Below are positions 1 to 64,000 of a stretch of DNA of 64,000 nt, piece by piece. The first letter of the stretch is position 1; each line of letters begins with the position of its first letter. A program made the translations under genes and the position numbers. The notes beneath the pieces were generated by a model, which searched no databases, was not told the origin of the DNA, and saw only the letters and a list, made by a program, of their open reading frames with translations. The DNA is from an uncultured Fluviicola sp. (GTDB taxonomy: Bacteria > Bacteroidota > Bacteroidia > Flavobacteriales_D > Crocinitomicaceae): assembly GCF_902168135.1 (NCBI RefSeq), contig NZ_CABHOL010000043.1, positions 19,969-83,968 of the forward strand, in the 5' to 3' direction.

Positions 1-2
1 GT

Positions 3-1259
3 CCGGGTGTAGCTTCTTCGGGAATGATGCGCGAATATATCCTGCGTCACCGAAACCCGGAACGAATCCGGGAAGCGCACCCTGTTTTACTGGATATCAT
101 GCCGGATACATATGGAGTGATGGTTTACCAGGAAGACGTGATAAAAGTTGCTAACCAGTTCGGGGGATTGGATTTGGCAGAATCGGATGTACTGAGAAGA
201 GGAATGTCGGGAAAATTCAGGTCGCGTGATGAGTTTTTACTGGTTCAGGGAAAGTTCTTCGAAAACTCAAGAAAACGTGGTCATTCGGAGAAAGATATCC
301 GGGAAATCTGGCGGCAGATAGAAAGTTTTGCAGGTTACGCCTTTTCCAAAGGGCATTCCGCTTCGTATGCGGTGGAAAGTTACCAGTGTTTGTACCTGAA
401 AGCTTATTATCCGTTAGAATACATGGTTGCAACCATCAATAATTTCGGAGGGTTTTACCGCACGGAAGTATATGTGCTGGAAGCTAAGAAACTGGGAGCA
501 GTAGTCGAAGCACCATGTATCAACACGAGCAGGGGGGAGACCATTATCCGGGGTACCGTTATCTACCTGGGATTTCAGCACATTGCAGGAATTGAACTAA
601 AACACCTGCAGCGCCTGGTCAGTGAGCGGGAATCGGGAGGTGAATTTACCGGGTTCAATGATTTACTGCAGCGTATAGCACTTCCATTGGAGCAGCTTTT
701 GTTGCTGATTCGTGTAGGAGCACTGCGTTCATTCGGAATCCCGAAGAAAGAGCTGATGTGGAGTGCTCATTTGAACTTTCATAAAGTATTGGTGAAATCA
801 GAAATTCAGCCCGAATTGTTTTTACAGGAAAGCCGTGAGTTCGTTTTTCCGGAACTGAGTGAAACAGATTTCGAAGAGGTTTTTGAGCACTTGGAATTGC
901 TGGATTTTCCATTGTGTAATCCATTTGCTATACTCGAAGAGAGCCCACTTGGGTATGTCCTGGCAAAAGACCTGAAGAACCATGTGAACCGGAAAATCCG
1001 TGTTTACGGATACTTGATCTCGGTGAAAAAAATTGTGAGTTCAAAAAACCAAATTGTGCATTTTGGAACCTTATTCGATGAAGAAGGAGAACAGCTGGAT
1101 ACTGTTCATTTTCAGGATGCTGCTTTGAAATATCCTTTCCGCGGAAAAGGAATTTATGCGATTGACGGAAAGGTAACCGAAGAGTTCGGACATTTTACCA
1201 TTGAAGTGGAAACCATGAACAAAGTATCTTACCGGGAAGATGTCCGCTACACAACCTGA
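3..1259 (+). CDS. dnaE: DNA polymerase III alpha subunit, error-prone DnaE2-like type (3' part; 5' end lies before the window)
   Basis: Frame is open from position 3 (PGVASSGMMREY). Typical DnaE motifs: TYGVMVYQEDV, FAGYAFSKGHSASYA, YLKAYYPLEY, HhH region, C-terminal OB fold (VYGYLISVKK...HFGTLFD). The protein ends right after the OB fold, as in DnaE2-type paralogues. Confidence 0.88.
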   Translation, partial: PGVASSGMMREYILRHRNPERIREAHPVLLDIMPDTYGVMVYQEDVIKVANQFGGLDLAESDVLRRGMSGKFRSRDEFLLVQGKFFENSRKRGHSEKDIREIWRQIESFAGYAFSKGHSASYAVESYQCLYLKAYYPLEYMVATINNFGGFYRTEVYVLEAKKLGAVVEAPCINTSRGETIIRGTVIYLGFQHIAGIELKHLQRLVSERESGGEFTGFNDLLQRIALPLEQLLLLIRVGALRSFGIPKKELMWSAHLNFHKVLVKSEIQPELFLQESREFVFPELSETDFEEVFEHLELLDFPLCNPFAILEESPLGYVLAKDLKNHVNRKIRVYGYLISVKKIVSSKNQIVHFGTLFDEEGEQLDTVHFQDAALKYPFRGKGIYAIDGKVTEEFGHFTIEVETMNKVSYREDVRYTT

Positions 1260-1392
1260 ATATAAAACAATTGTGTTATATTTACAGCTGGAAAATAATT
1301 TTATGCAAATAAGATTAGACAACATAAATCATTAAAAAAGTTGTACTTTCGTCCAATCAAAACTACGCTACGCATCTAATCAAGAATGTTAC

Positions 1393-1920
1393 ATGAAATT
1401 GTTTAATTTTTTCAAGTACAAGAAAATACAAGTTGAAGATAAAGAGCCACTGATCGTATTGGATTCAGGGGAGGATATATTTGAAAAAATTCAACAGGAA
1501 TTTATCAGCAAAGCAACTGCAAATGCTGAGAAAATTGTACGGGCATTTAATACAAAATACGATGGGGCTTTTGATTATTCAATCCGAAGTTTGAACGTAT
1601 TGGATAGTTTTATTGAGGACTTTTCGGATTTTGCAGATCTTTCCGATGAAGAGATTATCGATGATTTTTGTGTACAAACAGGGTCATATATCCTGGAAGT
1701 TGCCAGGAGGACCTATGGCGGAGTCTATTTTTGGGAAGATCATTTGAAACAGCCGATGCTGAAAACGGGACTTCCCGAATTTGAAATATCCATTCTGACA
1801 TTTGAAAAAGTAAAGAACCGTATCGTCAACGGAGATGAAGACAATATCCCGTACTTTTTTAAAAGATATTCGGAATGCGTTCGCAAAGCCGAAAAAGGAA
1901 ACATTGTAACATTTGTATGA
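1393..1920 (+). CDS. Hypothetical protein, 175 aa, acidic, with FDYSxxSLxxLD...GSYILEV...YGG motif
   Basis: Clean ORF with AT-rich upstream region. The motif resembles small acidic DUF3806-like proteins (recognition only). Confidence 0.6.
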   Translation: MKLFNFFKYKKIQVEDKEPLIVLDSGEDIFEKIQQEFISKATANAEKIVRAFNTKYDGAFDYSIRSLNVLDSFIEDFSDFADLSDEEIIDDFCVQTGSYILEVARRTYGGVYFWEDHLKQPMLKTGLPEFEISILTFEKVKNRIVNGDEDNIPYFFKRYSECVRKAEKGNIVTFV

Positions 1921-2003
1921 TATAGTTCAATTGTTCAATTTAGATTTACTTAAACAAATTTGAACCGTTTGAACCGTTTGAACCGTTTGAACCGTTTGAA
2001 CCC
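1921..2003. repeat. GTTCAA/TTTGAAC intergenic element with (TTTGAACCG)x5 tandem array
   Basis: TAGTTCAATTGTTCAATTTAGATT...CTTAAACAA, then five 9-bp units at 1959-2003, between convergent genes. Confidence 0.9.
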
Positions 2004-2006
2004 TTT

Positions 2007-3260
2007 TTAACTTTTAACTTCTCCCTTGGTTGCCGGTTTTTTCTTCCCGTAAAACTTCTTCTTATTGCGATTTTTGTTTTTGCCATTCGGAGCAGCCCCA
2101 CTGCCGCCCGCTTTCCATTCCGGTACGGGCCCAAATTCTTCCGGAAGTGTTACCCGCTGGATTTCCATTTCTATCAGGCGTTCGATGCGTGATAATTTCG
2201 GCATGTCTTTTTGATTGATCAGCGTAAATGCCTCACCTTTCGTATTGGCACGTGCTGTTCTTCCGATGCGGTGTACATAATCTTCAGCGTCTCTCGGAGC
2301 ATCGTAATTGATCACCAGGTTGATTTCCTTGATATCAATCCCACGACTCATCACATCAGTTGCAACTAAGATACGCGTCCGTTTGGAGCGGAATCCTCTG
2401 AGTACTTCTTCACGTTCTTCCTGTTCCAGGTTGGAGGAAACACCTTGTGTATTCTTATATCCGGCTTTTCGGAGTGCATAAACGATCTCATGAACTTTGC
2501 TCTTTGCCGATGTGAATATGATAATGCTGTCGTAATTAGCACGTTCTTTCAAAATAAAATCGAGTACCGCATTTTTTTGTTCATCAAAAGCAAAGATTAC
2601 ATGTTGTGTAACCCCTGCAGCAGGCTTCGAAATGGAAAGAGCAATTTCTTTCGGGTGGATCAGGATCTTAGATGCCAGGTTCTTAATCTTGGCAGGCATA
2701 GTAGCGCTGAAAAGCAAAGTCTGCCGTTTTTTGGGAAGATGAGAAATAATCCGTTCGATATCATCTGAGAATCCCATGTCCAGCATTTTATCCGCTTCAT
2801 CCAGGATCAGATGTTCCAGCTGAGAAAAATCAACATACCCCTGCATCATGTGAGACAATAATTTTCCGGGAGTAGCCACAATAATATCCGTCCCTTCAAC
2901 CAGGGCACTTTTTTGTTCTTCCCAGCGGGCACCGTCACCACCACCGTAAATGGCGGTCGATCCCACCGAAACGAAGTAAGACAAACCCTGGATTTCCTGC
3001 TCTATCTGAACGGCAAGTTCACGTGTTGGAACAAGTACCAATGTATTAATCGAAGCATCTTCTTTTCCGGTCAGTTTGTGTAAGATCGGAAGAATAAACG
3101 CTGCGGTTTTTCCTGTTCCCGTTTGTGCACACGCTAAAAGATCGTGATTGGCGATTATTTCCGGGATAGCAAATTGCTGGATTGGAGTTGCATTTTCAAA
3201 GCCCATATGGTCAATGGCTTCCAGGACCAACTCATTTAATCCTAATTCATTGAATTTCAT
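2007..3260 (-). CDS. DEAD-box ATP-dependent RNA helicase (RhlE-like)
   Basis: Motifs ATPIQ (Q), AQTGTGKT, PTRELA, TPGKL, DEAD, SAT, RGID, HRIGRTAR, and a basic C-terminal tail. Confidence 0.95.
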   Translation of the reverse strand: MKFNELGLNELVLEAIDHMGFENATPIQQFAIPEIIANHDLLACAQTGTGKTAAFILPILHKLTGKEDASINTLVLVPTRELAVQIEQEIQGLSYFVSVGSTAIYGGGDGARWEEQKSALVEGTDIIVATPGKLLSHMMQGYVDFSQLEHLILDEADKMLDMGFSDDIERIISHLPKKRQTLLFSATMPAKIKNLASKILIHPKEIALSISKPAAGVTQHVIFAFDEQKNAVLDFILKERANYDSIIIFTSAKSKVHEIVYALRKAGYKNTQGVSSNLEQEEREEVLRGFRSKRTRILVATDVMSRGIDIKEINLVINYDAPRDAEDYVHRIGRTARANTKGEAFTLINQKDMPKLSRIERLIEMEIQRVTLPEEFGPVPEWKAGGSGAAPNGKNKNRNKKKFYGKKKPATKGEVKS

Positions 3261-3264
3261 AAAG

Positions 3265-3272
3265 CAAATTTA
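3265..3272 (-). promoter_or_regulatory. Bacteroidetes sigma-A -7 element (TAAATTTG) for the helicase gene
   Basis: Matches TAnnTTTG; 4 nt upstream of the ATG at 3260. Confidence 0.6.
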
Positions 3273-3393
3273 GCTAATCTTATTGACGCGGTAATGCTTT
3301 TTGAGGATTACATGTTTTCCTAATAAAATGTTAAATTCCGAAAAAAAAGATTTTTCACGCAACTAAATAGTTACTATATCCGTTTAGTCTTCA

Positions 3394-3401
3394 TAGATTT
3401 G
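3394..3401 (+). promoter_or_regulatory. Bacteroidetes sigma-A -7 element (TAGATTTG)
   Basis: Matches TAnnTTTG; 4 nt upstream of the ATG at 3406. Confidence 0.6.
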
Positions 3402-3405
3402 CGTT

Positions 3406-5217
3406 ATGAAGAAAAAACTTTTAGGTCTTATGTTTGCCGTACTTGCCTGGAGTACAGCAGAATCACAATGCGGACAGTATCCCGTATTGAATATAGGGAA
3501 CGACACCATGCTTTGCCAGGGTGAATCCGTGACATATACAGTTCCTTCAGGGTATGATTCTTATAACTGGAATATCGGTACAGGAAACCAGACCAGTGTA
3601 ACGATTACTTCTCCGACAACCTTAATCCTGAATGTAGCGAATTATACGCAAAATTTAGTGGTGAACGGTGATTTCGAATCGGGTGACAACGGGTTTACTA
3701 CGGGGTATGGCCCCGGGACCGGAGGGAGTTTCGGATTGCTTACAAATCCAAGTACTTATGCAATAACAACAAGTCCGAATCTTGTACACAATAATTTTGG
3801 AGCATGTAGTGACCTGGGGACCACCGGACCGGGAAATATGATGGTGGTGAATGGGTCGGATGTCCCAAATACAACCGTTTGGTCCCAAACAATCACTGTT
3901 GATCCGAGTACCGATTACTCATTCTCAGCATGGGTGACGAGTGTCGAGAACATTACTCAACCCAATGTTGCCATTTTACAGTTTTTTATTGATGGTGTTC
4001 AGATCGGACCGGTTTTTAGTCCTACGCTTTTATCTTGTGATTGGCAGCAATTTTCTCAAATCTGGAATTCAGGAAGTAATACTTCCGCAACAATTAGTAT
4101 TGTAGCCCAGGTTTCCAGCGGAAATAATGATTTTGCACTGGATAATATTACATTTAATACTATTTGTCCGCAATCAGATACGATTGTGATTTCTTATGAT
4201 CCTGCTCAGATCAGTGCCGGACCGGATATTACTTTTTGTGAGAACGAACCGGAAACTATCACCGCGACAGCTAACTTTGCAAACCCTAATTTTACATGGG
4301 TTTCAGGACAAACAGGGGCTACAATTGCTCCGACCTCTTCCGGGAATTATGTGGTTCAGGCGGTATCACCGAATGGATGTACTTTAAGAGATACGGTTGA
4401 AGTAACAGTGAATGCAATGCCATGGGATTTCGATACTGTTGCCCAGATTCCTTCGGAATGCGGAACCAACACAGGGGCGGTTTATGTCTTGATGAACGGA
4501 ACTTTCAATGGCCAGCAGCCAATTTATACCTGGAATGGTCCGGGAGCAAATAACCCGAACCAGATCAATGCTTCCGTATGGCAGAATTTATCTCCGGGTT
4601 GGTATTATATCGATGTGGAAAGTAACGGATGCCACAGAAATGATTCTGTACTGGTAACTCCTTTGAATCCGCCGGTAGCTGATCTTTCAGCAACTCCAAC
4701 ATCGGGCTATGGACCGCTATCGGTTAGTTTTACCAATGGAAGCACCAACGCAAACAGCTTCGATTGGAATTTTGGAAATGGGAACGCTACAACTACTACA
4801 GATCTTTCTTCTCAGAACCAGGTGTATGATTCAGTGGGGACCTACCTGGTTACGCTGGTTGCAGTAAACGGTAACTGTACGGATACGGCAAGTGTTCTTA
4901 TAACCGTTATACCGCCGCCGGTTATTCCACCGATTGTGCCTGTAGACTTGAAGACTCCGAATATCTTCACGCCAAACGGAGACAACGTAAATGACTTCTT
5001 CACATTCGAATTGCTGAATATCAAATCATTGGATGTTACGATCGTAAACCGTTGGGGAAATCCGGTGTATACCTCCAGTACAATTCCATTTATCTGGAAC
5101 GGAAAAGATGCTGCCGGAAACATGATGGAAGATGGGGTTTACTTTTATAAGTACACTGCAAAAGGAGCTCAGGATGAACCGTTCGAAGGACAGGGATTTG
5201 TACAGCTGATTAAATAG
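3406..5217 (+). CDS. T9SS type B sorting domain (gliding motility-associated C-terminal domain) surface protein with CBM-like and PKD domains
   Basis: Signal peptide; NLVVNGDFESG CBM-like domain; PKD repeat (VSFTNGS...FDWNFGNG...YDSVGTYLVTL); C-terminal PNIFTPNGDNVND...NRWG...WNG...DGVYFY...GFVQLIK. Confidence 0.9.
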   Translation: MKKKLLGLMFAVLAWSTAESQCGQYPVLNIGNDTMLCQGESVTYTVPSGYDSYNWNIGTGNQTSVTITSPTTLILNVANYTQNLVVNGDFESGDNGFTTGYGPGTGGSFGLLTNPSTYAITTSPNLVHNNFGACSDLGTTGPGNMMVVNGSDVPNTTVWSQTITVDPSTDYSFSAWVTSVENITQPNVAILQFFIDGVQIGPVFSPTLLSCDWQQFSQIWNSGSNTSATISIVAQVSSGNNDFALDNITFNTICPQSDTIVISYDPAQISAGPDITFCENEPETITATANFANPNFTWVSGQTGATIAPTSSGNYVVQAVSPNGCTLRDTVEVTVNAMPWDFDTVAQIPSECGTNTGAVYVLMNGTFNGQQPIYTWNGPGANNPNQINASVWQNLSPGWYYIDVESNGCHRNDSVLVTPLNPPVADLSATPTSGYGPLSVSFTNGSTNANSFDWNFGNGNATTTTDLSSQNQVYDSVGTYLVTLVAVNGNCTDTASVLITVIPPPVIPPIVPVDLKTPNIFTPNGDNVNDFFTFELLNIKSLDVTIVNRWGNPVYTSSTIPFIWNGKDAAGNMMEDGVYFYKYTAKGAQDEPFEGQGFVQLIK

Positions 5218-5253
5218 AAAAAACCGCAACACTTATATTAAGGCGGGTTTGGA

Positions 5254-5724
5254 TTATTTCCGGGCCCGCCATTCTTTTAGAGTCAATTCCTGGTCCTCAA
5301 CCACATCGTAATAGTAGATGCTGTTATCCGGGTAAATGCGGAACTCAAAATAAGTTGCCAAAGCTTCTCCATTATCTTCTGCAATTGAAATACCGTAATA
5401 TTCCTGGTCATCGGATGGCTCTGATGATATCCTGCCTACCAGATGGCGCTTCCCTTTTGATTCGCGGTCTATTTTATCGGATAATGCCTGTACTTCAGGA
5501 AGCTTCCAGATCTCATCAATAAGCTTATCTTCGGTTTTGGAGACCTTTACATGTGTGTCTTTTTTGGGTTTTGGAGCCTGGATTTCCTGCTCTACTTTCG
5601 TTCCGTCGATGGTTTTTTCAGTTTCCGTCGGACTGGTTGTTAGTTCCTTTTCCTCTGAATTGTCACCACACGAAAAGAGGATCGTGCTGAATAGGATTGC
5701 TGCTATTGGTTTGTAATTTTTCAT
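5254..5724 (-). CDS. Hypothetical lipoprotein
   Basis: Lipobox ILFSC followed by an acidic/low-complexity linker and a small globular domain. Confidence 0.75.
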   Translation of the reverse strand: MKNYKPIAAILFSTILFSCGDNSEEKELTTSPTETEKTIDGTKVEQEIQAPKPKKDTHVKVSKTEDKLIDEIWKLPEVQALSDKIDRESKGKRHLVGRISSEPSDDQEYYGISIAEDNGEALATYFEFRIYPDNSIYYYDVVEDQELTLKEWRARK

Positions 5725-5779
5725 ACCACAAGTTAATTATAAATCCGTATATTTAAGTGATAAGTTTAACACCTGTGAT

Positions 5780-6400
5780 ATGAAAATAGTGATCGGATTA
5801 ATAGCATGTTTGATTAGTTCAATGAGTTTCGGACAAATTGCTTTGGGAATGCCCGAGTATAATGTGGTCTACCGCGGATACGACAATAAGTTTGAGATAG
5901 GGGCAGGTGAAGATTCCCGTTTTGTGGTATTGGAAAGCACGCAGGCAGAGGTTTTTAGAGGCGATTCTTGTTTTTATGTCAGACCAAATGGTCCGGAGAA
6001 AACAATAACCATAACGATGAAGAACCTGAAAGAGAATAAAGTGCTTAGAACATACGAATACCGAGTGTTGAATTTACCGGTTCCTTCTGTTTACGTGGGG
6101 AGTGCTTTGGAAGGAACAACCGTAGTTACATTGGATCAGGCTGAAGTACGCGTAGGGTATGAGGAAAATGCAGTATTGCAAAGTGCGGGGTTTGATGTAA
6201 TTAGTTACGAAGTGACATCGGTTTCTATTGCAAATCCGCTTCCGGCCATTACCGGTTCGAAGATTACTCCGGAAGTGATGGAAGCATTAACCAAAGCAAA
6301 AGCAGCTAACAAAGGAAATCAAATAACTTTCAACCTGGTTGTTCAGGCAAAGGGAAAAGACGGATTGATCCGAAAAAGAACGGCAGCGTTTATTTATTAA
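5780..6400 (+). CDS. Secreted protein resembling GldM/PorM C-terminal domains
   Basis: Signal peptide; YNVVYRGYDNKFEI resembles the GldM NVVYRGVxNP motif; later LPVPSVYVG and SYEVT segments are also GldM-like. Confidence 0.6.
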   Translation: MKIVIGLIACLISSMSFGQIALGMPEYNVVYRGYDNKFEIGAGEDSRFVVLESTQAEVFRGDSCFYVRPNGPEKTITITMKNLKENKVLRTYEYRVLNLPVPSVYVGSALEGTTVVTLDQAEVRVGYEENAVLQSAGFDVISYEVTSVSIANPLPAITGSKITPEVMEALTKAKAANKGNQITFNLVVQAKGKDGLIRKRTAAFIY

Positions 6401-6453
6401 TAGTTCAAATGTTCAAATAGATTCGCTTAAACAACCCTTTGATCTCTTTGAAC
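6401..6453. repeat. GTTCAA/TTTGAAC intergenic element (copy 2)
   Basis: TAGTTCAAATGTTCAAATAGATTCGCTTAAACAACCCTTTGATCTCTTTGAAC aligns with 1923-1976 and starts right after the stop codon. Confidence 0.8.
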
Positions 6454-6505
6454 TTGCTATTATCAAATTGATTTTGAAGAAAGAAATGTTTCGTTAAAGT
6501 TTTGC

Positions 6506-6513
6506 TAACTTTG
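6506..6513 (+). promoter_or_regulatory. -7 element TAACTTTG
   Basis: Exact TAnnTTTG, 4 nt before the ATG at 6518. Confidence 0.6.
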
Positions 6514-6517
6514 CGCC

Positions 6518-7759
6518 ATGATTCCCGGATTTTCTCGATTTACGACTCTTTTAGTGTTCTTTTTTTTGCTTTTTGGCTGTCAGACAAATGTTAATGTGGC
6601 TACAAAAAAGAAGAAAGAAATTCTGTCGAATGAATTTCAGTTCCCGAAGTTCAACCCGGTTCCCAAATCATTTGTGCCACATTACTACGACAGTATCAGC
6701 CAGTTTTACAGGAACCACATTGCAGAAGATTTTAACGGAATGTTCCTGGTTGCAAAAAACGGGGAAATCGTCTATGAACGCTACAAGGGAACGGCAAACT
6801 ATCAGTTTAATAAACGGATTGATAAGCACACACCGCTGCATGTTGCTTCTATTTCCAAAGTTGTTACTGCAATTATAATCTGCAAATTAGCTGATTCCAA
6901 TCAATTGGTACTGGACAAGGATATTCGTTCATACCTGCCGGAAATTATGTACAGTGGAATAACTGTGAGAATGTTATTGAACCACCGAAGCGGAATTCCT
7001 TATTACGGCTATTTTCCTTACTCAATCTGGCCTGCGGATAAAAACCTGACCAACCAAAAAATTGTCCAGCTTCTGAATACCTACAAAATGCCTTTGTATT
7101 TTCCGGCAAATTCGCAGTTTTCTTATTGCAATACCAATTACGCGTTATTGGCTTTAATTGCTGAGCGGATTACACATAAGAAATTCCCGGTTTTGGCAAA
7201 AGAGCTGATTTTTGAGCCTTTAAAAATGACGGATTCGTTTATTAACGACGGATCCCAAAATTCAGATTCACTGGCCCGTTCGTATGATTCCCGAAAAAGA
7301 CTGGAGCCATTTACCAATCTGGACGGAATTTACGGAGATAAGAATTTGTATACTACAGCCAGGGATTTGTTAAAGCTGGATAAGGCAACTTATTCCGATG
7401 TGTTTTTGAGCGATTCGATCAAGAAACAGATTTTCCGCGGGTACAGCTATGAGCGCAAAGGGAAAAGTAATTATGGTTTGGGTTACCGGATGCGTGAAGA
7501 CAAAGGAAAATCGACTTTGTTTTTTCATACAGGCTGGTGGCATGGGAATACGGGGTGTTATGCTTCTCTTCGAAAGGATACCATTTGTATGGTAATTATT
7601 TCGAATCACTACACCAAAAAAGTTTTCGGAATCAATCGTTTGTCAACACTTTTTGGAAATTATCCTTACGAACCTTTGATAGACACCAAAGAGAATTTTA
7701 TTAAACCGAATGCAGCTATCCGGCATATGGGTGAAGCAGTTCGAAAAAAGAAGCCATGA
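6518..7759 (+). CDS. Serine hydrolase, beta-lactamase class C / AmpC-like family lipoprotein
   Basis: Lipobox LFGC; SxxK (ASISK), LLNHRSG, YCN (FSYCNTNY), HTG (FHTGWWHG). Confidence 0.88.
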   Translation: MIPGFSRFTTLLVFFFLLFGCQTNVNVATKKKKEILSNEFQFPKFNPVPKSFVPHYYDSISQFYRNHIAEDFNGMFLVAKNGEIVYERYKGTANYQFNKRIDKHTPLHVASISKVVTAIIICKLADSNQLVLDKDIRSYLPEIMYSGITVRMLLNHRSGIPYYGYFPYSIWPADKNLTNQKIVQLLNTYKMPLYFPANSQFSYCNTNYALLALIAERITHKKFPVLAKELIFEPLKMTDSFINDGSQNSDSLARSYDSRKRLEPFTNLDGIYGDKNLYTTARDLLKLDKATYSDVFLSDSIKKQIFRGYSYERKGKSNYGLGYRMREDKGKSTLFFHTGWWHGNTGCYASLRKDTICMVIISNHYTKKVFGINRLSTLFGNYPYEPLIDTKENFIKPNAAIRHMGEAVRKKKP

Positions 7760-8139
7760 AGCCGGGGATAAAGGATTTGTGTTACTGTGGCAGCCAAAGA
7801 CCATTTGGTGAGTGTTGTGAACCTTTCTTGCTGGGAGCTGCTTTACCGGTAAGTGCGGAAGAATTAATGCGCTCCCGGTATTCGGCATATGTAACCCGGA
7901 ATGTTCCATACATTTTGGAAACAACTTCACCGAAATACAGAAAATACTACAATCCGAAAGCAATCCTGGAATGGGCTTCGAACAGTACATGGATCAGCCT
8001 GGAAATCCTGTCGTCCTCTGAAAAGCGCGTACAGTTTGTGGCGACTTATCTGGATGAGAAAGGACAGCTTACACACCATAAGGAGGATTCCCGTTTTGAA
8101 AAAATCGGAGAGCGCTGGTATTTTATGGATGGGAAGTGA
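7756..8139 (+). CDS. ychJ: YchJ family protein (SEC-C motif + NTF2-like)
   Basis: CYCGSxxxFGECC, AEELMRSRYSAY, H.EDSRF...WYFMDG. Confidence 0.85.
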   Translation: MKPGIKDLCYCGSQRPFGECCEPFLLGAALPVSAEELMRSRYSAYVTRNVPYILETTSPKYRKYYNPKAILEWASNSTWISLEILSSSEKRVQFVATYLDEKGQLTHHKEDSRFEKIGERWYFMDGK

Positions 8140-8145
8140 TTTTTT

Positions 8146-8225
8146 AATTACGAATTACGAATTACGAATTACGAATTACGAATTACGAATTACGAATTAC
8201 GAATTACGAATTACGAATTACGAAT
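8146..8225. repeat. Perfect heptamer tandem repeat (AATTACG)x11
   Basis: Eleven units at 8146-8222 plus AAT, starting 6 bp after the ychJ stop. Confidence 0.97.
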
Positions 8226-8507
8226 CTAGTTATTCCACACACTTGTGAGAAAATTTTTCGCTGAGGTTTCAGGTGTCTAAAAAGTTAGGTTTTCAGGTCT
8301 TTTTCGAGTCTGAAATGTTCTAAAACCCAGTAAAACCGCTTGTTAAATTTTACTACAAAAGACGCTATATAGTCGGGTGTAAGTCGGGTATTCCTGCCTT
8401 GATTTATGCTCTATCCTTTCAGTACCTATGAGTTCCTTTTTTAGTGTTTCAGAGGTTACATTTTTGTGAAGTGTAAACTATTCAGACAATGCCCAATTAA
8501 TCGGGGA

Positions 8508-9464
8508 TTATTTGAAGAGTTCCGTTAAAACGCGCCCTTTCCCGGTTGGCATGGAGAAGTGCAGCATTTCCGAAATGGTTTTGCTGATATCCAATTGTTC
8601 TGCACAGTCTTTGGATTCTACGTTCTTTTTGAAATCCGGTCCCATAGCCAGTAAGGTGATGTGTCTGCACCCTTCGCAATTATCACCATGGCTGATGTAT
8701 CCGTCTTTGTGTCCATCCAGGTGCCGCCCGTGATCATTCGTAATGATAAGTGCCGTTTTATCTTTCAGTTTTTCATTCGACTGGATCATATTCCACAACT
8801 GAAACGCATAGTCGTCGCACTTCTGGATTGATTTCAAATACATATCCCATTGTTTGGAATGTGCGTATGCATCTGCCGCAAGCAGGTTGATGAGCATCAA
8901 ATGCGGTGGATTATTTCCCGAAAGCAGTTCGGTAACTTTATCAAAGGTTTCCTGGTCTGAGGTGTAATCGGCCCCATTTCCATGCAATCCGCAATAAGTT
9001 TCGGGTTTGTAAACGTTCCACCATTTTTTATACTTCGTATTTCCAAGTACTTCCAGTTTCCCTTTACTTGAAACAACCCATGCATCCGATTTTGGAACTC
9101 CTTTTTCCTTGAGGTAATACTGGAACATCGTCGGATATTTGGGAAGCTGTTTTCCGGCATTCGAAAGGTGCTGGTATCGGCCTGTAATGATTGCTGAGTG
9201 CCCGGAAATCGTATAAGTGGGACCGTTATTGCGAAAGTTGCTTAAAAGAACACCTTCTTTTTTCAGTTCATTTCCTAAATGAGGGATGTATTGGTAGGTA
9301 GTGTCGCCAAATGTTTCCGTATAGCGCGGTCCGTCAATAATTAATACATATACATACTCAGTATTGTATTTTACAGTCTTTTCATCAGGCAGTTTATTGA
9401 AATCGAAAGAAGAAGTAAGGATTACCCCAATTGCGATTACCACTGAAAGCAACAATTTAGCCAT
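8508..9464 (-). CDS. Alkaline phosphatase superfamily (phosphodiesterase/sulfatase-like) secreted protein
   Basis: Signal peptide; metal-binding LIIDG, T-nucleophile TYTISGHSAIITG, DAYAH, TNDHG. Confidence 0.8.
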   Translation of the reverse strand: MAKLLLSVVIAIGVILTSSFDFNKLPDEKTVKYNTEYVYVLIIDGPRYTETFGDTTYQYIPHLGNELKKEGVLLSNFRNNGPTYTISGHSAIITGRYQHLSNAGKQLPKYPTMFQYYLKEKGVPKSDAWVVSSKGKLEVLGNTKYKKWWNVYKPETYCGLHGNGADYTSDQETFDKVTELLSGNNPPHLMLINLLAADAYAHSKQWDMYLKSIQKCDDYAFQLWNMIQSNEKLKDKTALIITNDHGRHLDGHKDGYISHGDNCEGCRHITLLAMGPDFKKNVESKDCAEQLDISKTISEMLHFSMPTGKGRVLTELFK

Positions 9465-9790
9465 GTTTCATTTTGAAGTCCTAAAGTTACTTTTTTCTAT
9501 GATATAGAACGATTGTGAAATATTGGCAATTAAAATAAAAGCAGTTTTGTAACGTTTCTTAATTTTAGAATTCTTAACTGAGAGACTTCTGTTTATGGTA
9601 AGCTTTTTCGGGATTAACTATTTCATTTATTGCGTGAGGGTTCTGTTCTCCAACAGGGAAAATGACCCTTCTTTTTTTGTATATTACTCTGCATTAATTC
9701 CAATTCCGATTCCAATTCAAAAAGGCCCCGTTAAACTTACGCTGCATTCTTAAAACAATTTTACTAAAGGAGATTACAACTATTTATTCG

Positions 9791-10549
9791 ATGACTATGA
9801 AAACTAAGAGGGTATTAATTATTGATGACGAAGTCGACGCAAGGCGTGTCATTTCTAAATACTTAGAGCGATATTTTCCAAATTTCCAGGTGTTGGGTGA
9901 AGCGGATTCATTCAAATCTGCGGTTCAGCTGATCAATGAAACGGAAGCTGATCTGATCTTTATCGATATCAACCTGGGAGACGGAACGGGATTTGATGTA
10001 CTTGATGAAAGTGATTCTTTTGCCGCTCAGATTATTTTCACAACTGCGTTTGATCAATATGCCGTGAAGGCTTTCAGGTACCAGGCCCTTGATTATTTAA
10101 TGAAGCCTATCGATTCGGAATTATTTGTTGAAGCAGTTAACCAGGCATTGGATAAAGTACGAGAAAAACGTTCCATGAGTGCCGATCAGATTTTGATCTC
10201 TTATGGTAACGGTGAACGTAAGATTTCGATTCCTACGGCAGATGGAATGTGTTTTGTAAAGTTGGATTCAATTGTGTCTTTCGAAGCAGACAGCTCTTAC
10301 TGTAAAGTTTTCCTGGACGACGCGAAGGAAATATTGGTTTCCAAACCCCTGAAATTTTTCGATGATAAATTAAAAACGAATGTAAATTTTATTCGTCCGC
10401 ATAAATCATTCATTGTAAATATGAAATACGTGGATGAATACCTCAAGGAAGAGGGTGGATACATTAAGATGAAAAACGGGTTAAAAATCCCGATATCACG
10501 TCAAAAGAAAGAAGATGTGATCCGGGATCTTCAGACGCATTTTTTATGA
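9791..10549 (+). CDS. LytTR family two-component response regulator
   Basis: REC domain (IIDDE, FIDI, FTTAFDQYA, DYLMKP) plus LytTR domain (FIRPHKSFIVN, IPISRQKK). Confidence 0.93.
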   Translation: MTMKTKRVLIIDDEVDARRVISKYLERYFPNFQVLGEADSFKSAVQLINETEADLIFIDINLGDGTGFDVLDESDSFAAQIIFTTAFDQYAVKAFRYQALDYLMKPIDSELFVEAVNQALDKVREKRSMSADQILISYGNGERKISIPTADGMCFVKLDSIVSFEADSSYCKVFLDDAKEILVSKPLKFFDDKLKTNVNFIRPHKSFIVNMKYVDEYLKEEGGYIKMKNGLKIPISRQKKEDVIRDLQTHFL

Positions 10550-10551
10550 TA

Positions 10552-10593
10552 AAACCATTTGGGCATGCAATTAATCGCATGCCCAGATGGTTT
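10552..10593. terminator. Bidirectional hairpin terminator between convergent genes (REP-like loop)
   Basis: Stem AAACCATTTGGGCATGC / GCATGCCCAGATGGTTT with loop AATTAATC. Confidence 0.75.
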
Positions 10594-11899
10594 ACGGGAT
10601 CAATTTCTTATAATCTCCGGTAAACAAAGACAGGTTCAAAACGGCGGTTCTCAGGTTGAATTCCGAAGTTAACTGGCGGTTTTTCGCCTGAATAATAGAG
10701 AATTGAATTTCACGCAGTTCGAATTGGGTCAAAGAACCGTTTTCAAACGATTTCTGTGCGATCTCAAACATCTCTGTAGTATTCACGATCGAACTGTTCT
10801 CCAATCGGTACATGCGTTCCGAAAAGATGTAGTCCTGCCATGCTTTATCGACTTCCGTTTTGATGCTCTGCTCTTGTTTTTCAACGGCAAACTCCGCATT
10901 TTCTTTTTGCAGTTTGTTGTTCTTTACTGCAGTAACATTGGATAAGCCGTCGAGAATTGTCCAGCTTAGTGTCAACCCGATTCCCGGCCCCAAACTACGA
11001 TTGGATGCGAGTAACCCGACTTCACTTTTGGAAACAGTTGCCGAATATTGCGCGTAAAAGGATAATTGCGGATAGTAACGACTCTGCAATTCTTTGCGCT
11101 GCTGGTCGATAATGGCAATCTGGCTTTTTTGGACTAATAAACTGGTGTTCTGGGAAAGTGCGTTTTCAAGGATTGTTGCCTGACTGAGTGCCGGAATGGC
11201 AGGGATGTTATCGTCTATTTCAAACTGCATATTGCCGGCTTCTCCCATAACCATTGCCAGGTCTGCCTTCATTTTACCGATCTGGTTCAAATGATTCAGG
11301 TAATTTGAGCTGTCTGTATTCAGATCTAATTTGGCCTGGAGTAATTCCAGGTCACTTGCTGCTCCGTTTTTGGAACGCAGCGAAATGAGATCGAAACGTT
11401 CTTTAGACAATTGAATGGCTTCTTCATAGACTACCTGCATGCGTTTGTAATACTGCAGACTATAATAGAGAACAGAAGCCTGGTAGATTGACATTTCCAT
11501 TTGAGCCGTAAGGTTAACGGTTGCGAGGTCTTCCTCTAACTGCAAACGCTTATCTCGTGCGAACATGGCAAAACCATCAAAAAAAGTCCAGTTTAAACGT
11601 GCGGCAGCCGTCAGGGAATTGTTATTGGCCCCGTTCTTTTCATTTACCTGACCCGAATAGAATTCCTGGCGCGTATTGGTGGTTGTCCAGTTTTGGTCGG
11701 CGTTTACTCCGATAGTCGGTAAATATCCGGCGGCCCCGATGTTGTTTGAGTTGTCGGCTATTTGAACATTGTTGCGTTGTATCAGCACATCGAAATTCTT
11801 TTCCAGCGTACGTTTGATGACCTCTTCAAAGGAGAGCACCTGCTGGGAAAAAGCCTTAATGCTGAAAAAAATCAGGAAGACAAGAATGCTGTTTTTCAT
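10592..11899 (-). CDS. TolC family outer membrane efflux protein
   Basis: Signal peptide; two OEP repeats (YLPTIGV, YYPQLSF); last gene of the RND operon. Confidence 0.9.
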   Translation of the reverse strand: MKNSILVFLIFFSIKAFSQQVLSFEEVIKRTLEKNFDVLIQRNNVQIADNSNNIGAAGYLPTIGVNADQNWTTTNTRQEFYSGQVNEKNGANNNSLTAAARLNWTFFDGFAMFARDKRLQLEEDLATVNLTAQMEMSIYQASVLYYSLQYYKRMQVVYEEAIQLSKERFDLISLRSKNGAASDLELLQAKLDLNTDSSNYLNHLNQIGKMKADLAMVMGEAGNMQFEIDDNIPAIPALSQATILENALSQNTSLLVQKSQIAIIDQQRKELQSRYYPQLSFYAQYSATVSKSEVGLLASNRSLGPGIGLTLSWTILDGLSNVTAVKNNKLQKENAEFAVEKQEQSIKTEVDKAWQDYIFSERMYRLENSSIVNTTEMFEIAQKSFENGSLTQFELREIQFSIIQAKNRQLTSEFNLRTAVLNLSLFTGDYKKLIP

Positions 11900-14800
11900 G
11901 GCTTTACTTTCAATTTTTTGGATGTCAGGTAAACATATAATCCCGGAATCACGAATAGCGTGAGAATCAGTGAAAATGCCAGACCGCCTACAATGGTAAT
12001 ACCCATTGATATGCGGCTGGTTGCGGCGTCTCCCAGAGCCAGCGCGATTGGAAGTGCTCCCAGGATGGTTGCCAGGGTTGTCATTAAAATCGGTCTGAAA
12101 CGCTGTGCAGCGGCTTCTATAATCGCATCGTGGATATTGAATCCTTCTTCGCGTTTCTGGTTGGCAAATTCCACAATCAAAATCCCGTTTTTAGTAACCA
12201 AACCAACCAGTACAATGATCCCGATCTCTGAGAAAATATTCAATGTCTGATCGGTAAACCAAAGCGAAAGAACGGCTCCGGCAAGTGCAAGAACAATGGT
12301 AATCATGATAATAACCGGATCACTGAAGCTTTCAAATTGTGCTGCCAGGATAAGATAAATGAGAACCAAAGCCAGGATGAATGCGAAAACGATGCTATTC
12401 CCGCTTTCTGCAAACTCTTTCGATGTTCCTGCCAGGCTGTGTGAAAAACTTTCCGGAAGTACTTCAGCTGCAATTTTGTCCATTGCCTGGATACCGTCAC
12501 CGATGGTGAAACCGTCATTGGGCTGGGCAGAGACCGTCGCTGAAATGTACCGGTTGTAACGATAAAGCTGCGGGGGACTGGATTCATTGGTCAGCTTAAT
12601 AACGTTGTCAATCGGAATCAGATTTTCCTGATCGGTGCGCACCTGGACAGTACTTAAGTCGGCAGGGTCGTTTCGTTTATCGCGATTTGCCTGACCGATT
12701 ACCTGGTATTGTTTCCCGTTGAGAACAAAATAACCGTAACGCTGCCCGGAAAAATAGAGCTGCAGGGTAGAAGCGATTTCTTTTACATCCACACCAAGGC
12801 TTGCGGCTTTGTCCCGATCAATCTCTACCTGTAATTCCGGTTTGTTGAACTTCAGGTCCACGTCCACCATTTTAAATGTCGGATCACTCGAAGCTTTTTC
12901 CAAAAACTTCGGCAGAATTTCTTTCATCTGTTCAAAATTCGGAGCCTGAAGTACATATTGAACGGGAAATCCTGCAGATCGGCCGCCACCGATCGTTTGT
13001 TCCTGGATCACGATGTTCTTCGCGAAGTTATAAGACCCCAGAATCGGAGTGAGTGCATTGACAATTTCTTCCTGTGTGCGTTTGCGTTCTTTTCCCGGAA
13101 CAAGGTTTACACGGATAAAAGAGGTGTTTACGGCATTGGAAGAGAAACTCGGAGATGTCACCGCGATAATGTTGTCTTTTTCCGGCATCGTATCGATCAA
13201 ACTGATCAGCTGCTGCTGATGTGCATCCATGCGTTCGAAGGAAGCTCCTTCCGGAGCGGTAGATCGGATCTGGAAACGTCCTTTATCTTCCATTGGAGCA
13301 AGTTCTGTTTGTAGATCGGAACCAGCCCAAAAAATAAGAATGATACAGGTGACCATTAAAATAAATGCAATCCACGGGCGTTTCATGAAACGGAGTAATC
13401 CGTTCCTGTATCCCGTCATCAATTTATTCAGCCACACTTCTGTCATTTTGTAAAAACGCGAATGACGTTCGTTCTTTTTCAATAAACGCGAACTCATCAT
13501 GGGAGTCAGTGTCAGGGAAATAAAGGCCGAAATAATGACGGATCCTGCAACCACAATTCCAAATTCACGGAAAAGACGTCCTGTTAATCCCTGGAGGAAA
13601 ATAACGGGTAAGAATACAACGGAAAGCGTGATGGTTGTTGAAATAATTGCAAAGAAGATTTCTGCAGAACCTTTGTGTGCGGCTTCTTTCGGGTCTTCAC
13701 CTTTTTCTACACGGGAGTATATATTTTCCATCACTACAATGGCATCGTCGACCACCAAACCGGTAGCCAGAACAATTCCCAACAGAGTCAATAAGTTGAT
13801 AGAGAAGTTGGAAATGTACATGATGAAGAAAGTTCCGATCAGAGAGATCGGTATCGCAATAATCGGTATCAGGGTAGTGCGCCAGTCGCGCAGGAACAGG
13901 AAAATAATAATGACTACCAACCCGAAAGCGATCAAAATGGTTTCTTCTACTTCCGAGATGGATTTACGGATATTTTGCGTTGCATCCAGAGCTACACCTA
14001 AGCGTACATCTGCCGGAAGTTCTTTTTTGATCTGGTTGATCTTTTTGTAAATTTCATCAACGATTTCAATGTAATTTGCCCCGGGCTGTGGGTTTACGGC
14101 GATACCGATCATCGGGGTTCCGTGGTTCCCGCGAAGCAGGGTGCGTTCGTTTTCAGGAGAAAGAACAGCCTGACCGATATCTTTTAAACGGATAATTTGT
14201 GTTCCCTGTTTGGCGATAATCATGTTGTTGAATTCCTCTTCGGTAGAAAGTCTTCCGAATGTGCGGATGGTCAATTCTACGGAATTCCCCTCAATACGTC
14301 CGGATGGCAGCTCCACGTTTTGGTTGCTAAGGGCATTTTGAACCTCGAAAGGGGTGATGTTCATCCCGGCCATTTTTTCGGGGTCGAGGTTGAGTTTCAT
14401 GGAGAATTTCTTCTCCCCCCAGATCCTGATCTCGGAAATTCCCTTTACGGTTTGAAGCCTTTCTTTGAAAACATTGTTTCCCAAATCAGACAATTCCAGT
14501 AAGGATTTTTTGTCGGATTGAACGGTCAGTGAGAAAATAGTCTCTGCGTTGGCATCTGATTTTACAACAACCGGAGGATCAGCATCCGGGGGAAGGTTAC
14601 GGACCGCACCCGATACTTTATCGCGGACGTCATTTGCCGCAGCGTCGAGGTCTACACTCAGGTCAAATTCTACCGTAATTGAACTTCGTCCGTCAGAACT
14701 GGTAGAACTTACGGTCCGGATTCCCGAAATACCATTAATGGCTTCTTCCAGCGGTTCGGTAATCTGCGACTCAATAACATCCGGGTTCGCTCCGGTGTAA

Positions 14801-14949
14801 TTGGTAGTAACCGTAATTATAGGAGGGTCAACGGAGGGGAATTCACGAACTCCCAGGAACAGGAAACCGATAACTCCGAAAAGAATGACAATAATCGATA
14901 GTACGGAAGCAAGTACAGGTCTATTGATACTTATGGATGCAATGTTCAT
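11896..14949 (-). CDS. RND efflux transporter permease (AcrB/AcrD/AcrF family)
   Basis: RPVLA N-terminus, GLVVDDAIVVMENI, KNGILIVEFA, RFRPILMTTLA; 1017 aa. Confidence 0.95.
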   Translation of the reverse strand: MNIASISINRPVLASVLSIIVILFGVIGFLFLGVREFPSVDPPIITVTTNYTGANPDVIESQITEPLEEAINGISGIRTVSSTSSDGRSSITVEFDLSVDLDAAANDVRDKVSGAVRNLPPDADPPVVVKSDANAETIFSLTVQSDKKSLLELSDLGNNVFKERLQTVKGISEIRIWGEKKFSMKLNLDPEKMAGMNITPFEVQNALSNQNVELPSGRIEGNSVELTIRTFGRLSTEEEFNNMIIAKQGTQIIRLKDIGQAVLSPENERTLLRGNHGTPMIGIAVNPQPGANYIEIVDEIYKKINQIKKELPADVRLGVALDATQNIRKSISEVEETILIAFGLVVIIIFLFLRDWRTTLIPIIAIPISLIGTFFIMYISNFSINLLTLLGIVLATGLVVDDAIVVMENIYSRVEKGEDPKEAAHKGSAEIFFAIISTTITLSVVFLPVIFLQGLTGRLFREFGIVVAGSVIISAFISLTLTPMMSSRLLKKNERHSRFYKMTEVWLNKLMTGYRNGLLRFMKRPWIAFILMVTCIILIFWAGSDLQTELAPMEDKGRFQIRSTAPEGASFERMDAHQQQLISLIDTMPEKDNIIAVTSPSFSSNAVNTSFIRVNLVPGKERKRTQEEIVNALTPILGSYNFAKNIVIQEQTIGGGRSAGFPVQYVLQAPNFEQMKEILPKFLEKASSDPTFKMVDVDLKFNKPELQVEIDRDKAASLGVDVKEIASTLQLYFSGQRYGYFVLNGKQYQVIGQANRDKRNDPADLSTVQVRTDQENLIPIDNVIKLTNESSPPQLYRYNRYISATVSAQPNDGFTIGDGIQAMDKIAAEVLPESFSHSLAGTSKEFAESGNSIVFAFILALVLIYLILAAQFESFSDPVIIMITIVLALAGAVLSLWFTDQTLNIFSEIGIIVLVGLVTKNGILIVEFANQKREEGFNIHDAIIEAAAQRFRPILMTTLATILGALPIALALGDAATSRISMGITIVGGLAFSLILTLFVIPGLYVYLTSKKLKVKP

Positions 14950-15977
14950 TTTCCTGCCATTTTAGTTTTCACCGGTGCGCCTGCTTTAACTGCTAATAAT
15001 CCGGATATCAATACCTGGTCACCTTCTTTTAAATTCCCGATTACCTGTACTTTGTCAGGTGTTCTGATTCCGATTTCGACCGGAATTTCTTCTACTAATC
15101 CATTTCTCACTACAAAGATCTTTTGCCCCTTTAAAACAGGGACCACACTTTCCGTTGGAACCATGAAGGCATTTTCCTCCTTGCCCATATCGTAATTGAT
15201 CGAAACAAAAGAACCGGCGATTAATCCTCCCGGATTCGGGAGAGAAGCGCGAACGGTCATCATACGTGTTCCTTCATCGATTCTTGGTTCGAAGGCATAG
15301 ACTTTTCCCGAATAAGATTTGGAATCGCCCTCTGTTTTAAATTGGATCATTTGGCCGATCCGTACATTCCGTGCATACTTTTCAGGCACGGAGAATTCAA
15401 TCTTTGCAGGATTTTCCTGTACAATGGAAGTGATGAGTGTACTGGTGGAAATAAATGCACCTTCGCTGACATGTCTCAGGCCGATTCTCCCGGAAAATGG
15501 AGCACGGATAGTTGCTTTGGAAATCTGGACGTTTAATAATTCCAGTTTGGCTTTGGCGTCTGCCAGCGCTGATTGTGAAACTTCGTAATCCTGCAGACTA
15601 ATTCCTTTTGCCTGATACAAACTCCTTTTTCGGGCTTCGTCTTTTTCAGCCAGGTCCTGCTCTACCAATAATTGTGCTTTCTGAGCTTTTAAGATATCCG
15701 AATCAACCTGGACAAGAATGGTGCCTTTTGCAACACTTTGTCCTTCTCTGAAGGCAATGCGCTGAATTCTTCCGGAAACTTCCGAATAAATATCTACTTG
15801 TTCGTTCGGGATTACCGAGCCCGGAATAGCTATTGAACGAACAACTTCACCTGCTTTGATCTGAATAACGTCGACTGTAACAACCGGAGCCTTCTGAGCT
15901 TTTAAATCTTCTTTTTTCTCGCCGCAAGCGTTTAAGATAAGAGCAAGTATTAAAATCGGTGAAATCTTTAGTATCAT
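14946..15977 (-). CDS. RND efflux periplasmic adaptor (MFP) lipoprotein
   Basis: Lipobox LNAC; SEVSGRI, EGQSVAKG, IRAPFSGRIG lipoyl/hairpin motifs. Confidence 0.93.
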   Translation of the reverse strand: MILKISPILILALILNACGEKKEDLKAQKAPVVTVDVIQIKAGEVVRSIAIPGSVIPNEQVDIYSEVSGRIQRIAFREGQSVAKGTILVQVDSDILKAQKAQLLVEQDLAEKDEARKRSLYQAKGISLQDYEVSQSALADAKAKLELLNVQISKATIRAPFSGRIGLRHVSEGAFISTSTLITSIVQENPAKIEFSVPEKYARNVRIGQMIQFKTEGDSKSYSGKVYAFEPRIDEGTRMMTVRASLPNPGGLIAGSFVSINYDMGKEENAFMVPTESVVPVLKGQKIFVVRNGLVEEIPVEIGIRTPDKVQVIGNLKEGDQVLISGLLAVKAGAPVKTKMAGK

Positions 15978-16014
15978 TGGGTTTTATTTTCGTTGGATGG
16001 AAAAAATTCCGGGT

Positions 16015-16479
16015 TTATTTTTTCGGGTAAAAAAATTCGAACTGGTTAGCCGGGATATCTTGTGTTTTTGTAATGAGTTCTGTAAGAATTAACTGAAAGT
16101 TAGCATGTAAAGACGGATCTAACAAACTAAAAAAGTATTCATTGGCTTCTTTGATACCTTTTTCAATTTCCAGTATCCACGGTTCTGCTTTAGGTGTAAT
16201 ATGAAGCCTGCGCTCTCTGCGATCTTCCGGGTTTGTTTTCCGTTCGATAAAACCATCTTTTTGTAAGGCATCAATAATGCGAACCATTGAAACTTTGTCC
16301 ATGAGGAGTTGATCTGCCAATTCCTGCTGGTTCATTTGCCCATTGTTTTTCCCGATTAAGTACAGGGGAAAATAATACCTCTCTACAGGCGTATGCTCTA
16401 AAAGAAGAGTTAGTTTCCCAATGTATTGCTTTGTCAGAAAGCTGAAAAATCGGCCTAAAGGCCACTCTTGTGTATTCAT
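16015..16479 (-). CDS. MarR family transcriptional regulator (ATG at 16479 preferred over TTG at 16488)
   Basis: QQELADQL...VSMVRIIDALQKDGFIER...DRRER.L.IT wHTH pattern; first gene of the efflux operon. Confidence 0.92.
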   Translation of the reverse strand: MNTQEWPLGRFFSFLTKQYIGKLTLLLEHTPVERYYFPLYLIGKNNGQMNQQELADQLLMDKVSMVRIIDALQKDGFIERKTNPEDRRERRLHITPKAEPWILEIEKGIKEANEYFFSLLDPSLHANFQLILTELITKTQDIPANQFEFFYPKK

Positions 16480-16490
16480 AATCCTCAAGA

Positions 16491-16509
16491 TAGTTAGTAA
16501 AGCTAACTA
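16491..16509. promoter_or_regulatory. Candidate MarR operator, TAGTTAG-N5-CTAACTA
   Basis: Perfect 7-bp inverted repeat 11 bp upstream of marR. It overlaps a minus-strand -7-like box, TAGCTTTA (16498-16505). Confidence 0.65.
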
Positions 16510-16601
16510 ATAACACGGTAATTAGTTGAGATTTAACGAAAAATTGACGAATTTATTGGGATTCTCTTACATTTGTTCGAATAAATCTATTTACCATCAC
16601 T

Positions 16602-19502
16602 TTGATTAAGTCATTGCTTTCAGGATTACTTTTCAGTGCAATTGCATGGAATGCAGCTGCTCGATCAAATCGCATTTCCTGGGATTACAATTACGCACAT
16701 TATGGTATTGGAAATGGCTTGCCGAGTTCGGAGACCTACCAGGTTTATCAGGATCATGCCGGCATACTTTGGATTTTAACGGACCGGGGAATTGTATGTT
16801 ATGACGGATATGGGTTCCATACTTATACAACAGAGAACGGTCTTGCAGACAATGTTAATTTCCGCACAGTAGAAGATCCCGGGGGCGGTGTTTGGTTTAT
16901 CGGTTATAACGGATTATTGAGCGTTTTTCGGGATGGGAAAATGCAGCCGTATCGATACAACGGACTGATTAAGAAAAAACTTAAAACCGTTAGGAACCCA
17001 ATCGTTTCAGCACATGTTAACCAGGATCTTTCAATTGTTTACAGTTCTTTTAAGAACGGATTATTCACGATAAGTGCACATGGACAATTGAAAGAACTTC
17101 CGATAAAATCTGTACACGGAGGATCATTCTGGCAATTTGGAAATGATTTTTTGCCGCATTACCATATTACGAATACTAGTAATGATCCGGTCGACGTCTT
17201 CCTGATTCGGAATAATCGCAAATGGGATATAGGGAAACTTTTTTTATCGATTACTGTTAGAGTTAAAGAGCATAAAAAACATCTTTTCCTATTGTCAGAT
17301 CATAAGGCTTATATGAATGACGGGAAGCAATTCGATTTAGTTTCCGGCGGGCAGCCAGCCATTGCTCTGGATGTAGATAAAGAATTTGTATACATCGGAT
17401 ATTACAAAGGTGGGGTAAAGAAATTTCGCTTTGATCCAAAAACAAAAAAGCTTCTCCTGGTAAGTCATTATTTACCAGGATTCTCGGTTACTTCTGCTTT
17501 AAGTGATTTGAATGGAGCCTTGTGGTTTTCAACTCTTGAGAAAGGAGTGTTTGCGATTCATGATGAAGCATTTAAGCAGTTATCCATCAATGGCAGCCGG
17601 TTTAACGGAGATGTCAGGTTTATCACCGGTAATAAGGATAAAGTGGTACTTACCCATTATGTAGGGAAATGGCAGCAGCTCTATCCACCTTACAGATGCA
17701 AGGATGTAGGGAAAATGATTTATAGATATAACCTGGTTCCTTTTAAAGATGGATTTGTTTTTAGCCAGGGGCTTATTGACTGGGGTGATTGGCCTGATGT
17801 CTACGATCTTTTCCCCGGAAACCCGATTTATGTTAAGGGAACCGGTATCATTGGCAGCTCAAGACCCGATAAGCCTGTTAAAATCATGGAAATGGGCCAG
17901 GAGGGGAATATTCTTCGGATTTTATTGCGTTTAGGTTCATCCGCCAAACTAAGTGGTTCTTTTTCTCACTACCACATTGGGTCCGATAAGCATTTTTTCG
18001 GGTTATTTGACCAGGGAGTTTATGCCGCCGATATCAAGAATCAGAGATTTGACCGGGAGCCATATCCTATTTTGACTAAAAGGATTAGTTTACTAAAATA
18101 CAACCCAGCCTGGGGATTAATTGCCTGCTCCAATTCGGAAGGTCTTTTTAGAATTGATCCGGAAACGGAAAAAGTCTCCGGTTTTGCTTCCGGTCTTGGT
18201 TTGGGGAAACAGGTCTTAACATTTTGCTTTGATGAAAAGGACCGGTTGTGGGTGGCGACCCGGAGGGGAATTTTCCTGCTGGTAAATAATTCCGGGAAAA
18301 TATCGGTTGACTCTTTCCTGGACAGCGGTGCATTATCCAGTGCGGAAATAACGGATTCATATGTGTATGACAATCTGTTGTACCTGGCTACGAAAGAAGG
18401 GGTCCAGAAAATAGACTGGATGCACATTAAAAAAAGATTAAAGGTTTTTCCGCTTTCATTGTTCTCAGTAAAGGCATTTGCAAATAATAAACAATTGACC
18501 GAAAGCAGAGTGTTTCCATCTCAAACGGATCTTATCAAAATTTTTCTTTACAGCAAAAACCTGGATAAATCTCCCGAATACCGTTACCGGTTTAACGAAG
18601 ATGAGACCTGGATCACATCCAACAAGGGAGAGATTATTATTAATAACCCTGCTGATGGAAATTATAGCCTGGAGATAGCATACCTTGATGCAAAGGAAAA
18701 ATGGTCTGATCCTAAGATCCTCTACAATTTCTCGGTTGAAAAAGTCATTTTCCTGCGCTGGTATTTCATACTGCTTTATGTCGGGTTGATTATTCTTTTG
18801 TTTTATGGGGTTTTGAAATATACCGTTAGAGCTGCAAGCAGAAAAAATGAATTGCTGAACCGGATGATGGAATTGGAGCGAATGGCCTTGTCAGCGCAGA
18901 TGAATCCTCATTTCATCTTCAATTCGTTGAACTCCATTCATAGTTTCCTGTTGTATGAAGAGAATGAAAATGCGGAAAAGTACCTGCTGCGTTTTGCAAA
19001 ACTGATCCGGCAGACATTGGCCAATTCAAGGGTTTCGTATATAACCGTCTCGGAAGAACATGAAACGTTGAATAATTATGTGCTTTTGGAAAAAATGCGC
19101 TTCAAGAATAACTTCTCCTACCGGATAGACTGCAATTTTAAAGAACTTCCCCAGCATGCATGTATTCCACCGATGCTGATCCAACCGTATGTGGAGAATG
19201 CAATTATTCACGGACTTTCAAAAAAGACAACAGATGCGGAGTTGTTTATTGGGTTTTACAGAGAAGGCGAACTGTTAAAAGTGGTAATCCGCGACAACGG
19301 CATCGGTTATAAAGAATCCATTAAGAATAAACGAGATAACGGACATAAATCATATGGTACTCTGATAACGGAAGAACGTCTGAAGTCTTTCCAGGAAAAA
19401 AGTAAAGATGGATTTAGTGTTCGGATCCGTGAAGCTGACGAATTCAATACGGAATTCCCGGGAACGGAAGTGGTGCTGACAATTCCGATACCCAACAATT
19501 GA
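16602..19502 (+). CDS. LytS-type (His_kinase PF06580-like) sensor histidine kinase with two-component regulator propeller periplasmic domain
   Basis: Propeller repeats (GLPSSE.Y.V.QD..G.LW, GLADN), one TM helix, LSAQMNPHFIFNSLNSI, IPPMLIQPYVENAIIHG, DNGIG. Confidence 0.92.
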   Translation: MIKSLLSGLLFSAIAWNAAARSNRISWDYNYAHYGIGNGLPSSETYQVYQDHAGILWILTDRGIVCYDGYGFHTYTTENGLADNVNFRTVEDPGGGVWFIGYNGLLSVFRDGKMQPYRYNGLIKKKLKTVRNPIVSAHVNQDLSIVYSSFKNGLFTISAHGQLKELPIKSVHGGSFWQFGNDFLPHYHITNTSNDPVDVFLIRNNRKWDIGKLFLSITVRVKEHKKHLFLLSDHKAYMNDGKQFDLVSGGQPAIALDVDKEFVYIGYYKGGVKKFRFDPKTKKLLLVSHYLPGFSVTSALSDLNGALWFSTLEKGVFAIHDEAFKQLSINGSRFNGDVRFITGNKDKVVLTHYVGKWQQLYPPYRCKDVGKMIYRYNLVPFKDGFVFSQGLIDWGDWPDVYDLFPGNPIYVKGTGIIGSSRPDKPVKIMEMGQEGNILRILLRLGSSAKLSGSFSHYHIGSDKHFFGLFDQGVYAADIKNQRFDREPYPILTKRISLLKYNPAWGLIACSNSEGLFRIDPETEKVSGFASGLGLGKQVLTFCFDEKDRLWVATRRGIFLLVNNSGKISVDSFLDSGALSSAEITDSYVYDNLLYLATKEGVQKIDWMHIKKRLKVFPLSLFSVKAFANNKQLTESRVFPSQTDLIKIFLYSKNLDKSPEYRYRFNEDETWITSNKGEIIINNPADGNYSLEIAYLDAKEKWSDPKILYNFSVEKVIFLRWYFILLYVGLIILLFYGVLKYTVRAASRKNELLNRMMELERMALSAQMNPHFIFNSLNSIHSFLLYEENENAEKYLLRFAKLIRQTLANSRVSYITVSEEHETLNNYVLLEKMRFKNNFSYRIDCNFKELPQHACIPPMLIQPYVENAIIHGLSKKTTDAELFIGFYREGELLKVVIRDNGIGYKESIKNKRDNGHKSYGTLITEERLKSFQEKSKDGFSVRIREADEFNTEFPGTEVVLTIPIPNN

Positions 19503-20093
19503 TTAGCCGTGCATCGTTTCTGCTTTCCCATACTTATCCATCAGCGAAGCTTCAAATTCCAGGAATGCTTTCCAGCGTGAGTCCACATCAATGCCTTCAC
19601 CGTATTTCCGCGCAAAATTCAGGAATACCGTGTAATGCCGGGCCTCGCTTTCCATTAAGCTGCGGTAAAATGCACGCAGGTCTTCATCATTGATTTCTTC
19701 AGATAAGATCTTGAAACGCTCACAGCTGCGTGCTTCGATCATTGCTGCAAAAAGCAGTTGGTTCACCATGTGTGATTTCTTCGGGTTCCCTGAATGTGCA
19801 TGTTTCAGAAATTCCAGTAAGTCGTGAACGTATGGGTCTTTGCGTTCAAAACCAAGTTCATACCCCCGTTCCAGGATTTTATCGTGCACCATTCCGAAAT
19901 GCTCCATTTCTTCCTGGCAAATTTCAATCATGGCTTTTACCATGTCCGGGTATTGCGGATACTGAACGATAATTGAAATGGCATTGCTCGCCGCTTTTTG
20001 TTCGCAGAAAGCATGGTCCGTCAATATTTCGGAAATGTTTTTCTCCACAATATTCACCCAGCGCGGGTCGGTTGGTAATTTTAAACCTAACAT
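19503..20093 (-). CDS. miaE: tRNA-(ms2io6A37) hydroxylase MiaE (start refined to ATG at 20093)
   Basis: LKLPTDPRW, LTDHAFCEQKAA, EEMEHF, MIEARSCERF, SEARHY di-iron ligands. Confidence 0.9.
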   Translation of the reverse strand: MLGLKLPTDPRWVNIVEKNISEILTDHAFCEQKAASNAISIIVQYPQYPDMVKAMIEICQEEMEHFGMVHDKILERGYELGFERKDPYVHDLLEFLKHAHSGNPKKSHMVNQLLFAAMIEARSCERFKILSEEINDEDLRAFYRSLMESEARHYTVFLNFARKYGEGIDVDSRWKAFLEFEASLMDKYGKAETMHG

Positions 20094-20205
20094 AATTGAA
20101 ATTTTACCGCAAATTTCGTGATTTCTTGAATTCAAATCCTAGTTTTGTTGGAATAAGTTTGCCTTCTGAATGAAGGGAATTTGTTTTCTTGCCGATTCAA
20201 ACGCG

Positions 20206-20270
20206 CCCGATGACTATCGGGAATATTGAATGCGAACAAAAATCTGCGTTCATCTGCGCTCTCTGCAGGA
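20206..20270. repeat. Palindrome CCCGATGACTATCGGG followed by three 10-bp-spaced (A)TCTGC(G) units
   Basis: 6-bp stem palindrome at 20206-20221; ATCTGCG at 20242 and 20252, TCTGCA at 20262. Confidence 0.5.
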
Positions 20271-20305
20271 AATAATTTGTATCAATTATTTAGAAAGATA
20301 AAATT

Positions 20306-21940
20306 ATGAAGCTTTTGTCCTTGTTGTTTTTCGTTTGTTTAGGATTTGTGTCCAATCAGGTTTTCTCCCAAAAGAACGCCCCGAAAGTAGTTGTCGGAAT
20401 TGTGGTTGATCAAATGTGTTACGATTATTTGTACCGGTTTTATCCGCAATTCGGGAAGGACGGTTTTAAGCGCCTGATGGACAAGGGGGCTCATTTCAGA
20501 AATGTGACTTACAATTACGTTCCGACTTACACTGGTCCCGGACATGCTTCTATTTATACCGGAAGTACGCCAAGTAACCATGGAATTGTGGCCAACGAAT
20601 GGCACTACCGCCCCTTTAACAGGGAGGTGAATTGTGTGGAAGATACAACGGTTTCAACTGTCGGATCAATGAGCGGTTACGGAAAACGATCGCCTTATTT
20701 TTTGAGATCGAATACCATTACCGACCAGTTAAAGCTAACTTACCCGGACTCTAAAGTAATCGGTGTTTCCATCAAGGACCGTAGTGCGATCCTGCCAGCC
20801 GGTCATCTATCCGATGGCTCTTATTGGTACGATTATGCAACGGGAAATTTTATTACTTCGACCTTCTACAAAAAAGAACTTCCGGCCTGGGTGGACCAGT
20901 TCAATGATCAAAAGCTGGTTTCCAAATATATCAATGAACCCTGGAAACTGTTGAAAGATTCTTCCTCTTACACCTATATCAAACAAGATAATTCTCCGTA
21001 TGAAGGTTTGGTAGGAGGGAAGACTAGTCCTGTTTTTCCTTACGACTTCAGTAAAGCTGCGCCAATCGACCAATACAATTTATTTACAATAACACCGGCG
21101 GCAAATACCTTCCTGACCGATTTTGCGATCAACGCACTTTCCAAAGAGCAATTAGGGAAACATGCAACGACCGATTTTCTAGCGATCAGTTATTCGACCC
21201 CCGATATCGCAGGACATGCTTTCGGACCTTATTCCCTGGAAATGGAAGATATGTACTTCCGGTTGGACCAGGAGCTGGCACGTTTGTTCCAAACTTTGGA
21301 CAAAGAAATTGGAAAAGGACAGTATGTAGTGTTCCTGACTGCCGATCATGCGGTAGTTCCTGTTCCACAATTTTTGATGGACCATCAATTGCCGGGAGGA
21401 TACCTATTTCTTCAAAATAAGATTGAGAACCTGAGAAAGGCCTGTGTTGCGAAATTTGGGAAAGACTATTTGAATACCATTGAGAATGACAATGTATACT
21501 TGACCGACAATGTTTTGGGAACAGAATTGGAGCCGCAGGTAATTGCTTTATTCAAAACCGAAATCGCTCAATGGACGGAGGTAAAGCAGGTTTATACGAA
21601 GGATGAATTATTGGTTAGGACAGCTGATAATTGGCAGCAAATGATCGCTTCCGGTTATGATAAGGAACGAAGCGGAGAATTGATCTTTATCCTGCAGCCG
21701 GGTTATTTACCAAAAACAGCAGATACTCCCGGATCACATAAAGGTACCAGCCATGGCTCTGCGTTTAATTACGACACGCACGTTCCGGTATTGTTTTACG
21801 GGAAAGATATTCTTCCACAGGACGTGTTTACACCTTATGAGATCGTAGACATCACAGCAACACTGGTGCATATCCTGGACGTTCAGCGTCCGAATACTGC
21901 AATTGGAAAGCCGATGATCGAATTATTTCGAAAAAAATAA
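20306..21940 (+). CDS. pafA: Alkaline phosphatase PafA family
   Basis: VVGIVVDQM, PTYTGPGHASIYTG, SIKDRSAILPAGH, YWYD, DIAGHAFGP, TADH, HGS; signal peptide. Confidence 0.92.
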   Translation: MKLLSLLFFVCLGFVSNQVFSQKNAPKVVVGIVVDQMCYDYLYRFYPQFGKDGFKRLMDKGAHFRNVTYNYVPTYTGPGHASIYTGSTPSNHGIVANEWHYRPFNREVNCVEDTTVSTVGSMSGYGKRSPYFLRSNTITDQLKLTYPDSKVIGVSIKDRSAILPAGHLSDGSYWYDYATGNFITSTFYKKELPAWVDQFNDQKLVSKYINEPWKLLKDSSSYTYIKQDNSPYEGLVGGKTSPVFPYDFSKAAPIDQYNLFTITPAANTFLTDFAINALSKEQLGKHATTDFLAISYSTPDIAGHAFGPYSLEMEDMYFRLDQELARLFQTLDKEIGKGQYVVFLTADHAVVPVPQFLMDHQLPGGYLFLQNKIENLRKACVAKFGKDYLNTIENDNVYLTDNVLGTELEPQVIALFKTEIAQWTEVKQVYTKDELLVRTADNWQQMIASGYDKERSGELIFILQPGYLPKTADTPGSHKGTSHGSAFNYDTHVPVLFYGKDILPQDVFTPYEIVDITATLVHILDVQRPNTAIGKPMIELFRKK

Positions 21941-21947
21941 ATAAGCG

Positions 21948-21975
21948 GTAGGGACGCAATGCATCGCATCCCTAC
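21948..21975. repeat. GTAG-type REP-like palindrome
   Basis: GTAGGGACGCAATGCATCGCATCCCTAC; near-identical copy at 53819-53846. Confidence 0.8.
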
Positions 21976-22235
21976 CTTGAATTCAACGGATTGATTAATA
22001 ACTGATTATTTATTGGGAAAACAAGGTGGTTGAGCGGAATCAAAACCGCAATTTGAATTTTTTGCAGAAAAATCTTTCCATCTGCTTGCAATAATTGAAA
22101 TAATGACTAATTTTGTGCACCCAAATGCTTACGCTGTAGCTCTTCACCTATGCTTAACCGCTTCGGTGGAGTAAGGTCAGCAAAGGCGCAAAGGGCGGGA
22201 TTAATCGAAATTCCGAAAATTGAAATAGAATTTAG

Positions 22236-22249
22236 TCCGCCGCGGCGGA
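22236..22249. repeat. Perfect 14-bp GC palindrome TCCGCCGCGGCGGA
   Basis: Identical copy (15 bp with the preceding G) at 59025-59039. Confidence 0.8.
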
Positions 22250-22258
22250 ATTAAATAT

Positions 22259-22340
22259 GCGGATGTGGTGAAATTGGTAGACACGCTAGACTTAGGATCT
22301 AGTGCCGAGAGGTGTGCGGGTTCGAGTCCCTCCATCCGCA
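22259..22340 (+). tRNA. tRNA-Leu (anticodon TAG)
   Basis: GCGGATG/CATCCGC acceptor stem, D-loop TGGTAGAC, anticodon arm CTAGA-CTTAGGA-TCTAG, long variable arm, GGTTCGAGTCC; CCA not encoded. Confidence 0.96.
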
Positions 22341-22414
22341 CTTCAGATGGTCTCGTTGTTTGTCAATGAAGACCATTTTTTGTTTATACAGGTTAAGAAT
22401 AAAAAAAAAACGGA

Positions 22415-23767
22415 ATGAACGTAACACGTCAAGAAGTTAATGCAGAAACAGCATTGTTAACAGTGCAGGTTTCACCGGCAGATTACCAAAGTAAAGTGGC
22501 TGCTTCTTTAGATAAATATCGCAAACAAGCGAAAATCCCGGGATTCCGCCCAGGAAAAGTTCCTATGGGCTTGATCCAAAAGCAATATGGGAAAGGTGTT
22601 TTAGCTGAAGAAATGAACAAATTGGTTTCTGACGCTTTGTACGCATATGTTCAAGAAAATAAATTAGAAATCCTTGGAAACCCGATCCCGAAAGAAGGAT
22701 CTGAAGTAAAGGGAGATTTCGACAATCCGGGTGATTTTGAATTCGTATATGAAATCGGGTATTCTCCGGCTATCGATTTGAAATTGACCAACAAAAGCAA
22801 ATACGATTACGTTCAGGTGAAGATTGATGATAAGCTGATTGATCAGCAAATCGATGATTTACGCCGTCGTTACGGAAAAATGACTTCTACCGATGAGGTG
22901 GGTGAAACAGATATGATTTTGGCTCAATTCGTTGAGTTGAATGAGGACGGTTCTATCAAAGAAGGTGGAATTATGCATTCTTCAACAACTTCGATGGAGT
23001 TTATTGAAGATAAGAAGGTGAAAAAATCATTGGTTGGTAAGAAAGTAGGGGACAAAGTAACTGTTTCTGCTTCTGCAATAACACGAGGTGACAGCGATAA
23101 AGCTGCCATGCTTGGAATTAAGCCGGAAGAACTGGCAAACCACACAGATTCTTATCAAATGACGATCAACGACATCAAACGCATGGAGTTGGCTGAATTG
23201 AACCAGGATTTATTTGACAAATTGTTCGGTGAAGCAGCTGTTTCTTCTGAAAAAGAATTGCGTGAGCGTATCGCTGCAGATTTGAAGAACATGTTTGCAA
23301 ATGACTCTGATCGTTTGTTGACACGTGAAGTTTACCGTGATTTAGTAGAAAACACACCGGTTAACCTTCCGAATGATTTCCTGAAGCGCTGGATCCAGCT
23401 GTCAAACGAAAAGCCGATCACTATCGAGCAGATTGAAGCAGACTATGACAGCTACGCGAAAGATTTGAAATGGCAGTTGATCCAGGGACATATCTTCAAA
23501 GCAAACGATATCAAATTGGACAATGCTGAAGTGATCGAATTCACAAAAGGATTGATTGCAAACCAGTTTGCGCAGTATGGAATTCCTGCTCCTGAAGATG
23601 CGGAATTGACCAAACAAGCTGCAGGGGCATTGCAGAACCGCGAGGAAGCAAACCGTATTTACGACATGCTTGCGGAAACAAAATTGACACAATACTTCAA
23701 GGATACCGTGAAATTGAACTCGAAAGAAATTTCTTATGACGAGTTCGTTGAACTGGCTTCGAAGTAA
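22415..23767 (+). CDS. tig: Trigger factor
   Basis: Ribosome-binding signature IPGFRPGKVP; Bacteroidetes-type TF; directly downstream of tRNA-Leu. Confidence 0.95.
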   Translation: MNVTRQEVNAETALLTVQVSPADYQSKVAASLDKYRKQAKIPGFRPGKVPMGLIQKQYGKGVLAEEMNKLVSDALYAYVQENKLEILGNPIPKEGSEVKGDFDNPGDFEFVYEIGYSPAIDLKLTNKSKYDYVQVKIDDKLIDQQIDDLRRRYGKMTSTDEVGETDMILAQFVELNEDGSIKEGGIMHSSTTSMEFIEDKKVKKSLVGKKVGDKVTVSASAITRGDSDKAAMLGIKPEELANHTDSYQMTINDIKRMELAELNQDLFDKLFGEAAVSSEKELRERIAADLKNMFANDSDRLLTREVYRDLVENTPVNLPNDFLKRWIQLSNEKPITIEQIEADYDSYAKDLKWQLIQGHIFKANDIKLDNAEVIEFTKGLIANQFAQYGIPAPEDAELTKQAAGALQNREEANRIYDMLAETKLTQYFKDTVKLNSKEISYDEFVELASK

Positions 23768-23785
23768 TTTATATCACATTAAAAA

Positions 23786-23826
23786 ATGGGGCGTCTCGGT
23801 TTAACCGGGACGCCCCATCGTTTTTT
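23786..23826 (+). terminator. Rho-independent terminator of tig
   Basis: Stem ATGGGGCGTCTCGGT / ACCGGGACGCCCCAT followed by a T run. Confidence 0.85.
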
Positions 23827-23842
23827 ATACTAATTTTAGTTC

Positions 23843-25393
23843 ATGAACAATATGTTGGCTCCATGGGTTATTGCAGTAGTGTTAATCACTTATTTTGCAT
23901 TACTTATTTTGATTTCATTTCTGACTTCACGAAATGCAGATTCCGATTCGTTTTTTACCGGTAATAAACAAAGTCCCTGGTATTTGGTAGCTTTCGGAAT
24001 GATCGGAGCATCCCTTTCCGGGGTAACGTTCATTTCCGTTCCCGGCAAAGTCGCCAGTGAAGGAATGGCCTATTTTCAAATCGTCCTGGGGTATGTGATC
24101 GGCTATATTGTCATTGCACAGGTATTGATGCCGCTGTATTACCGCCTGAATGTCACTTCGATCTACCAATACCTCCAAACCCGTTTTGGGACTGTCAGTT
24201 ATAAGACCGGGGCAGGTTTTTTCATTTTGTCGCGCACCCTGGGATCCGCAACACGCCTTTACCTGGCAACGGAGGTTCTGCATTTGTTCTTATTTAAGGA
24301 TTTGGGAGTAGCCTATTGGGTTACAGCCTTAACAACGGTAGCATTGATCTGGGTTTATACTTTTAAAGGAGGAATAAAGACCATTGTCTACACCGATACT
24401 TTTCAAACCGTTTTTTTAATCAGTGCTGTCATCATTTGTACAGTCATTATATCCAATGCACTTGGGGTTAACTGGAGCGGCTTGTATGCAAAAATAGCAG
24501 CAACCAAAACATCGGGAAATTACTCCATGTCGCGTATCTTTTTCTTCGATGATCCAAATTCTCCGCTGTATTTTTACAAACAATTCTTCGGAGGAATGTT
24601 CCTGGCTATCGCCATGACCGGTTTGGATCAGGACCTGATGCAGAAAAACCTGACCTGCAGGAATATCGGAGAGGCCCAAAAGAACATGTATTCATTTACA
24701 ACGGTTTTAGTTATTACGAACTTTCTATTCCTGCTTTTGGGAGGTGCATTGTATGTTTATGCCAACCACTTTCAAATTGATTTACCGGTTAAAACAGATC
24801 ATACTTTCCCAACGCTGGCATTGAATAATTTTGGGAAAATTGCCGGAATTTTCTTCCTTTTGGGGATAACAGCCTCTTCTTATGCATCGGCAGATAGTGC
24901 TTTAGCTGCTTTAACTACCGGATTTTGCATAGATTTTCTACATTTTGAACGCAGAACAGAGGCCCAGAAACAACGAATCAAACTCTTTGTTCATATTGGT
25001 TTTTCGGTTTTATTTTTAGCTATTATTTTGGCTACTAAAACCTATGTTGACGCAAATCCAAAAACAGATCTTATCGGGTTGATTTTGACCATAGCGGGCT
25101 ATACTTACGGGCCATTGCTCGGATTGTTCACCTTTGGAATTGTATTAAAACGCAAACTAAACGAATGGCTGGTTCCAATTGTATGTATTATTATTCCTTT
25201 GGTCTGTTATTACGTAAGCCAGAACATGCCGCTATGGACAGGAGGTGTGATAATCAATAAGGAAATTGTCGGAGGATATCGTTTTGGGAATGAACTATTG
25301 ATCCTCAACGGATTGTTGACATTCTTAGGCTTGTGGTTTATTTCAAAACCGGGAAAAACTGTTGAAAAGGCTCAAAATGTTCAAACAGTTTAA
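23843..25393 (+). CDS. Sodium:solute symporter (SSS) family transporter
   Basis: About 13 TM helices; FFTGNKQSPWYLVAFGMIGASLSGVTFISVPG, GLDQDLMQKNL, YTYGPLLGLF. Confidence 0.92.
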   Translation: MNNMLAPWVIAVVLITYFALLILISFLTSRNADSDSFFTGNKQSPWYLVAFGMIGASLSGVTFISVPGKVASEGMAYFQIVLGYVIGYIVIAQVLMPLYYRLNVTSIYQYLQTRFGTVSYKTGAGFFILSRTLGSATRLYLATEVLHLFLFKDLGVAYWVTALTTVALIWVYTFKGGIKTIVYTDTFQTVFLISAVIICTVIISNALGVNWSGLYAKIAATKTSGNYSMSRIFFFDDPNSPLYFYKQFFGGMFLAIAMTGLDQDLMQKNLTCRNIGEAQKNMYSFTTVLVITNFLFLLLGGALYVYANHFQIDLPVKTDHTFPTLALNNFGKIAGIFFLLGITASSYASADSALAALTTGFCIDFLHFERRTEAQKQRIKLFVHIGFSVLFLAIILATKTYVDANPKTDLIGLILTIAGYTYGPLLGLFTFGIVLKRKLNEWLVPIVCIIIPLVCYYVSQNMPLWTGGVIINKEIVGGYRFGNELLILNGLLTFLGLWFISKPGKTVEKAQNVQTV

Positions 25394-25488
25394 TTGAGGA
25401 CATAAATAACTGTCTTGCAGAATACTTTCAAAGAATTAAAGGTTTTTTAACCCGGATATCTCATCCCGCGTTCGGATATCGAATACCT

Positions 25489-26160
25489 TTGAATATGATT
25501 CAAAAAACAAAAGCATTTCTCTTTGACCTCAACGGCACCATGATCGACGACATGGGCTTCCATTTAAAAGTCTGGAACAAAATCCTGAACGATGATCTGA
25601 AAGCAGGTTTAACCCTTGACCAGGTGAAACAGCAGATGTATGGTAAGAACCACGAATTGCTCGACCGCGTTTTTGGAATTGGAACCCTGAGTGAAGAAAC
25701 GATTCGTATTTACTCTGAAAAGAAGGAAGCTCTTTACCAGGAAATCTACCGTCCGCATTTGGAGCTGATTCCCGGACTGGGAGGATTATTCCAGCGTGCA
25801 GAACATGCAGGAATTTCAATGGCAATTGGTTCTGCAGCAAATAACTTCAACATTGATTTTGTATTGGATATACTGGATATCCGCAAGTATTTCAAGGCAA
25901 TCGTGGGAGCCGAAAACGTGGTGCAAAGTAAACCTGATCCGGAAGTCTTTTTGAAAGGCGCGGAATTATTGGGTGTTGAGCCGGAATCCTGTATTGTATT
26001 TGAAGATGTTCCGAAAGGAGCAGAAGCGGCTTTGAATGCCGGTATGAAAGCGGTGATTATTACCACCACGCATGCGGAAGAGGAATTCGCTCACTATCAG
26101 AATGTTCTGTTCTTCATCAAAGATTACAACGATCCCCGCCTCGAAGAATTATTTTCATAA
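25489..26160 (+). CDS. HAD-superfamily phosphatase (beta-PGM/CbbY-like)
   Basis: FDLNGTMID (motif I variant), GSAA, KPDPEVF, VFED..KG..AA..AGM. Confidence 0.85.
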   Translation: MNMIQKTKAFLFDLNGTMIDDMGFHLKVWNKILNDDLKAGLTLDQVKQQMYGKNHELLDRVFGIGTLSEETIRIYSEKKEALYQEIYRPHLELIPGLGGLFQRAEHAGISMAIGSAANNFNIDFVLDILDIRKYFKAIVGAENVVQSKPDPEVFLKGAELLGVEPESCIVFEDVPKGAEAALNAGMKAVIITTTHAEEEFAHYQNVLFFIKDYNDPRLEELFS

Positions 26161-26195
26161 TTCGGCATTCGGCACTCGGAATTCGCAATTAGAAT
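26158..26195. repeat. Degenerate heptamer array (TTCGGCA TTCGGCA CTCGGAA TTCGCAA TTAGAAT)
   Basis: 7-bp periodicity starting right at the HAD stop codon. Confidence 0.55.
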
Positions 26196-26226
26196 AGCTA
26201 TCTTTAATTTAACAAATAGCATTACC

Positions 26227-27369
26227 ATGAACATCATTCTGCACGATAACGAATTGCATTTGCGTTTTGCACCGCTTACACTTACACGGCCTGTCGGTGA
26301 TCTGAGAGTGGGAATTCTGACCAATAAAGAACGATGGGAAAAATGGATTCCGGAAGCAACGGTGTCATTTGAGACGGAAAAGTATATTTCCAAAAAGTTT
26401 CCAAGGATATCCGGTAAAGCAGATATTGAGGTCAATGCGGCTATTATTCCAACCGAAGCAATTGCTGCGGCAGTGGTGTTTTTGGAAGACAATCAAATCC
26501 TGGTTTCCGGGGACACCTGGATTGCCAGAAGGGGAACAGGAAAAGAAAAGATCAAATGGACAGAGCAGCATCCGCTGGAGTTGACCCAGCGCTGGGATCT
26601 GTTCCAAATGAACGATGAAATTTTAGTGGCAGACTATTTTCTGCTTACAGGTGGAAGAGAATCTCAATACATTTCAAATTCAAATACCATTATCGGTGAT
26701 CCTTCACTAGTCTTCCTGGAAGCAGGTGCATCTGTTGAAGGATCGTTTTTAAATACAACTGCCGGACCAATTTACATTGCAGCTGATGCGGAAGTAATGG
26801 AAGGATCCATGATTCGCGGACCATTTTCACTGGGAGAACATGCGGTAGTAAAAATGGGTTCTAAAATCTATGGAGCGACCACGATCGGGCCGTTTTGCAA
26901 AGTCGGAGGAGAAATTTCGAATTGTGTATTCCAGGCTTACTCCAACAAAGGCCACGACGGATTCTTAGGGAATTCCCTGGTGGGTGAGTGGTGTAATTTC
27001 GGTGCGGACAGCAACACATCCAATTTGAAGAACAATTACTCCATGATCCGAACCTGGTCGTACGAACAAGGAACCGAAGTGGAAACCGGCCTGCAGTTTA
27101 TGGGTGTTTGTATGGGTGATCACAGTAAATGTGCCATCAATACCATGTTCAATACCGCAACGGTAGTTGGAGTTTCCTGCAATGTTTTCGGCGGGGAATT
27201 TCCCAAAAAATTCATACCATCTTTCTCCTGGGGCGCCGTAAACGGAACCGATCTTTTCGATCTGAGAAAAGCAAAAGATGCGGCAAATGCCATGATGAAC
27301 AGACGTGATTTGGAGTTGACCGAAGGAGACCATTACATACTGGATTACCTGGCCAAGCATGGCGGGTAG
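26227..27369 (+). CDS. Putative sugar nucleotidyltransferase-like / hexapeptide-repeat protein (GlmU-related)
   Basis: N-terminal FAPLTLTRPVGDLRVGILT..E.W; C-terminal left-handed beta-helix repeats, SNKGHDGFLGNS, GADSNTSNLKN. Confidence 0.85.
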   Translation: MNIILHDNELHLRFAPLTLTRPVGDLRVGILTNKERWEKWIPEATVSFETEKYISKKFPRISGKADIEVNAAIIPTEAIAAAVVFLEDNQILVSGDTWIARRGTGKEKIKWTEQHPLELTQRWDLFQMNDEILVADYFLLTGGRESQYISNSNTIIGDPSLVFLEAGASVEGSFLNTTAGPIYIAADAEVMEGSMIRGPFSLGEHAVVKMGSKIYGATTIGPFCKVGGEISNCVFQAYSNKGHDGFLGNSLVGEWCNFGADSNTSNLKNNYSMIRTWSYEQGTEVETGLQFMGVCMGDHSKCAINTMFNTATVVGVSCNVFGGEFPKKFIPSFSWGAVNGTDLFDLRKAKDAANAMMNRRDLELTEGDHYILDYLAKHGG

Positions 27370-27370
27370 A

Positions 27371-29389
27371 TCAATACCTCACCTTCACCGCTTCGTGCTT
27401 TAAACTTCTGAACCCGTCCTGTGACTGATATTGGATCAGGTATTCGTATTCGTTGCTGATCGAAACGGTTTTGTCGGTGTATTTCATGGCTGGAACATCG
27501 GCACTTGAAACAGTTGCAATCAGGTGAAAAGATCCTTCGCTTTTTTTCCGGTAAATAAAGTACTGGAAAACTTCTGTTTGTGGTTTCATCCAGGATAAAT
27601 CGACTGCTTTTGTACTTCTGTTCGGAGATGCTTTTACATTACTAAGTGCGGCTCTGAAACCGGGTTCGATAAAAAGGCTTCTTGATTTGGAACTGGTCTG
27701 ATTATTCGATTGATCGATTGCCAAAATGGAATAACTCACATCTTTCGAGAAGGTGAAAGTCGAATCCCTAAAATGACTGAATTCGTCTCCTTTCCATACC
27801 AATACCGTATCTGTTTTCGAATCGGTTTTCCGCAATAAATACGATTTTTCCACATCTTTCGACGTAGAATTCTGCCATTCCATATCAATTTGAATCCCTA
27901 CTTTTCGAAGTGAGATCAGGAATGGTTCGGAAGGTGGGATAGTGTCCGGTTTAACAACCAGAACAGTGTCTGAATTGGGGCTGTTGTTGTAGTTTTTATC
28001 AACTGCTACGGCAAAATAGTAAATTTCGTTCGTTAAAGTATTCAGGTTTAAAGTGTCGAGAAACAAGGTGTTCAATTGCAGGCTGGTTGTTCTCTCTACA
28101 AACTCCTCTGTTTTTAAATTGGCACGGTAAACACGGTATCCAAGGAGGTCATTGTCTTTTGGTTTGGTCCAGGTTAAAGTGACATGCCCCAGGGAATCAA
28201 TAATTCCCTTGAGATTGGATATTGCCGCCGGTGGTTCCTGGTCAAGCGTAAAATAATAGTAAGGAGTTGAATAGGCCGTATCGTTGTCGGGTGAAAATGC
28301 GAATACCTTGAAGTAATTGCGGTCACCCGAAGGAAGCAAAGAAGTTGTTTTGAATTGAACCTTTGTTTCGTTGGGTTTCAGGAAACGCTCCTCAACCACG
28401 GAATAATTGGTCAATAAACTGTCAGAGCGCATTAGAACAAGCCGGTTGACCAAAAGAGGCAGGGAGTCAACGTCTTTACTGATGCTGACCATGATTTCCC
28501 GGTCGTATCCTTTTGACTGTACAGTATCGATATTCACAATTGCATTGACAAGCTTCGGAAGGTAGATTTTTACTTCATTGCTGTATTGTCCCTTTATTCC
28601 AAAATAGTTGATACCGTAAATTTTATACGTGTAAGTTTTTCCCTGTTGTAATTTCTCGTCTCTGTAGCTGGCCAAACGATCCGTTTTTTCGGTATTGGTC
28701 TTGAAGTTGACAAAGGGAGATACCAGGATCTTTTCGAATTTTCCGTTATCAACCTTACGCTCGATTTGAAAGCCCAGGTATTCTGAAACAACCGAATCGG
28801 CGTTCCATGAAATAGTTGCTGTTTTTTTGCGGTCGACTTTCCCGGTTAATTTTGGAACTTCGGCAAGTTTGGAGGTTTTGTTTTCAATGATTTGGATGAC
28901 AGGATCATATCCTTTGATTTCTACTTTGACTGCAAATGGTTGTCCGCCTTTTGGTCTTGGAATCCCGATCATTAAGTCGGAAAGCAGATTCATTTCAAAG
29001 GAAAGGGAAGATTCCAGGCTGGCAATGGTGAATGCATAATCCTGTGCTTTTTTGTCATGGCTCATTGCCGTTTTAATTCCGAGCTGTATCTCATGGATTC
29101 TATCCAGTTTTTCATTGGATAAATCCCACTTGTCCCATTTTTTGACAACGGGTTCCAAATCTATTTTCTGACCATTTGTAAAATCAGTACGGTCATTTTC
29201 TGCAGAAATAGTCACCCTGACACCATTTTCTAAAATGCTGTTGAACATTTGAATGTCTTTCGGCACCCATTTAATAAAAGCAGAATCTTTGGTAATGTGG
29301 CTGATAACCGGGAACGTGCTGTTGTTTTGAGAAATCGCAAAACCATGTATGCAAATTATGCTTGTAATAAGTGATAGATATCGTAACAT
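27371..29389 (-). CDS. Secreted fibronectin type III repeat protein, 672 aa
   Basis: Signal peptide; several FN3 repeats (ATISW...GFQIER...YRD..LQQGKTYTYKIYG; VTLTW...GYRVYR...YYFAVAVD; DLSW...YFIYR...YTD...YEYLI); no T9SS CTD. Confidence 0.8.
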   Translation of the reverse strand: MLRYLSLITSIICIHGFAISQNNSTFPVISHITKDSAFIKWVPKDIQMFNSILENGVRVTISAENDRTDFTNGQKIDLEPVVKKWDKWDLSNEKLDRIHEIQLGIKTAMSHDKKAQDYAFTIASLESSLSFEMNLLSDLMIGIPRPKGGQPFAVKVEIKGYDPVIQIIENKTSKLAEVPKLTGKVDRKKTATISWNADSVVSEYLGFQIERKVDNGKFEKILVSPFVNFKTNTEKTDRLASYRDEKLQQGKTYTYKIYGINYFGIKGQYSNEVKIYLPKLVNAIVNIDTVQSKGYDREIMVSISKDVDSLPLLVNRLVLMRSDSLLTNYSVVEERFLKPNETKVQFKTTSLLPSGDRNYFKVFAFSPDNDTAYSTPYYYFTLDQEPPAAISNLKGIIDSLGHVTLTWTKPKDNDLLGYRVYRANLKTEEFVERTTSLQLNTLFLDTLNLNTLTNEIYYFAVAVDKNYNNSPNSDTVLVVKPDTIPPSEPFLISLRKVGIQIDMEWQNSTSKDVEKSYLLRKTDSKTDTVLVWKGDEFSHFRDSTFTFSKDVSYSILAIDQSNNQTSSKSRSLFIEPGFRAALSNVKASPNRSTKAVDLSWMKPQTEVFQYFIYRKKSEGSFHLIATVSSADVPAMKYTDKTVSISNEYEYLIQYQSQDGFRSLKHEAVKVRY

Positions 29390-29393
29390 TCTT

Positions 29394-32279
29394 TTAATTG
29401 ATAATTTGACAGTCGTTTCCTATTTCTATATCTGCCTGGAAATCCAGATTAATGATTCCGAGTAGTTTGACTGAAAATCCGACAGCTCCGTAGACAAATG
29501 TAGGTTTTGGCAATCGACCCTGAAGCAGGGCGGCGGCGTCAATTGAAGCGACCGAATATTCTTTTTTGAGTGTACCGTCATCTTTGTAGCGACGGACACC
29601 CATACCGCCACTCAGCCAGGCATAAACCTGTCCCATGAGATACCAATTGTTGAATCCGACTTTGCTTGTGGAACCCGAGCAATGTGCTGTTGGACTCAGT
29701 TTGAACATGGTAATATCAAAACCTGCACCAACGCTGGCATAAGCATATCCTCTCCAATTCGTTTCTTTCGGGAATTCCCCTCCGAAATTTGCGGCAATCA
29801 TCATTCCGGTAGCAAACCCGTTTCCGGTGCTCACGGCACTCATATCTGTACTGATAATAGGGCTTGAACTAACAAGGTTTGTTACGTAGGACGGCGGCGG
29901 CGGCATCGGGTCGATCTGCGTTCCGATCATGAAATAGGTATTCGCCGTAAACAGGTTTAATACTTCAATGGTTGCCCTGTTCGACGGACGGTTCAACCAA
30001 AAATACCAATCATGTTTGTCAATGTGGATTTTTAAATTACAATTTCCCTGGAGAATTCCCGGAACAATGGCAAGTGCGTCTACTTGTGCATCAAACACTT
30101 TTTCAACGTTGTCGTAGTTCACAGAAATAGCACCTTCTACTTTTGTGCAATTAGCACCTCGCTCTGAACGTTTTACGAGCATAGTCGCCCGCCCGAAGAA
30201 ATTGATATTGGCCAAACCTCCGTTGGCATTGAATTGGATGGAGAAAATAGCTTCGCCGTTCAGGACCGACTCTCCCGGAATGGCCACCAATGCAACACCT
30301 GCACTGAATCCGAGTCCCAGGCTGGGATCAGGTATGAAAGGTATGGCGGAAGAAGTAGGGGCGCCCTGATTTGGATTCATAGCTCCGTTAAATGCCCGGT
30401 CTAGTTTTTGGGCCGGAGTAAGCGTGCTTTTTACTCCGTATTGAACACCTCCGAAAAGATTGGTGATTAAAGCAAACTGACCGATCGGTATAGTTAGTGG
30501 TACGGAAGCATCCACGTACCAGTATCGCTTCGAATTGAGTTTTCCAAATCCAACAGATACTCCGGCAAAATCATTCATGATCGCATTGAGCTTGAATGAA
30601 ATTGCTCCAAAGAACATGTCCCCGTAAACCGGGTCGTCATCACGAAGAGAAAGGATTCCGTTCAATGCAAACGGACTGGTATTAATAGACAGAGCGATAT
30701 CGTATACCTTGAATTTGTCGAATTGCAGTCTTTGTCTTCCGTCTGATCCGGTAACTCTTTTTGTAATGACACCTACAAAAGTAGATGCCCCAAAAGAATT
30801 GGAATTTTCTTCGCCTCCAAGTTTTAAGCTGAGGTCGACTTTTAAGATAACATTGGATTGCGTCAGGCCAAGTTCCAGGTAATTCAGAGAGATTGGAAGC
30901 CTTGCGACTTTGTTGGGTTCTCCGTCTTCGCCAATTTCGTCGCTTGTCAGTGCAAATGTACCGCCGTAAATATAAGGTGCCTGCGTCCCGATGTTTAAGG
31001 ATTGGAAGAGCAATTTGTTCAGTCTTGCTTTAGCTCCGTTATACGTCAGGTTTCCGTTAAGTGTAATGTCAGGAATGAACTTCCCTGAAACAACCTGCAC
31101 ATGGACCATACAGTTAGGTGCCAGCTTCAGGGTGGAGCTGAACATTGGAAGTTGATAGGTATAACTGTTTACTGTTTTTGCAGTGAAATCATAAATAAGC
31201 GCTGAATTATCGTTGGGTTTATAGACTCCTGCACGGTATGCAAATTCAGCATTATTTAAAGGTTCTACGCGGAGTTTTCCGGCCAGTCGACCATCTACCA
31301 GGTGGTTATATTCGATACCCAATACCAGGGAATCAATTGAGAATCCCCAGCTGTCCATATCGCCCTCTCCGACACTGAAAATACCGGTTGCAAAGAAATC
31401 TCCGGAAACACCGTTGTCATCAATCAGAAGATCTGTTACACCAATGGTCGTTTCGCCACTGCTCCTGCTTAGTTTAGGTGGAAGTTTTACGGAGAGGTTA
31501 TGCGCATAAAACCCGGTCCAGTTACCGATTTCAGGATAGAGGTTTTGGGTGGCGGCAGGTAAGATAATTCCGGTAGGATTGATAGAATCGTTGCGGTCAA
31601 CGATCAATTGGTTTACACGGAATTCAAAATCATCCAATCCTTTCACCACAAAAGGATCCATACTGGTCTGGAACATGATTTTGGAAATATCGTCTATATT
31701 GACCTGTATGTTCGCTTTTACCTGTCCTCCGCCTGGTTTATGGATTAATTCCTGGCTAAAAAGGATATCGGCGTTAATGTTAGCCCGCTCGTAACCATTG
31801 CAGCCCCATTGGATGTAATTTGTTCCGTCGCCTTTGAAAACAATGCTGTTCTTTGGTCCCAATTTGATGCGTTGGTCCCCCAAAAGCTTTAAAGTAATTG
31901 GGTTTCCATTACCACCGGGCATAACTCCTTTCGGGTTAAATGAAACACCTTTTGCTGCGAAAGCCAGCTTCCCGTAAGCACCCGGCCAGTCCATGGCCAT
32001 ATAAACATCAAAGGTTGCTCCCTGCGGAGTAAAACGCGCCGAATCAATGCAGATCACGTAAATAATATCACCGATTTTCTTGCAAATTCCGATAGGAAGT
32101 GATGCATGATCAGTAGGCGAAAAGTTCGTAGTCTGCTTGTCAGGATTGACCCGGATAATAGAATCCAGGGTAAGAGCCCTTATTCTGGATTGAGCCAAAC
32201 TAGCAGAGTCAGACTGCGCGTTCCCCTTGAAATTTAGGAAGATGGCGAAAAGAATAAAAAGTAGGTGTCGGGTTTGCAT
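29394..32279 (-). CDS. Large secreted beta-strand-rich hypothetical protein (about 961 aa; start refined to ATG at 32279)
   Basis: Signal peptide MQTRHLLFILFAIFLNFKGNAQ; Gly/aromatic-rich predicted beta strands throughout; no T9SS CTD. Confidence 0.8.
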   Translation of the reverse strand: MQTRHLLFILFAIFLNFKGNAQSDSASLAQSRIRALTLDSIIRVNPDKQTTNFSPTDHASLPIGICKKIGDIIYVICIDSARFTPQGATFDVYMAMDWPGAYGKLAFAAKGVSFNPKGVMPGGNGNPITLKLLGDQRIKLGPKNSIVFKGDGTNYIQWGCNGYERANINADILFSQELIHKPGGGQVKANIQVNIDDISKIMFQTSMDPFVVKGLDDFEFRVNQLIVDRNDSINPTGIILPAATQNLYPEIGNWTGFYAHNLSVKLPPKLSRSSGETTIGVTDLLIDDNGVSGDFFATGIFSVGEGDMDSWGFSIDSLVLGIEYNHLVDGRLAGKLRVEPLNNAEFAYRAGVYKPNDNSALIYDFTAKTVNSYTYQLPMFSSTLKLAPNCMVHVQVVSGKFIPDITLNGNLTYNGAKARLNKLLFQSLNIGTQAPYIYGGTFALTSDEIGEDGEPNKVARLPISLNYLELGLTQSNVILKVDLSLKLGGEENSNSFGASTFVGVITKRVTGSDGRQRLQFDKFKVYDIALSINTSPFALNGILSLRDDDPVYGDMFFGAISFKLNAIMNDFAGVSVGFGKLNSKRYWYVDASVPLTIPIGQFALITNLFGGVQYGVKSTLTPAQKLDRAFNGAMNPNQGAPTSSAIPFIPDPSLGLGFSAGVALVAIPGESVLNGEAIFSIQFNANGGLANINFFGRATMLVKRSERGANCTKVEGAISVNYDNVEKVFDAQVDALAIVPGILQGNCNLKIHIDKHDWYFWLNRPSNRATIEVLNLFTANTYFMIGTQIDPMPPPPSYVTNLVSSSPIISTDMSAVSTGNGFATGMMIAANFGGEFPKETNWRGYAYASVGAGFDITMFKLSPTAHCSGSTSKVGFNNWYLMGQVYAWLSGGMGVRRYKDDGTLKKEYSVASIDAAALLQGRLPKPTFVYGAVGFSVKLLGIINLDFQADIEIGNDCQIIN

Positions 32280-32295
32280 AGTACGAAAGTAATAT

Positions 32296-32303
32296 TTAGA
32301 TTT
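32296..32303 (+). promoter_or_regulatory. -7 element TAGATTTG upstream of the 32346-43712 operon
   Basis: TAnnTTTG match in the 66-bp divergent intergenic region. Confidence 0.45.
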
Positions 32304-32345
32304 GAAATCGCAAACCACTTTGCATAACAGAAACTTAAACGCTAC

Positions 32346-35300
32346 ATGAAATCTAAATCATTCCTGTTCCTGGTCCTCTTATTTCATTGCTTTTCTCACG
32401 CACAAACATTGAAAAATGTAGTTGTGAATTTGGATGCAAGCGGACAAGTCTTTGATATCAAGTATATCACCAGCATGCAGAAATACATCGTTGTGGGGAA
32501 GTTTTCCAGTATTCAGGGACATGCCGTAAATAATATGGCCTTACTTGATCTGAATTTCAATTATGTAAATGCAACTTTTCCAACTGTAAATGATGAAATC
32601 CGCTGTGTGGAGGTTTTTAATGCCAATATATACATCGGAGGCTTATTTACAGTAGTAAATGGTACCAGCCAGGAATGCCTTGCCCGAATGACGATTACCG
32701 CACCTGCAGTTGCAACCGACCCTTATGTGGTTGCCCATCTACCTGCGTTTCAACTTCTGAATAATTTCGCGTCGGCTTATTATGTAGCTGATATGGATCT
32801 AAATGGAAATGAGATTGTAGCGGTAGGTGGTTTTTATGATTCTTCCAGAAATTGTATCGTTGCTTTTAGTGCAAGCTCGGGAGCCCTGGTTTCTACCAAA
32901 TTTACAGGTGGATCCGGAATAGATGAATATTATGACCAATATACCAACTATCCGATTTTCACAGTCGATAAGTTGAATAACAACTATGTGGTTGCTGGTC
33001 CGGCAATGAGAAATTATACCTATGATAATATTACCTATCCGGACGGAACGGAAATGATGCTCTTTAATAACTCGGGGACACAGCTGACGGGGAATACACT
33101 TCCTTCATACCATACCGTGAGTTACCCGAGTTCGACCTATCCTACACACCAGGCAAATGAAATCTCTGTTTTGAATGACAGTATTGTTCTGACTAATTTG
33201 CGTCATGGAAGTGGAGCAATATTGCTTGGAGCCTTGAATATTGTTAATCCTGATTCCTATGAGGTATTGCATCCGGTTGCGTTGACTGGGTATGCGTTGG
33301 GTAATGCAGGAATTGTATCTTATAACAATAATTTCTATTACATCCGCAATAATACCATTGAACGTGGTTCGGTTACCGGGACAATAGGCTCCGGATCGAG
33401 TTTGGCCCTTTCATTTTTGCCTTCGAACAACATTAGTTTGGGAGGTAGTTCGGCATCCCCTTCTTTGTTGGGGAAAATGCTTCAATTGACGAACAACTTC
33501 CTGATCGTTTCCAGTGATAATTTGTCAACCATTGCAGGTCAGTCACGCACAGGTTTGGCCATTATGTGCCTGGAACCGGAAGATGCGAAGAAGATGAATA
33601 ACCTGTATAATATGGCTTCGCTTCCGCCCAATCCACCACCTTTTGAACTGGATACGGTTGTCTGTGCCGGAAATATTAAAGCTTATACGGTTCCGCCCGC
33701 TAAATATGCAAATGGGTACCGATGGACTTACAACGGGCCCGGAGTCAAATATTGCCTGGCTAATACCCTGAGCGAAGTTCCAACAACAGCGAGCAGCTGG
33801 ACAAGCCTCAACGGATCTGTAATAGTCCCTATGTCTGTTACAGCCCATAAAATGTGGTTGATGTTTGATGAATCATTTACCGGTGGAGAGTTGAAAGTAG
33901 AACCTTATTCAACCTGTAATACGACAACGGATTATTTATTCTCAAAAGCGGCTACAACAACACTTGTTTTAGCACCTTTACCGGATTTGACCGTAGCAGA
34001 TTCATTGATGCTGACTTGCTTGAATGATACTGTGAACTTGGTAGCTTCGTCAATTACTCCGGGAGTTAGTTTTTCCTGGTTAAATGAAAATGGAACAACC
34101 ATTAATAACAGTTCCATTCAATTGACGTTGAGTGGTGTGCAATCGGTTTCGTTCCCGCGTTATTTTACTGCTACCGTAAGCCAAACTTCTGGTAATATGT
34201 GTAAAGTAAGAGATAGTGTCTTTGTAGATCGAAGTGTGATCAAACCCGAAATGATTCTGAACGGCTCCCTGCCGATTTGGAATTGTTATTCTGACTCACT
34301 GCAAATAGAAGTGATCGATACCAATTCGCTGGCTCCCGAACTTCCGGTTGTGATTTCATGGAATGAATCTTCTAATGACTTTTCGAATGCCAATCCTTTG
34401 ACCATTTACAGTGATACGGCTTCCATTATTTTTATTGCGACCTATCCTTCTAACGGTTGTGTGGATACGACGCAATTAACCTTAAGTACTGATTTAACTC
34501 CGCCAATTCAACAGATCAATGGGTTTTCTTCCGGTTTTCAGCAAGTTGGCACTATCACCTGTACCAATGATTCGCTGTTGGTAATTTTAAGTGATTATAA
34601 CTCCATTAATACGGATAATTACTGGATCTACCAGGGCGATACTTTGCCCGATTCTGTCTGGGTAACAGCTTCTGATCTGAGTTATCAGGAAGCTGATACG
34701 CTTGGAGCAAACCTGGTTACTGTGACCATTGATGAGTACCGGATTAACCCGCTCAACGGTTGTTCAACTTACGGGCCTTTGGCAGCGGTCGTATTTGATA
34801 TTCGGCAACCTGCAGTTATTGCTTATAGCGGACCTACGAGTTTAACCTGTTCGGCTGATGAGCTGATCCTGGAACATTTTCCGACTTTCGGAATTTCCAA
34901 TCAGGGATGGCTTCTTGCGAACGGAACTTCTAACGGTGCAGATACGCTGGTGGTAAACGGGTCCGGAGAATTCTATTACCAAGTGGAAGGAACAAACGGC
35001 TGTTTAGTTACAGATACGATACAGATTCAGCAAACGAACGAATTACTCTTTGCTTCCGCGATGGATACACTGGTATGTCCCGGAACTCCATTTACGGTAA
35101 GTGCTGTTGCAATAGGTCCGGGAACCATGACTTATTCCTGGTCTGATGGAACCCAGGCAATCACTCCGAATGGTATCGGTGGGGAAGATTCTGTTTTCAT
35201 TGTCCAGGCAGAGAACGGACAAGGCTGTGTTGGAGTTGATACCCTGATGGCTCACATTACCTCTCCGATCAGCGCAACCTTTGAAGCCTTTTCTTCCTGT

Positions 35301-36083
35301 GGAAGCGGTGGTTTTATTCAGGTCGATTCGATCTACGGTGGAGCAGCCGCAGATCTTTCGGATTATTTGTTTGCCTTTAACGGAGGTGCTTACTCCACGA
35401 ATTACAATTTCCCGGTGAACCAGATTGCCACCTATCCGCTTTTGATTAAGGATACACTGGGTTGTGAATATGCATTTACGACAGAAATTACAGGAGTCAT
35501 CCAGAATCCTGGGGTGGACTTCCTGGTGTCAACTTACAACCAGGTAGGAGATACGATTGTTCTGGTCAATATCTCCGGTTTCTCCGATTTCGACGGTGTG
35601 TTCTGGACCTTGCCTTCCGGTGTGGAAATGATTAGTTCCTACGATTCCATTGCAATTTTTACAGCTGCGGATAGTGGTTGGTACCAAATCCAGTTTACGG
35701 GCTTCCTGATCGATACAGCTGCAAACCCGGCTGACACTTGCTTTTATTCTTTCGATAAGTATGTTTACTTCGGTAATTTCGCTATGAATTTCGGAGATTC
35801 GGCAGTTGATAACAGTATCAGCAATGTACAGCTTTATCCGAACCCGATTTCGGCAAACCAAAGTCAAGGTGTTACACTGAGCTTTAATATCGCAGGTCTG
35901 CAGCACTATGAAGTGATTTTTACCAGCAGTTTGGGAGAAGTTCTGAATTCCATTTCGGATGAAGGGACCGCGGAAGGCGATATTGTAAAAACATATAATC
36001 TGCCTCCATTAGCTTCTGGAACTTACCTGATTCATATTTTGGCCGAGTACGGTGCTGCACAAATTAAACTGATTGTGCAATGA
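32346..36083 (+). CDS. T9SS type A sorting domain protein: N-terminal beta-propeller-like repeats plus Cys-containing Ig-like repeats
   Basis: Signal peptide; repeats IVVGKF/IYIGGLFTVVNG/IVAVGGF; Ig-like repeats (LTC..DTVNL, NGC...DT); CTD LYPNP...SSLGEVL...LASGTYLIHI...IKLIVQ. Confidence 0.85.
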   Translation: MKSKSFLFLVLLFHCFSHAQTLKNVVVNLDASGQVFDIKYITSMQKYIVVGKFSSIQGHAVNNMALLDLNFNYVNATFPTVNDEIRCVEVFNANIYIGGLFTVVNGTSQECLARMTITAPAVATDPYVVAHLPAFQLLNNFASAYYVADMDLNGNEIVAVGGFYDSSRNCIVAFSASSGALVSTKFTGGSGIDEYYDQYTNYPIFTVDKLNNNYVVAGPAMRNYTYDNITYPDGTEMMLFNNSGTQLTGNTLPSYHTVSYPSSTYPTHQANEISVLNDSIVLTNLRHGSGAILLGALNIVNPDSYEVLHPVALTGYALGNAGIVSYNNNFYYIRNNTIERGSVTGTIGSGSSLALSFLPSNNISLGGSSASPSLLGKMLQLTNNFLIVSSDNLSTIAGQSRTGLAIMCLEPEDAKKMNNLYNMASLPPNPPPFELDTVVCAGNIKAYTVPPAKYANGYRWTYNGPGVKYCLANTLSEVPTTASSWTSLNGSVIVPMSVTAHKMWLMFDESFTGGELKVEPYSTCNTTTDYLFSKAATTTLVLAPLPDLTVADSLMLTCLNDTVNLVASSITPGVSFSWLNENGTTINNSSIQLTLSGVQSVSFPRYFTATVSQTSGNMCKVRDSVFVDRSVIKPEMILNGSLPIWNCYSDSLQIEVIDTNSLAPELPVVISWNESSNDFSNANPLTIYSDTASIIFIATYPSNGCVDTTQLTLSTDLTPPIQQINGFSSGFQQVGTITCTNDSLLVILSDYNSINTDNYWIYQGDTLPDSVWVTASDLSYQEADTLGANLVTVTIDEYRINPLNGCSTYGPLAAVVFDIRQPAVIAYSGPTSLTCSADELILEHFPTFGISNQGWLLANGTSNGADTLVVNGSGEFYYQVEGTNGCLVTDTIQIQQTNELLFASAMDTLVCPGTPFTVSAVAIGPGTMTYSWSDGTQAITPNGIGGEDSVFIVQAENGQGCVGVDTLMAHITSPISATFEAFSSCGSGGFIQVDSIYGGAAADLSDYLFAFNGGAYSTNYNFPVNQIATYPLLIKDTLGCEYAFTTEITGVIQNPGVDFLVSTYNQVGDTIVLVNISGFSDFDGVFWTLPSGVEMISSYDSIAIFTAADSGWYQIQFTGFLIDTAANPADTCFYSFDKYVYFGNFAMNFGDSAVDNSISNVQLYPNPISANQSQGVTLSFNIAGLQHYEVIFTSSLGEVLNSISDEGTAEGDIVKTYNLPPLASGTYLIHILAEYGAAQIKLIVQ

Positions 36084-37813
36084 TGAAAGTGGTTTTTTGT
36101 TTTTGCTTCCTGCTGCCTATCCTTGCGTTTTCCCAAAACCTGGATAAGATCGGTAAAAAAGGAATGATGAAAGTTTCCGGTGGATTGAACTTTTCTTCGA
36201 ATTTGAATCAGGCCTACGGAAAGACTCTGGCCAGAGATCCGTTCTCCTGGGTGGTTGGTGGAAATGTAACTTTTTCGGTGCTTGATTTTTCCATGCCTTT
36301 TACATTTTCGTACACCAACCAGGGCGGAAATTTTACGCAGCCCTTCAATATAACGGCACTGCATCCGACTTACAAGAAGATCAAAGGACATGTGGGAGTC
36401 ATTTCCATGTCGTTTTCACCTTACACGCTTGCCGGATTGAACTTTGCAGGTGCAGGACTGGAATACACACCGGGTAAATGGAAGATCCAGGGTTTTGGAG
36501 GAAGACTGAAAAAGCAGGTAGCCTTTATCCCGGAGATCAACAACATTGAAACGATGGCCTACAGAAGATGGGGCGGTGGAATTTCTGTCGGATATGAAGA
36601 CAAAGGTTATGGAGCTACTTTTATTTTGTTGAAAGCCTCTGATCAGCGTACTTCATTGGCAGTCGTTCCAAACAGCGCAACCATTACTCCGATGGACAAT
36701 ATCGTGGCGTCTCTGGCTTTGAAAGGAAAAATCGGGAAATCGATCCTGATGACTGCGGAATATGCATCCAGTATTCTTACACGAAATACTGAGCTTACGG
36801 AAAAGATTGAACGCAAGACGTATGCAAAAACCATGTCGCCGCTTGTAAACGGAAACCAGTCTACGATTGCTTTCGGGGCTTTCAACGGGTCGATCAATTA
36901 TCAGTACAAGGTGTTCTCCATCGGGGCGAAATACGAACGGATTGATCCGGGATACACCACACTTGGCGGTATGTACTTCAACAACGATTTGGAGAATATT
37001 ACGCTTACACCGGCAATTGCACTTTTCAGGGGGAAACTGAACATCAATATCAATACCGGAGTTCAACGCAACAACCTGAATAACCTGAGTGCTAATGAAA
37101 TGAAACGCTGGGTAGGAACAATTGCCCTTTCAAGTATGCCTTTCAAAAACTTTACGGTTTCCGGAAATTACTCGAATTTCTCTTCTTTCTCGAAACGGAA
37201 TCCGGCTTCAGATCCTTTCTACAACCCGGTCGGAGACACCCTGAATTTCTACCAGATTTCTACGAATGCGAGCGCAAGCATGTCTTACAATTTTGGGAAG
37301 AAGCGTAAAAGCACTTTGATGTTGAACGGGAATTATTCCGTAAGCGAAAACATTACCGGACGCCTGGAAGATGCTGCCGCTTTCGGCTTCAATGTTTCGG
37401 GAACGAACCAAACCGGTCCTGTAACGGTATTAACCGGGATGTTCGGTCACACACTTTCTTTTGAGAAATCGAAATCTTCATTGGGCTGGACAATCAACGG
37501 AAGCCAGTCGAGGGCCATGAGCAATGAAAACCTGTATTTCGGTCCGGGAGTGAATTACTCGAAACCAATTTTGAAGTGGATCAACCTCACCACAGGACTT
37601 ACCTACAATCAGAATTACACGAATTCAAAGCTTGCCAACCACGTCATGAATACGCGGGTCGGACTTTCGTTTAAGCCTACCTGGTGGGACAAAAAATTCG
37701 GTTCGTTGAACTTTTCACTGAACGGAAGTTTGGTGAACCGGTTTGCAGTTGCCAAAACCTCCAAAAACCAGGGAGATATTGCCCTTATTTTCAATCTTAA
37801 CTACGGATTCTAA
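36080..37813 (+). CDS. Outer-membrane beta-barrel protein, 577 aa
   Basis: Signal peptide; alternating amphipathic strands; C-terminal beta-signal FNLNYGF; ATGA overlap with the upstream gene. Confidence 0.8.
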   Translation: MMKVVFCFCFLLPILAFSQNLDKIGKKGMMKVSGGLNFSSNLNQAYGKTLARDPFSWVVGGNVTFSVLDFSMPFTFSYTNQGGNFTQPFNITALHPTYKKIKGHVGVISMSFSPYTLAGLNFAGAGLEYTPGKWKIQGFGGRLKKQVAFIPEINNIETMAYRRWGGGISVGYEDKGYGATFILLKASDQRTSLAVVPNSATITPMDNIVASLALKGKIGKSILMTAEYASSILTRNTELTEKIERKTYAKTMSPLVNGNQSTIAFGAFNGSINYQYKVFSIGAKYERIDPGYTTLGGMYFNNDLENITLTPAIALFRGKLNININTGVQRNNLNNLSANEMKRWVGTIALSSMPFKNFTVSGNYSNFSSFSKRNPASDPFYNPVGDTLNFYQISTNASASMSYNFGKKRKSTLMLNGNYSVSENITGRLEDAAAFGFNVSGTNQTGPVTVLTGMFGHTLSFEKSKSSLGWTINGSQSRAMSNENLYFGPGVNYSKPILKWINLTTGLTYNQNYTNSKLANHVMNTRVGLSFKPTWWDKKFGSLNFSLNGSLVNRFAVAKTSKNQGDIALIFNLNYGF

Positions 37814-40800
37814 TGCGTAATTACTTTTTCCGAATAAAATTTCGTTTACTCTTTTTGCTCCTGCTTTTTGCCGGATCAGGAATCCATGCACAGGTTTATC
37901 CGGTTCAGGTAACCGTTGTACCGACACCGCCTCACCGCAACTATTTGAATTCATTTTCGGAGCAGGGGGCATTGAATGTGTTCCTGACACTGACTGATTT
38001 CAATTCGGGACCCATTTCTGTGAAACTGAAAATGGAACTGAATGGTCCGGGATACCAATTCCGCTCCCTTCCGAATAACCTGATTTATGTCCTGAATCCG
38101 GGACAACCGGTGCAGGTTCCCATGGAAGACCTGGCGGTGTTCTTCAGTTCTACCGGGCAGACCCTGAATTTCAATCCGGGGAAACTACCGGAAGGAAATA
38201 CCTCTATCTGCATTGATGTGATTAAAAACCAAAGCGGTGAAGTGCTTTCCCAAAATGGCTGCGGTTACTTTTACATGGGATACGGTCAGCCGGCATCTTT
38301 GCTGCAGCCGGCTTGTAATGCTACTGTTCAGATCCCTGCGGGATACCCGGCTTCCACCGATCTACGGACCCTTCCTTTGCAGTTCAATTTTATTCCGGCA
38401 CTTGCACCGATCGGTTTGCAGCAGGAAGTAGAAAACACCTTGTATATCTACAATTGGCTGGGCACAGTGAATACCAATCCTCCTCTTACACCGAATGGCC
38501 TGGCTTTGGCTATGGATCCGGTGGAATTGGGTCCAATTACGGCTCACACGCTTTTACCGATCAATAATCAGCTCATTGTGGGGCAGGAATATGTTTGGTA
38601 TGTGAAGACCAGCCTGAACGGTTCCACGAATCAGTTCCAGAATGGCGGCTGGTCAGCTCCGTGCAAATTTAAGTATGGTGCAGCGCAGTCTATTGAGGAA
38701 GCCCTGGCTAACGGACTTTCCGTGGAGTGGGTAGACCTGGTTTCCAATTCCGAATCCAAAGGAACGGGAACCTGGAAAGTGGTGAAGGAAGATCCGAACT
38801 CATCGGCTACGTTCAACCAGTTTATTCTAAAATACCGCAGAAAAGTTCCTGCCGGTCAGCAGCCCTTCGAATGGTTCTCCGATACGGTCAACGATTTGAG
38901 TAAGGCCATTTACCAGCTGGAGCCTGCAACGACTTACGAAGCGAGCGTGGCAGGACGTTTGGGGAGTTTTGTTTCCGAGCCAACCGAAATACGCACTTTC
39001 ACTACAGCTCCGCCAAGAACTTATAGTTGTGGAGTAGCCAATTTCCCGGGAAGAGCAACCGCATTCCAGCCTTTGGAATACGCAGATCCTGGAATGAAAG
39101 TCAAGATCGGGATGTTCCAGCTGGAGTTTGTTTCCGTTCAGAATACCGGTCAGCCCGGGCATTTCAGTGGTACGGGACTCATCCCGGTAGATTTCCTCTT
39201 CGGAGCGGAAGCACGGGTGAAGTTTGACAACCTGAAGATCGACAAGGAATACGATGTATGGGAAGGAACGGCGCATGTGATCACAGATGGACTGGATGCC
39301 TGGCTGGAAGATCAGTACCAGCAGTTCCAGGACCCGATCTTTGTGAACGGAACGGTTGATTCGGCTTATGTGTCCGATTCTATTGCACATGTGGTAATTG
39401 ATGGAATAGATACCACATTTACTTTCCCTTGTGCCACTTGTCCGGTTATCATTAATGACGTAGCAGGAAACCAGGTTACGATCTATCCGAACGGAACGGT
39501 GATCTGGAGCAGTTACCTCGATGTGTCGGATGAACAGCTGGATGTTCCGGATACGGAGATTGGTGTGTTTGAGCAGCATGCACAGGAAACCGGTGGATTT
39601 GATCCTTTCGAGCACATCGAATGGAACGCGAATTACGAGATTATCCGGACCTCGAATGCTGTCAATTATTTTGTGGCCAATAAATCGTTGATAAAAGGAC
39701 AACCCGACAAAGTTTCCCTGAGTGTTCCGGAAAACAAGTACACGGCTACCAATGTGCAGCTTTCCTGGGCCGGACTTGCAACACCTTTGGCGCCGGCTTC
39801 AAGCACAGTTTCAAGCGGCAAAAGAGTATTCGTATTCGATTTACCGGCATTCAATGATGATGACGAATTTGCCATTTACGCGATCTCCGATAATCTGAAG
39901 ATCGGTAAGTTGAATGTGGTGGTTTATGAATTAATTCAAAAAAATATAGTTGTTATTCCTATTGGTGGAACTATTGATGGTAGTCAATTAAGAACCTATT
40001 TGAATACTACTCTGGGAGAGTCTGGTATTGATTTCACTATAACTATTAGTGATACTACAGGGGTTGGTAAATATTCATCACTCAGTAGTCTGAATATTCC
40101 AGATGCAACTTTAATGAGTAAGTATTCTGGTAAGATGCGCCAGATCAGGAACAGCTATTTTGATACACATGAAGAAGAAGATAATTCTTTCTATTTTTTC
40201 ATAGTTTCTTCTTTGATGGATACGGTTCATAATCTTCCCGTAGATGGTTATATGGTTCGAGGTAAAAATATCGGATTCATCCAGTCAGGAAGCACCTTCC
40301 GAACATATGCCCATGAGTTGGGACATGGGGCAGGTTTTTTGGAACATAGCTGGAAAAATAATGGGCCTGAAAGAGGTAGTTCTAATAATTTAATGGATTA
40401 TGTCAGTGATGATAATTTATTATTCAGCCAATGGGAGGAGTTAAGAAATCCAAACGGCACTGGTTTATGGGATGAAGAGGAAGATAATGAATCTGACGTA
40501 AGCGGCAATTATCTCAAGCGACTTTTGCCTTTGAAGAATGCTAATAATACGTTTACATTTTTTGATCCCTCTGGTGGAATTATATCAATCCCTGTGGATG
40601 GATTAACTAATATTTGTATTTCAGATAATAACTCTTATAAAAGTTTTTCCGAAAACACCAGATTAAATGTTCCTGCTGGGACTTTAGTTGAGTTTAGCTA
40701 TAATGGTAAGCGATATTTTAGTTTTGGTACTGAAACTGATTTTGCCGGATATGCATACAAAGAGGGGGATACCAGGGTTTACTATGAAGACCCCTATTCT

Positions 40801-43263
40801 AAGGAAATTCCCGAAAGTGATCGACAGGTAATACTAGGTTTTCCATATTATCCTGATGCTCAGGAAATTGTAAATCGAATTCCTGAAGTTAATGGAGTTG
40901 TAACCTATTCCTTAGATAACATTCAGTTTTCGGATCTTCCAACCTATGCTTTCCGATTGGTTAAGCCAACAAGTTCTTTTTCATGGCCCTCCGAAACAAT
41001 AACTTATCTTAATAAACCCTCAAAGAACTTTGATAAGTTCGCGAGTTTCATGGAGAAATTCGACTATTATGATGGTCCATTGGTTGATATTAAGAATTTT
41101 AATATCAGTTGGAATGATTATGCAAAAGGTTTTTTGGTATTAAATAGTACGGAATTTTTTGGGTATAACTACAATCAAGCTATTCAATGTGCGAATTATA
41201 TTAATTCTAATCCTGGAGTATATATTAGTATTCAGGCTTGTAATTCAGTGGATTTTCCTATAAGAAATCATAAACAATTAAATACTTACCTGTATGAAGA
41301 TGAATTATCACCTATTCCAACGGATGGTAATTTTTCCTACTGGAGGCCAATTAATCAGTATTCGGAAGCACAAAAAGAACATTATATAGATCAGTTTAAG
41401 GGGACTTTAAGGGCTAGGACTGATAATGCAACATCGTTTAATAGCGAGATTGAAAATTGGCCTATCAATAATCCGGATGGATTAAATACAAAATTGGCCG
41501 GTCTATGTGAAGGTCATTATTCTGAATTGTCAGTTAAAGCACGAAAGCAAATTATAAAAACCCTTGCACAATCAAATGATATTGATGAGTGTGATATGGG
41601 AATCTTTAGTTCTTCAACTACCTGTTCTGAAGGACAAATTTTGGCCGTTTTAAGAAATGCGCCTGCCACACAGTATAAAGAAATAGTAACTTTTTTAAAG
41701 GAAAACGATAATTTATATTTCAGGAGACTCTACAAGGGGATTGATAATCATACATGGGGTGCTTATAATTTTGAGGAGTTCACAAAACTGCTTACCGCTA
41801 TTGTTACTAATGCCTTTGACGATTACGAAGGTCTGTTGGATAATAATGCTGTGATCTATTATGAGAGCATTGCAATGGATAATTACATTTCAATGTATGA
41901 GCAAAAGCAAAGATATTTGGGTAGTTCGTTAGTTGAGTCTGATCCGGCAGGTAAGGTTTGGATTAACATGCATTTTCAATATGGCAATGGTTATATTCCT
42001 CCAAGTGAGCTTAAACACCAATACAATCCTTTGGATGTTATATTGATATATGGTGCCAGTGAGTATAATTATTCTTCCCAATATTTCAAATTAGCCGCTG
42101 GAGAAATGAAATTAGTACCAGCCTTTTATTTGGCGGCAGTGAATAAATCCGGGCAAGATAGAAAATTTGAATACGAATTAAATGTAGTAACAACTGTTGC
42201 TGGTGGAATAATTATGCTGCCTTTAGCTGAGGCTCAGGTTGCTGCGGGTGGTATTGCAGAATTGTGTGCTGTAACTGAGGTTATTGCATATTCTGTTCAG
42301 GCACCAATTATTGTAACGGATGTTTTAAATACATTGGATCCAAATTCGGAATCCTATTATATCATTTCGAAATTGAATGATTTTTGCACGGCTGCCATGC
42401 TATTTTCTGGCGGTGCAATGATGATCTCAAATCTTGATAATGCCGCAAACTTTGTCAAAAATATAGATCTTGACAAATTGAAAAATATCCCTAGCCAGGT
42501 TTCAATTCAGTTTCAGGACAAGATCAGGAAATTGCGTGATTTTGCATTAGCTCTTTTAAAGAAGTTTCAGAGAACGGAAACATTATTAGAAATGCTTAAT
42601 GGACCATCGCTTAAATCTTTGAAGAATAATGTGAACGGCCTTAGCGAAGCTCTTTATACTCAATTTTTGGATGATTTTTCAAAAAGTCACTTAGAGGATT
42701 TGAAAAAACTTCAGAATGAAGGTTTATTTGAAATTTGGAAAACCGGTGTTCGAAGTAGTAATATAGAGGAGTTAAGAGAAGTAGCAAAAATACCAAATCT
42801 GAGATCAGAATATGCCCAAAAAGTAAAAGCATTGGCTCAGAAGAAAATCGAATTAGAAAGTCAGGGTAAGACCCCACTTGAAATTGCACAGACACTTTTT
42901 GGAAATAGAAGAGACTTAACCATACATTACAAAAAGATAACTCCGGATGATTTAATGGAATGGATCTATAAGCGGAATCATTTTGAGTATGTTGTAAAAG
43001 GAACCGGTGACAAATGGGGACTTACCTGGCAAGGCGCATTAAAAAAATATTCTAAAGATATTGTGGAAGATCTTTCTCAAGCGACTCCTAGCCAAATGAA
43101 TGAAATTTATAGTAAAATTGCAGGAAGCGCATCGGAAATATTTGAAGGAGCGGAAGACAAAATAGCTCTGGGGCAAAGATTTTTGACTTATTTTGATGGA
43201 AAGGTTACTCCAACAGAATTTTTATCTTTAGAGCGAGTATTATTGAAATATAGAATGATGTGA
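37813..43263 (+). CDS. 1816-aa TANFOR/FN3-type secreted protein with internal HExxH metallopeptidase and C-terminal polymorphic-toxin-like domain
   Basis: Signal peptide; QVYPVQV TANFOR-like N-terminus; FN3 (YQLEPATTYEASV); AHELGH...NLMDY; hydrophobic hairpin; RRDL..YK..TP..L...IY.RN..Y...GD..G tip; GC drop at about 39.9 kb; TAATG overlap with the barrel gene. Confidence 0.8.
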   Translation: MRNYFFRIKFRLLFLLLLFAGSGIHAQVYPVQVTVVPTPPHRNYLNSFSEQGALNVFLTLTDFNSGPISVKLKMELNGPGYQFRSLPNNLIYVLNPGQPVQVPMEDLAVFFSSTGQTLNFNPGKLPEGNTSICIDVIKNQSGEVLSQNGCGYFYMGYGQPASLLQPACNATVQIPAGYPASTDLRTLPLQFNFIPALAPIGLQQEVENTLYIYNWLGTVNTNPPLTPNGLALAMDPVELGPITAHTLLPINNQLIVGQEYVWYVKTSLNGSTNQFQNGGWSAPCKFKYGAAQSIEEALANGLSVEWVDLVSNSESKGTGTWKVVKEDPNSSATFNQFILKYRRKVPAGQQPFEWFSDTVNDLSKAIYQLEPATTYEASVAGRLGSFVSEPTEIRTFTTAPPRTYSCGVANFPGRATAFQPLEYADPGMKVKIGMFQLEFVSVQNTGQPGHFSGTGLIPVDFLFGAEARVKFDNLKIDKEYDVWEGTAHVITDGLDAWLEDQYQQFQDPIFVNGTVDSAYVSDSIAHVVIDGIDTTFTFPCATCPVIINDVAGNQVTIYPNGTVIWSSYLDVSDEQLDVPDTEIGVFEQHAQETGGFDPFEHIEWNANYEIIRTSNAVNYFVANKSLIKGQPDKVSLSVPENKYTATNVQLSWAGLATPLAPASSTVSSGKRVFVFDLPAFNDDDEFAIYAISDNLKIGKLNVVVYELIQKNIVVIPIGGTIDGSQLRTYLNTTLGESGIDFTITISDTTGVGKYSSLSSLNIPDATLMSKYSGKMRQIRNSYFDTHEEEDNSFYFFIVSSLMDTVHNLPVDGYMVRGKNIGFIQSGSTFRTYAHELGHGAGFLEHSWKNNGPERGSSNNLMDYVSDDNLLFSQWEELRNPNGTGLWDEEEDNESDVSGNYLKRLLPLKNANNTFTFFDPSGGIISIPVDGLTNICISDNNSYKSFSENTRLNVPAGTLVEFSYNGKRYFSFGTETDFAGYAYKEGDTRVYYEDPYSKEIPESDRQVILGFPYYPDAQEIVNRIPEVNGVVTYSLDNIQFSDLPTYAFRLVKPTSSFSWPSETITYLNKPSKNFDKFASFMEKFDYYDGPLVDIKNFNISWNDYAKGFLVLNSTEFFGYNYNQAIQCANYINSNPGVYISIQACNSVDFPIRNHKQLNTYLYEDELSPIPTDGNFSYWRPINQYSEAQKEHYIDQFKGTLRARTDNATSFNSEIENWPINNPDGLNTKLAGLCEGHYSELSVKARKQIIKTLAQSNDIDECDMGIFSSSTTCSEGQILAVLRNAPATQYKEIVTFLKENDNLYFRRLYKGIDNHTWGAYNFEEFTKLLTAIVTNAFDDYEGLLDNNAVIYYESIAMDNYISMYEQKQRYLGSSLVESDPAGKVWINMHFQYGNGYIPPSELKHQYNPLDVILIYGASEYNYSSQYFKLAAGEMKLVPAFYLAAVNKSGQDRKFEYELNVVTTVAGGIIMLPLAEAQVAAGGIAELCAVTEVIAYSVQAPIIVTDVLNTLDPNSESYYIISKLNDFCTAAMLFSGGAMMISNLDNAANFVKNIDLDKLKNIPSQVSIQFQDKIRKLRDFALALLKKFQRTETLLEMLNGPSLKSLKNNVNGLSEALYTQFLDDFSKSHLEDLKKLQNEGLFEIWKTGVRSSNIEELREVAKIPNLRSEYAQKVKALAQKKIELESQGKTPLEIAQTLFGNRRDLTIHYKKITPDDLMEWIYKRNHFEYVVKGTGDKWGLTWQGALKKYSKDIVEDLSQATPSQMNEIYSKIAGSASEIFEGAEDKIALGQRFLTYFDGKVTPTEFLSLERVLLKYRMM

Positions 43264-43712
43264 TTTTATTGAACTTTGGAAATTATAAAATAGCAAGAAA
43301 AATTCTGATTGAAAATGAGATAATTCAGTTTTTTGAGGAAGAACCATATTCAGCTTCAGCTACTGAGAAAGATGGTCTTTATGAGGTGCTTAATAAGCAG
43401 TTGATAGCAATCTTTTCGGATAAGAAGAAAAATTACTTGTATTTGAATGGTCAGTTATTTCTATTAACTCCGGAAATATCAATTGAATATTTTATTGCTC
43501 AGGATATGCATACCAGGAGCTGGTTTAAATTATTTAAGTCGGAGGATTTAATTTTCAATATAAATTATTTAAATCCACATAAGCCTTTTGTTTTGTCCGA
43601 TCCTTTTTTTTCGGATGAAGATTATGAGACAACTAACTTTGCTTCTCATCTTGCCCAGTGGATATCGAAAATAAAAAAAGAGAATAATGTTGTCTTGTTT
43701 CACAAGCCATAA
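43260..43712 (+). CDS. Putative cognate immunity protein, 150 aa
   Basis: GTG start overlaps the toxin stop (GTGA); small, low GC, aromatic/acidic, no signal peptide. Confidence 0.6.
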   Translation: MILLNFGNYKIARKILIENEIIQFFEEEPYSASATEKDGLYEVLNKQLIAIFSDKKKNYLYLNGQLFLLTPEISIEYFIAQDMHTRSWFKLFKSEDLIFNINYLNPHKPFVLSDPFFSDEDYETTNFASHLAQWISKIKKENNVVLFHKP

Positions 43713-43861
43713 TCCTTTATAAAGAATAATTAAGGATTGGTTAAACCTCAATTTGCATCTGATTTTTACAAGTATTTGTTCCAACGGATTAAAGCTGTTA
43801 AACTCAGATTTTACAATACCACCATCAAGAATTTTGCTTATGATATGATTGTTCTGAATGA

Positions 43862-44035
43862 ATTACAGGTAATGCATCGGTTGAAGTATACGATTTGAAC
43901 GAGAAATTGCTCTTGACTGAGAAAAATATCAGCCCGGAAGGCCCGCTTTCACTAGAGGCACTTAGCGGAAAAGTTTTCCTGATCAAAATCCTTGAGAACG
44001 GAAGAAGCATGTAGCAAAGAGTGGTGAAGCTTTAA
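43862..44035 (+). pseudogene. Remnant T9SS type A CTD of a destroyed cargo gene
   Basis: Reads ITGNASVEVYDLNEKLLLTEKNISPEGPLSLEALSGKVFLIKILENGRSM*QRVVKL*. No start codon; premature TAG at 44012; aligns with the CTD of 44193-47042 (ATVQVFDLNGKIL...LSGLDGNMFVVRII...QKRVVKY). Confidence 0.75.
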
Positions 44036-44052
44036 AAGTTATGGAACTTACG

Positions 44053-44085
44053 GTGCTGTTCCATTTCCCGGAACAGCACTTTTTG
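44053..44085 (+). terminator. Rho-independent terminator
   Basis: Perfect 10-bp stem GTGCTGTTCC / GGAACAGCAC followed by TTTTT. Confidence 0.8.
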
Positions 44086-44192
44086 AGTTTCGTCCGATCG
44101 GATAAAAATGAATCCGACCTACCAACCCTTTCCTTTAAACTCTCGTTCACCTCTAAAAGTGAATAGATGTTTAACACCTAAAAAAAATCACC

Positions 44193-47042
44193 ATGAAGAT
44201 AATTTCTACCTGTCTCGTGCTATTAATCGGAGGAACTGCTTTTTCTCAATTTAATAGGACCTACTTACATGCAACACCATCCAGGACTACCTTTTCAGGT
44301 TACACCTATTTTGATGATCAAAATCAGCAGCACCTGGTAAGTTTGGGCGCTGGTTCCGCCAGCCAGATCGAATTAACAACCCAGAAATTAGATGACCTGG
44401 GAGAAGTACTGGATGTAGTTCGTCAAAACTACACACTTACGCTTCCTTCCGGAATTCAAAATGAATACCTGCTGGGAGTGTTTGAAAACCAAACGGAGCG
44501 GTTTTATGTACTGGAAGCCGGAAGCAATTCGGCTTTGAATATTGTTTGGCTGAAAGTCAATAAAAGTACGGGAGCATTGATCAGTTCCCAGGTAACATCC
44601 AGTACATACAGGATTGGTTACTTTGAAGCAAAACTGATCGGAGACGAATTGGTTTCCTATCAGGTGAAAAGTACGGGCGGCTTGGTTCGTCTGGCTGTCA
44701 ATACAACTTCTTTTGGAGCTCCTTCTGAAGAAATGGTCGATGCTTCAATTACCATGTCAGTTACCTATAGCAATACAATCAACGGTTGGAAAAACGGGAA
44801 CTTATTGCTAATGAATGGAGTGGAAAAAGTGATTTGCTACGGAGGCTTAACGAATGCGAAGATTTTCACAAGAAATGCCGCAAATAATTATACTGCCATA
44901 ACTACCGGTGTAGCTGCGAACAGATCCGTAAGTTCGTTTTTAGTTAATCCAACAACCATTGGAATAACAAATGGAATGACTGTGGAGCATTACAACGCTG
45001 CCGGCGTACTGGGAACTTCGGGAACTTTTTCCGTAAATTCTATCAAGCCGATTAACCAGGTTGCTTTTTTCAATAACAGTTATCATATTTTTAGTAAGGC
45101 CATGGGAACAAATGCTCCTTCCACTTTCTACAAGGCAGATGCATCCTTTATGGTAACAGATTCATTAACGGGTATTGTACCGGCAGTTTACCAGTTCTTT
45201 TCTGCTAACGGGATGAACTATATTTTAGGAAACGGACTTGTAAAAGGAATTTCGGAAGATCTGTCGGGAACGGCAAGTGCCGGAACAAGCATTTTTTGTG
45301 AGAAATATACGCAAAAACCAATCCTGGACTTTTCGGAATACAACGTGAAAATGAAATCCGGGTCGAAAACAATGGCCAATATCGGATTGGGAACAAAAGT
45401 GATCGCAACAACACTTGATAATCTTGCTGGATTAACTTATGATAAACGCTCGGCGGTGTATAACCTATCCGAAAGATTTGTAGGATTTGTAAATTCGGAG
45501 GTTCTTGCGAATGATCGTTCTACTTATTTGGATCAGTTTGACGAACTTCCCGGTCCATATACTACAAATGCCTCTTACAATGAAGTACAGGAAGCAAAAT
45601 ACAATCGTCCGTACCATGTAAGTCTTCAAATGATTGAAGACCACATTGATTCCGTTCAGATGGGGTCGTCGGCATACATTCCTGTTTTCGGGATCAGAAA
45701 TTGGCCCGCTCACGGAAACACAGCTGTCGGTCAGGCTGCAGATCTTGCTGAATTTGTAGACGTTAATTCCAACGGTATTTATGAACCTTTACAGGGGGAT
45801 TATCCGAAGATTTATGGGAATGATTGTGTATTCAGCATTACACACTACAGGGATAACGGAGATGCCGGAAAAGCATTTGAAATTCACAGCTACGTTTATA
45901 CACAGTTATGCGATACCAGTGAAACTTTTGATAATGTATTGATGCGTAAGGTTAAATTGATTTCGCGCGGAGTTGAAATGGATTCGCTTTACTTCGGAGG
46001 AAATTTCGATGGAGACATGGGGAATTACAACGATGATTACATAGGTACGAATGTCGGGTTGGGAATGATTTACAATTACAATGCAGATTTAAATGACGAA
46101 GCAAATTCCGGCAGACTTGGTTTCAACGATACACTTCCTGCGCAGGGGGTTATGGTGTTGAAAGGATTCAAACAGGAAAATGATGGTCTGGACAATGAAA
46201 TTGGTATCATGCCCGGAGAATCTGTAAATGGTTACGGTTTTAACGATGGAGTGATTGATAACGAATACTCCGGTTTATTTGCTTCGACAATATTTACCGG
46301 AACAAACTCTGCTGCCGGACAATCAGATCCTACGAATTCGACTCAATTGGTTAATTACTTAAACGGGCTTTGGCAGTTTGGTGATCAGATTTACTATGGA
46401 GGAACTGGATTTCCGGGTGCACCTTGTGTAGGAACAATCGAATCCAATTTCATGTATACCGGAGATTCGGATCCGCTGCATTTCGGAACAGGAGGTGTTG
46501 ATCCCGGGTTTGTGTGGTCAGAATATGAACCATGCGGAAGCGGATCAACTTCAAATCCGGCAGGCGACCGCCGTGGGATCTACTCTTTTGGAAAAACTGC
46601 TTTGAGTAATGGTGACATGGTCGAATTGGATTATGCATACCTGGTTAAACGTTTGGATGCACCGGGGACAACCATTTTTGAACCGGTAACAGATCTGTTT
46701 GTGAAAGCAGAAGCGGTTAGAAATGCATTCCTGAGTAATGATGGACCTTGTGGAATTAATTTTGATCCGATCCCGGAAGATTTAGGTGTAGGGGAAAATA
46801 TGATTGATGGTGATTTGTACACACTTTATCCGAATCCTACGACAGGATCTATCCGAATCAACGGAATTTCCGGGGCGGGAGCAACGGTTCAGGTTTTCGA
46901 CCTGAACGGGAAAATCCTTCAAACAATTCCGGATTACAAAAATATGGAAGTCCTTGATCTTAGCGGATTGGATGGAAATATGTTTGTGGTTCGCATTATA
47001 GACGGATCCAAGTATTCGCAGAAAAGGGTCGTGAAGTATTAA
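44193..47042 (+). CDS. T9SS type A sorting domain protein, 949 aa
   Basis: Signal peptide; NWPAHG...LAEFVDVNSNGIYEPLQGDYP module; CTD LYPNPTTG.I.ING...VFDLNGK...RVVKY. Confidence 0.88.
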   Translation: MKIISTCLVLLIGGTAFSQFNRTYLHATPSRTTFSGYTYFDDQNQQHLVSLGAGSASQIELTTQKLDDLGEVLDVVRQNYTLTLPSGIQNEYLLGVFENQTERFYVLEAGSNSALNIVWLKVNKSTGALISSQVTSSTYRIGYFEAKLIGDELVSYQVKSTGGLVRLAVNTTSFGAPSEEMVDASITMSVTYSNTINGWKNGNLLLMNGVEKVICYGGLTNAKIFTRNAANNYTAITTGVAANRSVSSFLVNPTTIGITNGMTVEHYNAAGVLGTSGTFSVNSIKPINQVAFFNNSYHIFSKAMGTNAPSTFYKADASFMVTDSLTGIVPAVYQFFSANGMNYILGNGLVKGISEDLSGTASAGTSIFCEKYTQKPILDFSEYNVKMKSGSKTMANIGLGTKVIATTLDNLAGLTYDKRSAVYNLSERFVGFVNSEVLANDRSTYLDQFDELPGPYTTNASYNEVQEAKYNRPYHVSLQMIEDHIDSVQMGSSAYIPVFGIRNWPAHGNTAVGQAADLAEFVDVNSNGIYEPLQGDYPKIYGNDCVFSITHYRDNGDAGKAFEIHSYVYTQLCDTSETFDNVLMRKVKLISRGVEMDSLYFGGNFDGDMGNYNDDYIGTNVGLGMIYNYNADLNDEANSGRLGFNDTLPAQGVMVLKGFKQENDGLDNEIGIMPGESVNGYGFNDGVIDNEYSGLFASTIFTGTNSAAGQSDPTNSTQLVNYLNGLWQFGDQIYYGGTGFPGAPCVGTIESNFMYTGDSDPLHFGTGGVDPGFVWSEYEPCGSGSTSNPAGDRRGIYSFGKTALSNGDMVELDYAYLVKRLDAPGTTIFEPVTDLFVKAEAVRNAFLSNDGPCGINFDPIPEDLGVGENMIDGDLYTLYPNPTTGSIRINGISGAGATVQVFDLNGKILQTIPDYKNMEVLDLSGLDGNMFVVRIIDGSKYSQKRVVKY

Positions 47043-47063
47043 GTAAAAGATTCTTGATCAATG

Positions 47064-47096
47064 AAACCCATTCGCCAAAAGGTGGATGGGTTTTTT
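47064..47096 (+). terminator. Rho-independent terminator
   Basis: Stem AAACCCATTCGCC / GGTGGATGGGTTT followed by a T run. Confidence 0.8.
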
Positions 47097-47227
47097 AGTT
47101 TTTGGGTCCACATATTAAGATCAAATGGAACTTGAGTTTCTGGATAAGTTAAGCCGTTACATTTCTGCAGGAAATACATACTGTTCCGGGCTGTTGACCA
47201 CAGAGATTCGCCCCTTATTCTAAGAAT

Positions 47228-47260
47228 AATTCGTAACTCGTAATTAGGAATTGGGAATTA
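47228..47260. repeat. Degenerate heptamer array overlapping the desaturase stop
   Basis: Minus strand reads AATTCCC AATTCCT AATTACG AGTTACG AATT; same unit as 8146-8225. Confidence 0.65.
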
Positions 47261-48353
47261 ACAGATCCGGTTTTCCCAGCTGATACAAAAAGGAAAAGTG
47301 TGAGTTGACCGCGCCTGCCAAAGTACGGTTTTCCAAATAAGGAACCCCAAATTCGGTAGCGGTTTGTTTCACGATCTCAGCGATTTGAGGATAATGGATG
47401 TGAGAAATATAGGGGAATAAATGATGTTCCACCTGGAAATTTAATCCGCCGACATACCAGGAAACAAGTTTGCTTTTTCGTGAAAAATTGGAAGTTGTCT
47501 GCAATTGATGGATTGCCCAGTCGTTCTCAATGATTCCCTGTTCGTTCGGCAGAGGATGACTCGTTCCCTCAACGGTATGGGCTAGTTGAAAGATCAATGC
47601 AAGAATAAAACCTGCAATGGCATGCATCACCAAAAAACCAAGGATCGTGGTACCGGTGGGTAATCCGACAATAGCGATCGGAAGGTACAAGGCCGTGAAA
47701 AAATAAATTCCCTTCATGGAAACGATTTGTAAGATCTTTCGCCAGTTGCTTTTCTTCTCCTCACAAAAAGTTTTGTGCTTACGGTATTGAAAAAATTGAA
47801 CAAAATCTTTCAATGTTACCCAGTACAAAGTCAATATCGAATAAAAGAAAACGACATAAATGAACTGGAAGCGATGGTATGCTTTACGCTCGGAATGGGG
47901 GCAGAACCGCATCAGTAATTTGTCATCAATATCTTCGTCCATATTTACAACATTGGTATAGGTATGGTGCAGGACGTTGTGCTGCATTTTCCAATTGCAT
48001 ACCGATCCACCCAGCAAATTGAGGGTATGTCCCATGAAATAGTTCAAAGTCTTGTTTTTGGAGAAAGCTCCGTGATTGGCATCGTGCATCACACTCATTC
48101 CAATTCCCGCCAGGGCAAATCCCATGAGGCTCCAAAGCAGTAATTGTGCATAAACAGGTAGTGTAACCGTCAGAAGAATACAAAAAGGAGCTGTATACAT
48201 TGCTAAGAGAATGAACGCCTTGATGTATAACTTCGAGTTTCCTTGTTTTTTGATCTTGTTTCCGCTAAAGTATCCGTCTATGCGTTTTTTGAGTGTTGGA
48301 AAGAAGTGTTCAAGGTCTTTCTTCTTCCATTTCACTGAACCGATTTCGCTCAT
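47244..48353 (-). CDS. Membrane fatty acid (acyl-CoA/acyl-lipid) desaturase
   Basis: His boxes HDANH, HNVLHH, QVEHH; TM helices. Confidence 0.92.
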   Translation of the reverse strand: MSEIGSVKWKKKDLEHFFPTLKKRIDGYFSGNKIKKQGNSKLYIKAFILLAMYTAPFCILLTVTLPVYAQLLLWSLMGFALAGIGMSVMHDANHGAFSKNKTLNYFMGHTLNLLGGSVCNWKMQHNVLHHTYTNVVNMDEDIDDKLLMRFCPHSERKAYHRFQFIYVVFFYSILTLYWVTLKDFVQFFQYRKHKTFCEEKKSNWRKILQIVSMKGIYFFTALYLPIAIVGLPTGTTILGFLVMHAIAGFILALIFQLAHTVEGTSHPLPNEQGIIENDWAIHQLQTTSNFSRKSKLVSWYVGGLNFQVEHHLFPYISHIHYPQIAEIVKQTATEFGVPYLENRTLAGAVNSHFSFLYQLGKPDLLIPNS

Positions 48354-48500
48354 TCAATTATGTTAGTCGGGCAAGATAGACATAAAAAACCGTCTTGCTT
48401 CCATTATTGGAAATCTTTAGACTAACTGTTTGTTTTTCACGATTGAAATGGAATGGTGAAAACATTTCGATGTACCGAAAAATTGGAATTCCCCAAAAAC

Positions 48501-49904
48501 TTAAAAATTAAAATAAATGAACGGGTTGTACGAACTGCTTGTTAATTCCATGACACAATACAGAAGAGCAGCTAATAAAAGCAGATTTCTTCCGGTTTCT
48601 AGTAAAATTGTTGGTATACCGGATACAGGCCTGATTTCTTTGAGCCAGGAATTGAAGGGGAGAAGGCTTAGCAAAATTCCCAGTAAAAGAACGGTTATAC
48701 GTTCGTAATCCAGGAAATAATAAAAGACACGTGTAGCCTCATGATTGGTAGTAAATAGTCGACCGACAAACTTGAAAGCTTCATCAAAATCTTCTATTCG
48801 AAAGAAAACCCACCCGATCATTACAATAAGCATGGTGTATGACCAGCGAATAATGATTGGCGTTTTCGAAAGGATTTTATCAAATCCCAATCGCTCAATG
48901 ATTAGGAAAACACCATGAAAGATCCCCCAGAAAAGAAAGCTCCAGGAGGCTCCGTGCCAAAATCCGGTTAGTGCAAAGACCAGGAATAGATTGATATAGT
49001 TCCTCACAGGAGAAACACGGTTTCCACCTAATGGGATATAGACATAATCCCGGAACCAGGTAGAAAGCGAAATATGCCACCTGCGCCAAAATTCTTTGAT
49101 AGAGGTCGAGATATAAGGGAATTCGAAGTTTTCCAAAAGGGATATCCCGAACATACGCGCTAAACCGATTGCCATATCGGAATAACCGGAGAAATCGAAA
49201 TAAATTTGAAGCGTATAGGCTAAAATTCCCAGCCATACTGCTCCGGTACTCAATGTTGAATGATCGGCATCAATGATCGCATCTGCGATACCGGCCAAAG
49301 TGTTGGCTATAATCACTTTTTTAAATAATCCAACGATGAAACGTTTGATTCCCAGGGCTAATTGATCAAGACTTTCGGAACGTGCTTTAAGCTGATAAAT
49401 GATGTCTTTATATCTTACAATTGGCCCTGCGACCAGCTGCGGAAAGAAAACGACATATAACATGGTCCGGGAATAGTGAACTTTAGGAAGGTCCGGATTT
49501 TGGTAAATGTCGCGCAGCATGGAGATCTGGTGGAAAGTATAAAAGGAAATACCTATCGGAAGGGCGATATGAACCCAGTCGTGTGTGTCTTTGTGAAAAA
49601 GTGACCCGATGTTGTCAACGAAAAAACCGGTGTATTTAAAAATCACCAAAAGCAATACATTTCCGATGACGCCGGTGATCAGCCATTTTTTTGCGTAAAT
49701 CCTCCGGTTAATTTGTTTTGCAATGAAAAAATTGATGGTAACGGATGCTATCAGCAATCCTGTTAAATTTATTCCGCCCCATGCATAGAATAACAAGCTG
49801 AAAAACAGCAGTACAGCATTTTTTCCATAACGGGGCGAAAGGTAATATACAAGCAGTACCAGTGGCAAAAAGTAAAAAAGAAAAACAAGACTGCTGAATA
49901 ACAT
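48501..49904 (-). CDS. MBOAT family O-acyltransferase (AlgI/DltB/PatA-like)
   Basis: MLFSSLVFLF, LPIGISFYTF, FFPQLVAGPIVR, DFSGYSDMAIG, FWRRWHISLS, GFWHGA, FIYFNF end. Confidence 0.93.
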   Translation of the reverse strand: MLFSSLVFLFYFLPLVLLVYYLSPRYGKNAVLLFFSLLFYAWGGINLTGLLIASVTINFFIAKQINRRIYAKKWLITGVIGNVLLLVIFKYTGFFVDNIGSLFHKDTHDWVHIALPIGISFYTFHQISMLRDIYQNPDLPKVHYSRTMLYVVFFPQLVAGPIVRYKDIIYQLKARSESLDQLALGIKRFIVGLFKKVIIANTLAGIADAIIDADHSTLSTGAVWLGILAYTLQIYFDFSGYSDMAIGLARMFGISLLENFEFPYISTSIKEFWRRWHISLSTWFRDYVYIPLGGNRVSPVRNYINLFLVFALTGFWHGASWSFLFWGIFHGVFLIIERLGFDKILSKTPIIIRWSYTMLIVMIGWVFFRIEDFDEAFKFVGRLFTTNHEATRVFYYFLDYERITVLLLGILLSLLPFNSWLKEIRPVSGIPTILLETGRNLLLLAALLYCVMELTSSSYNPFIYFNF

Positions 49905-49917
49905 GTTGGTGGTGGAT

Positions 49918-51057
49918 TTAGTTGTTCCAATTTACCGGATCGGTATAAGCTTTTAATTTCTCTTCGTAGGTAATATAGATTACCAGATCCGGTTTATAGC
50001 TTTCAATAACGGATTTGTTTAAACGATACTTCCAGGAATCGAAAATAAAGACGGTTTCACTGAAGCAAGCAGCAATCGGGAGTATAAGTGCACCTCCAAA
50101 AGAATCCCGGATAACCAGTACACGCAACTTGTTTTTACCGCCTTTGACTCTGTAATGGGCCTGCTGGTCTTGTTCCCCGACTCCATATTTTTCAAATTCC
50201 AGGGGTAAATTCTCAAGAACTTCCATATTCGGGGGACTTTTGTCAATCAACAGGATGTTTTCAGAGAGTTTATCCGTAGCTAAAACATTGGTAAAGTGCC
50301 CGAAATCGCGTTCTACTTTTTTCCAGGTGAATTGACCCAAAGGACTCAGGTCTAAATTCGGATATAGATCGCGTTTGATTTCTTCTAATAGTGATTTCGC
50401 AACTAAAAAGCCGCAGTTTTCCGTCCAGTGATTATCCAGTTCATAGTACATTTTTTGCCTGGATTTATTAGCGGTTATCAAGGGTATGGGATTGAATACC
50501 AGGTTTGGGAAACGCTTGTTCAAACGATCTGCTGAGAGGGTGATCGGATCTTTTCCTTTTCTTTTGATAACGTTGAATGGCAATTCTTCCGGGTAAATTT
50601 CATGTGCGATAGGTGCCAGTACAACCCTTGCGGAGATTCCTAAACTGTCAAAGTATTTTTTTCTCCGTATCCATTCGCCCTCTAAAGTATCAAGCCAGCT
50701 TTGGCTGAACGGAATGTCTCCTTCATAGATCTTTTGATGGTAATTAGCTATGAAGAACCTGTTCTTATTTCCAATTAGGATTTCATGTTTGTCCGGTGAT
50801 ATATGAAAAGTGTTCAGTTTTAAATCTTTGGAAAAAGTAATGAGGGGTGACCGGAATGAAAAATTGTCACTGATATAATTTTCAAAATCTTTAGGGAAAC
50901 TATCCGGATAATTCCATGAAATAGCTAACGAATCATGAAATTTTCGGTTCTCATCCTTCCGTTCAAACTGGAAAAAATGAAAGCTGTCGTTGAGTAAAGG
51001 TGCGCATAATATGAACCCGAAAAGTATGATTAGCAGAATATTGGGCAGCTTGTTCAT
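49918..51057 (-). CDS. AlgJ/AlgX-like SGNH O-acetyltransferase partner
   Basis: N-terminal anchor, ENRK, DNFSFR, LDNHWT, IRDSFG, KPDLVI; directly upstream of the MBOAT gene. Confidence 0.8.
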   Translation of the reverse strand: MNKLPNILLIILFGFILCAPLLNDSFHFFQFERKDENRKFHDSLAISWNYPDSFPKDFENYISDNFSFRSPLITFSKDLKLNTFHISPDKHEILIGNKNRFFIANYHQKIYEGDIPFSQSWLDTLEGEWIRRKKYFDSLGISARVVLAPIAHEIYPEELPFNVIKRKGKDPITLSADRLNKRFPNLVFNPIPLITANKSRQKMYYELDNHWTENCGFLVAKSLLEEIKRDLYPNLDLSPLGQFTWKKVERDFGHFTNVLATDKLSENILLIDKSPPNMEVLENLPLEFEKYGVGEQDQQAHYRVKGGKNKLRVLVIRDSFGGALILPIAACFSETVFIFDSWKYRLNKSVIESYKPDLVIYITYEEKLKAYTDPVNWNN

Positions 51058-51389
51058 AATGGGCGATTACTGATTGATATATTACTTATGGTTCAAAATT
51101 AGAATGTAAATAAAAGAAGAAAGTTGGAATAAAAGACGAGATAAATGGAAGAAGGAACCAAATTGTCCAGAGAGCTTTTACAAAACATCGAAAATAGTTA
51201 CAAGTTTTTGACCTGTTTCATTTTTTCTATTTAAATGTCGTACCTTAATCTAACAATTGATAATATGTCAATTCGTCAGGGAATTTGGATTGGCACAGCG
51301 CTTGACAATCCCTAACGTCAACTGTTTTTAATGAATTGAACTTAATCATTCATAAGAATAATGACATTTTGACGTTAATATACACATAC

Positions 51390-53807
51390 ATGAAAGATAC
51401 ATTCGACCATACAATTATAGTTTCATCGGAAGAAGATGCAGAATTTTTGCCTTTGATGTCGCAGGACGACGAAGACAATATGAATAAAGAAGTTTTCCCG
51501 GAAGATCTGCCTATTTTGCCTTTACGCAACAATGTACTTTTTCCGGGAGTTATGATCCCAATTACAATCGGTCGCGATAAATCCCTGAAATTGCTTCAGG
51601 ATGCCAATAACGGAAAGCGCATTATCGGTGTCGTTGCCCAAATTGACCAGGAGGAAGAAAGTCCTGAATTCAATGATCTTCACCGCATAGGAACAGTTGC
51701 ACAGATTGTTCGCCTGCTGAAAATGCCTGATGGATCATCGACAGTTATTATTCAAGGGAAAAGACGCTTCGAAATCACAGAACCTTACCAAACAGAACCG
51801 TATATGCGTGCGAAGGTGAGTTTCCTGAAAGAGATCCTTCCCGAAAAAGACGACCAGGAGATGGAACTGTTGTTCCGGAACGTCAAAGAACTGGCCCTTC
51901 AAATTATTAAAGACAGTCCCAACATTCCTTCCGAAGCAGCATTTGCAATCGGAAATATAGAATCGCCGACCTTCATGGTGAATTTCATTTCATCGAATAT
52001 GAATGCCGATGTGAAGAAAAAGCAGGAATTACTGGAAGAATTGGATTTCCGCAAACGAGCACGCATGGTAGTGGAACATCTGACACTGGAATCACAGTTG
52101 TTGGAAATGCGTAACGAAATCCAGTCCAAAGTGCGTTTGGATATGGACCGCCAGCAGCGTGAATATTTCCTGCACCAGCAAATTCGTACTATCCAGGATG
52201 AATTGGGGGACAATCCGCAGGAACAGGATGTGAAAGACCTGGAAGAAAGGGCATCCAAAAAACTGTGGTCGAAAGAAGTTTCGAAATTGTTTTACAAAGA
52301 ACTGGCGAAATTGCAGCGCATGAACCCGCAGGGAGCTGAATATACTGTTCAGTTGAATTACCTGGATACTTTATTGGATCTGCCATGGAACGAATATTCT
52401 ACGGATAACCTGGATTTGAAGCATGCAGCAAAAATCCTGGAGCGTGATCATTTCGGGCTGGAAAAGGTGAAAGAGCGTATACTGGAATACTTAGCTGTTT
52501 TAAAACTGAAAGGCGACATGAAATCTCCGATCTTATGTTTCTACGGCCCTCCGGGAGTTGGAAAAACATCTTTGGGGAAATCCGTTGCAGAAGCATTGGG
52601 GCGTAAATACGTGCGCATGTCGCTGGGTGGTGTGCATGACGAAGCTGAAATCCGTGGTCACCGCAAAACCTATATCGGGGCGATGCCTGGCAGGGTGATG
52701 CAGCACTTAAAAAAAGCAGCTTCTGCCAATCCGGTATTTGTATTGGATGAGATCGATAAATTAGGAAGAGGCAACCATGGAGATCCGTCTTCTGCATTGC
52801 TGGAAGTATTGGACCCGGAGCAAAATGCAGCGTTTTACGACAATTATGTTGAAACAGAATTTGATCTTTCAAAAGTCATGTTCATTGCTACGGCAAATAG
52901 TTTGTCTACGATCCAGGGACCATTATTAGACAGAATGGAGATTATCGAAGTGAACGGCTATACGATTGAAGAAAAAATTGAGATCGCTAAAAAACACTTA
53001 CTCCCGAAGCAACTGGAAGCCCATGGAATTTCGAAGAAAGATCTGACAGTTGACCGCAAAACCCTCGAACGTATCATTGAAAACTACACCAATGAATCGG
53101 GGGTGCGAGGTTTGGATAAAAAACTGGCAAAATTGGCGCGTCACAGAGCTAAACAGGTAGCACTGGAAGAAGTATTTAAAGAAAAGATCGATCTTGATGA
53201 ACTGCCTGATATTCTTGGAGCTGGCCGCGAAAGAACAAAATACGATAACAACGATGTGCCGGGAGTTGTAACTGGTCTGGCCTGGACAAGTGTCGGTGGC
53301 GATATCCTGTTCATAGAATCTTCATTAACGAAAGGAAAGGGGAAATTGACCCTGACAGGTAACCTGGGCGATGTCATGAAAGAATCCGCAGTTATTGCTT
53401 TGGAATTCTTAAAAGCTCATAGTGATTGGTTAGACCTGGAGCAGGAATTGTTCGACGAGAAAAACGTTCATATCCACGTTCCGGAAGGAGCTACTCCAAA
53501 AGACGGTCCGAGTGCCGGTATCACCATGCTGACATCTCTGGCTAGTTCTTTCTCCGGTAGAAAAGTGAAGAAAAACCTGGCAATGACCGGGGAGATTACT
53601 CTTCGCGGAGAAGTGCTTCCGGTTGGCGGGATCAAGGAAAAGATCCTGGCTGCCAAACGCGCAAATATCAAAGAGATTATTTTATCCGAACGCAACCGCA
53701 AAGACGTGGAAGAAATCACCGCGGATTATGTGAAAGGATTGAAATTCCATTATGTCAAAAAGATGAAAGAAGTCATCGATCTGGCACTGGAGAAAAAGAA
53801 TAAATAA
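51390..53807 (+). CDS. lon: ATP-dependent Lon protease (start refined to ATG at 51390)
   Basis: [36 protein letters not shown] (catalytic Ser), PVGGIKEK. Confidence 0.97.
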
Positions 53808-53818
53808 TAAAAAATCTG

Positions 53819-53846
53819 GTAGGGACGTGTGGCATCGCGTCCCTAC
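53819..53846. repeat. GTAG-type REP-like palindrome (copy 2)
   Basis: GTAGGGACGTGTGGCATCGCGTCCCTAC, 11 bp after the lon stop. Confidence 0.8.
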
Positions 53847-53882
53847 TTTTTTTATTATCTTCGAAATCCGAAATTTAAACAA

Positions 53883-55307
53883 GTGGTTTTTAGCAGTACA
53901 CTCTTTCTTTTTTACTTCCTGCCTTTATTTCTGCTTGTTTATCATGTAGTTCCGAAATTGCTGAAAAACTGGGTCATTTTCTTTTTCAGCATCTTATTCT
54001 ACACCTGGGGAGCTCCCGTATTTGTTTTCATCCTGCTCGGAACTTCCTTTATGGATTTTTTGTTTGTTCGGGAAATTCATCGTTCAACGGAAGCCCGGAA
54101 GCGGAAAGTCCTGCTGATACTCTCGCTGACTGTGAATCTAGGTCTCCTGGCCTATTTTAAGTATTCCAATTTTTTTATCGGGAATGCGAATGCATTGCTG
54201 GAAAGTTTTGGACTGAGAGAAATTACCTGGACAAAAGTGATCATGCCTATCGGGATTTCGTTCTTCACTTTTGAATCGATTACTTACACCGTTGATGTTT
54301 ACCGTGGGAAACACGCTCCTTTGAGCAATATGAAGGATTACCTGCTGTACTTATTGGCTTTTCCCAAGCTGATTGCAGGACCCATTGTTCGCTTCCAGGA
54401 AATTGCCGATGAGGTGATTGAGCGGAAAGAGAATATTGATGAAAAACTGATCGGTTTCTATCGCTTTTCAATTGGTTTGGCCAAGAAAGTCCTGATCGCA
54501 AATGTAATGGCTGAACAGGCAAAGATCATTTTTGAAAGTGATTTCCACCAACTAAGTGCATCCACAGCATGGATCGGGATTCTGGCTTACACCATGCAGA
54601 TCTATTTCGACTTCTCCGGTTACTCCGATATGGCGATTGGTCTCGGAAAGATTATGGGGTTCCATTTTCCGGAAAACTTCAACAGTCCGTATAGCTCCAA
54701 AAGCATTACCGAATTTTGGCGCCGGTGGCACATGACTTTAGGAAATTTCATGCGCGATTACTTGTACATTCCGCTTGGAGGTAACCGGGTTTCATCCAAA
54801 TCACGCTTGTATTTTAACCTGGCTTTGGTTTTTATCCTTTCCGGTTTTTGGCATGGGGCATCCTGGAATTTTGTGGTTTGGGGAGCTTTTCACGGAACCT
54901 TCCTGATCCTGGACAGAATCTTCCTGGTGAAGTTATTAAACCGTTTGGGAAGCGTTATTTCCATCGCAATTACCTTCTTTATTGTGATGCTGGGATGGGT
55001 CATTTTCCATATCGAAGATGATATGGGACAGGTTTGGCTCTATTTTGACCGTTTGTTCGATTTTAGCTTTGATACTCATTTCAGGACTCTTCAGAACTTC
55101 TGGCCTCTTTTTGTGGTTGCTGCGTTCTTTTCGTTTCTTCCGGCTTTGTCCATTGGAAAAAAAATGCAGGATTTCGTTTACAACAGGAATTCTTATTCGT
55201 TGACAACCAATGGAATGTTCCTGTTGGTTACCGTTTCATTGTTTTTGTTAAGTGCAAGTGCAGTCACTTCATCCGGGTTCAATCCATTCATTTATTTCCG
55301 CTTTTAA
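53883..55307 (+). CDS. MBOAT family O-acyltransferase (AlgI-like), second copy (GTG start at 53883)
   Basis: VFSSTLFLF, MPIGISFFTF, FPKLIAGPIVR, DFSGYSDMAIG, FWRRWH, GFWHGA, NPFIYFRF. Confidence 0.93.
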   Translation: MVFSSTLFLFYFLPLFLLVYHVVPKLLKNWVIFFFSILFYTWGAPVFVFILLGTSFMDFLFVREIHRSTEARKRKVLLILSLTVNLGLLAYFKYSNFFIGNANALLESFGLREITWTKVIMPIGISFFTFESITYTVDVYRGKHAPLSNMKDYLLYLLAFPKLIAGPIVRFQEIADEVIERKENIDEKLIGFYRFSIGLAKKVLIANVMAEQAKIIFESDFHQLSASTAWIGILAYTMQIYFDFSGYSDMAIGLGKIMGFHFPENFNSPYSSKSITEFWRRWHMTLGNFMRDYLYIPLGGNRVSSKSRLYFNLALVFILSGFWHGASWNFVVWGAFHGTFLILDRIFLVKLLNRLGSVISIAITFFIVMLGWVIFHIEDDMGQVWLYFDRLFDFSFDTHFRTLQNFWPLFVVAAFFSFLPALSIGKKMQDFVYNRNSYSLTTNGMFLLVTVSLFLLSASAVTSSGFNPFIYFRF

Positions 55308-55308
55308 G

Positions 55309-56457
55309 ATGAGTAAGCAGCCAACATACAAGCGTTTGAAGCAAGTGGTCTTTGCCCTGATAATCGGGCTGTTATTCCTACCGATGATTCAGCATAAGTT
55401 CCGGTTTTATGAAGAAGTACCGCTTAAAGGAGCTTATGAGCTGTCACTAAAGCCGGAATTAACTAAGGAAAGTTGGTTTTCAGGTGAGTATCAGGAAGCA
55501 CAGGATAAATACATGCGTGAGCACACAGGGTTCTATCCGGGGTGGGTGCGTTTATACAATCAGTGGAATTATACTTTTTTTAATATAGCTCATGCTAAAG
55601 ATGTCATAAGAGGAAAAGAAGATTACTTATACGAGGAAAGTTATATCAAAGCTTATTATGGAATGGATTTTCTGGGTGAAAATAGAATTCAGGACATCAC
55701 CCGGATGTGGAAAGCTATCCAGGATACACTCGCAGGAAAAGGCATCAAACTGACAGTAATTTTTGCCCCCGGGAAAGCGAGTTTCTATCCGGAATACATT
55801 CCCGATCAGTACAAAAGAGAAATAAGGGGGAACACAAATTATAAGGAATTTAAAGAACAGTTTATCAGGCAGGATGTTTCATACATCGATATGCACAGCT
55901 GGTTTGAATCCATGAAGAAAAAATCGAAATACCCGCTCTTTCCTAAAACAGGGATACACTGGAGTGCGTACGGGCAGTATTTAGCAGTGGATTCTATCCG
56001 AAAATATGTTTCTCACAGCTGTAAAACATCAATTCCCTATTTTGTCTTAGATAAAATGGTTGAATCGAAAAGTCCAAAGCGGGATGACGACGATATTGGT
56101 AACGGAATGAATTTATTGTTTGGAATTCCGGACTTAACATTAGCTTACCCGGAGTTTCATCCAAACCGAAAACCCCAAAAAGGAGATCCGAAAGTACTGG
56201 TAATAGGCGATAGTTTTTACTGGGGCTTGTTCAATTCAACTGTTTCTGCAAGCCTCTTTAATGACGGAGAGTTTTGGTATTACAACGAACAGATCTACCC
56301 GGCTTCCTATACAAAAGAAGTATTGGTCAAAGATCAGGACCTGGACAAAAAACTGAAAGAGAATAAAGTCGTGTTTCTATTGATTACAGATGCGAATCTG
56401 TCTAGTTTCAGCTTCGGATTTCTTCAAATGGCTGCTAAAGAATACGGAATAGAGTAA
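55309..56457 (+). CDS. AlgJ/AlgX-like SGNH O-acetyltransferase partner, second copy (start refined to ATG at 55309)
   Basis: N-terminal anchor, WFSGEYQ, GKEDYLYE, KTGIHWS, IGDSFYW. Confidence 0.8.
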   Translation: MSKQPTYKRLKQVVFALIIGLLFLPMIQHKFRFYEEVPLKGAYELSLKPELTKESWFSGEYQEAQDKYMREHTGFYPGWVRLYNQWNYTFFNIAHAKDVIRGKEDYLYEESYIKAYYGMDFLGENRIQDITRMWKAIQDTLAGKGIKLTVIFAPGKASFYPEYIPDQYKREIRGNTNYKEFKEQFIRQDVSYIDMHSWFESMKKKSKYPLFPKTGIHWSAYGQYLAVDSIRKYVSHSCKTSIPYFVLDKMVESKSPKRDDDDIGNGMNLLFGIPDLTLAYPEFHPNRKPQKGDPKVLVIGDSFYWGLFNSTVSASLFNDGEFWYYNEQIYPASYTKEVLVKDQDLDKKLKENKVVFLLITDANLSSFSFGFLQMAAKEYGIE

Positions 56458-56618
56458 TTGACGCCTGTTTTGAAAAAAATAAGGAGACAGCTTTCGCGAA
56501 TCCCCTTATTTGATTTAGGTGTAGGTAGTAATTGTGTTTCCTCAGGTTTAACTTTTACAGAAGTTACCTTCGTCTTCAAGCGCTATTGCGCTCTCTTATG
56601 TGGTTCAGTTTTTTCGTT

Positions 56619-57365
56619 TCAATCGGAAGAAGGTTTTCCTAAGATTTCCGGTTCCGGATAATCGATCACTTCTCCCTCAATAACGTCTCCCGTTATAAGA
56701 ATGGGTACTTCTCCCGTTTTCATTTGGCACTTGGCAGACTCCGCCTTTAGGGTAAGGATCAGCTTCTTTCCCCGGATAAATGATTCCGGTTTTTGGTTGT
56801 GCAAAGTATCAGCAACATGTTTTTTTGACCGATAGATCAAATCAAATGTTTCATTCTTCAAATGGTCTTTGTGCACTGTAAGCTCAAAATTGCCGGCTTC
56901 ATCGGTGAATCCTTTCAGGATTGTTTTTCCGTCCTGTTGGATTTCCACAGGCGATTCTGCGAGTGGTTTCCCGGTTTTTTCATCTTTTAGCTGCCCGCTG
57001 ATCTTCATCGGGAATTTCAGCTTATTGAAAGCTTTTTGTTTCACAATTGCTGCATCATCCGGTGCCGACTCGCAGGAAGAAGTTATCGGACCCAAAAAAC
57101 CAAGTATACCCAGTAAAGATAACCCAACCCGATAGGAAGCATTGGACAATGCAACATGTGAAATTTTAGAACTAACCTGATGATTATAAAAAATACCGCA
57201 AACTTTTTTGGGGCTTGAGGCAATGATTTGTTTGATTTCTGTGTTTGTTTTCTGACGGAAATCCGTCAAAGTTTTTTCACAGCCTGAACAATAGTAACTG
57301 TCATCACGTTTTTCCATCTGCGTATGCGATTGATTACAAGGCAATGACATGATCGGTTTGTTCAT
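56619..57365 (-). CDS. Carboxypeptidase-regulatory-like domain protein with N-terminal Cys motif
   Basis: C...M....YCSGC.K..TDF and CG motif, a TM segment, then ISGQLKDEKTGKPL....V.I...GFTDEAGNFEL. Confidence 0.75.
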   Translation of the reverse strand: MNKPIMSLPCNQSHTQMEKRDDSYYCSGCEKTLTDFRQKTNTEIKQIIASSPKKVCGIFYNHQVSSKISHVALSNASYRVGLSLLGILGFLGPITSSCESAPDDAAIVKQKAFNKLKFPMKISGQLKDEKTGKPLAESPVEIQQDGKTILKGFTDEAGNFELTVHKDHLKNETFDLIYRSKKHVADTLHNQKPESFIRGKKLILTLKAESAKCQMKTGEVPILITGDVIEGEVIDYPEPEILGKPSSD

Positions 57366-57559
57366 AACTGTAGTTTGATGAAATGAAAATAGGAATTAAT
57401 TGATTCGTCCATTTTCAAAAAATGTAAAGTGTATGTTTGTTTTATTTTGAGGTGATTTTTTAATCTTAAAAGAATTGTTCGCAGGAGTTTTGTTTTATCC
57501 TGAAATAAAAAGGATTTTCAGAGACCTGTTTCAAGGTATTATGTAGTAATTTTATCGTG

Positions 57560-57589
57560 GTAGAGGTCGATTGCTATCGATCCTGCTAC
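57560..57589. repeat. Degenerate GTAG-type REP-like palindrome (copy 3)
   Basis: GTAGAGGTCGATTGCTATCGATCCTGCTAC, upstream of the men genes. Confidence 0.55.
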
Positions 57590-57613
57590 GGATTAAAAAC
57601 AGAATGCAAGCAG

Positions 57614-58039
57614 ATGAAAAAGTTAAAACAGGTACCACTGGAACAAATCAACCACATGGGAAAAAACACCATGATGGAGCACCTGGATATGAGATGTGTT
57701 GAATTGGGTGAGGACTACCTGGTTGCAACGATGCCGGTCGATAATCGAACCCATCAGCCAATGGGATTATTGCATGGCGGTGCCAGTGCAGCTTTGATCG
57801 AGTCCATCGGTTCTATGGGATCGGCTCTGCTGATTGACCTTTCAAAAGAAGCACCGGTGGGAATTGAGATCAATGCCAACCATATTGGAGCAGTAAAAAG
57901 CGGATCGGTAAGAGCGATCGGGAAAATTGTTCATGCCGGATCACGTACGCACATCTGGCAGGTGGATATTTTTGATGAATCCAATGATCGTTTGATCTGC
58001 ACGGGTCGATTAACAGTTATGATAGTTCCAAAGGCGTGA
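57614..58039 (+). CDS. menI: Hotdog-fold thioesterase, probable DHNA-CoA thioesterase (start refined to ATG at 57614)
   Basis: MPVDNRTHQPMGLLHGGASAALIES, VGIEINANH; operonic with menF and menD. Confidence 0.8.
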   Translation: MKKLKQVPLEQINHMGKNTMMEHLDMRCVELGEDYLVATMPVDNRTHQPMGLLHGGASAALIESIGSMGSALLIDLSKEAPVGIEINANHIGAVKSGSVRAIGKIVHAGSRTHIWQVDIFDESNDRLICTGRLTVMIVPKA

Positions 58040-59007
58040 AAGATTTATTGATTTACAGATTACCTAAAGCTGCTCCTGTTATCAAAAGGGGTGTTTTTTC
58101 TGCTTTAAAAGAAGGAGAGAAGCCGGTGGGATTCGTGGTTTCCGATTTTCTGCACGAACGCACCTTTCATTTCGAAGAAGCTGAAGCGTTTGATCCGGAA
58201 TTCGATTTTCATTACAGCAACCAGATTCCCACGGTCATTTCAAGAAGAGATTACCAAATAGAGGCACAGGCCTTTTTAAATTCCTTTCCTTTATTGGGAG
58301 TCGAGAAGGGTGTTTTTTCGCGCGTTAAGCAAACTCCTTTCCAGGGTGAACGGGCCTTTGATCTGTTCGGTGTATTGGAAAACACCTACCCTAATGCATT
58401 CTGCTACCTGATTTCTTCTTCGGAATTCGGAACGTGGATAGGGGCAACTCCCGAACTGCTGATGAACCAACAGGGAATGGTTTGTAAAACAGTTGCGCTG
58501 GCTGGAACGCATGGTGAAAATGAAGAGCATGAGTGGACTCCAAAAGAACTGGAAGAACATGCTTTTGTTGTTGATGCGATCAAAGAAACATTGGAACGCA
58601 ATGAATGTGTCGAAATTGAATCTGACGGACCATATGTTGTTCAGGCAGGACCTGTTCAGCACTTAAAAACAGATTTCCGGGCACTTTTAACCAAGCCCAA
58701 CGCCTGGTCCATTGCTTTAGATCTTCATCCCACTCCTGCTGTCTGCGGGACTCCCCGGAGAAACGCCATTGAAGCTATTGCAAGCAGGGAAATGCACGAT
58801 CGGGAATTATATACCGGATTTATCGGTTTGTTTGAAGAAGGAAATACAAATCTGTTCGTGAACCTGCGTTGTGCTCAGCTGTTCCGGGATAAAGCCTTTT
58901 TATACGTTGGTGGAGGTTTTACCATTGATTCAATTCCGGATATGGAATGGGAAGAAACCGAACACAAAGCTGAAACCCTTATTCGGGCTATGAAGCAAAT
59001 CTATTAA
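58036..59007 (+). CDS. menF: Isochorismate synthase
   Basis: WIGATPELL, VALAGT, KELEEH, VQHLKT, LHPTPAVCG, YTGF, VNLRCA, YVGGG, EWEETEHK. Confidence 0.9.
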   Translation: MKDLLIYRLPKAAPVIKRGVFSALKEGEKPVGFVVSDFLHERTFHFEEAEAFDPEFDFHYSNQIPTVISRRDYQIEAQAFLNSFPLLGVEKGVFSRVKQTPFQGERAFDLFGVLENTYPNAFCYLISSSEFGTWIGATPELLMNQQGMVCKTVALAGTHGENEEHEWTPKELEEHAFVVDAIKETLERNECVEIESDGPYVVQAGPVQHLKTDFRALLTKPNAWSIALDLHPTPAVCGTPRRNAIEAIASREMHDRELYTGFIGLFEEGNTNLFVNLRCAQLFRDKAFLYVGGGFTIDSIPDMEWEETEHKAETLIRAMKQIY

Positions 59008-59117
59008 AATGTTCAAATGTTTCTGTCCGCCGCGGCGGAGTAGATTCAAAAGTTCAAATTGAGCCCATTAAAGGATTTGAACTTTTTTGAACCATTTCAA
59101 CTCTTTGAAGCTTCAAA
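59008..59117. repeat. Composite GTTCAA/TTTGAAC element carrying the TCCGCCGCGGCGGA palindrome
   Basis: GTTCAAAT...GTCCGCCGCGGCGGAG TAGATTCAAAAGTTCAAA...TTTGAACTTTTTGAACC; starts at the menF stop. Confidence 0.75.
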
Positions 59118-59134
59118 GGAGTTAATTTTACACC

Positions 59135-60835
59135 ATGATTTCAAGTGCAAAATTGGAAGTACAGCTCATTGTTGACGGTTGTAAGAAAGTAGGTGTAACC
59201 CACGTTGTTATTTCTCCGGGATCCCGGAATGCTCCGTTAAGCATTGCTTTTGATGAAGATCCTCACTTCCGGGTTTTTGTGGTTCCGGATGAACGTGTGG
59301 CTGCATTTTATGCACATGGAATGGCCCAAAAACTGAATAAGCCGGTTGTCATTACCTGTACTTCCGGATCTGCACCGTTGAATTATTACCCTGCCATTGC
59401 CGAGGCTTTTTACCAGGGAACTCCGTTGATCGTTATTTCAGCCGACAGACCGGTGGAGTGGGTGGATCAGGGAGATGGTCAAACAATCCGCCAGGAACGC
59501 GTATTTGACCAAATGGTTTTGAAAAGTGCACAGATGAATGAAATTCATTCGGAAAATCAACGCTGGCATTTTGAACGTAAACTTTCAGAGGTTTTGCAAG
59601 CCGCAAACGGATCGAGAAAAGGTCCGGTGCATTTGAATGTTCCCTTTTCGGAACCACTTTATGAAACAACGGAGGATATTCATATCCTGAAAAATTGGGT
59701 GGAACTTGCCGAAACGGAAACTACTTTAACGAAAAACAGTAAGAATAAGCTCGAAACACTTTGGAACGGTTCAGAAAAAAGGCTCATAATCGTTGGTCAA
59801 GAGCAAAAAAATCCTGATTTGCAGGAAGTACTTGAAAAATTGGCCTTAGACGGGTCAACGGCGGTATTGGTAGAACACACTTCCAATGTATTCAGTCCTT
59901 ATTTTGTTTCCAATATCGACCGAACGTTGAATGTGATCCCTGAATCTGAAGTGAAAGCCTTTCACCCGGATTGCATTGTGACCATCGGCGGAGCAATTAT
60001 TTCCAAGAAAATCAAAGTTTTCCTGCGTCAATCCAAAGCACCCGTTATTCGTTTCGGGGAAGACTTTCCGTTTATGGATACGTATCAAAACCTGCGTTTT
60101 ACAGCTCCTGTCTCAGCTTTAAATGGTTTGGAATATCTATTGGAACTGGTGCAGAAGAATCCGCATAAATCGCGTTTTGGTTTTGCCTGGAAGAAGGTTG
60201 ACCAGTTTGGTTCGGATGACCAGAAAACCATTTGTGCGGCGCAGCCCTGGAGTGATCTGAAGGCCATGGAATTTGTAATGGATGTTATTCCGGATTATTG
60301 CAACCTGCATATTTCAAACAGTTCTTTGATCCGTTACGCACTGTTGTTTGATCCGATCAAAACGATCCATTATTGGTGTAACCGCGGAACAAGCGGTATT
60401 GACGGAAGTAGCTCAACGGCAGTCGGTTCGGCAATCGTTTCTCCCAATGAATCCCACGTATTGGTTACAGGTGATCTTTCGTTCTTTTACGATTCAAATG
60501 CCTGGTGGAGCAAATACCTTCCGTCGAATTTGAGAATTATCCTCGTGAATAACGGCGGGGGGGATATTTTTAATATTATTCCGGGACCTAAGTCCACCAA
60601 TCAGTGGAAAAAGATCTTCGTAGCCGAACAGGAATTATCAGCCCGGGACATTGCAAAAACATACAGCCTGGAATATTTCAACGCAGCCTCCCAAAAAGAA
60701 CTGGACGAGCAGCTGGAAGCATTCTTTGGTGAAAGTAAGAACGGTTTGCCAAAACTTTTGGAAATCAACACGATGTCTGAACCGAACAGCACCATTCTGG
60801 AAAATTATTTCAAAGCTTTTAGGAAAAGAATATAA
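59135..60835 (+). CDS. menD: SEPHCHC synthase (menaquinone biosynthesis)
   Basis: VISPGSRNAPL, DERVAAF, TSGSA, SADRP, GPVHLNVPF, NRGTSGIDG, GDLSFFYDSN, VNNGGG. Confidence 0.96.
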   Translation: MISSAKLEVQLIVDGCKKVGVTHVVISPGSRNAPLSIAFDEDPHFRVFVVPDERVAAFYAHGMAQKLNKPVVITCTSGSAPLNYYPAIAEAFYQGTPLIVISADRPVEWVDQGDGQTIRQERVFDQMVLKSAQMNEIHSENQRWHFERKLSEVLQAANGSRKGPVHLNVPFSEPLYETTEDIHILKNWVELAETETTLTKNSKNKLETLWNGSEKRLIIVGQEQKNPDLQEVLEKLALDGSTAVLVEHTSNVFSPYFVSNIDRTLNVIPESEVKAFHPDCIVTIGGAIISKKIKVFLRQSKAPVIRFGEDFPFMDTYQNLRFTAPVSALNGLEYLLELVQKNPHKSRFGFAWKKVDQFGSDDQKTICAAQPWSDLKAMEFVMDVIPDYCNLHISNSSLIRYALLFDPIKTIHYWCNRGTSGIDGSSSTAVGSAIVSPNESHVLVTGDLSFFYDSNAWWSKYLPSNLRIILVNNGGGDIFNIIPGPKSTNQWKKIFVAEQELSARDIAKTYSLEYFNAASQKELDEQLEAFFGESKNGLPKLLEINTMSEPNSTILENYFKAFRKRI

Positions 60836-60905
60836 AAGTTCAAAAGTTCAAAAGTTCAAAATTGACTCAACTGAATGTTTTTAACTTATGGAACTCTTTG
60901 AACTT
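60836..60905. repeat. GTTCAA/TTTGAAC element: (AAGTTCAA)x3 ... CTCTTTGAAC
   Basis: Tandem 8-mers right after the menD stop, with a TTTGAAC arm at about 60897. Confidence 0.7.
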
Positions 60906-61136
60906 TAGAGAAAACAAAGAGAGCCCAGAATGCTAAAAACTACTACGAAAAAGACAACTGGGCTCCCTAATTGGTTTGAATGCCTCATAATAGGGCAAGG
61001 TTCAATAATGCTAATGTAAGTAAATCAGTTATTTAAAACAAAATTTAAAATCTAAAATTTCTGTTAAAAACGAAAAAAATCACAAATCCATTTTTTGTAG
61101 TTCATTTGAGATTAAATTTGTCGAAAAAATAGAAAA

Positions 61137-61889
61137 GTGGAATTTGATATATTAACTACCGGCGTTGGCATTTTTTACCTAGTTGTTTTAACCCTTTTGG
61201 AAATTGTTCTGGGGATCGATAACATCATTTTTATCTCTATCATTACAGATTCCTTGGTAAAGCAGGATCAACGCAAGGCGCGGATCTTAGGTTTGAGTCT
61301 TGCATTGATTATTCGTTTGTTATTGCTGAGTGTGGTTTCTTACATTATGACTTTGGATAAAACGCCTTTGTTTACGGTTTACGATATCAAATTCACGGCG
61401 CATTCATTGGTGTTACTGATAGGTGGACTTTTCCTGATTTACAAATCTGTGGGAGAGATGCATTCCAGTGTAAAAGGGGCTCATCATGAAACAAAGAAAA
61501 AAAGAAAAGTGCGTTTGGGAGCTGTAGTTATGCAAATTGTTGCAATTGACTTCATTTTCAGCTTCGACTCGGTTATTTCGGCAATTGGTATGACTAACGA
61601 TATCCGTCATGAAACGCACGGAAATCCTTTCATCATTATTGTGTTGGCAGTAGTTATTTCCATGATTGTCATGTTGATCTTTGCGAAACCGATTGCAGAC
61701 TTTATCAATGCAAGGCCTACGATTAAAATGATCGCATTAGGTTTCCTTGTAACTATCGGAGTATTGTTGATTGCGGAATCATTTGGTCAGCACATTCCGA
61801 AAGGATATATTTATTTTGCGATGTTGTATGCATTGCTGGTTGAGTTTCTCAATATCCGCATGCGCAGAAACAACAAGGAGCAGGAATAG
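61137..61889 (+). CDS. TerC family membrane protein
   Basis: LEIVLGIDNIIFI, GLFLIYKS, DFIFSFDSVISAIG; TAAATTTG promoter box at 61114-61121. Confidence 0.9.
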   Translation: MEFDILTTGVGIFYLVVLTLLEIVLGIDNIIFISIITDSLVKQDQRKARILGLSLALIIRLLLLSVVSYIMTLDKTPLFTVYDIKFTAHSLVLLIGGLFLIYKSVGEMHSSVKGAHHETKKKRKVRLGAVVMQIVAIDFIFSFDSVISAIGMTNDIRHETHGNPFIIIVLAVVISMIVMLIFAKPIADFINARPTIKMIALGFLVTIGVLLIAESFGQHIPKGYIYFAMLYALLVEFLNIRMRRNNKEQE

Positions 61890-62464
61890 TGAATCCCGAG
61901 GAAATTTTAGCGGTTCTGCGTATTGACAACCTCGATGAGGTAGAAGATGCGCTCGAATCGGAACTTTTTGAGATCCGGAAATCCATTCTGGCAAAGCCCT
62001 TATTGCGATTGACCCTGAAATCCAAACTTGCTCGTTTGAATGTATTGGCTAAAATCGCTGAAAACCAGCAATTATTCCGTGAACCGCCCGTTTTTCAGTT
62101 TGTATACGATGGGTCAAAAATAGAGTCGGCTTTATCGCTGTGGGAAAGTTATATGCAAGCGAGAAGCCAATGGAAAATGGTGTTTACGCAAACTCAGACC
62201 CCAATTGGTTTGACAGCTGTTTTGGAAGAAGGAGTAAAAATGGAATTGGAGTTTGCATCGAAATTTCCGGTGTCGGATTGGACAGAAGAAGAGCCCGTAT
62301 TCGGGACGGAACCGGATCCAATGCTGCTTCAGAATGGCTTGAAGAAAGCGGCTGAAAAAGGCTGGATTACTTTTTCCGATTTGGAAAAGAATAAAAACGG
62401 GCTTGAAAAAGACCTGCTTCTTGCTTTAAAGCGATTATCTTTGTTGCCGAAATATTTACAGTGA
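61889..62464 (+). CDS. Hypothetical protein, 191 aa
   Basis: GTG start overlapping the terC stop; clean ORF. Confidence 0.65.
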   Translation: MNPEEILAVLRIDNLDEVEDALESELFEIRKSILAKPLLRLTLKSKLARLNVLAKIAENQQLFREPPVFQFVYDGSKIESALSLWESYMQARSQWKMVFTQTQTPIGLTAVLEEGVKMELEFASKFPVSDWTEEEPVFGTEPDPMLLQNGLKKAAEKGWITFSDLEKNKNGLEKDLLLALKRLSLLPKYLQ

Positions 62465-62618
62465 GTCAGCAGGGGCTGATCGAAGTAATTGTAGTGAAAT
62501 TTACAAAATGAATAATGAAAGATGAAGAGACGAAACAAGAGAAAGCATAGCTTTCGATGAATTCAACTTTTCATTATGATTTGATGTCTTTTTTCATCAA
62601 GTCTTAAAGTCTTGAATA

Positions 62619-62888
62619 ATGAGTGAAGGAACCTTTGATAAATTAAGAGAACAATTAAACCTGGAAGAGTGGCCGAATGTCTACTTCTTTAAGTTTATTG
62701 TGCCGAATACTCCCCATTCTTTGGCTCAAACTACGGCTCTTTTTGACGAAACGGCACAGATCCAGTTCCATGAGTCGAGCAATGGTAAATTTGTCAGTGT
62801 AAGTGTGAAAGAAATGATGTTGGATGTGGATTCCATCATTGCCATTTATGAAAAAGCTCAGGTAATCCCGGGAATAATTTCTTTGTAA
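62619..62888 (+). CDS. DUF493 (YbeD-like) family protein
   Basis: WP..Y.FKFIVP, S.NGKFVSV.V, IPGIISL. Confidence 0.85.
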   Translation: MSEGTFDKLREQLNLEEWPNVYFFKFIVPNTPHSLAQTTALFDETAQIQFHESSNGKFVSVSVKEMMLDVDSIIAIYEKAQVIPGIISL

Positions 62889-62891
62889 ACT

Positions 62892-63377
62892 ATGAAAAAA
62901 AAATCCTTACTGACCCTGGTGGTTTTGAGTCTTGTAATTACCTCACTGATCCTGTTTCGCGTGAATTTCGTGAAAGGAATCCGTTCCTGGGAGAGCAAAG
63001 TACTCGGAACATTGATTGCGCTTGCGGCAATTATGATGCTTTATGTTGCGTATAAGGCTGTTATTAAGCGTTTTTCAAAGGGTACTTTGAAAAAAGAAGA
63101 TTATGCCTTGCTTTTTGACCTTGAAAGTAAAGTTCAGAATAACGAGGTAGAATTCTATTTTACGATCGAACAAACTAAAAAAGTTGTGTTTTCAATTTTG
63201 AATGAAAAAATGGAAACAGTAAAGGTTGTTCAGGATAAAGAATTTCCATCCGGAGGGCATATTGTCCGCTTTGACGTAAAAGAATTGAGTGATGGTGCTT
63301 ATTTCTATTGCCTGGAGACAGATAATCAAAAAACCATGAAGAAAATGTTTGTTCAGCATGACAATCTGACAGTGTAA
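62892..63377 (+). CDS. Membrane protein: two TM helices plus a T9SS-CTD/FlgD-like Ig domain
   Basis: Two hydrophobic segments, then FYFTI...VFSILN...F.SGGH.V.FD...LSDGAYFYCLE......KKMFV. Confidence 0.65.
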   Translation: MKKKSLLTLVVLSLVITSLILFRVNFVKGIRSWESKVLGTLIALAAIMMLYVAYKAVIKRFSKGTLKKEDYALLFDLESKVQNNEVEFYFTIEQTKKVVFSILNEKMETVKVVQDKEFPSGGHIVRFDVKELSDGAYFYCLETDNQKTMKKMFVQHDNLTV

Positions 63378-63460
63378 ATTGTATTGGCAAAGCTTTTGAC
63401 AAACAAAAACAAATAGTAACTTTAGACCGACGAAAGAAGTCACACAAAATTGAAACAATT

Positions 63461-63778
63461 ATGGCATTAGAAATCACAGATGCAAACTTTGAAGAGCTTG
63501 TATTGAAATCAGACAAACCGGTAATGGTAGACTTTTGGGCAGAATGGTGTGGTCCATGTAGATTGATAGGTCCAATCGTTGAAGAAATGGCAAATGAATA
63601 CGATGGTAAAGCAGTTATTGGTAAAGTAAATGTTGACCTGAACCCGGGAGTTTCTGCTCAGTTTGGAATTCGCAATATCCCTACGATCATTTTCGTGAAG
63701 GGTGGAGAAATTGCTGACAAATCAGTTGGTGCTGTTCCTAAAGGACAGTTGACTGCTAAGTTGGATGCATTGATTTAA
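63461..63778 (+). CDS. trxA: Thioredoxin
   Basis: VDFWAEWCGPC, FGIRNIPT. Confidence 0.97.
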   Translation: MALEITDANFEELVLKSDKPVMVDFWAEWCGPCRLIGPIVEEMANEYDGKAVIGKVNVDLNPGVSAQFGIRNIPTIIFVKGGEIADKSVGAVPKGQLTAKLDALI

Positions 63779-63794
63779 TTTAGAATTCAAGTAT

Positions 63795-63824
63795 AAAAAG
63801 GTCCGCTAGTCGGACTTTTTTTTT
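63795..63824 (+). terminator. Rho-independent terminator
   Basis: AAAAAGGTCCG-CTAGT-CGGAC followed by T9. Confidence 0.75.
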
Positions 63825-63843
63825 GAACTTATACGTATAGCAC

Positions 63844-64000
63844 ATGAAGAATTTTTGGAGACGCCTTAGATTGTATGGATTCGGCTTTGGCTTAGGGCTG
63901 ATCATGGTTTTTTTCTTTTTCCGCAATCGGGGCTGTACCTGGCTTCCTGAAAACAGGGTTAAAAATACATTTATGGGAAAAGTACTTGTTATCTCTGAGG
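63844..64000 (+). CDS. Hypothetical membrane-anchored protein (DUF4258-like in Flavobacteriia), truncated by the window end
   Basis: MKNFWRRLRLYGFGFGLGLIMVFFFF..RGC.WLPENRV; frame is open to the window end. Confidence 0.6.
   Translation, partial: MKNFWRRLRLYGFGFGLGLIMVFFFFRNRGCTWLPENRVKNTFMGKVLVISE

Follow-up and report, generated by a model that had tools for sequence, protein, structure and literature searches.

Polymorphic toxins, in the general definition that Zhang et al. are said to have given in 2012, combine a constant N-terminus with varied C-termini, share their tips with other carriers and are accompanied by an adjacent, co-varying immunity gene, the product of which neutralises the toxic tip. 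In two-partner secretion, a passenger with a TPS domain is served by an Omp85-type barrel of 16 strands equipped with POTRA domains. Polymorphic toxins of Bacteroidetes that are headed by a TANFOR domain have been in print since 2020 (Jana, Salomon & Bosis, Life Sci Alliance, PMC7073777). They carry Sec signals and lie in neighbourhoods of T9SS substrates, Fn3 and PKD proteins, and export via the T9SS was proposed as a hypothesis; the route by which giants devoid of a T9SS C-terminal domain (CTD) leave the cell was left open, with no experimental model at hand. A further point of comparison is provided by SprB-SprF and PG1035-PorP, in which a T9SS cargo is paired with a dedicated outer-membrane barrel (PMC9143113). 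PMC12618676 deals with type-B CTDs and PorP-like shuttles and reports that cargo with a type-A CTD uses the general shuttle PorV; a dedicated barrel for type-A cargo would therefore be without known precedent.

Here, we describe six genes in a 64,000 nt stretch of DNA (the window) from an uncultured Fluviicola sp., for which an earlier note, made from the sequence alone, had proposed an undescribed toxin delivery system. Its six open reading frames were borne out. The minus strand encodes g672 ("F", 27371-29389), a Sec-signal protein with an FN3 array, and g974 ("B", 29394-32318), an all-beta Sec-signal protein without known family, which has 974 aa if read from a GTG and 961 aa if read from the probable true start, the ATG at 32279. 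On the plus strand follow g1245 ("C", 32346-36083), a T9SS type-A cargo; g577 ("O", 36080-37813), a predicted outer-membrane beta-barrel of an unannotated family; g1816 (37813-43263), a putative giant polymorphic toxin with a divergent TANFOR-like head; and g150 (43260-43712), a cytoplasmic candidate immunity protein. Direct reading confirmed that consecutive genes on this strand overlap by their stop and start codons, with ATGA at 36080 (g1245/g577, 4 bp), TAATG at 37811 (g577/g1816, 1 bp) and GTGA at 43260 (g1816/g150, 4 bp). Inspection together with a hydropathy scan also upheld the Sec signals, since all five large products begin with a basic n-region that leads into a hydrophobic core and a cleavage site of the A/S-Q type; no such signal is present in g150. 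The low GC content claimed for the end of the giant is real as well: the value is 0.48 for aa 1-715 but 0.35-0.37 for aa 716-1816, the break falling at the block of aa 716-893, and 0.30 for g150. Searches of the six genes against Pfam and NCBIfam yielded no PAAR, VgrG, Hcp, TPS or RHS domain, in agreement with the proposed distinction from T6SS, CDI and Rhs by domain content. The word "undescribed" fails in view of the TANFOR-headed toxins already published (PMC7073777), and the first reading as a whole is partly supported.

On its right (43862-44080, plus strand), the cassette is bordered by a fossil T9SS CTD interrupted by a TAG in frame; behind it stands a strong terminator (44052-44080) made up of an 11-pair stem and a run of T. 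The fossil translation, ITGNASVEVYDLNEKLLL...ENGRSM*QRVVKL*, resembles the CTD encoded by the following gene (...VQVFDLNGKIL...SQKRVVKY*). With this fossil and a further T9SS cargo gene at its flanks, the cassette seems to lie in a rearrangement-prone neighbourhood.

The first part of the giant (aa 1-715, 37813-39957, plus strand) comprises a signal peptide, a TANFOR-like head (aa ~28-300) and an FN3-like, conserved middle (aa 301-715). Its N-terminus, MRNYFFRIKFRLLFLLLLFAGSGIHAQ, is of the signal type by inspection (KD 1.62), and a profile search of g1816 found no T9SS CTD. Being 97% identical in the related locus L022 and 79-98% identical in eight further proteins (P0271-P0278), these 715 residues can be regarded, by sequence comparison, as the constant trafficking part. 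The label TANFOR/FN3 held up in one respect only, the relation to TANFOR, which is transitive. TIGR02542 matched neither g1816, even at E 10, nor anything else in its genome, and Pfam fn3 was not detected in g1816. Seven of ten distant family members align with almost the entire TIGR02542 model (E 1e-9 to 4e-3) without reaching its cut-off of 67 bits; the scores of relatives and 1726-aa paralogs lie between 17 and 38 bits, mostly across model positions 2-141 of 145. The 1726-aa paralog family (TIGR02542 E about 1e-7) shares ~30% identity with aa 8-300 of g1816. The head is best read as a divergent TANFOR domain, by transitive homology and outside the membership drawn by the curated TIGR02542 model. 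As this model misses the window protein at any threshold, the survey in PMC7073777 would have overlooked it.

With the published TANFOR toxins g1816 shares the Sec signal, the absence of a CTD on the toxin, a constant head related to TIGR02542 below threshold and a downstream immunity gene; tips of the same kinds (AHH, EndoU, TNT, deaminase, ADP-ribosyltransferase) end its sister proteins, a T9SS-substrate gene lies just upstream (g1245) and an Fn3 protein nearby (g672). Unlike them, it adds a metzincin-like domain, a WDEEED junction, an exchangeable middle module and an unnamed tip family. Neither the barrel nor the g974 family is mentioned in PMC7073777.

Among the accessory proteins, g577 was modelled by AF2 (pLDDT 76.9) as one barrel of about 26 beta-strands that take up aa 30-576, free of plug and POTRA domain, and the protein ends in ...NLNYGF. 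It had no match in Pfam or NCBIfam even at E 10, PorP_SprF included, nor among PDB sequences, and Foldseek returned generic large barrels only (MtrB with TMq 0.47, FimD with 0.44, TBDTs, LptD and SprA). The family numbers more than 1158 proteins, every one named "hypothetical" and without Pfam domain, and we take g577 to represent a new family, with a wide barrel predicted for the outer membrane. The designation of g1245 as T9SS cargo rests on its C-terminal sorting domain (aa 1163-1245, 35832-36080, plus strand), which reaches 26.5 bits with TIGR04183 (cut-off 23) if the 120-aa tail is searched alone; the whole protein stays below at 19.8 bits. Behind its signal peptide, g1245 has a propeller-like N-terminal region and Cys-rich Ig-like repeats, with weak hints of DUF5122 and Ig_7. 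For g974, the AF2 model (pLDDT 78.8) shows long beta-hairpins throughout; no match was obtained in Pfam or NCBIfam even at E 10, and Foldseek gave very low TM values (0.11-0.16) to LptD, ApoB and ushers. Because the structural matches of g577 and g974 are generic and of low TM, no specific fold relation is claimed for either, and a TamB/AsmA-like nature of g974 is an idea that the model neither confirms nor excludes. According to hhalign, g974 is unrelated to the toxin head and to the barrel, and the cargo is unrelated to the head. The fn3 annotation of g672 is supported by Pfam in three stretches (E 1.2e-8).

The arrangement of g1245 and g577 recalls SprB-SprF and PG1035-PorP, in that a barrel gene immediately follows the gene of a T9SS-sorted surface protein and the pairing is kept across species. 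It differs by the type-A CTD of the cargo, by a barrel lacking any PorP_SprF match and by a CTD-less toxin in the same operon. The size of g577 is, we assume, about twice that of PorP/SprF proteins.

To assess the conservation of the module, 125 relatives of the barrel were confirmed in genome contigs and 80 loci, spanning Flavobacteriales, Chitinophagales, Cytophagales and Bacteroidales, were kept and annotated; gene presence was counted in the 37 fully covered loci. In 33 of these the barrel directly follows a T9SS type-A cargo gene, 25 contain a g974-like gene, and 19 a homologue of the FN3 gene g672 adjoining the g974 homologue (median gap -4 bp). The co-occurrence of the five genes, which the earlier note had named as a possible support, extends far beyond this genome, and the linkage is conserved: the type-A CTD (TIGR04183) was detected in 39 of 44 genes immediately upstream of barrel homologues, and the gap between cargo and barrel has a median of -1 bp and is at most 20 bp in 53 of 60 cases. 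Gene order varies between clades, and the genes of the module remain together. Across loci, barrel, cargo, g974 and toxin head are correlated in their degree of identity (Spearman 0.63-0.92), which we do not take as evidence because shared species phylogeny yields the same pattern. By these comparisons, the four upstream genes are best described as a phylum-wide envelope module with cargo and barrel as its core.

Of the 37 loci, 23 contain a TANFOR-like giant and 14 lack it; the cargo is therefore the primary partner of the barrel, and the module has a function independent of the toxin. The module could accordingly be a surface adhesin or gliding-type system without any part in toxin export. 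Toxin genes would gather next to it because they share its regulation or because the site is prone to recombination, and the giant would leave by other means, for instance by lysis, in vesicles or as a T9SS piggy-back passenger of any cargo. Several observations agree with such an arrangement besides the toxin-free loci: no barrel occurs in the 10 kb upstream of the TANFOR-like giant in locus L120, no barrel separates the 1726-aa TANFOR-like paralog from the type-B CTD protein that it directly follows, and the window cassette itself has the fossil CTD and a further T9SS cargo gene as neighbours. We nevertheless consider it unlikely, since the linkage persists across orders despite rearranged gene order and extends to stop codons that overlap start codons, and since the conserved 715-aa head has no obvious role besides trafficking or docking. 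Look-ups anchored on the toxin also recovered the barrel between an SprB/CTD cargo and the giant in three of five loci (L117, L119, L123); counted the other way, one or two of four such look-ups contained a TANFOR-like giant with no barrel nearby, L122 having none within the sequence examined.

A different role for g577 would be that of a dedicated, two-partner-like translocator of the toxin that works independently of the T9SS, with the cargo as a merely co-expressed adhesin bringing cells together. The barrel stop codon overlaps the toxin start codon by 1 bp, and the gap between the two genes has a median of 2 bp over 38 loci (at most 20 bp in 29 of them); the toxin has a Sec signal and no CTD; and a plug-free barrel of about 26 strands falls into the size class of FimD, LptD and MtrB, all of which serve as a conduit or casing for protein or LPS. 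The resemblance to CDI (CdiB/CdiA/CdiI, type Vb) is evident in the barrel gene, the giant Sec-dependent toxin with its demarcated variable C-terminus and the immunity gene. However, the giant lacks a TPS domain and haemagglutinin repeats, g577 has no POTRA or Omp85 signature (there were no matches to TPS, Bac_surface_Ag or POTRA), and the main partner of the barrel gene is a T9SS cargo gene, present in 33 of 37 loci as opposed to 23 of 37 for the giant. Moreover, Fulvivirga-type giants are encoded several genes apart from the barrel. We judge a T9SS-independent translocator improbable. That the four-gene module serves as an export or display platform of the toxin has, by our reading of these sequences, an even chance of being correct.

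Downstream of the constant part, g1816 enters a block (aa 716-893, 39958-40491, plus strand) resembling a metzincin peptidase. Metzincins are recognised by the zinc site HExxHxxGxxH and a Met-turn. In the window protein HELGH (40312-40326) opens HELGHGAGFLEH, in which the third histidine lies one residue past the canonical metzincin spacing, and NLMDY (40387-40401) is a possible Met-turn; the score with Reprolysin_4 is 21.1 bits, just below the cut-off of 22. Sister proteins match Reprolysin_3/5 and the Met-zincin DUF4953. The block ends in WDEEED (40468-40485), and the pattern HExxHxxGxxEH...NLMDY...[FWL][WFL]DxxED is kept in about 30 giants, in which similarity stops just past it. Compared with L022, identity drops from 97% up to aa ~715 to 42-50% up to aa 893 and then vanishes. 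Giants of the same genus (ORFs of 1363-2026 aa) align to g1816 over aa 1-900/1020 only, and in all eleven relatives with 54-98% N-terminal identity the alignment ends at aa 891-1055. In 31 other giants or split partners, identity to g1816 over the final 400 aa is only 9-18%, and this part carries ART, ADPrib_exo_Tox, TNT, EndoU, Toxin-deaminase, AHH, Peptidase_M15_4 and PT-TG domains. A constant N-terminal part with C-terminal parts swapped among relatives, as the earlier note had predicted for a polymorphic toxin, was therefore found.

Behind WDEEED lies a variable middle module (aa 894-1584, 40492-42564, plus strand) with two hydrophobic helices (aa ~1458-1502, 42184-42318), closed by RKLRDFALALL (42526-42558). 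The only other carrier among 5.8 billion proteins is P0289. Its identity to g1816 is 55-69% in this module, 27-45% over the N-terminus and 0% over the tip, evidence for a second junction at aa ~1583 and for the mosaic nature of these proteins. Of 23 complete giants, 11 have a comparable hydrophobic pair at a distance of 250-350 aa from the C-terminus. From aa 894 to the end, g1816 has no match in Pfam or NCBIfam even at E 10, and a comparison of aa 897-1816 with PDB sequences matched only designed helical repeats.

The tip (aa 1585-1816, 42565-43263, plus strand) is an unnamed helical domain with a core at aa ~1660-1790. Its family comprises 193 cluster representatives at E<1e-3, and in 143 of 155 matched stretches the match ends at most 30 residues from the C-terminus. 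The carriers include RHS, PAAR-like/DUF4280, TPS and DUF637 (CdiA), SpvB, FG-GAP and RHS, as well as DUF6861 proteins, the Rhs, PAAR and CdiA carriers belonging to other phyla; (nearly) invariant residues are R1664, Y1667, R1699, R1700, K1707, T1710, P1711, N1722, Y1726, D1733 and G1736. A profile of 21 tip sequences matched only designed helical repeats in the PDB, and a Pfam search of the same sequences gave noise only. Rhs and PAAR-linked T6SS effectors share this C-terminal toxin domain family with the window, the six genes of which are free of RHS/YD repeats, PAAR, VgrG and Hcp. The likeness to CDI extends to the presence of the family on TPS/DUF637 proteins and to orphan tip/immunity cassettes in a relative: in contig G002:C118, orphan fragments 42-46% identical to the tip are each followed by a small ORF unrelated to g150.

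The small gene g150 has no match in Pfam or NCBIfam even at E 10. Its only homologue among the loci examined, a 154-aa ORF of Crocinitomix (L061; 35% identity, E 3e-22), overlaps the stop codon of a homologous toxin that is 44-46% identical to that of the window. As g150 accompanies the tip in another genus, it is likely an immunity gene, and we predict its product to be the cognate immunity protein. Small ORFs downstream of other giants are unrelated to g150 and to one another, again as anticipated from the first reading, and L117 pairs an AHH giant with a downstream Imm11. Unrelated C-termini in close relatives, a tip found on other secretion classes and an adjacent, co-varying immunity gene are all present here; g1816 and g150 are, judging from these comparisons, very probably a polymorphic toxin-immunity pair. 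It is highly improbable that g1816 is instead a large protease or adhesin of the cell surface, its C-terminus diversified for reasons of antigenicity or substrate and the small g150 beside it unrelated, since the conserved metzincin-like motif and a tip devoid of known activity, Pfam or PDB match, which would suit such a protein, are set against a tip common to Rhs, CdiA and PAAR carriers, sister giants ending in TNT, EndoU, deaminase, AHH and ART domains, the co-occurrence of g150 with the tip in another genus and the existence of orphan cassettes.

The explanation that we favour, by a little, couples this toxin-immunity pair with a cargo-barrel platform that would recruit the toxin by its TANFOR head. 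We infer each step of export, anchoring, cleavage and entry as follows. The cargo g1245 would leave the cell via the T9SS and be retained on the surface by the g577 barrel; this platform would recruit the CTD-less toxin through its head, and the toxin would be exported through the barrel or carried out together with the cargo. The peptidase may then free the variable part of the giant, and the hydrophobic module may aid entry of the tip into a neighbouring cell, with g150 neutralising the tip inside the cytoplasm of the producer. The three C-terminal blocks of the giant are exchanged by recombination at the two junctions. A further-reaching reading, to which we lend only tentative credence, is that barrel, type-A cargo, g974 and FN3 protein constitute an unrecognised export or display apparatus of Bacteroidota, with the TANFOR head as the docking signal for CTD-less giants, polymorphic toxins among them.

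These results extend the class of TANFOR-headed toxins to heads overlooked by the curated model, define two recombination junctions (WDEEED after the metzincin-like domain and RKLRDFALALL before the tip) and bring to notice a widespread toxin-tip family common to Rhs, CdiA and PAAR effectors. The partner set of barrel, cargo, g974 and FN3 protein appears to be the new part, and the locus supplies concrete candidates for export, namely a barrel gene overlapping both cargo and toxin genes plus two partner proteins. Since the same five genes exist in the cultured type species Fluviicola taffensis (DSM 16823, L021), where a 171-aa ORF lies downstream of them, the export question is accessible to gene deletion. 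If the apparatus is real, it would be the missing secretion route of TANFOR toxins and a contact-dependent killing device for the T9SS world.

The six open reading frames lie where the earlier note had placed them: g672 (FN3 array) and g974 (all-beta) on the minus strand, and g1245 (T9SS cargo), g577 (barrel), the giant g1816 (37813-43263) and the small g150 (43260-43712) on the plus strand. Direct reading confirmed the plus-strand overlaps (ATGA at 36080, TAATG at 37811, GTGA at 43260), and sequence inspection with a hydropathy scan recovered Sec signals on the five large products and none on g150. Matches from standard family libraries were few: fn3 in g672 and, both weak, a T9SS sorting domain in g1245 and a reprolysin-like domain in g1816; TIGR02542 (TANFOR) matched nothing anywhere in the window's genome. 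The GC content of g1816 is 0.48 over aa 1-715 and 0.35-0.37 over aa 716-1816, and that of g150 is 0.30, vs 0.416 for the window. An antisense ORF of 291 aa in the high-GC part of g1816 (38827-39702, minus strand) is probably a by-product of composition, with no support as a gene. Housekeeping genes flank the cassette, together with one more T9SS cargo gene downstream. At 43862-44085 lies what is left of a T9SS type-A sorting domain (ITGNASVEVYDLNEKLLL...ENGRSM*QRVVKL*); it lacks a start codon, is interrupted by an in-frame TAG and has a terminator with 11 pairs behind it. This fossil is similar to the CTD that the following gene encodes (Por_Secre_tail at 33 bits; 44193-47042) and suggests that an older cargo gene was mostly replaced by the toxin cassette.

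Homologues of g1816 in 60 related genomes aligned over its first 900-1020 residues only (86, 75, 55 and 36% identity), within frames reaching 1363-2026 aa. The closest (L022) is ~97% identical up to aa ~715 and 42-50% identical over aa 716-893, with no similarity beyond, and in all 11 database relatives sharing 54-98% identity over the N-terminal 715 residues the alignment ends between aa 891 and 1055. Over its last 400 residues g1816 shares 9-18% identity with 31 other giants or split partners, whose own C-terminal stretches variously contain ART, ADPrib_exo_Tox, TNT, EndoU, Toxin-deaminase, AHH, Peptidase_M15_4 and PT-TG domains. This combination of a constant N terminus, unrelated C termini and known toxin domains in sister giants upholds the proposal that g1816 is a polymorphic toxin; as judged from sequence comparison, it is modular and has an immunity gene. 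In several lineages (L070, L072, L073, L101, L110) the giant is split: a 731-765-aa head protein (TANFOR plus middle) is overlapped at its end by a separate ORF of 842-1088 aa, with g974-like and FN3 genes further downstream on the same strand.

About 30 giants share the pattern HExxHxxGxxEH ... NLMDY ... [FWL][WFL]DxxED, and their similarity stops right after the acidic motif, which in g1816 reads WDEEED (aa 886-891). A metzincin-like domain therefore directly precedes the first junction, the position occupied by releasing peptidases in other polymorphic toxins, and it could free the variable part by cleavage at WDEEED. This region also seems to have a free-living relative in many of the genus's genomes (e.g., G013:C22, G029:C10, G033:C1:1149077), namely stand-alone proteins of ~870-900 aa that share 26-32% identity with g1816 aa ~580-893. 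Among 5.8 billion proteins searched, only P0289 is related to the middle module (aa 894-1584). Its identity to g1816 is 27-45% over the N-terminal part and 55-69% over this module; its tip is unrelated, and similarity stops just past RKLRDFALALL (aa 1572-1582). Since identity is distributed in this way, head, middle module and tip have separate histories, and g1816 reads as a protein of two junctions and three exchangeable blocks. Of 23 complete giants, 11 have segments 250-350 residues ahead of the C terminus that are comparable to the two hydrophobic helices in the middle module (aa ~1458-1502, KD 1.57); that these assist membrane entry is our guess.

Searched in full with HMMER, 1.84 billion cluster representatives yielded 193 proteins matching aa 1560-1816 at E<1e-3. 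Among the 150 of these that were listed, 143 of 155 matched stretches end within 30 residues of the protein C terminus. The carriers of the tip (aa 1585-1816) include RHS-repeat and PAAR-like/DUF4280 proteins, one TPS+DUF637 (CdiA-type), one SpvB+FG-GAP+RHS and one DUF6861 protein. Invariant or nearly so are R1664, Y1667, R1699, R1700, K1707, T1710, P1711, N1722, Y1726, D1733 and G1736, and neither sequence nor profile searches matched the tip in Pfam or among solved structures. One 2982-bp contig of a related genome (L028, G002:C118) consists almost wholly of toxin-tip/small-ORF pairs: a 192-aa tip of a different family with a 119-aa ORF, and two truncated window-family tips (84 and 114 aa; 42-46% identical to the window's), each followed by a 106-108-aa ORF. 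These ORFs are not g150-like, and the array looks like an orphan-cassette arrangement of the classical type.

The sole relative of g150 among all loci compared occurs in a Crocinitomix sp. (L061): a 154-aa ORF, 35% identical to g150 (E 3e-22), that overlaps the stop of a gene for a 302-aa protein. This protein has a signal peptide of its own and a C terminus of the window's tip family (44-46% identity). The small secreted tip protein and its g150-type partner (15652-17021) are encoded ~4 kb away from a module of cargo, barrel, g974 and FN3 genes that lacks a giant. Small ORFs downstream of other giants showed no relation to g150; in L117 an AHH-tipped giant precedes an Imm11 protein. To judge from these comparisons, g150 behaves as expected of a cognate immunity gene, with the unlike ORFs behind the G002 orphan tips as a caveat, and g1816 and g150 very probably form a toxin-immunity pair. 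Elsewhere (L042, L071, L074, L089), some giants have behind them a run of three or four small ORFs of 110-200 aa on the same strand, which may be immunity or orphan arrays.

By the curated TIGR02542 model g1816 is not a TANFOR member. Seven of 10 distant members of its family do match (E 1e-9 to 4e-3; six near full model length), as does a 1726-aa paralog family of the genus (about 1e-7), which is ~30% identical to g1816 aa 8-300; from this we conclude that g1816 is headed by a TANFOR domain of divergent sequence. The paralog family is conserved in at least eight genomes of the genus and absent from the window's own; at L015 (G012:C1) its gene comes straight after one for a protein that combines PKD repeats and a T9SS type-B sorting domain, and no barrel gene intervenes. 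TANFOR toxins carry Sec signals in about 87% of cases and have neighbourhoods enriched in SprB-repeat, Por_Secre_tail, Fn3 and PKD domains (PMC7073777). That paper, whose text mentions no barrel or peptidase, offers T9SS export as a hypothesis its authors did not test, and among later papers that use TANFOR as a whole word none contributes a mechanism. Of the earlier interpretation, the polymorphic toxin and the conserved gene linkage stand, and the claim of an undescribed class falls, this toxin class having been published; g1816 is best called a variant of it. Against the literature searched, novelty lies chiefly in the partner module centred on the unannotated barrel, and also in the divergent head, the unnamed tip and the junction architecture.

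The g577 family comprises more than 1158 proteins, each of them called hypothetical and none carrying a Pfam domain. Its AlphaFold2 model (pLDDT 77) is a single continuous barrel of ~26 strands without plug or POTRA, with generic structural neighbours only (MtrB, FimD, TonB-dependent receptors, LptD, SprA). Scanning one genome per species, we confirmed 125 relatives, from which 80 loci in Flavobacteriales (Crocinitomicaceae, Fluviicola), Chitinophagales, Cytophagales and Bacteroidales were kept and annotated by iterated HMM searches that started from the proteins of the window. In the 37 loci whose sequence extends 9 kb or more upstream and 6 kb or more downstream of the barrel, a same-strand gene of at least 1000 aa immediately preceded it in 33, a TANFOR-like giant was present in 23 and absent from 14, homologues of g974 and g672 occurred in 25 and 19, and all four partners in 11. 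Genes in the upstream position carried a type-A T9SS sorting domain in 39 of 44 cases; the g1245 tail scored 26.5 bits (cut-off 23). Median gaps are operon-like throughout (cargo-barrel -1 bp, barrel-giant 2 bp, g672-like/g974-like -4 bp). The genes remain together although their order varies by clade, with divergent pairs in Crocinitomicaceae, full co-directionality in Chitinophaga and Niastella, the giant before the barrel in Fulvivirga, and a giant split in two in other lineages. In look-ups that started from the toxin, the barrel was flanked on one side by the giant and on the other by a SprB/Por_Secre_tail gene (L117, L119) or a 1214-aa gene with no recorded Pfam domain (L123); no barrel turned up in L120 or within the limited sequence of L122. 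The predicted structure of g974 is all-beta (pLDDT 79), without a specific structural neighbour and unrelated to toxin head or barrel. The accessory genes co-occur across Bacteroidota, the kind of support that the earlier note had asked for, as a tightly linked, phylum-wide set; what stays invariant at its core is the pairing of a T9SS type-A cargo and the barrel.

Passages in PMC9143113 and PMC12618676 describe type-B cargo paired with PorP/SprF-like barrels that keep it at the surface, and the latter reports that type-A signals go through the general shuttle PorV. The cargo-barrel pair here appears to resemble this pairing, but it involves another, larger barrel family and a type-A signal. 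We lean, at roughly even confidence, towards the module being an export or display platform for the toxin. Export of the toxin through the barrel by a two-partner-like translocator seems rather unlikely to us: the barrel is retained without any giant in 14 of the 37 loci, which makes a pure two-partner model less likely than the platform. That toxins merely settle beside T9SS operons as bystanders we likewise consider improbable. As a platform, the cargo-barrel pair would sit at the cell surface and recruit the CTD-less giant via its TANFOR head, and the giant would then either pass through the wide barrel or leave together with the cargo.

Follow-up and report, generated by a model that had tools for sequence, protein, structure and literature searches.

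How much of a polymorphic toxin gene can be exchanged in one piece, and at which points it is cut, is the question raised by a 1816-aa gene (P0001) in a 64,000-nt stretch of DNA from an uncultured Fluviicola sp. (hereafter, the window). In the usual description, a polymorphic toxin consists of a constant part for delivery and a small tip that can be swapped. A preliminary description of this DNA had noted a sharp GC break within the gene, near codon 700 and just after GKLNVVVY, and had proposed that a single in-frame recombination (39900–43860) replaced about 1100 aa plus the downstream gene, and that the exchangeable unit includes the peptidase and is much larger than typical CdiA-CT or Rhs-CT swaps. 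We consider it highly probable that the gene is a polymorphic toxin with a recombination-exchanged cassette extending from 39931 to ~43856.

Organization of the locus

The features of the locus are given in Table 1. P0001 is rich in Gly, Pro and Ala in its N-domain and in Asn, Lys, Ile and Tyr in its C-terminal half. Its N-terminus (MRNYFFRIKFRLLFLLLLFAGSGIHAQ) resembles a Sec signal peptide, and the N-domain (GC 0.49, GC3 0.52) is 96–99% identical at the amino acid level in close relatives. Junction J1 falls in a turn of two residues that links the last Ig-like strand to the first strand of the peptidase (model pLDDT 89), and every close relative diverges directly past it.

The module after J1 is a putative zincin peptidase. 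In HELGHGAGFLEH the third His lies one residue past the canonical HExxHxxGxxH spacing; downstream, D862 and Y863 were invariant in 29 family members and M861 was conserved in at least 90%. Reprolysin_4 matched the isolated domain at a borderline 23.4 bits (cut-off 22) and the whole protein at 19.1 bits, and the Pfam search with the whole protein returned this weak match, a chance HAMP match and nothing else. Foldseek with a two-domain model (aa 560–900) gave Ig-like matches only, and the family profile matched FN3 only among PDB sequences.

The middle region contains hydrophobic Gly/Ala-rich segments at 42178–42318 and 42382–42435; the N-domain of P0002, the one protein that shares this region, is merely 38% identical to that of P0001. 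Searches of Pfam, NCBIfam and PDB sequences with the tip, middle region and immunity protein gave no match, and no PDB fold match at E≤0.001 was found for the tip, although this putative toxin domain is confidently folded (Table 1) and widespread: it also occurs at the C-termini of RHS, PAAR-like, WXG100 and PT-TG proteins. Its position on the first three of these is consistent with a toxic tip, which the 150-aa protein may neutralise. The Rehh DNase (bioRxiv 2026) was considered as a candidate for the tip, in which neither His nor Glu is among the conserved residues (R, Y, K, T, N, Y, G, D).

Table 1. Positions of features at the P0001 locus, numbered along the window.
Feature	Coordinates	Strand	Remarks
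Polymorphic toxin gene P0001, 1816 aa	37813..43263	+	Predicted Sec signal peptide, constant N-domain, putative zincin peptidase, middle region with hydrophobic helices, putative toxin tip
Constant N-domain, aa 1–706	37813..39931	+	Predicted signal peptide, FN3-like module (aa ~300–396), Ig-like beta sandwiches
Junction J1, KIGKLNVVVYE, aa 696–706	39898..39930	+	Family-wide K[IL]GK[LM][NS]V motif; closing strand of Ig-like domain
Peptidase module, aa ~707–885	39931..40467	+	Low-GC3 (0.27) foreign allele
Zinc-binding motif HELGHGAGFLEH	40312..40347	+	H834, E835, H838 and H845 invariant in 29 family members
NLMDY	40387–40401	+	Met-turn-like
Junction J2, WDEEED, aa 886–891	40468..40485	+	Usual constant/variable border of the family; L059 window-like again from here
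Middle region, aa ~892–1571	40486..42525	+	Common only to P0002, 50–80% aa identity
Junction J3, RKLRDFALALL, aa 1572–1582	42526..42558	+	P0001 and P0002 part ways beyond J3
Putative toxin tip, aa ~1583–1816	42559..43260	+	All-helical domain, AF2 pLDDT 97
Candidate immunity gene, 150 aa	43260..43712	+	GTG start, 4-nt overlap with toxin stop, low GC
33-bp patch in immunity gene, aa 46–56, KQLIAIFSDKK	43395..43427	+	17 of 42 cassette differences between window and L056
Cassette tail, non-coding	43713..43856	.	Low GC; right junction ~43856
Fossil of 473-aa Por_Secre_tail gene	43862..44035	+	Last 57 codons (T9SS C-terminal domain)
Hairpin resembling intrinsic terminator	44052..44080	+	11 pairs and T run; formerly of the lost 473-aa gene

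Compositional step within an intact reading frame

In a sliding profile, GC moved from ~0.49 at 38000–39850 to ~0.35 at 39850–43900 and to ~0.41 beyond, the low-GC stretch ending at ~43856. The per-base maximum-likelihood change point within the ORF was located at nt 39820 (support 39796–39929; GC 0.491 vs 0.345; LLR 58) and that of GC3 at codon 704 (support 698–708; 0.52 to 0.28; LLR 54). The GC break noted in the preliminary description was therefore borne out, with a step that is largest at third codon positions, and the frame is indeed intact across it, running over 1816 aa without a stop. At 0.343, the GC of the cassette is in the lowest 0.9% of 4-kb windows of the whole 4.38-Mb genome (genome GC 0.416), and that of the N-domain (0.485) is in the top 0.3% of 2.1-kb windows genome-wide. 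Thus, the two compositional extremes of the genome adjoin within one intact frame. ORFs of at least 300 aa in this genome had a mean GC3 of 0.431 (sd 0.055).

Replacement of the block in relatives

Four related loci (G011, P3, P4 and P5) were 86–96% identical in nucleotide sequence to the N-domain up to 39931, diverged after KIGKLNVVVYE (nt 39931/39932, J1) and resumed at 44009, 43856, 43856 and 44106, respectively; the sequence between the breakpoints was unrelated in all four. The span first proposed proved to be within ~30 bp of the breakpoints 39931/39932 and 43856, and its left end near codon 700 agrees with both the GC3 change and this point of divergence. G011 was 95.2% identical in nucleotide sequence to 30141–39932 and 44009–45617 with nothing alignable between them, which places the 150-aa gene inside the replaced block. 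This gene was swapped along with the tip in all four loci, and all of its contig-placed homologues, orphan copies included, were found at the same locus. By segment, close relatives were 96–99% identical over aa 30–700, 45–67% over aa 706–880 and unalignable past aa ~890, as had been predicted for separate comparisons before and after aa ~700.

At the right border, the 473-aa Por_Secre_tail gene is intact in P3 and P4; the fossil in the window has a premature TAG at 44012–44014. Por_Secre_tail also matched the gene that follows downstream and, at a weak level, the 1245-aa gene upstream. No direct or inverted repeats were found flanking the block, which contains no integrase or transposase gene; a site-specific element was rejected on these grounds.

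The peptidase modules of P3, P4, P5 and of a further locus, L059, had a GC3 of 0.45–0.55, compared with 0.27 in the window, where the remainder of the block had 0.28. In nucleotide sequence, the module of the window was 64–67% identical to these native-type alleles and 53% identical to that of G011. In P3, P4, P5 and L059, a GC3 break and an identity break both occurred after the peptidase, at codon 875–895. The junctions of the family are three in number and nested: J1 precedes the peptidase, J2 follows it and J3 precedes the tip. The border usually lies at J2, and a break at J1 was limited to the window strain and the G011 lineage. Inclusion of the peptidase in the exchangeable unit therefore holds for the window strain and G011, but not as a rule for the family.

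Separate history of the block

The same cassette was found in L056, where divergence from the window was 0.64% in the block (25 differences in 3892 bp outside the one patch listed in Table 1) and ~5% in the flanks (105 differences in 2119 bp of the N-domain and 13 in 333 bp of the right flank; Fisher p=6.6e-27 for block versus flanks). Ahead of the block, the last difference was at 39910; beyond the block, differences resumed at 43902. Both borders of low divergence were within ~45 bp of the heterology borders, tighter than expected from simple homologous exchange. We conclude that the block from 39932 to ~43856 has its own, younger history than the flanks.

We give very little credence to a vertically inherited gene, in which the GC step came from differing amino acid composition, from constraints on codons or from a C-terminal half that evolves faster. 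The compositional bias of the two halves of the protein would fit such a gene, as would the peptidase domain, which in general evolves faster than the N-domain throughout the family. However, third codon positions show the largest step (0.52 to 0.28), relatives with 96–99% identical N-domains are unalignable past aa ~890 and have other lengths and toxin domains, and the cassette is ~8x less diverged than the flanks in comparison with L056, the opposite of fast evolution. Still less probable is an assembly chimera of two co-occurring strains joined at a shared 35-bp sequence at J1. In favor of a chimera, the draft genome comprises 56 contigs and the identical stretch at J1 is short, but independent metagenome assemblies (Logan) of four sequencing runs contained the same full-length 1816-aa gene followed by the 150-aa gene, in the same gene order. 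These represent two further strains, one found in three runs (L056, L057 and L058) and the other being L059; the cluster table lists seven contigs. In addition, L054 has a remnant of the immunity gene of the cassette at the same locus.

The number of events is another matter. L059 shares its middle region, tip and immunity gene with the window at 82–96% nucleotide identity, approximately the background level (flanks, 83–91%), but its peptidase is native-type, with a GC3 of 0.46, and is 85% identical in nucleotide sequence to that of P3 and 67% to that of the window. The same cargo thus occurs with a different, native-GC peptidase allele, and the peptidase module is able to move alone. Judged by these identities, the middle region, tip and immunity gene may be old in the clade rather than a recent import, and the peptidase allele is the only part that is clearly derived. 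Accordingly, the in-frame replacement of ~1100 aa and the downstream gene is upheld, and its description as one event is not.

A stepwise assembly has, in our estimate, somewhat less than an even chance of being correct. Under this scenario the middle region, tip and immunity gene were at the locus before the split of the window and L059 lineages, a foreign low-GC allele subsequently took the place of the 0.55-kb peptidase module (J1–J2) alone, and the block, once complete, spread between the lineages of the window and L056. Both the native-type peptidase of L059, next to window-like cargo near flank divergence, and the immunity gene remnant of L054 are consistent with it. On the other hand, it calls for a pair of in-frame crossovers separated by 0.55 kb and involving a donor of only ~65% identity, and the equal GC3 of peptidase and remaining block fits a single source. 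Besides, J2 is the commonest junction, and recombination at J2 could equally have given L059 just the distal part of an imported cassette of peptidase and cargo.

Family character and search for a donor

P0001 and its relatives are an undescribed family of Fluviicola/Crocinitomicaceae polymorphic toxins without the TANFOR domain. Near-identical N-domains (96–99%) are joined to unalignable, alternative C-termini, among which WHH, EndoU, deaminase, colicin-DNase and RES toxin domains were found in relatives. A small downstream candidate immunity gene co-varies with the tip, and recombination with clean breakpoints is accompanied by orphan or displaced modules. For example, L054 retains aa 75–150 of a window-type immunity gene at the same locus (90.6% nucleotide identity), and L055 and L060 have orphan tip-immunity arrays, with immunity and tip fragments in L060. 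The toxin gene and those of its 1245-aa and 577-aa partners, which match no profile, form a fixed operon of three genes.

In the search for a donor, aa 901–1816 had no relative in contigs of species-representative genomes, and among 5.8 billion proteins P0002 (59% identical) was the only relative of the middle region outside this cluster. The window's own genome contained no paralogues or orphan cassettes, the sole match being weak, to an 869-aa protein.

Proposed mechanism and implications

We propose that the first 706 residues, comprising a Sec signal peptide and, after it, FN3- and Ig-like modules, form a constant region that would couple the toxin to two co-transcribed, secreted upstream partners, namely the 1245-aa protein with its weak T9SS C-terminal domain and the 577-aa protein, which may be an outer-membrane barrel. 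The cassette (nt 39931 to ~43856) would have been drawn from a low-GC gene pool. It would supply a zincin peptidase with a probable role in self-processing, a ~690-aa middle region that contains a hydrophobic helical hairpin and probably serves target-cell entry, a helical putative toxin of ~230 aa, and the 150-aa immunity protein, predicted to be cytoplasmic. The left crossover is placed in the short conserved stretch coding for the last Ig-like beta-strand (J1), and the right end lies inside the neighboring T9SS-cargo gene, only the C-terminal domain of which is left as a fossil.

The locus provides a natural series, within one species complex, of three nested cuts in the same gene; the presumed processing peptidase, entry region and toxin, together with the immunity gene, are all carried by the largest unit (~1110 aa). 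For a Bacteroidota toxin family not covered by any Pfam or NCBIfam model, this series marks the functional module borders. The reduced divergence of the block would be expected of cassettes that pass from strain to strain under toxin/immunity selection. A broader proposal, which is tentative and in our view rather doubtful, is that the family represents an undescribed non-TANFOR Bacteroidota class whose export involves a dedicated 577-aa barrel-like protein together with a T9SS-anchored partner, and in which the processing peptidase is itself polymorphic and able to travel with the cargo. If true, it would imply allele-specific matching of the peptidase to its cleavage site or cargo and hierarchical diversification at three nested junctions (peptidase, entry region, tip), with whole 3.9-kb cassettes sweeping between strains.

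Comparison with known systems

CdiA-CT/CdiI and Rhs-CT/RhsI modules are exchanged after VENN or PxxxxDPxGL motifs in units of roughly 100–300 aa, and Rhs elements carry AT-rich tips on a GC-rich core. As in these systems, a short peptide motif is present at the constant/variable border of the P0001 family, the variable part is recombined with the immunity gene, and orphan tips or immunity genes accumulate downstream. In contrast, the unit exchanged here is ~1110 aa, in agreement with the size difference proposed in the preliminary description, and three nested junctions are found instead of one. P0001 also lacks the TPS domain, FHA repeats, RHS/YD repeats, VENN and the PT-TG motif (Pfam, whole protein).

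TANFOR-class toxins, according to the part of the work of Jana, Salomon & Bosis (2020, PMC7073777) available to us, are likewise large Bacteroidota proteins with an N-terminal Sec signal, immunity genes directly downstream and T9SS-substrate neighbors (Por_Secre_tail, Fn3); that work also raises the question of T9SS-associated export. P0001 similarly has a signal-peptide-like N-terminus and T9SS-substrate neighbor genes. However, the N-domain had no NCBIfam match to the TANFOR domain TIGR02542 even at E≤10 (hmmscan), and TANFOR membership was rejected for this reason. A genome-wide TANFOR scan also gave no match, a result weaker than the direct hmmscan as the control panel was blank as well. 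The conserved internal putative zincin peptidase and the fixed three-gene operon further distinguish the P0001 family, neither being described in the available part of PMC7073777.

Within the general polymorphic-toxin scheme of Zhang et al. 2012 (PMC3482391), the PVC-metallopeptidase class resembles P0001 in having an HExxH zincin N-terminal to the variable toxin region, with processing by self-cleavage expected. The P0001 motif, HExxHxxGxxxH followed by NLMDY, is metzincin-like with the borderline match to Reprolysin_4, and is not HExxHxxQ...E. In the PVC class the peptidase is part of the constant N-terminal region, whereas in the P0001 family it is constant in most relatives and lies within the exchanged block in the window strain and G011.

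Compositional step and breakpoints of the exchanged block

The preliminary description had placed a sharp GC break inside the 1816-aa ORF of toxin P0001, with the reading frame intact, and both points were borne out: the ORF is open over 1816 codons, while GC drops within some 150 bp from ~0.49 (38000–39850) to ~0.35, stays there across the overlapping 150-aa ORF and regains ~0.41 near 43900. Two-state likelihood scans placed the per-base GC change point at nt 39820 (support 39796–39929, LLR 58) and the GC3 change point at codon 704 (support 698–708; 0.52 to 0.28, LLR 54). Compared with windows across its own genome (GC 0.416), the low-GC cassette (39931 to ~43856) ranks among the 0.9% poorest in GC at a 4-kb window size and the N-domain (aa 1–706) among the 0.3% richest at 2.1 kb. 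By profile, change-point scans and genome-wide windows, the step is far beyond chance.

The related genome G011 is 95.2% identical to the window at 30141–39932 and at 44009–45617; nothing between 39932 and 44009 was alignable (4076 bp in the window versus 4600 bp in G011). Three other loci, L051, L053 and L054 (encoding P0003, P0004 and P0005), have N-domains 86–96% identical in nucleotides and regain similarity at 43856, 43856 and 44106, respectively. That relatives with similar N-domains diverge at junction J1 and regain similarity only at 43856–44106 supported the proposal of a recombinational replacement including the downstream 150-aa gene, and the limits first suggested for it, 39900–43860, were remarkably precise. 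The left end is common to these lineages and the right ends vary by lineage. The K[IL]GK[LM][NS]V motif at J1 was kept family-wide, and J1 is predicted to be a domain boundary because, in a model of aa 560–900 (pLDDT 89), it lies in a turn of two residues that links the final strand of an Ig-like sandwich to the opening strand of the peptidase. On the right, the window retains parts of a 473-aa Por_Secre_tail gene, which is intact in L051 (16800–18221) and L053; ~9 codons remain in G011 and none in L054 or L059. Immediately upstream of J1, the final ~600 bp of the N-domain form a mosaic in which identity to G011, P0003 and P0004 rises and falls within 78–100%; this pattern suggests additional short recombination tracts.

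Features of the toxin locus (window nucleotides unless aa is given)
Feature	Position	Strand	Remarks
Upstream operon partners	32346-37813		Both with signal peptide
Toxin ORF	37813-43263	+	
Mosaic tract	39313-39900		
J1, encodes KIGKLNVVVYE	39898-39930	+	Before peptidase; common to G011, L051, L053, L054; divergence at next codon
J2, WDEEED	aa 886-891		After peptidase
J3, after RKLRDFALALL	aa 1572-1582		Before tip
Tip	42559-43260		
150-aa ORF (candidate immunity gene)	43260-43712		
33-bp patch	43395-43427		Aa 46-56 of the 150-aa protein (KQLIAIFSDKK)
Gene fossil	43862-44035		Last 57 codons (T9SS C-terminal domain) of the 473-aa gene; premature TAG
Terminator of the lost gene	44052-44080		Survives in window

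Separate history of the block

The pair of 1816-aa and 150-aa genes recurs in other assemblies (P0181 at L056–L058, P0182 at L059), and an assembly chimera was therefore ruled out. Between the window and L056, 105 of 2119 bp differ in the N-domain (5.0%) and 13 of 333 bp in the right flank (3.9%), compared with 25 of 3892 bp (0.64%) in 39932–43856 without one 33-bp patch; the differences bracketing the block are at 39910 and 43902 (Fisher p=6.6e-27). Thus, the 3.9-kb block, including the peptidase, has a much younger common ancestor than the flanking sequence, and its low-divergence borders are also the compositional ones. This low divergence across the whole block was the strongest support for the claim that the exchangeable unit includes the peptidase. 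Of the 42 cassette differences, 17 fall in the 33-bp patch, and this part of the candidate immunity gene is also the most diverged relative to L059. Either micro-conversion or a hypervariable contact loop could account for the patch.

In the mechanism we propose, the conserved coding sequence that precedes J1 in the N-domain would serve as the left homology arm when divergent alleles from other species or strains recombine with the locus, an illegitimate or microhomology event within the adjoining gene may have created the right end, and toxin/immunity selection would spread the whole block. This mechanism does not account for how closely, within ~45 bp at either end, the low-divergence borders against L056 approach the heterology borders. 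A site-specific element as carrier was rejected, as no repeats or recombinase gene pointed to one.

Nested junctions and displaced modules

P0003 and P0004 have a peptidase allele in common (96% aa) and differ only beyond WDEEED. The GC3 change point lies at codon 875–895 in P0003, P0004, P0005 and L059, whose peptidase modules have GC3 of 0.45–0.55. The module has a lower GC3 in the window (aa ~707–885) and in L056, 0.27 in each, and also in G011 (0.33), which breaks at J1. Within a second subclade, the genome pairs G033/G030, G007/G030 and G031/G030 break at ~aa 900 and G033/G007 at ~aa 1550. P0002, another family member, is merely 38% identical to the window in the N-domain and 50–80% in the middle region, and diverges after RKLRDFALALL. 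These GC3 and identity breaks make J2 the normal border of the family and J1 an exception, found in two lineages. At L059, a native-type peptidase (67% nt identity to that of the window, 85% to that of P0003) is combined with a middle region, tip and candidate immunity gene that are all window-like (82–96% nt), so that the peptidase module and the rest of the cassette have separable histories. The window block may have arrived in one import, as originally supposed, or in two steps; the present data fit either.

Traces of serial displacement were found at three loci: L054 keeps aa 75–150 of a window-type candidate immunity gene (88% aa) 3' of a different cassette, at L060 a deaminase toxin is followed by two orphans, a 148-aa immunity homologue (58.5% identical) and a fragment of a lipase-like tip, and L055 consists of arrayed tip-immunity pairs, among them two truncated tips homologous to the window tip.

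The F. taffensis toxin is followed (L043, 1011–6900) by a long series of small ORFs of low GC. Two begin MVKVV(D/E)G(V/A)V(S/N)GAGS, echoing the toxin's own '...GLVKVVDGVVSEAGS' right before its tip, and resemble orphan tip modules bearing a junction motif. The window's own genome also encodes an 869-aa paralogue (G000:C13:12716-15319, minus strand) whose Ig-like and peptidase-like region has a degenerate zinc site (HEIAC). It also contains hydrophobic segments and ends in a GxSxG (HSMGF) hydrolase domain, to which the lipase-like tips of the short variants P0008 and P0012 are homologous. Many Fluviicola genomes have copies of 866–925 aa.

Cassette contents and toxin family

The peptidase carries HELGHGAGFLEH and NLMDY, with H834, E835, H838 and H845 invariant in 29 of 29 family members. 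Hydrophobic Gly/Ala-rich segments end the middle region, ~310–340 aa before the C-terminus. Similar segments occur in most long members (~200–550 aa before the C-terminus) and are missing from three short ones (P0008, P0011 and P0012), of which two end in lipase-like tips; this distribution suggests a possible role in membrane translocation of cytoplasm-acting tips. The tip, modelled as a confident all-helical domain (pLDDT 97), matched 202 cluster representatives at the C-termini of RHS, PAAR-like, WXG100, PT-TG and LysM proteins, and had no neighbour in a PDB fold search and no Pfam or NCBIfam model. Judged by these sequence matches, it looks like a widespread, so far uncharacterised toxin domain. 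The candidate immunity gene had only four homologues, and all three placed on contigs sit at the same locus.

The window's genome belongs to Fluviicola and has F. taffensis (G035/P0007) among its relatives, and the toxin gene is the third in a conserved three-gene operon (~1215–1263, ~575–610 and 1363–2026 aa, in order) present in several Fluviicola genomes. Pfam and NCBIfam profiles recognised almost nothing in it: FN3 within the N-domain and, at borderline level, Reprolysin_4 at the HELGH motif. Both upstream partners are conserved alongside the toxin gene across Fluviicola. Their sole profile match is a weak one, of the 1245-aa protein to a T9SS C-terminal domain; the 577-aa protein ends in ...FNLNYGF. 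They are likely export or display partners.

Relatives retrieved via the N-domain carry WHH, EndoU, colicin-DNase, RES, PT-TG or deaminase domains (the last of two families) at the C-terminus, and the 1816-aa protein therefore belongs to a polymorphic toxin family. The N-domain had no match to the TANFOR model TIGR02542, so assignment to the class described in PMC7073777 was rejected; that class nevertheless resembles the window toxin in having a Sec signal and T9SS-substrate neighbours. The event itself is a polymorphic-toxin cassette exchange, an already known principle. Here it takes place in a Bacteroidota family so far undescribed, and the exchange unit is unusually large and hierarchically divisible.

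Follow-up and report, generated by a model that had tools for sequence, protein, structure and literature searches.

The window analyzed here, a 64,000-nt stretch of DNA from an uncultured Fluviicola sp., raises the question of whether the last residues of one very long protein are a toxin and, if so, of what kind. The protein (P0001) is encoded by an intact, stop-free open reading frame (37813..43263, + strand; the end coordinate counts the stop codon) that translates into 1816 aa and reads as a complete polymorphic toxin gene. Its layout comprises a Sec signal, a TANFOR-like/Fn3-like scaffold, a zincin motif, a variable middle, hydrophobic pre-toxin helices and a C-terminal toxin domain. The first-pass annotation had described the pattern Y..V..L...G....EIA...RR.L...YK..TP..L...IY.RN..Y.GD..G at this C-terminus as a recurrent tip of Rhs, LXG and CdiA proteins in unrelated phyla, and could name no activity for it.

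The tip is shared by a large family of proteins. An exhaustive HMMER search of 1.84 billion representative proteins with aa 1600–1816 as the query returned 205 matches at E ≤ 1e-3, 30 of them at E ≤ 1e-10 and 15 at E ≤ 1e-30. Such an exhaustive search was required, as word-indexed protein searches with the tail recovered no more than the query or a single fragment. Searches with tblastn gave three matches in plasmids, all unannotated or hypothetical, and none in phage records. The family spans more than 200 clusters at 50% identity, at least six phyla and at least seven kinds of carrier. Among the 149 best matches, 135 have the domain ending within 10 aa of the C-terminus, as expected of the recurrent terminal tip described at first pass, and 95 have at least 100 aa preceding it. 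P0001 itself ends 1 aa past the HMM envelope. The motif match to the family lies far beyond chance expectation.

The domain rides on many unrelated delivery systems. Rhs proteins are the commonest, with Rhs_assc_core in 22 of 124 homologues scanned against Pfam and RHS_repeat/DUF6531 in long homologues. The CdiA or two-partner type is represented by a protein with ESPR, TPS and DUF637 (P0105) and by PT-VENN (one homologue). Thus, the C-terminal matches to Rhs and CdiA proteins anticipated at first pass were found, but LXG is absent from the Pfam families detected and the type VII carriers have WXG100 (two) or T7SS_signal (one) instead. The scans also detected Tox-PAAR-like (four), PT-HINT (two), Phage_Mu_F (two) and DUF4280 domains. 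Carriers beyond those first listed include PAAR-like, VgrG-linked, MuF, eCIS_core and SpvB/TcdB/RHS proteins, with architectures such as SpvB+TcdB_mid+RHS (TcB/TcC-like), DUF6531+RHS and PAAR. For example, locus L016 has the type VI gene order ClpV-Hcp-VgrG-toxin-immunity. The domain is also found as a stand-alone protein of ~100–135 aa in toxin/immunity islands beside PoNi, Imm48, AHH/Imm11 and Tox-ART-HYD1; in L008, a 133-aa protein consisting of the domain only is paired with an immunity gene. P0001 has only the tip in common with such proteins, as Pfam and NCBIfam scans found no RHS/YD repeats, TPS, PAAR or LXG modules in it.

The quoted motif spans aa 1662–1736 of P0001, from NLRSEYAQKV to GDKWG (starting at aa 1732). 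The first-pass annotation located the domain correctly and set its start at 42795, one base before the codon boundary (42796 in frame), which puts a direct translation of 42795–43263 out of frame. The first-pass pattern agrees with the consensus of 73 members, LRxxYxxxVxxL...GKSxEEIAxxL...RRxLGxKYKxxTPxxLxExIYxRNxxRYGDKLGP. Alignment with distant relatives delimits a core common to all (aa 1654–1757; 42772..43083, +), and the domain as modeled extends over aa 1650–1816 (42760..43260, +). Close relatives align across aa 1602–1815, a region that includes an N-terminal extension of the module (aa 1602–1649; 42616..42759, +) that aligns in the ‘KYRM’ subfamily alone (HMM positions 2–50) and has the pattern ...QFLDDF...LKKLQ...WK..VRS..IEEL. 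The tail of the domain (...LGQRF...LLKYRMM) is also subfamily-specific.

Fourteen positions are invariant or at least 90% conserved (R1664, Y1667, A1692, R1699, R1700, K1707, T1710, P1711, I1718, N1722, Y1726, D1733, G1736 and I1769) and all are intact in P0001. A divergent gut-metagenome homologue without an immunity gene no longer has the invariant N and T. The conserved set includes just one acidic residue and lacks His, Cys, Ser and Glu. A single conserved acidic residue without His is unusual for metal-dependent nucleases. Our best guess is that the invariant basic residues R1664, R1699, R1700 and K1707 would hold a phosphate-rich substrate and that N1722, Y1726 and D1733 are candidate catalytic or ligand-binding residues.

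Structure prediction with AlphaFold gave an unusable model from the single sequence (pLDDT 42) and a confident AF2 model of aa 1650–1816 from the 73-sequence alignment (pLDDT 96.1, pTM 0.87). The model is compact and all-alpha, with eight helices and a short hairpin. Foldseek searches of the model against PDB and BFVD returned nothing at E < 1. Searches of PDB with the toxin domain, as a single sequence and as a profile, yielded nothing but spurious matches to designed helical repeats. Furthermore, neither the whole protein nor the tail alone revealed a model for the toxin domain in Pfam, NCBIfam or PADLOC. The early statement that no activity could be named is in line with all of these results.

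The strongest competing explanation equates the domain with ‘Tox-HTH’, a family that Table 2 of Zhang et al. 2012 (PMC3482391) lists with no accompanying description. It would be a helix-turn-helix (HTH)-like DNA binder, with binding and not catalysis as its means of poisoning replication or transcription. If so, the family has already been catalogued computationally. The residue order of Tox-HTH (RxxY, R, [ST]) is matched by R1664xxY1667, R1699/R1700 and T1710 (at least 90% conserved), a pattern match only, and the GKSxEEIARxL...RR stretch looks HTH-like by eye. The carriers listed for Tox-HTH (T5SS, T6SS, T7SS, PVC/eCIS and MuF) also match the unusual mix found here (TPS, PAAR/VgrG, WXG100, MuF and eCIS_core, which is the PVC peptidase). 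However, the model folds EIAQTLFGNRRDLTIHYKK as one continuous 21-residue helix rather than a helix-turn-helix. No HTH Pfam family matched any of the 124 members, and Foldseek against PDB chains brought up no HTH protein (best E 3, TM ≤ 0.25), a search that short three-helix matches can escape. The published table gives FilH repeats only; in the present family, Rhs proteins are the most frequent carriers. Compared by description only, the Tox-HTH entry also lists no Rhs proteins and assigns no immunity protein, whereas the family studied here has both Rhs carriers and cognate immunity proteins. We rate this identity as a serious but minority possibility.

The same structural results bear on whether the domain could be a non-enzymatic inhibitor that blocks, one-to-one, an essential and conserved cytoplasmic protein such as a translation factor, polymerase or division protein. 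A core of ~100 aa that is all-helical, lacks a recognizable catalytic constellation (His, Cys, Ser and Glu are not among the conserved residues) and has no enzyme fold neighbor is consistent with such a role. Yet nine polar residues are at least 90% conserved across phyla, which is more than a binding surface usually needs. Furthermore, delivered toxins arrive in few copies and most of those characterized are enzymes (PMC3482391). These considerations make an inhibitor unlikely.

The gene that follows P0001, P0002 (43260..43712, +; 150 aa), has a GTG start and overlaps the stop codon of the toxin gene by 4 nt (GTGA), as in a cognate immunity gene. Related loci were sought with a subfamily alignment. 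A 135–160-aa open reading frame of the P0002 family lies directly 3′ of the toxin in all 11 of the other loci examined (L001–L005, L008, L012, L014, L016, L017 and L019). Among 62 metagenome loci, 50 have a member of this family in the same position, eight have a different gene of ~90 aa and a few have none. In L018, L062 and L068–70, toxin and immunity even share a single reading frame. Compared by hhalign, two small immunity alignments showed only weak similarity (E 0.034), and the link was settled after sampling the 62 additional loci: all immunity groups join in one 55-member BLAST component and a profile built without the window’s subgroup matches P0002 at E 7e-9. Pfam, NCBIfam and PADLOC scans of P0002 gave nothing relevant. 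We consider it probable that the C-terminal ~170–215 residues of P0001 are the toxic payload and that P0002, from its overlapping gene, is the cognate immunity protein.

The properties of the immunity proteins suggest where the toxin acts. All 12 immunity candidates analyzed are acidic (pI 4.2–5.8) and the toxin domains have a basic median pI of 9.2. A hydropathy scan found no hydrophobic segment in P0002, and the immunity proteins inspected, including that of the type VI locus L016, have no signal peptide, lipobox or membrane helix. Acidic, signal-less immunity proteins and a basic, hydrophilic toxin are consistent with action in the cytoplasm. They would also fit a nucleic-acid target. Nonetheless, many toxin classes share the combination of a basic toxin and an acidic immunity protein, which is no proof of such a target. 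The fusion of some members to PG_binding_1, PG_binding_3 or SH3_3, and the signal peptide of some small ones, could instead point to a domain that works outside the cytoplasm on peptidoglycan, lipid II or the membrane. We regard such an envelope target as very unlikely, because the inspected immunity proteins lack export and membrane signals and the domain, hydrophilic and basic, is unlike any hydrolase fold.

BLASTP comparisons show that aa 8–1000 and aa 1602–1815 of P0001 are homologous to Bacteroidota proteins of 1300–2200 aa and that the middle is not conserved. The N-terminus has a Sec-type signal peptide (aa 1–26; 37813..37890, +) with a putative cleavage site at ...GSGIHA|QVYPV. Indeed, aa 5–31 are the sole N-terminal hydrophobic stretch of the protein and all 10 scaffold homologues keep the AQ-x-(Y/F)P junction. 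The conserved carrier scaffold that follows (aa ~8–1000; 37834..40812, +) has a divergent TANFOR-type N-terminus and Fn3-like and metallopeptidase-like regions. It is 23–27% identical to P0004, P0005, P0006, P0013, P0023, P0024, P0026 and the L001 and L002 proteins. Eight of 10 aligned homologous N-termini match the TANFOR model TIGR02542 (best E 9e-11), and P0001 aligns with these homologues over aa 8–1000 (BLAST E 1e-17 to 5e-45). The N-terminus of P0001 did not reach this model at any listed E-value, either in the NCBIfam scan or in a TIGR02542 search of the window’s genome, so we consider it a divergent TANFOR relative.

The scaffold profile (A6) matches 67 of 401 genomes of the class and the tip profile (A2) only two of the same 401. 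By these profile matches, the same carrier appears to bear differing C-terminal tips, as in the polymorphism criterion of Zhang et al. 2012. A low-GC block (39800..43800) takes in the last two thirds of the toxin gene together with the immunity gene, with a GC content of about 0.30–0.39 versus 0.47–0.51 just upstream within the same open reading frame. This composition fits the gain of the distal part and the immunity gene by recombination. Near the locus, a flanking gene of 949 aa has the Por_Secre_tail domain of type IX secretion (T9SS) sorting (E 8e-8) and a gene of 1245 aa matches it weakly (E 6e-4).

Two internal features of P0001 could assist delivery. A zincin-like motif, HELGHGAGFLEH (aa 834–845; 40312..40347, +), marks a candidate processing peptidase. 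The region around it (aa 711–1000) is conserved in homologues, and its match to Reprolysin_4 is sub-threshold (E 0.0011, 19 bits versus a cut-off of 22). Closer to the toxin, a Kyte-Doolittle scan identified Gly/Ala-rich hydrophobic helices (aa 1456–1502 and 1523–1540; 42178..42432, +) as a possible translocation segment. Comparable helices precede the domain in many short homologues, and BLASTP aligns the pre-toxin and toxin region of P0001 with P0008 (aa 1421–1816, 30% identity). P0004 carries a further XopAD-C-terminus-like module immediately ahead of the toxin domain. A reading of the domain as a non-toxin terminal adaptor or folding module, with toxicity elsewhere (e.g., in the metallopeptidase region), could draw on the zincin-like motif, the P0004 module and the lack of a known activity, but is highly improbable given the domain-only protein paired with immunity in L008, the placement of the domain as cargo behind Rhs cores, PT-HINT, PT-VENN and PAAR, and a dedicated neutralizing-type partner gene linked across phyla.

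The interpretation we favor, and consider likely, is a genuine toxin/immunity pair of an uncharacterized family, deployed here as the payload of a TANFOR-type Bacteroidota polymorphic toxin and acting in the cytoplasm. Direct support comes from family membership, terminal position, carrier diversity, immunity linkage, signal-less immunity proteins and a confident fold without known neighbor. We found no toxicity or neutralization experiment in the literature for any family member, and we infer the toxicity, compartment of action, target and delivery route of the P0001 tip. The protein would be exported via Sec and then delivered to a competing bacterium. The internal zincin-like peptidase may free the toxin domain, and the hydrophobic pre-toxin helices could assist its entry. 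The small, basic, all-helical domain would then reach the competitor’s cytoplasm and act on a conserved target. A phosphate-rich substrate, either nucleic acid or nucleotide, is a credible candidate for that target, at somewhat less than even confidence. The acidic cytoplasmic immunity protein would bind the toxin one-to-one and, in doing so, protect the producer. More tentatively, the domain could be an undescribed enzymatic fold with a new catalytic arrangement (R/Y...RR...K-TP...N...Y...D, without His) that acts in the cytoplasm, has its own immunity superfamily and travels as cargo of nearly every known interbacterial route. In that case, the divergent TANFOR carrier may lie within a conserved gene set (including 577-aa outer-membrane-type and 974-aa beta-rich proteins) that could, equally tentatively, be a TANFOR export or delivery apparatus.

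Polymorphic toxins are a main source of new enzyme activities such as base-editor deaminases, NADases and nucleases. The present family is unnamed in Pfam and NCBIfam and has no solved or similar structure. Its immunity partners likewise lack a family name, and current annotation pipelines overlook both genes as a result. With conserved residues, domain limits and a cognate immunity gene defined, the activity can be directly tested by expression. Furthermore, the locus is a tractable case for how TANFOR-type toxins exit the cell.

Among known systems, PT1 and PT7 of the PT1–PT9 toxins (bioRxiv 10.1101/2021.10.19.465003) were compared by structure: PT1-PIM and PT7-PIM are reported there as solved, and the domain has no sequence or fold match in PDB. 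The Rehh toxin (bioRxiv 10.64898/2026.09.22.753552) resembles the family in being widespread, lacking similarity to known enzymes, using several secretion systems and having acidic immunity. However, an identity with Rehh was rejected because its metal pocket is histidine-rich and HNH-like, whereas no histidine is conserved in the family studied here. Rhs, CdiA and type VI cassettes also carry terminal cargo after an Rhs core, PT-VENN or PAAR, with a small, translationally coupled immunity gene downstream, and the family is organized alike. Their orphan cassettes in poly-immunity islands are also a habit of the family. The tip of P0001 is none of the domains named for TANFOR toxins (PoNe, BaCT, AHH, WHH, EndoU, TNT, VIP2 and others) and would fall in their ‘Unknown’ class (PMC7073777; Jana, Salomon & Bosis 2020). 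Yet TANFOR toxins are large proteins that combine a Sec signal, a TANFOR region at the N-terminus and Fn3-like modules, a layout of which P0001 appears to be a divergent form, and the locus shares their interchangeable C-terminal toxins, an immunity gene directly 3′ and T9SS substrates nearby (PMC7073777).

P0001, the 1816-aa product of an uninterrupted ORF (37813..43263, + strand), and P0002, the 150-aa product of the adjoining ORF (43260..43712, + strand), are a bona fide predicted toxin/immunity cassette, in which the polymorphic toxin has a TANFOR-type carrier. There is a four-base overlap (ATGATGTGA) between the GTG start of the P0002 gene and the toxin stop, and both genes are single-copy in the window's genome. 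Pfam and NCBIfam models identified T9SS sorting domains in genes flanking both sides of the pair, and the closest relatives come from Aquimarina and Crocinitomix, which places the source organism in Bacteroidota, class Flavobacteriia. The first-pass annotation had placed a domain resembling a recurrent polymorphic-toxin tip at 42795-43263. The strings it quoted are present in P0001 (NLRSEYAQKV from aa 1662, nt 42796; GDKWG at aa 1732); its start coordinate is one base too early, and the interval translated literally is out of frame.

The G+C content of the window is 41.6%. Inside the toxin ORF (window 39600-43900) it falls sharply at ~39800, from ~0.49 to ~0.35, stays low across the immunity gene and rises again after ~43800. 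The drop is compatible with a recombination that would have replaced the distal two thirds of the P0001 gene together with the immunity gene. Further downstream, at window 43862-44085, lies a frame (...LENGRSM*QRVVKL*) with a GC-rich hairpin and a T-run behind it. The arrangement resembles a decayed T9SS C-terminal sorting domain and its terminator.

The P0001 tail had no match to Pfam, NCBIfam or PADLOC models, and scanning it by itself with a threshold of E<=10 gave none either. An exhaustive HMMER search of 1.84 billion representative proteins with aa 1600-1816 returned 205 matches at E<=1e-3, 15 of them at E<=1e-30. Profile re-search of the best 149 of these 205 showed that the domain ends at most 10 residues from the protein C-terminus in 135 and is preceded by at least 100 residues in 95 and at least 1000 residues in 17. 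The core common to all members corresponds to aa ~1654-1757 of P0001. Its family consensus (LRxxYxxEVxxL...LRxxGKSxEEIARxLHxxRRxLGxKYKxLTPxxLxxxIYxRNxxxYGDKLGP) is the pattern given in the first pass, and P0001 retains every family position conserved in at least 90%. The family has three tail subtypes (...RPGGxDLGF; ...RPNPDxDxLLxGFxxWL; ...PLGDKxxLG...KYRM). P0001, which ends in LLKYRMM, belongs to the third, which has an additional ~50-aa N-terminal extension (aa 1602-1649 in P0001). Named sources of the tip include Bacteroidota, Bacillota, Cyanobacteriota, Actinomycetota, Pseudomonadota and Desulfobacterota. They label the homologues 'hypothetical', with the lone exception of one evidently unrelated JGI label, and no named homologue has a precomputed Pfam domain.

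Scanning 124 tip-bearing matches with Pfam and NCBIfam models revealed as carrier domains Rhs_assc_core (22 proteins) and RHS_repeat, Tox-PAAR-like (four proteins) and DUF4280, PT-HINT and PT-VENN, WXG100 and T7SS_signal, and Phage_Mu_F, DUF6861 and PG_binding_1. Long matches, examined in addition, included eCIS_core, DUF6531+RHS and PAAR carriers, a two-partner CdiA-like filament (ESPR+TPS+DUF637+DUF6862) and a TcB/TcC-like cocoon (SpvB+FG-GAP+TcdB_mid+RHS). The gene order in one metagenome locus is ClpV-Hcp-VgrG, a 292-aa protein ending in the domain, and a 145-aa ORF. The Rhs- and CdiA-type carriers anticipated in the first-pass annotation are thus represented; LXG, also anticipated, was not among the families detected in tip carriers. 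The 205 matches, their terminal position and the many unrelated carriers support the reading of a recurrent C-terminal toxin tip.

P0001 starts with a Sec-type signal and has a conserved scaffold (N-terminal ~1000 aa) with 23-27% identity to large Bacteroidota proteins bearing the same tip. A zincin-like motif (HELGHGAGFLEH, aa 834-845) coincides with a sub-threshold Reprolysin_4 match. The middle region is not conserved and precedes Gly/Ala-rich hydrophobic helices (aa 1456-1540), and the toxin module forms the last, C-terminal part. TIGR02542, the TANFOR model, matches eight of ten aligned N-termini (best E 9e-11) and does not match that of P0001 itself. Jana, Salomon and Bosis (PMC7073777) described TANFOR proteins as a class of Bacteroidetes polymorphic toxins that bear Sec signals, Fn3 modules and variable C-terminal toxins, with immunity genes downstream and T9SS substrates encoded nearby; P0001 matches this description as a divergent member. 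Among 401 genomes sampled across the taxonomic class, 67 (39 of 200 genera) contain matches to the scaffold profile, located in open frames of ~750-3200 aa, and two contain matches to the tip. The scaffold is common in the class, with this tip as one of numerous alternatives.

Gly/Ala-rich hydrophobic helices are frequent directly upstream of the tip, in the same protein or the preceding gene (for example, window 42178-42432, homologues P0008, P0040 and P0069, and locus L008 3405-3971), and may form a translocation module. In the 2114-aa homologue P0004, the ~190-aa region directly before the tip (aa 1686-1875) matches the C-terminal end of XopAD/skwp (NF041399, E 3e-29), a second module common to Bacteroidota toxins and plant-pathogen type III effectors. 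We also identified relatives of two genes upstream of P0001. A 974-aa protein (window 29394-32318, - strand) aligns at 25-26% over ~900 aa (E ~1e-70) with ~1570-aa Aquimarina genes located directly after the immunity gene (L001 7214-11944, L002 7146-11843, L003 7281-11993). A 577-aa protein ending in FNLNYGF (window 36080-37813, + strand) has 43% identity to a Crocinitomix ORF (L005 2-1645) ~4 kb upstream of a small toxin. The two genes may belong to a conserved set with an accessory or delivery role for these toxins.

All five fetched loci of the close subfamily (three Aquimarina, one Desulfobacterales MAG, one Crocinitomix) have a 149-162-aa ORF directly 3' of the toxin gene, with 28-40% identity to P0002. 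In two of the five, the toxin is on a ~300-aa rather than a ~2000-aa protein; the pair therefore moves as a cassette. Loci of other subtypes (Clostridium, a cyanobacterium, Lachnospiraceae, a type VI locus, Kitasatospora and one further contig) have a 136-146-aa ORF at the equivalent position. Similarity between immunity groups was weak in small-sample comparisons. In a broader sample of 62 metagenome loci with the second tail subtype, 53 had a downstream ORF of 80 aa or more whose start lies -30 to +120 nt from the toxin stop, and BLAST single linkage (E<=1e-4) joined 43 of these ORFs and all earlier groups, including P0002, into one 55-protein component. Furthermore, a profile from 49 members outside the window's subgroup matches P0002 (E 7e-9, Z set to one million), and in 50 of the 62 loci the whole-family profile detects a member directly downstream of the toxin domain; a few of the 62 have no downstream partner ORF. 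Each of the 12 immunity candidates analysed has an acidic pI (4.2-5.8). The toxin domains have a median pI of 9.2, and most are basic (pI >8 in 108 of 142). P0002 contains no hydrophobic segment. No Pfam model matches the immunity family, and neither it nor the payload family is represented in Pfam or NCBIfam.

At L018 (4001-4885), L062, L068, L069 and L070, a complete or truncated toxin shares one ORF with the immunity domain; they represent natural fusions, or else decayed toxins that persist as orphan immunity genes. An unrelated family of 84-99-aa ORFs substitutes for the usual immunity gene in seven loci (L064-L066, L073, L075, L079, L081), and the 89-aa downstream ORF of L072 falls outside this cluster. 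A divergent 135-aa tip homologue on gut metagenome contigs (L009-L011, 3519-4408; protein P0194, in 74 index blocks) has no immunity gene, overlaps an upstream 161-aa ORF and adjoins pnp/rpsO. It is common in gut metagenomes, has replaced the invariant Asn and Thr (YIYAAT, KQAAPP) and may have been domesticated or inactivated. The loss of both residues from an immunity-less homologue hints that they matter for toxicity.

Folding the tail without an alignment gave no usable model (pLDDT 42). With a 73-sequence alignment, aa 1650-1816 were predicted to form a compact domain (pLDDT 96.1, pTM 0.87) with eight helices and, where VVKGTGDKWG is inserted, a short hairpin; Foldseek searches of PDB and BFVD gave no fold neighbour of this model. 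The tip is a terminal cargo domain common to many delivery systems, and its partner is acidic, family-specific, tightly linked and without a signal peptide. The tip would poison competing bacteria from within their cytoplasm, and P0002 would bind it one-to-one, protecting the producer. The zincin-like region and hydrophobic helices could have roles in release and membrane passage. Our tentative guess for the target is a phosphate-rich substrate (nucleic acid or nucleotide), given which polar residues are conserved (R, Y, RR, K, T, N, Y, D) and the complementary charges of toxin and immunity protein. The conserved residues include no His and only one that is acidic, which makes a classical metal-dependent nuclease unlikely.

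By its table description, Tox-HTH (Table 2, Zhang et al., 2012, PMC3482391) may be the same family: its motif order and carrier spectrum fit the tip well, and it may thus be an earlier computational sighting. The predicted payload structure does not resemble an HTH. PT1 and PT7 (Nachmias et al.) were rejected because the tip has no PDB match, assuming that their reported complex structures are in the PDB copy searched, and Rehh was rejected as a His-rich toxin. Orphan toxin tips are many; the one described here stands out by its unusually wide distribution and clear boundaries, and is amenable to direct tests.
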